Below, in pieces: positions 1 through 31,706 of a stretch of 31,706 bases of DNA; the stretch's first letter is position 1; each line of letters starts with the position of its first letter. Source of the DNA: Ascoidea asiatica JCM 7603 (Eukaryota; Fungi; Ascomycota); NCBI GenBank assembly GCA_001600695.1, contig BCKQ01000020.1, positions 181,031 through 212,736 of the forward strand, given 5' to 3'. The notes under the pieces were generated by a model that saw only the letters and a program-made list of their open reading frames with translations, ran no database searches and was not told the origin of the DNA. The translations under genes and the position numbers were made by a program.

Positions 1-103
1 TTGATGAAATATTTTATAAATCAATTGATATTTAAATGAGTAATATTCTAGAAATAACTCTGGAAACATAAAGTGATTGAGAATAATTAAGAGTGGGTTT
101 GAT

Positions 104-1135
104 ATGAAGGAAGTTAATCAAATAGTTCATGCAATTTCTGGAGCTACAGGAGGAGTATTAGCATTAATTGTAACATATCCATTATTAACAATTTCATGTA
201 AAGCTCAAGTATCCAAAAGTAAAGAGAATGAAGATGAAGATGAAAAGGAAGAAACTAGAGATAATAAGAAACAAAAATCAATAGAGATTATTAAAGAAAT
301 TTATAAAAATGAAGGTATAAAAGGATTTTATTCTGGATTAGAATCTGCAATTTATGGTATATCATTATCAAATTTTATTTATTATTATTTTTATGAAATT
401 ATTGGTAGAATTTTAATTAAAAATAGAAATTTTATAAAATTAAAGAAATTTAATTTTAAAAATTTAAAAAAAATTGAAATTATTGGATTAAAACCAATTG
501 AAAGTATAATTACTGGATTAATTTCAGGAATTTTTACAGTTATTGGTACAAATCCAATTTGGGTAATTAATACTAGAATGACAATTGATAGTAATAATAA
601 TAATAATGGGAAGAATAATATAATTAAATGTTTGATTGAGATTATTAAAAAAGAAGGAATTTTAAATTTATTTAATGGAATTTTACCAAGTTTAATATTA
701 GTATTAAATCCAATTATACAATATTCAATATTTGAAAAAATTAAGAATTTATTAATTTTAAAAAGATGTAAAAATGGTAAAATTAAAAAATTTAATTCAA
801 TTGATGCATTTTTAATTGGAGCATTAGGTAAATTAATTGCAACTGGATTTACATATCCTTATATTACATTAAAATCTCGAATGCATTTAAATAAGAATAA
901 TCAAAGTAATAATAATAATAATAATATGAGTAGTAAATTAAGTATGAAAGGTTTAATTAAAGAAATTTATATTAATGAAGGAATTTCTGGATTTTATAAT
1001 GGAATCTTAGTTAAATTATCACAAAGTATATTAAATGCAGCATTTTTATTTTATTTTAAAGAAGAAATGGTTAAATTTTCAATAATTTTATTATCATTGA
1101 TCAAAAGATTGAAGAATAAAAAAAGGGTTCTATAG
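104..1135 (+). CDS. PMP47: Peroxisomal adenine nucleotide/cofactor carrier, PMP47/SLC25A17-like (mitochondrial carrier family)
   Basis: Three carrier repeats with degenerate Px[DE]xx[KR] signatures (TYPLLTISCK, TNPIWVINTRM, TYPYITLKSRM), plus GFYSGL, N-terminal HAISGATGG and LVLNPIIQY typical of PMP47. Start placed at the first ATG (104); the ORF track starts at a TTG (77). Confidence 0.85.
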   Translation: MKEVNQIVHAISGATGGVLALIVTYPLLTISCKAQVSKSKENEDEDEKEETRDNKKQKSIEIIKEIYKNEGIKGFYSGLESAIYGISLSNFIYYYFYEIIGRILIKNRNFIKLKKFNFKNLKKIEIIGLKPIESIITGLISGIFTVIGTNPIWVINTRMTIDSNNNNNGKNNIIKCLIEIIKKEGILNLFNGILPSLILVLNPIIQYSIFEKIKNLLILKRCKNGKIKKFNSIDAFLIGALGKLIATGFTYPYITLKSRMHLNKNNQSNNNNNNMSSKLSMKGLIKEIYINEGISGFYNGILVKLSQSILNAAFLFYFKEEMVKFSIILLSLIKRLKNKKRVL

Positions 1136-1211
1136 ATTTATTGAAATACATTATCAAAAAAATACCAATAATAAATGTTATAAATAAATATTCAATATTG
1201 ATTTTATCTTA

Positions 1212-1295
1212 TCACATGACTTGGATGATTCCTATGACTCCAATGATTCACAACATAATTCACACGACTCCCATGATTTACATGATTCACCTGAC
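1212..1295. repeat. Degenerate 9-bp minisatellite, consensus about CACATGA(C/T)T, ~9 units
   Basis: cacatgact tggatgatt cctatgact ccaatgatt ... cacacgact cccatgatt tacatgatt cacctgac. Confidence 0.6.
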
Positions 1296-1733
1296 AAATC
1301 CCCATTGAAAGGAGACTGAGAAGAAGATTGAAAAGACTGAAAAGACTGCCAAAAAAAAAATGGATGAAAAGATTCGGTTACTCGGTACGTGTATCCGTGT
1401 TCCGTGGATGGAAGTCTAAGTCCGTTGCCGAAGTCTACATGCCGCAGCTGCTATTGAACACAAATTTTTGGAGCTTTTTAAAACGTAAAATGTAACGTAA
1501 AACGTAAAAGGAAAGATCCGCAAAGGGCAAATCGTAAAATCGAAAGGTTACTGTGTCCATTAATTTGGAAACAGCGGAGATGAAGAAAAATTCCAGCTGC
1601 ATTCGCGTTTCTGAAGATCATTTATTCATCGGAAGTAAGCTCAAAGTAGAAATAGAATTCCATCCGAAAAAAGGGTTTCCGAACGATGTCGGCACTCTGC
1701 CGTGAAACTATCGGATACAAAGTCGGATATCAT

Positions 1734-1841
1734 GCGGGAACGACTGCGGGAAGAGCAGCGGAACTATTTTGCGGAAGATCGCAGGGAAGGTTGTGGAAAA
1801 GCAGCTAAAAGAAAGCGGAAGTTTAACCCATTTGGGCGGAA
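1734..1841 (+). promoter_or_regulatory. Cluster of six GCGG(G)AA motifs, candidate Zn2Cys6 transcription-factor sites
   Basis: Motifs at 1734, 1746, 1758, 1771, 1815 and 1836, within a GC-richer intergenic island in a very AT-rich background. Confidence 0.35.
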
Positions 1842-3654
1842 GAAGTGTAAAAATAAAGCTAAAACACAGAAAACAATAGCTCTAAAAAAAACACCAGCCA
1901 CAAAACTATAGCCGATGATAAAAAAGAGAGCAAGTTGAGACCATTTGAGCTTGCCGTAGAGAAATGGCCCCTTTGTAATTAATGCCACTGCCATGGTGAT
2001 TGCCATGGTTACTGTCATAAGGATTGGCCTACTTTAAAAATAGTCCCAAAGATCGTCATAGATATATAATTGTTGCTTCCGCCAGAAACTGTTCGGTTGT
2101 TTAGATTTGTTTTAAGTTTGGAGTGAACCTTAGATTGAGCTTCAGCTCAAACTTTAGCGTGGTTTGGGCCTGATGTCTGACTGTAGAAGTGCTAGGGTAC
2201 AGGCGAGTCCAGGCAAAGGAGTTTACGGAGATAAGACTTACGCCAAGCCCAAAAAATGATAGTGCGTGCATTTTAAATGTGTACAGATTTAAAAATAAAT
2301 CCACGTGCAATTTGCTGCTATTGTTTTTGCTATTTTAAGATAATCTGTGTCAAAGTTTTGATCTCAGCAGTTTTTTCACGTGCTTTATTTGTACTGTCGG
2401 ATCCAGGCCCATGGTATACGAGATGTTAATCTAAAAGATTGGGTTTGCTGAAGCCCAACTTTACTTCAGATTAGCCAACATGGAAGTACAGTAGAAGACA
2501 GAATACTCCTGAGAAACACCGATTTATACGGATATAGGATTGCAGTTGCAGCCAAAACGCCACAAAAGTGGCTGCAGAGCTTATTGTTAAAATAGCCTGA
2601 ATTTTGGGTTGGGTTTTGAAAGTTCAGGACTTTGGATTTTTACACATTTCTGGATCCATTTTGATTTTGATTCCTGAGAAAATATAGCCTAGAATAATCT
2701 TGAAACAGGTTATCAAAAACAAATAGAATAGAGAAAAAGAGAAAGACAAAGAGAAAGATAAGAATATTGATGGTAAGAATTTGATCATTGATATTTAATT
2801 TTATATTAAATTTAGTAGAAGTGGATATATTAATATCATTAATAGAAGTAATTGTAGGCTATTAAAGAACTTTCTTGGAACTTATAAATATATTTTAAAA
2901 CAATCATCATATCTAAGCCCATGAGTTTTTAATCAATATTATTCCAAATCAGTGTCAGTGTCAAGTTCATGTAATTTTTTGGTAATCATTTCGTATTCTT
3001 CAAGAATTCTTCAAGAATTCTTCAACTTTTCTTCACATATTCTTTAGATAATCTTCAGGTAATTTCATAATTTTCTTTGCAACTTACTTAACTTGAAATC
3101 AATTCAACTTAATCTTGGCTTTTAAAAACTTTTAATGTTTGAGAATCAAATTTCAACCAGAAATTTGTTAAAATCAAATATGAAATCAAATTTTGATTAA
3201 AAATCACTTTTCTCACTGCTTTTTTTTTGGTTTTTTTGTTATTAAAATTAACAATCCTTTAAACTTTCTTTTCAACCTAATATTCTTAATAAGTTGAGTA
3301 ATATTTTTAATAAAGTACAGTAATAATAAATAAAATTCCATTTAATTGGTACTATTATTCATTTTTATTAAAACTTTTGTCATTAATTTTAATATAAATT
3401 ACTTAAATATGGATTTCAATTTATAATAAAAAAAAATTATGTACTTTTGTATGGACTTGTATTATTATATTATATTTTATTCATATTTATATAAGTCAAG
3501 TATTGATATTTTTTTTTTTTTTCTTTATTCCCTTTTGTGTTACTTAAACTATCACTCACTATCTCCTAAAATCTCTTATAATCCTTTACTATCCTTTATT
3601 ATATATATATATATATACAGTATATAAACAGATATCATACATATTATTTTTAAA

Positions 3655-4695
3655 ATGAGCTCTTTACTTCAATTCAAAGTAACAAATGAAATGAATGAAG
3701 ATCATAAATACTCTAATAATTTCAAAGATAAGTTTCCAAATACTTATAAAACAACAAATAATGATTCAACTAACTCAAATAATTCAAATGTTCCATTAAA
3801 TTCATTAAATTCATTGCATTCATTAAATTCAAATAATCTATTACATTACTCAAATATTTTACCAAATCCAATTAATAATAATGTTCATCCAATTAATAAT
3901 CCAATTTTAAAGCCAATTTTGAAACCAATATTAAGTTATCCAAATCAAAATATTTATTTAAATAATGATTTAAATAATAATAACTTTAATAATAATAATG
4001 CCAATTTCAATAATAATTATAATAATATTAATATTTATAATAATGAAATTAATAATTATATTTATAAATTAAATTTTAAACATTGTGCAAAAATTGGTAG
4101 ACCTTCAGGTAATGCATCAAAAAGAAGATTAAAACCAAAAACAATAATTGAATTAAAAACAAATAATATTAATAATTCAAAAGCTGAATTTTTTTTATTA
4201 GTTAAATTATTTGATTTTAAATCAAATACAGAAATTACTAAAAAATCATTAATTGGAAATACATGTATTTCTGGAAATTATTCATCAAATTTAGATACTT
4301 ATATTTTTGATTTTTCTCATTTAGGTATAAAATTAGCTGGTTATTATTATTTAAGATTTTATTTATTTATTAATAATGATAATTTAAATCCAAATTTTAT
4401 TTCAATTAAAAAAGTGATAATTTCAAATAATCTTGGAAATAATAATGAATGTAATAATAGTGAAGATTTTGAATCAAAATATTTAGAATCTGGTAAAATT
4501 ACAATTTCAAATTTACCTTCAAATAAAAGTAATAATAATAATAGTAATACATCAATTAAAAGTGAGAAAATTTCAAAGAAACATGATATAGAAAGTCCAA
4601 AAAGTTATAATTCAACACCAAAAAATAGTCCAGTTTTTATTCCAAAATTTAGTAGTCCAGGATATTCTAAAGATATTACTCCAGAATTAGAATAA
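3655..4695 (+). CDS. Divergent velvet-like domain protein, subtype A (copy A1), with Asn-rich N-terminus
   Basis: 346-aa ORF containing YKLNFKHCAKIGRPSGNASKRRLKPKTIIEL...LVKLFDF...SLIGN...YIFDFSHLGIKLAGYYYLRFYL; clearly paralogous to the ORFs ending at 19031 and 27567. Family label comes from manual motif comparison. Confidence 0.7.
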   Translation: MSSLLQFKVTNEMNEDHKYSNNFKDKFPNTYKTTNNDSTNSNNSNVPLNSLNSLHSLNSNNLLHYSNILPNPINNNVHPINNPILKPILKPILSYPNQNIYLNNDLNNNNFNNNNANFNNNYNNINIYNNEINNYIYKLNFKHCAKIGRPSGNASKRRLKPKTIIELKTNNINNSKAEFFLLVKLFDFKSNTEITKKSLIGNTCISGNYSSNLDTYIFDFSHLGIKLAGYYYLRFYLFINNDNLNPNFISIKKVIISNNLGNNNECNNSEDFESKYLESGKITISNLPSNKSNNNNSNTSIKSEKISKKHDIESPKSYNSTPKNSPVFIPKFSSPGYSKDITPELE

Positions 4696-5143
4696 ATAAA
4701 AGTTTTTAATATTTCTCTATTTTTTCTTTTTATTTACTTTCGTTTTTTTCAATGTTTTCTTTCTTTAGATTTTTACTTGTTTACTTTATGACTTTATTAC
4801 TATACTATATGAGATATAAATTCAGGTAAATTATATCAATATAACTTTACAATTAATATATATTTTAATTATTTCACTTCATTCACCCAATATTTATTAT
4901 TCTCAGCATCAAATATAACAATTTTTTGGATAAAAAAAACAGTTCGTAATCGAAAAAAGCCACAAAACTAAAATTAAAAATAATAAAAATAACTAAAAAT
5001 CAAAGGAAAATCAAAGGAAAATCAGAAAAAACAAAGCTGATTTACGAGTTTCCTAATTGGGACGAAAACGGTAATGCGTTACATGCAGCGCAGCTGATTT
5101 AGCGTGAGTTTTGCGTGATTTCAGCCGGCGCAAAAATCTGAAA

Positions 5144-5287
5144 CGGATCTTAAACGGATAATCCACGGATATCGGCTGCTCAAAAGGTGCTTGTTGCTGC
5201 ATTTAGGATTTTACTTCCGGAAGCATAAAAATGCTTGGCACGGAATACACGGAATACACGGAGCTCTTGAATTTTCGGTTCGGAAAT
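5144..5287 (+). promoter_or_regulatory. Cluster of eight CGGA motifs including tandem CACGGAATA repeats (Rgt1-like/Zn-cluster sites)
   Basis: CGGA at 5144, 5155, 5166, 5218, 5241, 5250, 5259 and 5281; some fit CGGANNA. Confidence 0.35.
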
Positions 5288-6149
5288 TAGAGGTTCCAGT
5301 TGAATATTTTTATCTCCGTAAATATTTCCTGTCCATGGAAAAAACTGTATCCGTGGAAAGATGTGGCGAGTGCAAATTGAGAAACTGAAAAAAGGATTAC
5401 AAAAAGAAATATTTCAAAAAGGAATGGAGATAATGGATGAAAATAGTGAACAAAAGAAATGCAAAGATGCAGAAATAAAGAAAGAAACTTAAGATTTATT
5501 GTTATTAGTAAAGCTATGTATTTCCATAATAATAATATTCATTCATGAATAACATATTGGAGTTTGGGTTTGGAAAAGAAGTTGAAGAGTAGATAAATAA
5601 TAAATTCTTAAACAAAACATTAGATATATAGAATAAAAATAGATTACTTTGTTTTTTTGAATAACAATTATAAAGATTATCCCATCGAAGGTCTTTTCTT
5701 TTTATGTGAGACCTTTTAGCAACTTCTTATTCTAAATTTAAAGATAAAACCAAAAAAAATATAAAGAAGTTTTACCTAATCTATTATTGGAAAATATTAT
5801 CTTGACTATATATATTTTAAAACTATATTTAATAAATTTCAGGGTCTTCTTTATATTCTCTTTTTTAATCCTTATTTTCGATGATAGAAATTAGAAAAGA
5901 CTGTTTTTATGAGATTATGTTCAAATTCTCTTAATATTTTATATGAACAACTATCTCACTATTTTTTCAATTGATTTGTATTGGTTTTAATACAATACAT
6001 TTATCTTAAAATTGAATTTTTTTTCAAAATGGTATATCCAAAAATATGTCTTCCCATCTATCTTGTTTTTCAATTTATAAGACTATAAAAGAAAGAGAAA
6101 TTAAACTCAAAAACTTACTTTTTTGTTTTTTATCTGTGATAAATTTTGA

Positions 6150-6531
6150 CAATTTGGAATTTCATATAATGCATATTTCAAATCGGTTACAAGATCTGGT
6201 AGACCACAAGTTACTTCATATAAAAGAATATTTACAAATTTTTTATTTTAGTACTGGTAAATGACTTTCTTATCATTTAACTGGTTCTAAAGCTCAATCT
6301 TGTAAATATATTGAATCTGAAAAAATAATTTCATTTGATTTTTCACATTTAGGTGCTTATGAAAAAGGTATTTATAAGTAATCTTTAGAACAGATAAAAT
6401 CAATGTTAGTTATTCTCTATTATATTCCACCAGTAATTTTAGAATCTGAAGAAATTACAGTTAGTAATAATATTACTAAAAATAATAACAATTATAATAA
6501 TTTAACCTTAATTCAGATAATAAGAAAATAA
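6150..6531 (+). pseudogene. Pseudogene of velvet-like subtype B (copy B1)
   Basis: The frame at 6153 gives FGISYNAYFKSVTRSGRPQVTSYKRIF (compare B2 FGNKYKANFESVPKTGRPQGSSNRRRF). A shifted frame gives FYFSTGK*LSYHLTGSKAQSCKYIESEKIISFDFSHLGAYEKGIYK* and then IPPVILESEEITVSNN. Stops at 6262 and 6379, a frameshift and an internal deletion. Confidence 0.8.
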
Positions 6532-7197
6532 ATTCAGAATTGAATTTGAAAGAATTATCAACAATTTCATCATCAAAGAAAATTAATGTTGGGAATAAAA
6601 AAAAAAAAAGCGAAACTCTTCCTCTTTATGATGATGCAGGTTTTTATGATTAAGGAGATTTATACCACATATTCATCAAAACTCTACATCTAAATTTACA
6701 GTTAAAACTCAGTCAGAAGACATTCTAAATAATGATGTTAAATTTAAGAAAACTCTTCAAAATTCAGTTTTATCTTCTTTTCATCGTCCTTATTTTTTCT
6801 ATTATTTGAAATAAGTTATTAAATTCAATCAAAAAACATAATTATACTGTGTAACAATAATGTTAACTTTAATATTTTTGCTAATCTTAATAATCCTATA
6901 ATTTTATTTCATTACTTTTGATTTAACTAATTCATTTCTTTATATATCTTCTTATAATCTCGAAACCATATCAAAAATAATTAAATTATCAAATAATCAA
7001 ATAATTCGGTAAAAATTATAAAAACTAAAATTTGAAATTCTATTTCGGATAAAAACCACACCATATTAGGGAACCAAAACCACAAAAATATATTGCCGGA
7101 AAATCACGTGAAAAATACATAAATCTCCACGCAATTTGCTTCAGGGAACTGTAATGAGAAGCAGAAGCCTGCATATCGAGTCCCTCCTGCAGGCCCC

Positions 7198-7236
7198 TCC
7201 GGATTATTTACATCCGGATTATTGCTCCGGATTATT
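7198..7236 (+). promoter_or_regulatory. Three direct repeats of TCCGGATTATT (Rgt1-type CGGANNA sites) in the sugar transporter promoter
   Basis: Exact copies at 7198, 7213 and 7226. Further CGGATAA (~7046), CGGAAAA (~7097), an E-box TCACGTGA (~7104) and TATAAA at 7530. Confidence 0.55.
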
Positions 7237-7620
7237 TCCCCAGCTTGAGATCCTTAATTTAATGCTTATTCAAATTCTTATTTTTTTGCTTATTTCTCAT
7301 ATTTTTGATTATTTCTCATGGGAAATCTTAACAAAGTTTTATTTCACATCTGAAAACTTACTCCTCCATTCTCCCATTTTCTTATTCACTTCTTTATTCA
7401 GTTACTCAATTTAGTGCTGGTAATGGTTTCATTTGTTTACTGTTTATGCAACCTAAAAGGACTATGATGTCATCAATAAGGGTTTAGAGACATTACGTAA
7501 TACTGAAAGTTATTACTTTTTTTAATCATTATAAATATCTCCAATATTCCCCATAATATTCTTTATTTTTTCATCCATAAATTAAATTAAATAAAATTAG
7601 AGTAATTACAATATAGAAAA

Positions 7621-9558
7621 ATGTCATCTGCAGATCTTAAAAAAACTGAATCTGAAATTCAGATCAGTAATGATAAAAATTTGTTTTATAATGATAGTAA
7701 TAATAACAATGATAATAATGATAATGATAATGATAATAATATTGATGATATTGATGATATTGATGAAGACAATTTATTATCCCAGTATACTGAACAAGAG
7801 GTCATGCAAATGGGTAGAGAGTATGCTAAATTGCATGGTTTAAATGAAGAATTATTTGGAAAAGCTGCTGCAATTGCAAGAGATCAAAGAAATTATAATT
7901 CTAAAGATTTTTTAAATGATGATGAGAAACAATCCTTATACAATGAAATACATCATAAATGGAAATTGCCTACACATTTATATTATGTTATACTTATGTG
8001 TTCAATGGGTGCTTGTATTCAAGGTATGGATGAATCTGTAATAAATGGTGCAAATTTATTTTATCCTGAATTTTTTAATATTAATTCAGGTTCTGATAGA
8101 GATACTTGGCTAGTTGGTCTTATAAATTCTGCTCCATATCTTTGCTCTTCAGTAATTTCTTGTTGGTTATCTGATTATTTAAATAATAAATTTTCAAGGA
8201 GAGGTACTATTTTTTTAGCCTGCCTCATATCTGCATTAACTTGTATTTGGCAAGCTTTAACAAATAATTGGTGGCATTTATTTATCGCTAGATTTTTTTT
8301 AGGTTTTGGTATTGGTCCAAAAAGTGCAACGATTCCAATATATTCTGCTGAATGTGTACCACATAAAATTAGAGGTGCTTTAGTAATGATGTGGCAAATT
8401 TGGACAGCTTTTGGTATAATGTTAGGTTATGTTTTTTCTCTTATTTTTTATAAAGTTTCCCCCGGTAGTATTAGTAAAGGTTTGAATTGGAGATTAATGC
8501 TTGGTTCTGCTTCATTACCTGCTTTCATAATACTTTCTCAGATTTACTTTTGTCCAGAATCACCAAGATGGCTTATGAATAAAAATCGTCACTACGATGC
8601 TTTCAAATCTTTACAGAGTTTAAGAAATAATGAAATTCAAGCTGCAAGAGATTGTTTTTATCAAAATTTTCTATTAATTCAATCAAATATTGATCCTACT
8701 TTAAATTTAAACTCAAATTCACAGAAAAAAATTTCTTTTTTCAGAAAAGTCATAGATTTATTTAAAATTAGAAGAAATAGAAATGGTGCAATTGCAGCAT
8801 GGATTGTAATGTTTATGCAACAATTTTGTGGTATAAATGTAATTGCATATTATTCTTCTTCAATTTTTATTGAATCTGGTTTTAGTATAAGAGATGCTTT
8901 AATTGCATCTTGGGGTTTTGGTATGCTAAATTTTGTTTTTGCAATTCCTGCTTTTCTTACAATTGATAAATTAGGTCGTCGTACTTTATTATTATTTTCA
9001 TTTCCTTTAATGAGTCTTTTTTTATTAATTACAGGTTTTGCATTTTGGATTGATAATCAAAAAGTTAGAATTGGTATTGTATCTTTAGGTATTTATTTAT
9101 TCACGATTGTTTATTCATCTTCTGAGGGTCCAGTTCCATTTACTTATTCGGCAGAATGTGCTTCTTTATATATGAGGGAATTAACAATGTCATTTGCAAC
9201 AGCAACTTGTTGGTTCTTTAATTTTGTTTTATCTTTAACTTGGCCTTCATTATTAAAAGCATTCAAACCTCAAGGTGCTTTTGGCTGGTATGCTGCTTGG
9301 AATTTAGTCGGGTTCTTCTTAGTTTTATGGTTATTACCTGAAACAAAAGGTTTTACTCTAGAAGAATTAGATAATATTTTTAATGTTCCAATGGGTAAAC
9401 ATGCTGCTTATCAAACTAGATTCACTTTAAATTGGTTCAAAAAAACTATTTTAAAGAAAAAGAATATTGAAAACTTACCACATTTATATCATCTTAATAC
9501 ATTTCAAATCAATAATGAAGATTTGGAACAGAAGCATTCAATTCAACATATAGAGTAA
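7621..9558 (+). CDS. MFS sugar porter family transporter (polyol/myo-inositol/pentose-H+ symporter-like)
   Basis: 645 aa with ~12 hydrophobic segments; motifs QGMDES, PESPRWL, QQFCGINVIAYYS, DKLGRR and PETKG-x-TLEE. Confidence 0.93.
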   Translation: MSSADLKKTESEIQISNDKNLFYNDSNNNNDNNDNDNDNNIDDIDDIDEDNLLSQYTEQEVMQMGREYAKLHGLNEELFGKAAAIARDQRNYNSKDFLNDDEKQSLYNEIHHKWKLPTHLYYVILMCSMGACIQGMDESVINGANLFYPEFFNINSGSDRDTWLVGLINSAPYLCSSVISCWLSDYLNNKFSRRGTIFLACLISALTCIWQALTNNWWHLFIARFFLGFGIGPKSATIPIYSAECVPHKIRGALVMMWQIWTAFGIMLGYVFSLIFYKVSPGSISKGLNWRLMLGSASLPAFIILSQIYFCPESPRWLMNKNRHYDAFKSLQSLRNNEIQAARDCFYQNFLLIQSNIDPTLNLNSNSQKKISFFRKVIDLFKIRRNRNGAIAAWIVMFMQQFCGINVIAYYSSSIFIESGFSIRDALIASWGFGMLNFVFAIPAFLTIDKLGRRTLLLFSFPLMSLFLLITGFAFWIDNQKVRIGIVSLGIYLFTIVYSSSEGPVPFTYSAECASLYMRELTMSFATATCWFFNFVLSLTWPSLLKAFKPQGAFGWYAAWNLVGFFLVLWLLPETKGFTLEELDNIFNVPMGKHAAYQTRFTLNWFKKTILKKKNIENLPHLYHLNTFQINNEDLEQKHSIQHIE

Positions 9559-9711
9559 ATAATAAATGATTTAACAAAATTATTGTATGCAAACCACAGA
9601 AATAAATATAAATCTGCAGCATTTTCCTAATTGGGAAAGTCGCGTAAACCTCCACTTTTTTATTGCTTACGTAATCTCGGGTTTTATTTTCTTTTTTTTT
9701 TCTTAAAAAAG

Positions 9712-9717
9712 ACGCGT
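9712..9717. promoter_or_regulatory. MCB element (ACGCGT) upstream of CMR1
   Basis: ACGCGT ~170 bp before the ATG and a second CGCGT at 9641; this hexamer is rare in such AT-rich DNA. Confidence 0.6.
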
Positions 9718-9883
9718 TTTTTTGCAACAGATTTTTGTATTGAATTTGATTTCATTGAATTGAATAGAATTTGGTTGATATTTCAGATTCGATTATTTAT
9801 GAATTTGAAAATTATTTAAGATATTATTCAGGACACTTTTAAATTATATACCCATCTATTGAATAAGTTTTAAAATAGGAAAA

Positions 9884-11485
9884 ATGTCGCTTTCAAAATT
9901 GGAGAAAATAAGACAGGCAAATATTGCTAGAAATAGGAATTTACTTCGGAAATTGAATATTGATTCAGTTACAAATGATATTGAAACTCATATTTCTAAG
10001 ACAAATTTAAGTAAAGTTGAAACCTCAAAAAATAAAATATCTAAAAAAAGTACAAGAAGAAATAACTCATCAGCTGTAAATAATAATAAATCTTCAATAA
10101 CCCCTCTTAGAAAATCAAAAAGACTTCAAGGCATTAAAATTGAAGAGCCAATAAAAGTTTTACCTTCAGATAGAGAAATTCAAAGTAATTATGAAAAAAG
10201 TAAAATTAATTATGATAAAATCTCAATAAAGGATTTACTAAAACAAAATGATATTGTTGATAAAGATAAAATTGATAATATTATTGATAATATATCTCAA
10301 ACTTTCTCATTAGGTGATTTGTATTATGATATTTTTGATTCAAAATCCAAATCCAAATTTAAATCTAATATCAAAGATATTGAAAATATAAGAAATGAAT
10401 TATCTTCTTTAAATCTTTATAATGAAGAACAAATTAAAGTATTAAATGAAAGAATATCTTATTGTTCTTTTCATCCAACAAATTCAAAAAAAATTGTAAT
10501 TTCTGGTGATATTGAAGGAAATTTATCAATTTTTGAAAATGATAATAACACTTCTTTAAAAATTCATAATAAAAATATGATGAAATTTGATATTTCAAGT
10601 TTTGATTATAAAAGCTTAATAACTTCAAGTTATGATGGTACAATAAAATCAACGAATTTTGATAAATTAACTTCAAATACTTTAATTGATTTTTCTACAA
10701 ATTATATTGGAATTTCTGATTTTAATCTAAATCCAACTAATAATAATATAATTTATTATACAACTTTAGATGGTTTTTTCAATATAATTGATATAAGAGC
10801 TAAACAAAATTCAAATAATCAAATTAATTCTTTTATTAAATTACATGAAAAAAAAATTGGTGGATTTTCAATAAATCCAAATAATCAATATTTAATCTCA
10901 ACTGCAAGTTTAGATAGAACTTTAAAAATTTGGGATTTAAGAAAATTAAATAGTGAAAAAAGACTTGAGAATTTTGACAATTATGTTAGTGTTTTTAACA
11001 ATAGATTAAGTATAAGTTGTTCATCATGGAATAATTCTGGTGATATAGTTTGTAATGGTTATGCAAATACAATAAATATTTTTAAGAATGAGTCTATTTC
11101 AAAATATAATGTTGAAAATATAATAAAGTCGGAATTTGATTCTAATATCAAATTAGAGATCAAACCGGAATTAGAGCCTACCATTTTCCAAGAATCTAAG
11201 GAAATAAAACCCAATTATATAATCAATCATAATTGTAAAACCGGTAAATGGGTAAGTATATTAAAAGCCAGATGGCAAAAAAATCCTAGAGATAATATTG
11301 AAAAATTTTTAATCGGGAATATGAAAAAATATGTAGATATTTATAATAGTGATGGTATTTTATTAGGCCATATTGGGGGTAAAGAAAACAATGTAAGTGC
11401 AATTCCTGCTTGTGCAAATTTCCACCCAACAGAAAATTGGATCGCAGGTGGTTCAGCAACTGGTAAAATTGTCTTATATTCTTGA
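9884..11485 (+). CDS. CMR1: WD40 DNA damage-binding protein Cmr1 (WDR76 orthologue)
   Basis: N-terminal LSKLEKIRQANIARN, LRKSKRLQG, LHEKKIGGFSINP, TASLDRTLKIWDLRK, HNCKTGKWVSILKARW and C-terminal FHPTENWIAGGSATGK. Confidence 0.92.
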   Translation: MSLSKLEKIRQANIARNRNLLRKLNIDSVTNDIETHISKTNLSKVETSKNKISKKSTRRNNSSAVNNNKSSITPLRKSKRLQGIKIEEPIKVLPSDREIQSNYEKSKINYDKISIKDLLKQNDIVDKDKIDNIIDNISQTFSLGDLYYDIFDSKSKSKFKSNIKDIENIRNELSSLNLYNEEQIKVLNERISYCSFHPTNSKKIVISGDIEGNLSIFENDNNTSLKIHNKNMMKFDISSFDYKSLITSSYDGTIKSTNFDKLTSNTLIDFSTNYIGISDFNLNPTNNNIIYYTTLDGFFNIIDIRAKQNSNNQINSFIKLHEKKIGGFSINPNNQYLISTASLDRTLKIWDLRKLNSEKRLENFDNYVSVFNNRLSISCSSWNNSGDIVCNGYANTINIFKNESISKYNVENIIKSEFDSNIKLEIKPELEPTIFQESKEIKPNYIINHNCKTGKWVSILKARWQKNPRDNIEKFLIGNMKKYVDIYNSDGILLGHIGGKENNVSAIPACANFHPTENWIAGGSATGKIVLYS

Positions 11486-11536
11486 TCTAATATTGGTTAA
11501 ATAGACCAACTTATTCCGAATACATTGAAATTTTAT

Positions 11537-14500
11537 TTAATTATCATTATTATCATCATCATCATCATTATCATCTGAATCTAGAACTAAATTCTTTTTT
11601 TTCCGTTCATAACTTTTAGTGTTTTCGAATGTTGAAGAAAATTCTTCTGTTTTCTCATTATTCTCTATATTTCCTATTATTTCTTTACGTTTCTCATTTA
11701 TTTTGGAATACACTGAAGCATTTGGAGATTCACTTTCGTCTGAAGAAAGTTGAATTAGTTCTTCTTCAGGAATATCTTCCATCATATTTATCTCTAAGTC
11801 ACTTACATTTTCAGTATCAATTATATTGTCAATTTCTTCCTGATCATCGCTGCTTTCATCTTGAAAAGTGCCAACTTGTTTTTTAGATTTTTTTCTATTC
11901 GTGAGCGACTGTAAATTGTTTATGTTAAATCGAGCTTCTAGATTTTCTGAGTTATCCGAATCAGCTGAATCATAAAAAAAAGTTTCAGCTTCAGCTTCAC
12001 TTACAAACTCTTCATCTGTTGCTTCTACATTTTTCAGTATCTTTAAAGATTCAATTTTTAATTTTTTATTGGGACTTTCACTTTCATATTCACTATCTGA
12101 CAGGCCTTCTTTCTCTATTTTAGATTTTTTTCCTTTTCTCTTTTTATTTTTTTTAATTTTGCCATCGTTTGGTTTTATTTCCTTCGGTTTTTTATTTCTC
12201 TTTCTCTTGACACCTTGCTTTTTTCCTAGTTTTTCATCTGATTTCTTTTTCTTTATATTCTCAATATATTGTCTTTCTTCCTCGCTTGTTTCAAAAAGCT
12301 TGGTCCTTTCTCTAATTTTGATTGGATCAGCGGCGTTTTTTTCAATCTGAGATTCATCATATGAAGTTCTTTGACTTTCTTTCTCATTGTCATCTGTATT
12401 TCCATAAATAGCATTCAAATTTCCACTAAGTTTAGCTTGCTCTTTTCTTAACTGTTCTTCCATTGCAAAAAATTTTGCTTCCTCATCAGGGTCTTCATCA
12501 GATTCCTCGATAAATTCAGCAGATTTGTAAACTGAATTTTTTTTCTTGGTTTCCTTTGGTGCAGTTTTTAATTTTTTCGAGCCTACAGGTTTCCCACTTT
12601 TATGATGATGCTTTTCTTTTTTATGTCCTTTTTTCAAAGAGCGATTTAATTTATTGGCTTGTCTTCTACTCATTCTTTCTAGAGCATCCAAATCCCCTAC
12701 ATCACTTAAGTTCTCATCTTCCTCTTCTACTCTATTTTCGTTTCCTTGAGTGTCTTCCGTATCACTAGTTTCCTTTTCACGTACTATGAAATCCTCATCA
12801 TCAGAATTTTCGCTTTCGCTATAATAATCTCTATGAACTGGAATCTTTTTAAAATAGGAATCTAATGTTTGCCCTGGATCAAGGAAGACATTAGAAGACA
12901 TTGCAGATGATATAAATATCACAAGCTCTTTCAAAATATCAATAGAGTATCCCTCTTTAACCACGATTTTACAGCATTCATCATTTGTGGGAAATTCTGC
13001 TGGAGGATCTATTTCAAGCAAAATCAATAAAAGTCTTAAATATTTATCTTTCAATAATGCTTTTTTAACCCGATCTGAATTAGAGACTAAAAATTCCACA
13101 ATATTTTTGGGCTCTATATTTGAATCTAAAGTACTTTCAGAAACTAAAGAACTAACATTTTTCCGAGCATTAAGCTTTGTTTCTATGTTTTGTAAAGCCA
13201 AATCCAATTTTCCAACAAGCCATTCGAGAACTTCAAGATGATTTTTCTCCAAAACTCCGGTAACTGCTAGTTCTATTTTCCTTTGCATATCCAATTCATT
13301 GTTTTTGAACTCAATAGGAAGAACAGCTTTATTAGATACCTTTTTAACTTTTTTTGTAGGATCTATCATCTCACCCGTCTGTAAATAATTCTGTACCTGC
13401 TTATCAAATTTTGAAAATAACATTTCAATGTAAAGAGAAGGTCTTTCGGATAATGCTTTTTCAAGTTCTCTCATAAAATATTTGAAAAAATGTTCATACC
13501 TTATTCTAATATCGTACGACATAACATTATCATCTTGGAAAAATTCGTTAAACTGATAAAGTAAATCTAATCGGAATAACAAAACTTTGGTGTTCTTCAT
13601 TTTGAAGCATACTCTTGCAAAAAAATTTTGGGCAATCAATAATTGATCATCATTTAAATCTTTGAATCCAGAGAAAAATTTCAAGAATAATGTTACAACT
13701 ACTTCATTTACTAAACTGTGCTCAATCTCTTTAAATTTAAAAACTTCATCCTTTTTTAATTCTTCATATTCAACTTCTTTCTCTAGATCATACATTTCAT
13801 TGTTTTGATCCTTGTTATTTTTTTTCTTGATTCTCTTTATTTTTGTTACAAATAAAGGATTAGTCTTTGAATTGGAATATGGCTGAAGAACTTTTAAGAT
13901 TATATCAATTAGTTGACAGGTTACCGATATAAATGAAAAGGATTTAGTACTTGCAACTCTTGTTATATTGGTAAAAGTAGTCAATATATCTGTTTTGTAA
14001 ACAAGCTGAACAAGATAAGTATAAGCCCTGTCTCCAGTTGTTTTGGATTTAGACAATGATTCAATCAATTGAAGTATTTCGTTTAAAGTGATTAGAGAGG
14101 CATAAACTGATTTATAATGATGATGTTCAAAGTCTTTATAAAGCATTTTTGTTAACGTTGAAAAACTTTCACTTTGTAAAGCAGTAGCAATTAAGCCAAA
14201 CTGTTCTTCCTCAGTCAAATCATCCTCCTCATCCAAATTACTATCGGCTTTGGTATCATCCTTTACATTTTTGTTAGACTTTTCATTATTATTATTCAGG
14301 ACTTTCTTTTCTTTTCGATTATTATCCAAACGTCTCAATCTTTCGGCTTTCAAGAACCATGCAGTTGTTAATGAATATTGAATTCTCGTTAAAGTATCAG
14401 AAATCTCAAGGTCATTACTATCTTGAATTAATTCTTGAATATATGGTCTTACAGAATAAATAAAAGGATTAAAACACCCTGATATAAAGTTGATAATGAA

Positions 14501-16045
14501 CTTTTTCAAAACAGGTAAAGAAGTTGAATTTAGAATTGAATTATTTGACGCATGTTGGAATTGAATAAATTCATTTAAATTAGAGTCTTTATCAGAAATT
14601 GAAGCAAAATTACTTACAATTTTTTTCTTAGATACTTTTTTATTTGAATCTAAAGTCCTAATTAGATTATTATTATGACTTATTGGTTTTAAAGCATTTT
14701 GACCAAATACTGTAAGATTGGTATTTTTAGATCTAATTTGTAATTGGGATCCAAATTGAGAATGTCTTGAGCTTGAATGTTTTTTGGCATTAATTTTTAA
14801 TTGATTTTCTTTTTTCAATAAGTTTGATAATTCAAATCCAGAAGAAGTCACAACATTGTTGATATCTTTTAAAGGCTTGGAATTTTGAATTGGATTTTTA
14901 GAGGAATTTAATGATTCTGTTGGTGTATAAGAAGATTTATTTGGTAGTGATTTCTTAATTCCATTTTTGTTTGATTTTGGATTTGATTTATTTATATCTT
15001 TTAAAGTTGGATTTGAAACAATTTCAAATGAATATGAGCTGAAAACTTGAGAGCAGTTAATATCTTTCGTTAAATAATATATTATTTCAAGACAGGTTAA
15101 AGTGACATTTTTATTGGAAATATCATTACCTAAAGATGCAAATATCGTTAAGAGGTAATCAAAAACATCATTATTTTGAAAAGTAGTTATTATTTCATTA
15201 ATCGCATACGCAGGAGATTCATCTGTATCAAAATGTGAGTTTGAAGAACCATTTTTATCTCTAAAATTAGATAACGGAGTTATTAGTATTAGATTTCTGA
15301 TTAATAATAGTGATAAATTTAAAATTTGATAATCTTTCAAAAGTCTTTTATTTTTTTGTAAAGATAATATAGGTAATGAAATTCTTATAATAGATTTTAA
15401 AATTTCACCATTATTAAAAGATAATAAAAATTTTTTATAAAATAATTGAGCTTTTTTTAAAGCTGAGAAATTTTGAATTTGATTTAAGGTTGATTTATCA
15501 TTAATTAAATTAATTGGCCAAGTTAAATTGACTAAAATCTCTAAAGATAGTAAAGATATCTTATCTAATATGATTTTTTTTGAAAGTGGAAAGGTTAAAA
15601 TTGAATTATCAACATAATAATTATTCCATTGAATTAAAATTAATATTAAATCATTTGAGATTAAATTAGTTTTAAAACAAGCAACTTGAACTTCAGAAAT
15701 TTCATGTAACTGATCATATTGTAACCATTTTTTAATATCTTTTAGTACACTTAATGCATCTGACCCTAATTTATAAGTTGAAATTTGATTAAGATTTGAA
15801 TCGGAATTGAGTCTTAAATACTCATTTTCATAATCTAAACCACCTAAAGCAGAAACTAAATTTGTTATATGAGCATTTAAAACTTTGCTTATTTGTTTAC
15901 TATTTTCAATATCTTTTTGATATTCATCTAAAGTTTTTTGTTTTTTACTTTCAGACTTACTCAAACTTTTTATTGAATCTTTTTTCTGTGAGTTTGGTTT
16001 TGTTTTCAACGATTCATAGTCATCTACTGGATCTAATATTTCCAT
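11537..16045 (-). CDS. TOF1: Replication fork protection complex subunit Tof1 (Timeless/Swi1 family)
   Basis: 1502 aa; AHITNLVSALGG, YKLGSDALSVLKDIKKW, LEILVNLTWP, SSRHSQFGS, LLFRLD, PSLYIEMLFSK, YKSAEFIEESD and an acidic/basic tail. Confidence 0.95.
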   Translation of the reverse strand: MEILDPVDDYESLKTKPNSQKKDSIKSLSKSESKKQKTLDEYQKDIENSKQISKVLNAHITNLVSALGGLDYENEYLRLNSDSNLNQISTYKLGSDALSVLKDIKKWLQYDQLHEISEVQVACFKTNLISNDLILILIQWNNYYVDNSILTFPLSKKIILDKISLLSLEILVNLTWPINLINDKSTLNQIQNFSALKKAQLFYKKFLLSFNNGEILKSIIRISLPILSLQKNKRLLKDYQILNLSLLLIRNLILITPLSNFRDKNGSSNSHFDTDESPAYAINEIITTFQNNDVFDYLLTIFASLGNDISNKNVTLTCLEIIYYLTKDINCSQVFSSYSFEIVSNPTLKDINKSNPKSNKNGIKKSLPNKSSYTPTESLNSSKNPIQNSKPLKDINNVVTSSGFELSNLLKKENQLKINAKKHSSSRHSQFGSQLQIRSKNTNLTVFGQNALKPISHNNNLIRTLDSNKKVSKKKIVSNFASISDKDSNLNEFIQFQHASNNSILNSTSLPVLKKFIINFISGCFNPFIYSVRPYIQELIQDSNDLEISDTLTRIQYSLTTAWFLKAERLRRLDNNRKEKKVLNNNNEKSNKNVKDDTKADSNLDEEDDLTEEEQFGLIATALQSESFSTLTKMLYKDFEHHHYKSVYASLITLNEILQLIESLSKSKTTGDRAYTYLVQLVYKTDILTTFTNITRVASTKSFSFISVTCQLIDIILKVLQPYSNSKTNPLFVTKIKRIKKKNNKDQNNEMYDLEKEVEYEELKKDEVFKFKEIEHSLVNEVVVTLFLKFFSGFKDLNDDQLLIAQNFFARVCFKMKNTKVLLFRLDLLYQFNEFFQDDNVMSYDIRIRYEHFFKYFMRELEKALSERPSLYIEMLFSKFDKQVQNYLQTGEMIDPTKKVKKVSNKAVLPIEFKNNELDMQRKIELAVTGVLEKNHLEVLEWLVGKLDLALQNIETKLNARKNVSSLVSESTLDSNIEPKNIVEFLVSNSDRVKKALLKDKYLRLLLILLEIDPPAEFPTNDECCKIVVKEGYSIDILKELVIFISSAMSSNVFLDPGQTLDSYFKKIPVHRDYYSESENSDDEDFIVREKETSDTEDTQGNENRVEEEDENLSDVGDLDALERMSRRQANKLNRSLKKGHKKEKHHHKSGKPVGSKKLKTAPKETKKKNSVYKSAEFIEESDEDPDEEAKFFAMEEQLRKEQAKLSGNLNAIYGNTDDNEKESQRTSYDESQIEKNAADPIKIRERTKLFETSEEERQYIENIKKKKSDEKLGKKQGVKRKRNKKPKEIKPNDGKIKKNKKRKGKKSKIEKEGLSDSEYESESPNKKLKIESLKILKNVEATDEEFVSEAEAETFFYDSADSDNSENLEARFNINNLQSLTNRKKSKKQVGTFQDESSDDQEEIDNIIDTENVSDLEINMMEDIPEEELIQLSSDESESPNASVYSKINEKRKEIIGNIENNEKTEEFSSTFENTKSYERKKKNLVLDSDDNDDDDDNNDN

Positions 16046-16279
16046 TATATATGTATATTTTTTTCAATATAATAACAAGAGCTAGTAATTGACACTGCCT
16101 GCTTCAACTGCAAATTGATATTAACTTTTTTTTAAGTCAAATGCAATACAATATACTACAATATGTTTTGGTTATTTTATCAGAAAAAATCGTTTAAATC
16201 AAGAGTGAATTGATCCAAAATAAACCAAAATGAACATTCAAATTGAACCCAGTTTTTAATTGTGAAATTTATTTGAAAA

Positions 16280-16338
16280 ACGCGTTTTTCGAATTGTTTA
16301 AATTATAATTTGTTTTTTTGGTTTACAAAATTACGCGT
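16280..16338. promoter_or_regulatory. Two MCB elements (ACGCGT) in the TOF1 promoter
   Basis: ACGCGT at 16280 and 16333, with an E-box TCACGTGA near 16359; consistent with G1/S MBF control of TOF1. Confidence 0.65.
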
Positions 16339-16555
16339 CGGGATGTTCACAAGTAATATCACGTGATTTTGTTTTTTGTTTTTACCAGGGCCAATTCCAT
16401 TAAATTCAATTCAATTGACTCCGTAAGTTTACTGCATTTTATCTAATTTATTTAATCATTTCTTTACTTGATACTTGATAAAGGGCAAGAAGTGGTTTTA
16501 AATACAGAGCAAAACCTTTGAAAGAACTAAGAAAAATAATTTAATTATTCGTTTT

Positions 16556-17545
16556 CTACCCAATTTTTTCACATTCTTTACTTTGAAGTAGATTTCCTGG
16601 GATATAATCATTGCAGTTTTCGAATTCATTTAGCGTATTGGTATCTGATTTTACACTTAATGCTTTATCTATTTTCATATTATTAATTTTATCACATTCC
16701 TTCTCAAATCCCTCTGTAAATAATGAAGATAGATCTATATTTTCTTCATTCCCAATCAGTTTAATTTCATTGAGAATATCATTAATTGAAAAAAAATTAT
16801 CTGAAGAGCTAATAGAGACCTTGGGCTCTAAAAAATTTCTTTCATCACAATAAAAAGGAAAAAAATCGAGGCCAAAATAATCGTTAAACTCACTAAAAGA
16901 TAAATCTGTTTTCTTACTGGATGAAGACATTGAATCATTTAAAGATTTTGATATGTCATTTATATATATTTCTTTATTTGAGTTATTGTTATGAGTTTCA
17001 TTAGATGTTGAAATTTCTTCAATTTTTCCTTTTTTTGAATTTGTTAAAGACAGCAATAAAGATCTAGATTTTGAAATTTTTGAATTTTCTCTAGAATTGG
17101 AATTTTTAACAATAATCTCGTCAGATTTTAAAACAATTGGTGGAAATAATGAAGGGCAATTAAAATTTATTTTTGTTTTCTTAAAATTCATATTTTTATT
17201 CATTAAACTTAAGGAGAAAATCAATCTATAGTTACCTTTTTCGGAAGCACCTAAATCTGAAAAATTAAAATTTATTGAGTTCTTAGCTTCTTGATAGCTA
17301 CCAAGCTGAATGGCAGTTCCATTTAAATTATTTGATCTTACTCCAGTTACATAATCAAAAAGTTCTGCTTTACATGAAATGTCGAATGTAAAATCATTAA
17401 AATCCGATAAACTTTTGATAGTAGAAACCTTTAAAATTATAATAGCTTTGGGCTGGAATCTTCTCCTATTTGAGGAGCCTTGTGGTCTTCCAGTTTTTGG
17501 GACTGACTCAAAATTTGCTTTATATTTATTCCCAAAATTGTCCAT
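16556..17545 (-). CDS. Divergent velvet-like domain protein, subtype B (copy B2): N-terminal domain plus acidic C-terminal tail
   Basis: MDNFGNKYKANFESVPKTGRPQGSSNRRRFQPKAII...AELFDYVTG...NLNG...FNFSDLGASEKGNYRLIFSL...LKSDEIIV. ATG 17545 chosen by alignment to paralogues; the alternative is ATG 17587. Confidence 0.7.
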   Translation of the reverse strand: MDNFGNKYKANFESVPKTGRPQGSSNRRRFQPKAIIILKVSTIKSLSDFNDFTFDISCKAELFDYVTGVRSNNLNGTAIQLGSYQEAKNSINFNFSDLGASEKGNYRLIFSLSLMNKNMNFKKTKINFNCPSLFPPIVLKSDEIIVKNSNSRENSKISKSRSLLLSLTNSKKGKIEEISTSNETHNNNSNKEIYINDISKSLNDSMSSSSKKTDLSFSEFNDYFGLDFFPFYCDERNFLEPKVSISSSDNFFSINDILNEIKLIGNEENIDLSSLFTEGFEKECDKINNMKIDKALSVKSDTNTLNEFENCNDYIPGNLLQSKECEKIG

Positions 17546-19030
17546 TTTTTTAGAAAAGCTTTCAGTGTAACTAAAATAATCAAACATATAGGAAATCAAA
17601 AAAAGAAAAAAGTTAAATAGACTCAAAAGAAATAAAAAGAATATAATTTTTCTTTCATTTAGATCATCAATTTATTCTCTACTACCGATTATTTCTTTCA
17701 TTTAATTAACGTTTATTTTTAAAAAAAGATCCAGGAATTTGTATTTCTTTTGAATTTTTTTCATAAAGAAAAGGAAAAGAAAATCTAATTTTACCGCTAG
17801 TATGTTAGAGTTTATCAATATTTTTTAGGAATTTGTTAGAGTTTCGCGATTAGTTGCTCTCATTGAAATTTTGATAAAAAAAAAAAATAATTTTGAAAAA
17901 ACGAAAAAATTTCACTTATATAAATACGCTACATTGAGTTCTATTTTTCTTAAATTTTCTTGAATTGATCTTAAAAAAAGAAAAAAAGAATCAAGACAAA
18001 TAAATATAATTTTCAATAGTTAATATAATATTTTCTCTCGTTTAAGCACTCTGCTTGTCTGGAACAATTGTAAAGGTGTAGGCCTAATAGTATTCCATTC
18101 TACGGAAAGTGTCCAATGGCAATGGAAAATAATTTCTAACAAGATTTTATAAAGTGGACTTTAAAATTAAAGTTAAAGTTAATATTAAGGTTTAACCCTT
18201 ATAACTTAACTTATGTTAACCAAAATTTTGAGAAAACATACTGATTGAAATCAATCATTGAATTTATTTATTTTGAAAATTCACTGTTATGGCCTAATTC
18301 AGATCAGAAGTTACTTTATTTTCTTATTTTTTAGAAGTTTTTGTTACATGTTTTTATAATTTAAAGCAGAAAACCTGAATTTTCTATGCAATTTTGAACA
18401 ATTAAAAAGCTCATAGAAATATGTCTTTTTAATCATTTGAAATCGTCTATCTAAAATTTTTAGTACCATGAACTGAAAAAAAATAATATTGTTAATAATA
18501 AATGATATATGTTGTTTTACTGATTATGAGGTAATTTGTATTTTGAAATTCTATTTTGTGAATGTTTTTTTTTTCACATATAATACGTTCTTATCTTAGA
18601 GTATAGTTTTTGTTTCTTCACGAAGAATCATTTATAAAATACTATAGTTTCTAAGAATTAGATTCAATAATAACGATCATATTAAACTAACTACTACCAG
18701 TGATTGCAGTTTATATATATTGGGGAAGTAATATATAGGAAACACAAAAAAAAAAGTGATAGAATAGTAAAGTATTCGAATTGAGAAAAATTATTAAGAA
18801 AAATTATAAAAATAGCTTGTATTAAATATATATAAAATTAAATAATTTTGGTTTCCCTAATTTACCTTTCGACATCCTCCACCAAAAAGTTTTAAAAATA
18901 ACAAAAAAAAAAGGTAATATAAAATAGAATATTAAAAAATAAGACAAAAAAAAATTAATTGCTGTAAAATAAAAAAAGTTAATAGTATAGATATAATATA
19001 TACAGTATATATGAGCTTGAGATAAATCTC

Positions 19031-20113
19031 TCATTTAAGTAATTTATAAATATTTTCCTTTTTTTTCTCCTTTCCTTTGTTGTTGTTTTTCTTGTGATTA
19101 CTGTTATCTCTATTATTACCAATATTGTCATTATTACCATTATTGCAGTTATCATCATAGTTGGATTTATTATAAGGAGCATTGGATACGGTGATTTTCC
19201 CAGTTTTAATGAAATTCAGATTATTATTATTAATACTCAATGATTTTAAATCAGGATTTAAATTATTATTATTTGATAATAGAAAAAATTTCAAATAATA
19301 AATTCCTGGTAGTCTTATACCTAAATGTGTGAAATCAAAAAGATAGGAATTATAAATGGAGGTATAAATTCCATAAATACATGGATTTCCAATCAACGAT
19401 CTTCTTGTTAAATCAATATTAAGATGATAATCAAATAATTTAACTAAAACAAAATATTCATTATTATCTGAGATTTCATTAGTTTCTAATTCTATTATTG
19501 TTCTAGGTTTCAATCTTCTTTTAGATGAATTTCCTGAGGGTCTTCCAGAATCTGCAACTTCTTTGAATTCTAAATTATAATACAGTCCTTTATATATTTC
19601 TTTAGTCTTTTCATTACATATCTTATTTCTCTTTTTGTCAGATGAATTTCCACTGGTTTCACCACTAGTTTTATCACTGGTTTTATCACTGGTTTTATCT
19701 TTTACTTGGCTTTTATCTTTATTGTAATGATAGTTCAAGTTTTTTATAGGAGGCAAGTCGACAGAAGTATTATAAGAGGGCGTTGTAGATCCTGAATTGT
19801 CTTTGAAATTGCTCAGTTTATATTGAATAATTTTATCATACTTATTATCTCCTTGATATTCTTGTTGATCTAATTGATCTCCTTTATCTAGTTTGCGTTC
19901 ATTACCCCTTTGATTTTCATTATCTGTGGATATTTTTTTCATAAAATGAAAACTATTTTTATTGTATTGATTTGGATTAATATACTTATTGTTCTTATTA
20001 TGTTGAATATGATCTGATGTTAAATTTGAATTTATAATAGAATCAGATTCTATTTCTAATTTTAAATTTGGACTTGAATTAAAACTATTATTTGATCCAA
20101 AGGAAGAAAGCAT
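19031..20113 (-). CDS. Divergent velvet-like domain protein, subtype A (copy A2)
   Basis: YNLEFKEVADSGRPSGNSSKRRLKPRTIIELETN...LVKLFDY...SLIGN...LFDFTHLGIRLPGIYYLKFFL. ATG 20113 has the same context (aaatttaacATG) as copy A3. Confidence 0.72.
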   Translation of the reverse strand: MLSSFGSNNSFNSSPNLKLEIESDSIINSNLTSDHIQHNKNNKYINPNQYNKNSFHFMKKISTDNENQRGNERKLDKGDQLDQQEYQGDNKYDKIIQYKLSNFKDNSGSTTPSYNTSVDLPPIKNLNYHYNKDKSQVKDKTSDKTSDKTSGETSGNSSDKKRNKICNEKTKEIYKGLYYNLEFKEVADSGRPSGNSSKRRLKPRTIIELETNEISDNNEYFVLVKLFDYHLNIDLTRRSLIGNPCIYGIYTSIYNSYLFDFTHLGIRLPGIYYLKFFLLSNNNNLNPDLKSLSINNNNLNFIKTGKITVSNAPYNKSNYDDNCNNGNNDNIGNNRDNSNHKKNNNKGKEKKKENIYKLLK

Positions 20114-20973
20114 GTTAAATTTGATGATTATTTGTATATTGCTTATCAAAGCACTTTATTAAAGCATATTGAGAAACCTCAAGACTTTATACTATAATAA
20201 AGCAGATCCGATATTATTGAAGTTTGTATCAGAAATTCAATGTTAAGTTATAAATATACACGAATTTTTTTATATTTTCAAATATTTCAACAAAATGATC
20301 TTTATTAGTTTTATAAAAGCAAAAGACGATTTAAAATGAATTAAAAAATCAAAAAGATTATAAATCAATTTCAAATAAGGATGAAGTGGCAATTAAAATG
20401 AAAAAAAAGCTTTCTCTAGATAATTCTTTTTCATTTAAACTTACAAATCCAATAAAATATAAAAAATAACAGAAAATGATAACCAAAATCCAAAAATAAT
20501 TCATTTTTTAAGATACACTGAAATTCGGCAAGTTCAAGCTTCATCTGCAAGATGACAAAGCACAAAAAACAATGACCATTTCCGGCAAAGATGGCGCAGA
20601 ACCGAACAATTCAAGTCAGAAGGCTGAAACGTAGAGCCACGTCACCAGCCTCTATTTCGGGGTTTGATGGCAAAAACAAGATTCAGGACATAAAATATAT
20701 GGACGTAAATGTAAAATACCTGGGTCACACCGCCCTAAACTAGCCTGGTTCAGCTTCGTGACTGGCAGATAATTTTTAGTGTTACCAATTTTAGTCTCTG
20801 GTGAAGTTTCATAAAGGGATTCTAATATTCTTTAATCATATTTCCATTTTTTTAATTCCCTTTTCTTATTTCCAATATTCTATCTTTAAATACTGGTATA
20901 ATGTTCAATTCAAAACATATTGTATGTTCGGCTACAGTTGTAATACTAAATAATTGTAATTCAGATTTCATCC

Positions 20974-22167
20974 ATGTCCTTATCAACTTCAAGGAATACT
21001 TGTAAGTCAAAATCAACCTCAAATCCAAATGAAATTCAATGTCAAAATCAAAACGAATATAAATTGGTCACTCCAGATCATATAAATGAATCAAATTTGA
21101 ATTCTAACTTCAAATACATTTCATATAAACATAGTAGTCATAACAATAATAGTCATATAAATAGGAGTTCAAATAATAAAAACTTCAATAATAATAAAAA
21201 TAAAAATGAGAAAGCTAGTGATAAATATGAATCAGACTCAGATTCAGACTCAGATTCAAACTCAAATCTGAGCTCAACTTCCTCTTCCAATTCAAGTTTA
21301 AACTCTTTATCACAAAATTATCCTTTATCAGTCAATTCAGCAAAAAAGCAATATTTCTATGATTTAAAAATAATTCAATCTTCAACGAAAGGTAGGCAAT
21401 CTGGTTCTTCTTCAAAAAGATTACTTAGTCCTTCAACAATTTTACAATTATTCACAAATGATATACCAAACGAATTACCAAATAGTTTACCAAATGATTT
21501 AATAACAAATTCAAAAAATGTGAATGATAATATAATTAATAAAAAAAATTTTAATTATATTTTAATTGCAACTATTGAAAATGATAATTCTCATAATTTA
21601 AAAGGTGATAAAATTATTATGGGTAATAATTTTATTGATAAATATAAATTTGTATTTGAATTTAATAATTTAGCTATTCAGAATTCTGGTGAATTTAAAT
21701 TAAAATTCAATTTACTAAAAATCTCTTTAAACAGTTTTCAATCTTCTTTTATTAAATCAATTCATTCAAATACTATAAATATTTTAACTACACGTACTTA
21801 TTATATTCATGATACTCAAATCACCGAAGATATTCAAAATACTCAAAATATTCAAGATATTCAGAGTATCAAAAAAAATCATCAAATTAAACATATCCAA
21901 GATAATATTCATAAAAAAACAAAATATAAAAATATAAAACCATTGAAATCTAATTTTAAAAACTTAAAAGCTTATTCTCTGACAAATTTCAAAAACAATA
22001 AATGCAAAATTACAAAAATTAAATCAAATAATTTATTATCTAGAAAACTTAATGGGAAATTCAATGAAAAAGAATACAAATCATCATTAAGTCAGGAATC
22101 TTCAAATTTATTAAACTCTATCTTTACTGAGCCTATACTAAAAAGTTTCTCCGAATATCTAACCTAA
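20974..22167 (+). CDS. Velvet-like domain protein, subtype D (the copy closest to the canonical VosA/VelB pattern)
   Basis: YDLKIIQSSTKGRQSGSSSKRLLSPSTILQL...YILIATI...NLKG...FVFEFNNLAIQNSGEFKLKFNL...FIKSIHSNTINI. Confidence 0.72.
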   Translation: MSLSTSRNTCKSKSTSNPNEIQCQNQNEYKLVTPDHINESNLNSNFKYISYKHSSHNNNSHINRSSNNKNFNNNKNKNEKASDKYESDSDSDSDSNSNLSSTSSSNSSLNSLSQNYPLSVNSAKKQYFYDLKIIQSSTKGRQSGSSSKRLLSPSTILQLFTNDIPNELPNSLPNDLITNSKNVNDNIINKKNFNYILIATIENDNSHNLKGDKIIMGNNFIDKYKFVFEFNNLAIQNSGEFKLKFNLLKISLNSFQSSFIKSIHSNTINILTTRTYYIHDTQITEDIQNTQNIQDIQSIKKNHQIKHIQDNIHKKTKYKNIKPLKSNFKNLKAYSLTNFKNNKCKITKIKSNNLLSRKLNGKFNEKEYKSSLSQESSNLLNSIFTEPILKSFSEYLT

Positions 22168-22507
22168 CATAATCACTCCTTATATTATTATTATTACTTG
22201 AATTTTCAAATTCAGCTTTATTTTGTAAAATTTTTAACGTTAACTATTCCAATCTACCAATATTATACTATCTTTTTCTCTTTTTCTATTTGTTATATAG
22301 TTTTTTTTCATTATTAAGACATTTCATTTTTTATTTTCATTATCATTATCATCATTGAAAAACATTTATTTATTATATTTTACTACATATTAATTGTATG
22401 AAGTAATCCAATACCCAAATAGATAATCAAATTTCAATATAAATCAATTTTCAAAATTTTTTTCTCTTTTCTTCTCGTTACTTTTATGTTCCACTCAACT
22501 TTTTAAA

Positions 22508-23416
22508 TTAATCTTCCTTTAAATAATGTTTTGCCCAATTTGGTAAAACAAAAGAAGCTTCATGAAAATCACTATTATAAAATCTGAATAACTTATCTTC
22601 ATCCATTTTGCTTAATTTTCTCAATGGTTTTTTTAAATTTAAATTTTTATCTTTTGAACATATTAATAAACCAATTTGACCACTTGTATAAGTTGGAGTT
22701 GAACAATAGCAATATTCAACATTTGGAAAAACTTTATGAGCAATTTTTTTAAGATTTTTAATAAATTTAAAATTTAACCAATTATTTTCGCTTGCCATTG
22801 AAATTACAATACCATTATCATTTAAAGCATTATATAATAATGTAAAATAATTTTGTTGAAAAAAAGCTTCTGCTGGACCTTCAGGATCTGAAGAATCGGT
22901 TATAATTACATCAAATTTATCATTTTGTTTTAAATTTGAAGATTCTTTTAAATATTTAAAACCATCATCTAAAATCACTTGAACTTTTTCATTATTAAAA
23001 CCTTTAGCCATATTTGGTAAATATTTTTTACTTAATTTAATAACTAATTCATCAATTTCAACTAAAATTGCCTTTTCAACCAGAGAATGTTTAACAATTT
23101 CTCTTAATACACCACCATCACCACCACCAATTACTAAAACATTTTTTGGATTCGGATGAGAAAATAAAGGAATATGAGAAATTAATTCTTGATAAGAAAA
23201 TTCATCTCTTTCAGTAACATTAATAATACCATCTAAAACTAAAACATTACCATAATTAGTACTTTCAAATACTAAAACATCTTGAAATTCAGTTATTTCA
23301 TGATATAAGATTTTTTTAACTTTCAATTTAAATGCTTGACCAGGAAATGAAGATTCAGATTTCTCAATAAACCAACCATCTTGAATTGAAGGATGACTCA
23401 ATATTTCACTAACCAT
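22508..23416 (-). CDS. SPE3: Spermidine synthase (aminopropyltransferase)
   Basis: [70 protein letters not shown]. The paralogue SPE4 cannot be excluded, since FPGQAF and GPAEAFF also resemble it. Confidence 0.8.
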
Positions 23417-23648
23417 TTTTGAAGATCATACACAATATAATTATTAGTCTATTTTTTTATAAAAAATATACCTTTGTGAAACTGAATTTTTAGAAATAAA
23501 TAAAAAAACAAAAACAAAAAAACAAAATCTTTTTGAGATTAAATACTGTAACAGATACAGTACTATTGATTTTTCATTTTCATATTTGAATTTTATTTTT
23601 TTTCTATTCATCCACAAATTGATGAACTTTAATTTGAAAATGAAAAAA

Positions 23649-23660
23649 TGAAAAATTTCA
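23649..23660. promoter_or_regulatory. RRPE-like element TGAAAAATTTCA upstream of the spermidine synthase gene
   Basis: Matches the TGAAAAWTTT growth-related motif about 235 bp upstream of the ATG; weak because of the AT-rich background. Confidence 0.3.
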
Positions 23661-24203
23661 TCCGAATCTGCAAAAAAACAGCAGGAGATGGCAAGACACG
23701 GCCCAAAGCTGTTTTACCCAGCGGAGAGCCGCACAAACAAGTTGGTAAGGTTTGACTAAGCATGTTTGTGCATAATTGAACATATTTTTGGTTGGAAATA
23801 AATAATGTCACGTTGATTTCTCGGAATGCATTTGAATTGGGCAATTTACTTCTTGGTTAATTTATTCTCATAAAAAAATGTATTTATAAGTTTAATAACA
23901 GGTTCTATTGATTTCATTATAAAACTCTTTTCTCATTTTTTGGATAAGAGTAATGATAATGAAATCTATTATGAAATTAATTGTATTTAGTCCTTTCTAA
24001 AAAAGTTGGCATAAATGGTATAAAAAAACGTTCTTAGATTTATATATCAGTTATTAAAGGAATCCGGAAAAGAAAAATTAGAAAAAAACAAAAAAATGTT
24101 GTGACTAAAATTGAGAAATTATATATGTAAATTTGGGTATATGTATTTGAAGTAAATATGGGCTATTTTATAAGACTAAAGAACGTGGATTCAGCTTCCT
24201 GTT

Positions 24204-25112
24204 CTAGTTCTTGTTCTTGTTTTTTTTTTCATTTAAATTGATAAATTTATTAGGTGCTTTCTCCATAAAATTTTCCATTTTAAGGTGTGGATCAATAGAA
24301 ATATCATTTAAGTCTGATACTACTTCATATTGCAAATTTGGAGAACATGTAATAAAAGTTTTATCTTGATTTACTAATTGTTCAACATTATATGGATCCT
24401 CATTGGAAGTTTCTTTTAAAACAGATTCTAGATCATAAAACTGAAGGTTTGAATTAAATTCAGACATGAAGTTATTTATTTTAAAATCAAAGGTATTATC
24501 GGGTGTTAATTGAGAAGATAAAGAACCTTCAGAAATTATTATATTTTCAAAAGAATCAATTTTGGGCTTCGATACTTTATAAGATGATTGATTATTAGAA
24601 TCTGATTCTGACGATGATATTTTCCTTTTCTTTGTGTTTTTAACAGATTTATTAACAGAATTATTAACAGCAATTTTTCCTGAATTTAAGACTAATAATG
24701 GAACCAAAGTGGTATATTTGAAATTAATTTCGCTTTCTTTGAAATTTTGATTTTTTTCAACTAATACTGATGAAAAAACTAATCTATAAACACCGGTTTT
24801 TGAAGCTCCTAAATCGGAAAAATCAAAAAGAAATTCATTTTCAGATTCAATATATTGACCAATTCTAATAGCTGAACCATTCAAATTTTTTGATCTACAT
24901 CCCGTCTCATGATCAAATAATTCAGCTCTAAAAAGAATATCAAATGGAAATTTGATTGAATCAGATAAGTTTTTAATACAAGAAACATTTAGACTAATGA
25001 TCGTTTTTGGTGTAAGTCTTCTTTTATTAGAAGAGCCCTGAGGTCTTCCTTCAGCAGCAACTGTCAAAAATTTGGCTTTATAACTGTTACCAATTTTATC
25101 CTTACTCTGCAT
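24204..25112 (-). CDS. Divergent velvet-like domain protein, subtype B (copy B3)
   Basis: MQSKDKIGNSYKAKFLTVAAEGRPQGSSNKRRLTPKTII...AELFDHETGCRSKNLNG...FDFSDLGASKTGVYRLVFS...LNSGKIAV; first ATG at 25112. Confidence 0.7.
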   Translation of the reverse strand: MQSKDKIGNSYKAKFLTVAAEGRPQGSSNKRRLTPKTIISLNVSCIKNLSDSIKFPFDILFRAELFDHETGCRSKNLNGSAIRIGQYIESENEFLFDFSDLGASKTGVYRLVFSSVLVEKNQNFKESEINFKYTTLVPLLVLNSGKIAVNNSVNKSVKNTKKRKISSSESDSNNQSSYKVSKPKIDSFENIIISEGSLSSQLTPDNTFDFKINNFMSEFNSNLQFYDLESVLKETSNEDPYNVEQLVNQDKTFITCSPNLQYEVVSDLNDISIDPHLKMENFMEKAPNKFINLNEKKNKNKN

Positions 25113-26021
25113 AACTAAATCATTCACTAAATTTAAGGATTTATTGAGAATTAAATTGAATTTCAAAAATTAGAAGCCGATTTAGATAATATCAGAACAT
25201 GCCTAAACTAAATAAAAAAATAAATTGCAAAAACTTTTAAAGGATTATCTTCTTGAAGATTATCTTATCTTTATATCTAATTGCAGATAACTTTTAAACA
25301 CTACGTTAGTCATTTAATATTTTTTGAGTGTTGAGTTAAATACCCTTTTTTGAGTATAGATCTGTCCAGAAATAAGGAACCAGGTGAATTCATTTCTAGT
25401 TTGCAGAGTACTAGGATCTAATACTTAGAGTTGGCTGTGTTGGAATGGCCACGATCAATTAATAACAATAACAATAACAATAGACTCGTATTGCACTCTG
25501 TTTTAAATCGTATCAAACCTAAGGTATCCTGTTAGCAAAGGGGAAAGGTACAATAAGCTTATCCTTATGAGACAGTCTGCATATTTATACCGAAAGTTCC
25601 AACCTTACTGGCATTCATGCTGCAAAGGGCAGAGGACAATGCAAAACCTTAAAATGGCTTGTCACGTTTAATAACCGACTCGGTGAGTGCGGTACCGGTC
25701 TGTCTGTCCAGCTTCTTCAAATTCAAGCTATTTTTGCAATGGTTTTGTTTTTAGAAGATGTGTTTATACAAACTGTGTGTATTTGAAAAATATGACAAGA
25801 CAAAAAATAAACTAAAATTTGGGTAATAAAAGAAGAAAAGTTTAGAGAATATGTGTAAAGAGGAAAGAATCAAAAGCAACTACAAATATATATATACTTG
25901 AAGAGCTTAGCTTTTAAAAGTTTGCTTATCAATAAGTGGTATTATACTGTGTGCTTAGAAAACAGTAAATGCAGTTTTTATTTCATAAACCATCTGGAGC
26001 AATTGACTTTTTTTTTATATT

Positions 26022-26861
26022 TCATTTTCTATTATTGTCAGAATAATTGTCATTATTGAAAAAACTGTTAAATTCATCTAGTTTAAGATTTAATTTCTCG
26101 TTTTGACCCAAAATAAAAGTTTCTGATAACAGTGAATTTTCATTACATCCAGAAGTATTGTTATTATCTAAATCTATATTTTCAAATCCTGAAATATCAA
26201 AATAACAACTTTGTAGATTGGATTCGATAGTTTTTGGATAACATAATTGATTCTCAATTTGAACTAACGATTCTTGAGATTGTTCTTGAGTCTCTAAATT
26301 ATTAATTAATCATTCTGAATGGTCAAACAAATTATTCGTTAAAGGTAAAACTATGAATGCTTTTAATTCTTGAGAATCATATGAAATTTGATTTATATCA
26401 GATAAAATTTTATTTTCTTCAAATTTTTTCCAATTTGACTTCATTTTAATACCTCCAGAAATCAAATGATTTGAAAAATCATCAGTAAACTTTGGAATTT
26501 GTTTAATTGAAAATAACATATTATATTCACCACGTTTTCCAATAGCTAAAGAATTGAAAATAAACCTTATACAAGATTTTTCTGAACAATATTTACCTTT
26601 TACCATATCATTTCCTTTCAATTCATCACTTCTTTCAAGGATTCCACCTCGGTAACAAGCTAATTCTGCATGCATAAAGAAATAAAAATCTGAATTATTA
26701 AAATCTTCTTCACTTCGTATATATTTATTTTTTGCAATAATTGAAAATGGTGTGGGTTTTAACCTTCTTACTTCTTTATTAATGCTAACCTTTTCATATT
26801 TTGGTACACTTTCAAAACTTAACTGGAATAACCCAAATTTGAGTTCAGAAATATTTTGCAT
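26022..26861 (-). CDS. Highly diverged velvet-like copy (subtype C) with an in-frame TGA at 26310-26312 (truncated allele, readthrough or error)
   Basis: FQLSFESVPK...VRRLKP...FFMHAEL...ELKG...GKY...FIFNSLAIGKRGEYNMLFSI...LISGGI. After the TGA the same frame stays open for 95 codons to a TGA at 26022-26024. Confidence 0.6.
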
Positions 26862-27566
26862 TAAAAAAAGAATAAGCAAAAAGAATTGTTTATGTTTATT
26901 CAAAAAAGATATAAATTAAATAGATTTTTTTTTTATTGACTTAGAGGCTTTTATATATTTTTTTTTTCAATCTACAGTTTATCAAACTATTAAAATTGAA
27001 TAACAAGAAAACAAAAATAAACAAATTGTTTTCTTAAGTGAAAGATTCTTTTGATTTTATAATTATTTTAAAACCCAAATCCATGTTTTTGGGCATTTTT
27101 TATTATTACATTTTTCTCTTTATGAGACTATCAGTAATTTAATTAGGACCCTTTCTTATTTCTAATAAATCACAATTAATCAGAGTCAGAGTTTTTTCCA
27201 AATAAAATTCACTCTTTTCTCAATTATTTACGAAGTATAATATTGACTAAAAATTTAAAGAATTGTTCAATGATAAAGAAGAATGATAATTTGAAGATTT
27301 TAAATCCAAATAAAAAATCAAGAAATATAAGAAATTCATCAAAAAGCAAAACTTCCATACAAAATGGAGTAATAATTTAATTGAATTGAAAAAAAAATAA
27401 TTGAAATAAATAAAATGAATTATGATATACTGTATATAAAATGAAATAATTTTTGTCACCTAGACTTACCTTTCAACTTCCACCACCAATAAGAAAAAAA
27501 AAAAATTTAAAAAAAAGAAAGATCAGAAAACAAAAACTGAATATTGAAAAACATATCAAAAATACA

Positions 27567-28610
27567 TTAATTGTTGTAAACTGAAAAAAAATTAGTTGTA
27601 TAGGTATAATATATATATATGAGTTTGAAAAAAATTAATGATTTGAGTAATTTATAAATATTATTCTTTTTCTTTTCTTTTTTTTTATTATTGTCATTAT
27701 TGTCATTATTGTCATTATTGTCATTATTGTCATTATTGCAGTTATCATCATAGTTGGTTTTATTATAAGGAGCACTGGATACGGTGATTTTTCCAGTTTT
27801 AATGAAATTCAGATTATTATTATTATTAATACTTAATGATTTTAAATCAGGATTTAAATTATTATTATTGAATAATAGAAAGAATTTCAAATAATAAATT
27901 CCTGGTAGTCTTATACCTAAATGAGTGAAATCAAAAAGATAGGAATTATAAATGGATGTATAAATTCCATAAATACATGGATTTCCAATCAACGATCTTC
28001 TTGTTAAATCAATATTAAGATGATAATCAAATAATTTAACTAAAACAAAATATTCATTATTATCTGAGATTTCATTAGTTTCTAATTCTATTATTGTTCT
28101 AGGTTTCAATCTTTTTTTAGATGAATTTCCTGAGGGTCTTCCAGAATCTGCAACTTCTTTAAATTCCAAAATATAATACAGTTCATTACATCTCTTATTT
28201 CTCTTTTTGTTTGATAAATTTCCACTGATTTTATCACTTGTTTTATCTTTTACTTGGTTTTTATCTTTATTGTAATGATAATTCAAGTTTTTTATAGGAG
28301 GCAAGTCGATAGAAGTATTATAAGAGGGTGTAGATGATCCTGAATTGTCTTTGAAATTGCTCAGTTTATATTGAATAATTTTATCATACTTATTATCTCC
28401 TTGATATTCTTGTTGATCTAATTGATCTCCTTTATCTAGTTTGCGTTCATTACCCCTTTGATTTTCATTATCTGAAAATATTCCTTTCTGAGAATAGAAA
28501 CTATTTTTATTATGTTTATTAAACTGAGAGTGATAGGAGGGTAAATTTGAATTTGAATTTGAACTTGAACTTAAACTAAAGCTATTGTTGGAATTTAAAG
28601 ATGAAAACAT
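27567..28610 (-). CDS. Divergent velvet-like domain protein, subtype A (copy A3), near-identical to A2 over most of its length
   Basis: 347 aa; nearly identical to A2 from DNENQRG through YDDNCNN. Confidence 0.72.
   Translation of the reverse strand: MFSSLNSNNSFSLSSSSNSNSNLPSYHSQFNKHNKNSFYSQKGIFSDNENQRGNERKLDKGDQLDQQEYQGDNKYDKIIQYKLSNFKDNSGSSTPSYNTSIDLPPIKNLNYHYNKDKNQVKDKTSDKISGNLSNKKRNKRCNELYYILEFKEVADSGRPSGNSSKKRLKPRTIIELETNEISDNNEYFVLVKLFDYHLNIDLTRRSLIGNPCIYGIYTSIYNSYLFDFTHLGIRLPGIYYLKFFLLFNNNNLNPDLKSLSINNNNNLNFIKTGKITVSSAPYNKTNYDDNCNNDNNDNNDNNDNNDNNKKKEKKKNNIYKLLKSLIFFKLIYIYYTYTTNFFSVYNN
27688..27737. repeat. 9-bp tandem repeat (TTATTGTCA) x~5 encoding DNN units in A3
   Basis: Direct tandem copies visible; the corresponding tract in A2 is degenerate. 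Confidence 0.7.
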
Positions 28611-29168
28611 GTTAAATTTTCTTACTTTATTTGTATGTTTCTTATCAAAAGATTTTTCACTAATAGTTGTTTCATGAAAGTGTTTTTATTGATGAACATT
28701 TCTTGTGATTATATAGGAATATGAAGAAAATGCAATGAATAAACAAGAATGGAAATTCAGTTGGTTAAAAAAAAAGAGAAAATTTAAAAAAGAGTAAGAT
28801 AAAAATGGTATAGATTATTTTTAACTTACATCATCTAAGAGAAAAAACTATAGATAATAATCAAAATAAAAAATTATGGTTCCTTCAATTTGGCTGAGTA
28901 TTACAGATTAGAACAAAAAAAAAATGATTTGCGGTAAAGAAAAACATTTTTTCATAAGTAATTTATCAGGAAATTGTTTACAAAAAAGAATTTATTCCAA
29001 TTTCAAATCTTCATGATCTGAATTATTATTGTGATTCTTCTGGGGATTGAATTTTTGGTTCAGCATTACGTTGGATTTCAAATAATGAACTTTCGTTATT
29101 ACTTTCGTTATTTTTTGAGTCTTGAGCATTGATTCTGTTGGAGGATGATTCTGTTGTTGAATTTCCTA

Positions 29169-29736
29169 CTAACTTCTTACATATTTTTTATCAATTACTT
29201 TAATTTTTTTCATATTCTCATTACCTTTATTACTCTTATTTTTACTCTTTAAATCAGTATTGCTAATAATAATTTCACCAGATTTTAGAGTTATTTTCGA
29301 AGGTAATTTAAAAAAACTAACATTTATTTCATCTTCTTTAAAATTTAAATTCTTTTCCATTAATTTTAAAGTAAATATTAATTTATAATTACCTTTATAA
29401 GAAACACCTAAATCTGAAAAATCAAAACAAATTAAATTTTTTTTTTTTAAATATTCACCACATTTAACTTTTAAACCATTTAAATTATTTGATCTTTTTC
29501 CAGTTTCAAATTCAAAAAGTTCTGAAAAAACTAAGAAATTCAAATGGATAATCATTAAAATCTGATATTGAATTAATATTTAAAACTTTTAAATATATTA
29601 TTGTTTTTGGTTTAAGTCTTCTTTTATTTGAATTACCTTTAGGTCTACCAGATTTTGAAATTGATTCAAAATAGAATTTAGATAATTCATTGATTAGATT
29701 ATAATTATCTTTGGTTTGACAATATGAAATTTTCAT
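29169..29736 (-). CDS. Velvet-like subtype B copy (B4) split by a +1 frameshift at about 29535 (programmed frameshift, pseudogene or assembly error)
   Basis: ORF 29512..29736 carries FYFESISKSGRPKGNSNKRRLKPKTII...YPFEFL. The overlapping ORF 29169..29555 carries VFSELFEFETGKRSNNLNG...FDFSDLGVSYKGNYKLIF. Joined, they align without gaps to B2/B3. Confidence 0.7.
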
Positions 29737-29984
29737 TCTAAGAGGTTATTTTATTTAAAAGTATATAAATACTTAATTATTTATGAATTAAAACAGAAAA
29801 TTTGAAAATTTATTGTTATTTTATATTTTTATTTATTTCGAATATTAATTTATTCTTTTTTTTTTTTTGTGATTAAATAATCTGTTAATAGTTTTTAAAT
29901 AAGTAAAAATATTTTAATCATCAACACAATGGGTTTTGTAAATAAAACCTCTTCATAAGGTCTCTAACTTACATTATGTATGCT

Positions 29985-30230
29985 ATCTAACTTCAACTTT
30001 AACGTTTGGGTTTGTTTTAAACTTTACTTCCGATTTTGTTTCAATTTCAACTTTAACAATGCTATTTTTGCTTCAAAATATAAAAATACTTTACTTTCAT
30101 TTGAAAAATTGACTTCTTTGGGCTCCTTAGTGGTGAACTTATTACACAATTTACCTTTTTCACAGTTATTAAGTAGTTTAAAAGATCCTTTTTTTTGCAA
30201 ATAAAATTTTTAGATCTACAAAGTTTCAAA
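29985..30230 (-). pseudogene. Possible heavily decayed velvet-like remnant
   Basis: The minus strand reads FET/CRSKNF (compare HETGCRSKNL in B3) and, nearby in another frame, KKGSFKLL (compare KGNYKLI). Short matches only. Confidence 0.3.
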
Positions 30231-31223
30231 CTTTGTTAAAGTTATAGGTCAGTTAATCTCAAATCAATTTACACTACCCAAACAAAATATTATCCTAAAA
30301 TAGCCTCTGCTGTAATCATAAAAAAAATAGCCAGCAGTTTATTTTTGAATGACAACATTTTTTCATAAAAATTGAGTATCAAACTAGAAAAAATTAAACC
30401 TTTTACTTTTTATGCTTCTAAAGTTGAAAATTAAAAACTTATACAGTATATAAGCAATTGATTAACATAATTTTCAATGAAAATGGATTGAGGAAGATTT
30501 TCCAGAATACTCTGACTCAAAATACAGTACAAAAGAAACCTTCCATACCGGGAAATGAAAATGGTGTGGCCTATTCTGGAATACTTTAGCTGTTGGAATG
30601 ACAGAACTTACCAGAAAAATCAGAAATTGGCAAGTAAAGTAAAATTGTTTTGTTGTTTTAATATTTAAATTCATAGAACTTTTCCAATTTATTCAAAATT
30701 CAATAGATTTGGTTCACAATATTTGGCAAATATGTAAAGCTTTTTATATCTTTCAATCATATGCTTTCCTTTAAACATCCTTTTTGAAGGTGTAGTACAT
30801 TATTCGTATAAGATTAGGTTATTATGACTTCTTACTGTGTTAAGTTGAGGACTACAGAGTTGGGCCTAGAAAAAAGAAGAGCTTCTGATTGATCAAACTG
30901 TTTGATTTAGATTGTAATCATACAATTGATTTATAAAGTTGAAGTCATTGGCTGTCGTTTATTTACTTTTAAATCATGTCACTTTGTTATCTCTAAAATC
31001 TTTTAGCTTTATTTTTCCCTCTTGTTTGATTTTAATCTCCTTTTTATTTCGAAGTTATTGAAAGAATCTGAAAATCAAACAAGGGAAAGTTATGTGTTTT
31101 GAGATTTAAGAACAAAAAAAAAAAATATTTATTATAAAGTAATAATTATTCTTACATTTTTTATAATTCGAATAAAGAAATTTTAAAGATTTCAGTAATT
31201 ATATATAATTTTAATAAATAACT

Positions 31224-31706
31224 ATGAGTAATAAAGAATCAGCTAAAGGATATAAGATTGATAAGATTGGTCTGCAAAATCTAGTATCTTCAGGCTCAGG
31301 TATCTATCCATATCCAGTACCACAATTTACAGATTTGAAATTAAAAAGAAAATGGATGTTACAACATATGGCTTGCGCATTTAGAATGTTAGCTAAAAAT
31401 AATTATGTTGAAGGAATTGCAGGACATATTTCAATAAGAGATCCAATTAATCCAGAAACTTTTTGGATTAATCCATTATCAAAACATTTTTCATTAATTA
31501 AAGCATCAGATATGGTAAATGTTAATGAAAATGGTGAAATTTTAAGTGATTTAAAAGTTGCAATAAATTCTGCTGGTTTTTCAATACATTCTGCTATACA
31601 TAAAAAATTTCCTGAAATTAATGCTGCTGTTCATTCACATTCAATTAATGGTAAAGCATGGTCATGTTTTGGTAAAAAATTAGATATGATTAATCAAGAT
31701 TCATGT
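31224..31706 (+). CDS. Class II aldolase/adducin-domain protein (Mug14-like), truncated by the window end
   Basis: Open frame from ATG 31224, not in the ORF track: WMLQHMACAFR...EGIAGHISIRDP...FWINP...NSAGFSIHSAIH...AAVHSHS (metal-binding HxH). Confidence 0.9.
   Translation, partial: MSNKESAKGYKIDKIGLQNLVSSGSGIYPYPVPQFTDLKLKRKWMLQHMACAFRMLAKNNYVEGIAGHISIRDPINPETFWINPLSKHFSLIKASDMVNVNENGEILSDLKVAINSAGFSIHSAIHKKFPEINAAVHSHSINGKAWSCFGKKLDMINQDSC

Follow-up and report, generated by a model that had tools for sequence, protein, structure and literature searches.

An array of velvet-derived genes that lack motif 3 in the yeast Ascoidea asiatica

The window analysed here is a 31,706-nt stretch of contig BCKQ01000020.1 of Ascoidea asiatica JCM 7603 and contains nine velvet-like copies, A to I, at window positions 3655-29736. 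All nine were found where an earlier note on this DNA had placed them, and they match one another in tblastn with E values from 1e-47 to 1e-4. The count of at least nine given there holds within the window and has to be extended beyond it: about 800 bases beyond the end of the window the same contig has a tenth intact copy (271 aa), and it also carries two further short copies 6 and 40 kb ahead of the window. The copies do not form an uninterrupted tandem series: interspersed among them are a sugar transporter, CMR1, a TOF1-like gene and SPE3. Searches of the window for tRNAs and against Rfam gave no matches. The features discussed below are the following.

3655-4695, forward strand: copy A, intact, 346 aa, alpha subfamily, with an Asn-rich N-terminal region and the velvet-derived domain at about aa 134-285
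6162-6650, forward strand: copy B (listed at 6150 in the earlier note), beta-subfamily pseudogene, split over three frames, with about two strands deleted and an internal stop
9884-11485, forward strand: CMR1, interspersed housekeeping gene
17545-16556, reverse strand: copy C, intact, 329 aa, beta subfamily, with an N-terminal domain, a basic segment and an acidic aromatic tail (net -14)
20113-19031, reverse strand: copy D, intact, 360 aa, alpha subfamily
20974-22167, forward strand: copy E, intact, 397 aa, the least derived copy; its A. rubescens orthologue is convergent with SPE3
22508-23416, reverse strand: SPE3, spermidine synthase, synteny anchor common to the A. rubescens array (75% identity)
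25112-24204, reverse strand: copy F, intact, 302 aa, beta subfamily, with an acidic tail (net -8)
26861-26022, reverse strand: copy G, long-branch copy near beta, with an in-frame TGA at 26312-26310
28610-27567, reverse strand: copy H, intact, 347 aa, alpha subfamily, recent partner of D
29736-29169, reverse strand: copy I, beta subfamily, with a one-base frame change within the domain
29529-29535, reverse strand: heptamer CTT AGT T, in frame, exactly at the copy I frame change

The six uninterrupted reading frames start as previously described, every one running from an ATG to a stop, and the three defects reported earlier were likewise recovered. Copy B is a pseudogene by its frames, deletion and stop. 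In copy G the TGA ends the frame after 183 aa and is followed by 95 further open, acidic codons; the base composition of this tail is coding-like, and its frame gave no significant match to the tails of the paralogs. The frame of copy I switches at 29535-29529, after which the +1 frame continues in register with the paralogs, and the former tail is broken by additional frame changes and stops. Acidic tails are found in the beta copies C, F and the tenth copy, whereas the alpha copies A, D and H and the short copies are without one. Judged by the tree, the array is of two origins, since copy E (20974) does not group with the other copies (AU p 0.016).

Descent from velvets and an NF-kB-like fold, both proposed in the earlier note, are supported by profile, structure and tree. 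A profile built from the window copies alone finds VeA with an E value of 4.7e-7, and one built from the copies and their relatives with 2.7e-16; these relatives came from an exhaustive profile search, word-index protein searches with the domain having returned 0 or 2 matches. The AlphaFold model of copy F (pLDDT 88.7) has VeA as its best match (Z 14.6, rmsd 3.7, 137 aligned; best non-velvet 9.5) and is matched to velvet by Foldseek with an E value of 6e-9. VeA is also the best match for the model of copy D (Z 15.0), and for the two models VosA and VelB reach Z 13.5-14.3 and NF-kB 9.5-10.8. Both contain a seven-stranded Rel-N-like beta-sandwich that matches the solved velvet domains, including the strands of the dimer face. 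A Rel-C (IPT) domain was not detected; the single domain is followed by low-complexity tails, and Pfam and PDB gave no sequence match to Rel/NF-kB.

The Pfam Velvet family (PF11754), proposed earlier as a check, does not capture these proteins: in hmmscan no window copy passes the curated cut-off of 25 bits. Copy E scores 24.9 bits and clears it only when its pieces are summed, the other copies score 11-18 bits or not at all, and copy A has an E value of 0.0024. This shortfall is what could favour convergence on an immunoglobulin-like fold, or a transposon protein as the source of the domain. Against such an origin, velvets, and not a transposon protein, are best by profile, in two structure searches and in the Atlas, Saccharomycopsis members bridge the sequence gap to canonical velvets, and the copies are without terminal repeats or shared flanks; we regard it as refuted in effect. 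The derived clade has support of 99/92 and 99/89, and its Saccharomycopsis members join it to canonical velvets. It groups with VeA at 100/96 in the full tree and at 83/61 without long branches, a grouping with VelB not being rejected (AU p 0.11), and its nearest relative within the genome is VosA-like. On these trees the parent class leans to VeA/VosA.

Loop A is the best conserved segment of the domain, with 73% identity as compared to 40% elsewhere, and differs little between alpha and beta copies. The basic loop noted earlier is indeed retained and matches R71, R80 and R81 of VelB: the triad is R/K/R or R/R/R in A, C, D, E, F, I and the tenth copy and R/K/K in H, while copy G has lost the first arginine. 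R71 is thus present in 8 of the 9 scored copies, position 80 is basic in 8 of 9 and position 81 in all 9. Motif 2 (F-x-F-x-DL...G-x-Y/F-x-L-x-F) is kept, with invariant F, L, G and F columns. The remodelling of QQP and DPPP proposed from the letters also stands, the proline at VelB position 85 being all that remains of this signature. That account missed the largest change: no window copy has motif 3, consisting of the loop B FPG and the C-terminal helix; the derived clade lacks it too, and most canonical rows keep it. Because of this loss the array copies are velvet-derived and not canonical velvets. Among 15 alanine mutants of VelB, a set that included Q65, P67 and P85-87, those of R71, R80 and R81 had the most severe defects (PMC13389560). 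Q65, P67 and P85-87 are positions remodelled in the array copies. Motif 3 itself looks dispensable for DNA binding and dimerisation, because the loop B mutant K160A of VosA still binds DNA and the crystal of the VosA-VelB heterodimer lacks VosA residues 161-190 (PMC3876986).

Moulds typically have four velvet genes and most budding yeasts have lost these regulators; in baker's yeast we know of none. The A. asiatica genome contains about 32 velvet-type loci, some 21 of them derived and 10-11 of canonical type, three (C5:356 kb, C17:134 kb and C10:210 kb) being counted by scores only, and two thirds of the total are poorly seen by Pfam. Many proteins of the family consist of the domain alone, at 143-209 aa and without a tail. 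The earlier description of a lineage-specific, clustered, fast-evolving and velvet-derived family needs amendment: it is not limited to this genome, the derived clade being common to A. rubescens (at least 14 members, most labelled velvet in UniProt) and Saccharomycopsis. Nor are velvets in a budding yeast new, since an expansion to 12 genes in S. fibuligera, of the same order, is already reported (PMC5106798) and the present genome also holds canonical velvets. Neither the motif-3-less clade nor the array was the subject of any paper that we found, and Ascoidea is not named in the accessible part of the supplementary text of PMC10845976.

By gene order the array is old, because a syntenic three-gene array of A. 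rubescens adjoins the same SPE3. Growth to ten copies was not found in A. rubescens, where copy E alone has a clear orthologue and neither the alpha nor the beta subfamily includes any of the proteins found. CMR1, whose best matches are in A. rubescens (42%) and then Saccharomycopsis crataegensis, was rejected as a second shared anchor, as neither species has a velvet within 10 kb of it.

Several observations provide evidence of birth-and-death evolution, with purifying selection on D and H, conversion and decaying copies. D and H share a gene-conversion tract (codons 64-310); within the domain of this pair pN is 0.011 and pS 0.089 (Fisher p 0.0006), and pN is below pS in all segments. For deeper pairs dN/dS ranges from 0.2 to 1.0, NG86 being unreliable at such depth and 25% GC, and a value above 1 was seen in no pair, YN00 having failed on most. 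The domains are conserved and the flanks are not. Seven open frames stand at 40-60% identity to one another, and three of the ten copies (B, G and I) are broken. Transposon-driven copying was rejected, as terminal repeats are absent and flanks are shared only between D and H; a repeated alpha-beta two-gene cassette, suggested by gene order, found no support in non-coding similarity. Other local duplications and remnants of LTR elements are present on the contig.

We propose, with a probability of about 0.6, that these genes encode velvet-derived, sequence-specific DNA-binding transcription factors, that their motif 3 was lost in an ancestor common to Ascoidea and Saccharomycopsis, and that the genes multiply through local duplication, conversion and loss. 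Loop A would enter the major groove of DNA, as it does in VosA and VelB, and alpha and beta copies probably read similar sites because their loops are nearly identical. The beta-sandwich probably still dimerises, among derived copies or with canonical velvets. From tail composition, the beta copies C, F and the tenth copy may activate, and the tail-less alpha copies A, D and H and the short copies may act as partners or competitors. Velvets usually govern hyphal growth, spore formation and dormancy, and by analogy stage-specific control of one of these would be the likely output. The broken state of three of ten copies and the missing R71 of copy G speak against the transcription factor model, and the basic loop could also serve nuclear import alone, the other role suggested earlier. 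In a bolder form of the model, a new transcription factor subfamily would have arisen in Ascoideales through reduction of a velvet to its bare Rel-N-like domain and a change in its recognition loop; about 30 velvet-type proteins of this genome would pair in combinations, as a dimer code that directs the development of hyphae and spores, and copy I would be made by a programmed +1 frameshift. This is conceivable, and we put it forward tentatively.

The tail-less domains, the dimer-face strands in both models and the availability of canonical velvets to titrate would also suit inhibitory partners that mainly sequester canonical velvets or occupy sites without activating. Pure sequestration does not need the DNA-binding loop, which is the best conserved segment, and C, F and the tenth copy retain acidic tails; this role is accordingly doubtful. 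It is quite unlikely that the copies are redundant duplicates drifting to loss, with E, perhaps joined by a single alpha and a single beta copy, alone of importance: the broken B, G and I, the single clear orthologue and the other duplications on the contig fit such a drift, but the persistence of seven diverged open frames, the excess of pS over pN in each D/H segment and the contrast between domains and flanks do not. The array shows fast turnover, clustering, gene conversion and long branches, all of them typical of conflict families, and LTR remnants are present on the contig. Genetic conflict, which the earlier note had listed and in which the copies would be DNA-binding proteins chasing transposons or sets of meiotic drivers and suppressors, nevertheless gained no support and appears very improbable, as in an arms race the recognition loop should diversify and here it is the most conserved part, dN/dS exceeds 1 in no pair, and no toxin-like or mobile-element domain was found.

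A filamentous yeast lineage thus has about eight times the velvet number of moulds, and two thirds of these genes have a form that largely escapes Pfam. Because the derived proteins have kept the essential basic triad and dropped the helix that separates velvet from Rel-N, they offer a natural test of what a velvet domain requires. With its conserved anchor, diverged subfamilies, converted pair and pseudogenes, the array is an aged duplicate series for following the birth and loss of regulators, and its copies are candidate regulators of true hyphae and spores in Ascoideales. The array is a test case for the origin of new developmental regulators rather than a new mechanism, known here from sequence and models.

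Among known systems, the CTT AGT T heptamer of copy I corresponds to the EST3-type +1 site of S. cerevisiae. Copy I resembles that system (CUU AGU U) in its in-frame heptamer and homologous +1 frame; unlike it, the tail is also broken. The EST3 of this genome is itself uninterrupted and has no shift, and production of copy I through such programmed frameshifting, outside Saccharomycetaceae, seems unlikely. Velvet genes have likewise multiplied by duplication in S. fibuligera (12) and Mucoromycotina (more than 10), reported in the accessible parts of PMC5106798 and PMC10845976 as Pfam-level counts without mention of clustering or motif loss, compared to the roughly 32 loci here. The A. rubescens proteins ODV63655.1, ODV58961.1, ODV59698.1 and ODV59699.1 and the S. 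crataegensis proteins GMM36194.1 and GMM37872.1 belong to the same derived clade (99/92) and have lost the same motif 3; these entries carry automatic labels and are not described genes, and ODV58961.1 is a GRP-type gene alone on another scaffold. With the velvet family (VeA, VelB, VelC and VosA; PF11754; PDB 9I2S, 4N6Q and 4N6R) the array copies have in common the beta-sandwich, strand order, motif 2 and loop A basic residues. They differ in the absence of motif 3, the replacement of QQP and DPPP except for one proline, a mostly lysine residue at Arg80 with an extra basic residue after it, and ten linked copies instead of four unlinked genes. NF-kB Rel-N and Runt have the same fold (Z 8-11), far below velvets and without a sequence match, and NF-kB has a Rel-C dimerisation domain that the array copies lack. 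The C-terminal helix of velvets is missing from Rel-N as well (PMC3876986), so that the derived proteins come close to a bare Rel-N-like domain.

All nine divergent velvet-like genes claimed by the earlier note were found where it had placed them, and a tenth lies beyond the window:

Copy A, start 3655
Copy B, start about 6160, pseudogene
Copy C, start 17545
Copy D, start 20113 (19031-20113)
Copy E, start 20974
Copy F, start 25112
Copy G, start 26861
Copy H, start 28610 (27567-28610)
Copy I, start 29736
Tenth copy, intact, 271 aa, beginning about 1.6 kb beyond the window end and running back to about 800 bases beyond it

Two shorter relatives were located upstream of the window, at 6 and 40 kb. 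Interspersed among the copies are ordinary genes, namely a sugar transporter, CMR1 (best matches in Ascoidea rubescens and Saccharomycopsis crataegensis), a 1502-aa gene which we take to be TOF1, and the spermidine synthase gene SPE3 (22508..23416, minus strand).

Pfam Velvet was the sole family recurring for the copies, with E-values from 2e-5 to 0.3, and its matches failed to reach the cut-off every time. A profile built from the window copies alone matched, among solved structures, only VeA (E 4.7e-7), VosA and VelB; with relatives added these values became 3e-16, 4e-11 and 2e-9, respectively. Copy F was modelled from an alignment of 18 derived sequences (velvet-type domains devoid of motif 3) and zero canonical velvets, giving a predicted structure with pLDDT 88.7. 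Among 48,161 chains its top match was VeA (Z 14.6, rmsd 3.7, 137 aligned), followed by VelB (Z 13.5) and then NF-kB p52 (Z 9.5), and a Foldseek search agreed with the velvet match. The copy D model gave VeA (Z 15.0), VosA (14.3) and p65 (10.8). Since VeA, VosA and VelB came out best in both kinds of search, the outcome that the earlier note had named as refuting its reading did not occur, and the velvet-like assignment made earlier from sequence alone is upheld.

The velvet domain is defined by three motifs (PMC10845976), of which motif 2 is present in the derived copies. Of the QQP and DPPP signatures of motif 1, described in the earlier note as remodelled, a single proline is left. The positions of VelB R71, R80 and R81, which gave the most severe defects of 15 alanine mutants (PMC13389560), are occupied in nearly all copies by R, K or R, and R; copy G has lost the residue at the R71 position. 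This basic loop (loop A), whose counterpart carries DNA binding in VosA (PMC3876986), is the best conserved stretch of the array members, with pairwise identity of 73% versus 40% elsewhere, and 68% versus 34% between subfamilies. Motif 3, the FPG loop (loop B) plus C-terminal helix, is absent from all derived sequences. A remnant of it that ends in two aromatic residues survives in copy E and in most relatives; the other array members have lost even this. Because this defining motif fails, we file the array proteins as velvet-derived and not as canonical velvets. By analogy with VosA, where DNA binding does not depend on the loop B lysine and where residues 161-190 do not appear in the VosA-VelB crystal (PMC3876986), its loss need not abolish either DNA binding or dimerisation.

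The A. asiatica assembly (20.31 Mb, 71 contigs) holds ten full-length canonical velvets, one degraded VeA-like gene, at least 21 derived loci and one weak candidate, these counts being lower bounds with three loci counted from scores only. Exhaustive searching recovered derived proteins in A. rubescens as well, 13 in number and for the most part annotated by UniProt as 'Velvet domain-containing', and also in S. crataegensis and further assemblies. In the domain tree, for which the copy I frames were joined with X at the break, all 46 derived domains formed a single clade (support 99/92; 99/89 without long branches), whose parent class tends, tentatively, towards VeA/VosA. A second expansion is seen in the VelB-type genes of A. 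asiatica, six in number, which group in a clade of their own. On contig C4, a 140-kb stretch (419-560 kb) carries four canonical velvets. A linked derived pair with a Lys-rich loop on contig C3 (1384-1390 kb) is old and conserved, with one-to-one orthologues (ODV63272.1 and ODV63274.1) likewise adjacent in A. rubescens. Two short derived velvets lie near ELO and SIS1 on A. rubescens KV454497.1, a scaffold syntenic with the window's contig; in A. asiatica, one short copy lies at 8 kb from ELO.

In A. rubescens a row of three derived genes adjoins SPE3. Its last member is convergent with SPE3 exactly like copy E, with which it forms an orthologous pair (support 98/94). An array at SPE3 therefore predates the split of the two species. 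Copies A, D and H form an alpha group (97/91), and C, F, I and the tenth copy a beta group (99/98). A single clade of alpha, beta and E was rejected (AU p 0.016). No A. rubescens member was found inside alpha or beta within 10 kb either side of its derived genes and a protein library of one representative per 50% cluster, beyond which that species may hold further copies; both groups reflect either expansion after the split or loss in A. rubescens.

The surroundings of the array show further features. Upstream of copy A, a segment of about 1.4 kb (1300-2700) contains no long ORF, has about 35% GC (genome 25%) and is possibly regulatory; Rfam, tRNA and repeat searches of it found no match. In A. 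rubescens, non-coding DNA that is likewise GC-rich (46-52%) lies some 4.5 kb upstream of the SPE3 array, and no DNA similarity between the two segments was found. A 1.75-kb inverted duplication (97% identity) covering window 1-312 and upstream sequence (contig C20, about 167.4-181.3 kb) bears one membrane-protein gene twice; in A. rubescens one copy of this gene lies 4.6 kb from SPE3. Within the right end of the array, a class II aldolase-family gene (31224-31706) has an inverted paralog about 15 kb downstream (91% identity), and two LTR-retrotransposon remnants, 96% alike, flank the region (contig C20, about 152.6-158.8 and 231-234 kb).

DNA identity between copies D and H reaches 96.5% across codons 64-310, against 67% and 82% outside this tract. 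Gene conversion is indicated by their synonymous difference, which is 0.10 within the tract and about 0.5 beyond it (p 5e-9). For the domain, pN was 0.011 and pS 0.089 (p 0.0006), and pS exceeded pN in all segments. CTG codons occur three times in each of the two copies, at matching positions, and two of the three sit at domain edges. As CUG is decoded randomly as Leu or Ser in A. asiatica (PMC6041473), both proteins would be made as mixtures. Copy B is dead. In copy G a TGA, probably a young nonsense change, is followed by 95 open acidic codons of coding-like composition.

Copy I changes frame by one base at an in-frame CTT AGT T (29529-29535), the EST3 +1 site of Saccharomyces cerevisiae, about 15% efficient there (PMC12661321). 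In favour of a programmed shift, the +1 frame after the break is in exact register with the paralogs, conserved residues downstream are intact, and A. asiatica retains tRNA-Leu(UAG). Against it, CTT is already present at the same codon in copy F, a single extra T in the T run would look identical, the copy I tail has several breaks, and CTT AGT T occurs in the window at chance frequency. Moreover, the EST3 (TPP1 family) match (contig C7, 277328-277810) lies in one open frame, and A. asiatica EST3 therefore does not use the Saccharomyces frameshift. A programmed shift in copy I thus seems unlikely.

The analysis shows the fold, the conserved loop, the missing motif, the selection acting on D and H, and the turnover of copies. 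The derived proteins would bind DNA via loop A and dimerise via the sandwich. Beta copies run from the domain through a basic segment to a tail that is acidic and aromatic (net -14, -8, -13), a composition also seen in yeast activation domains. In alpha copies the N-terminus is of low complexity and an acidic tail is lacking. One recognition loop combined with differing tails and upstream sequences would suit regulators that target similar sites but do so at separate times or with differing sign, and a putative developmental role can be argued by analogy with other velvets. That the derived proteins are instead inhibitory partners of canonical velvets is a rather doubtful alternative, and near-neutral duplication is a shade less probable. 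Genetic conflict driving the array is the least probable of the three, as an arms race is at odds with a recognition loop that is conserved instead.

Velvets have already been reported in some Saccharomycotina; 12 velvet genes were reported for Saccharomycopsis fibuligera (PMC5106798) and more than 10 for Mucoromycotina, and other Ascomycota also contain short velvet-like proteins that score weakly against Pfam. A literature search, with subscription papers thinly covered, brought up no account of Ascoidea velvets, of a velvet clade lacking motif 3 or of a clustered velvet array. Within this coverage, the array is a real, previously undescribed variant of the velvet family with a putative regulatory function.
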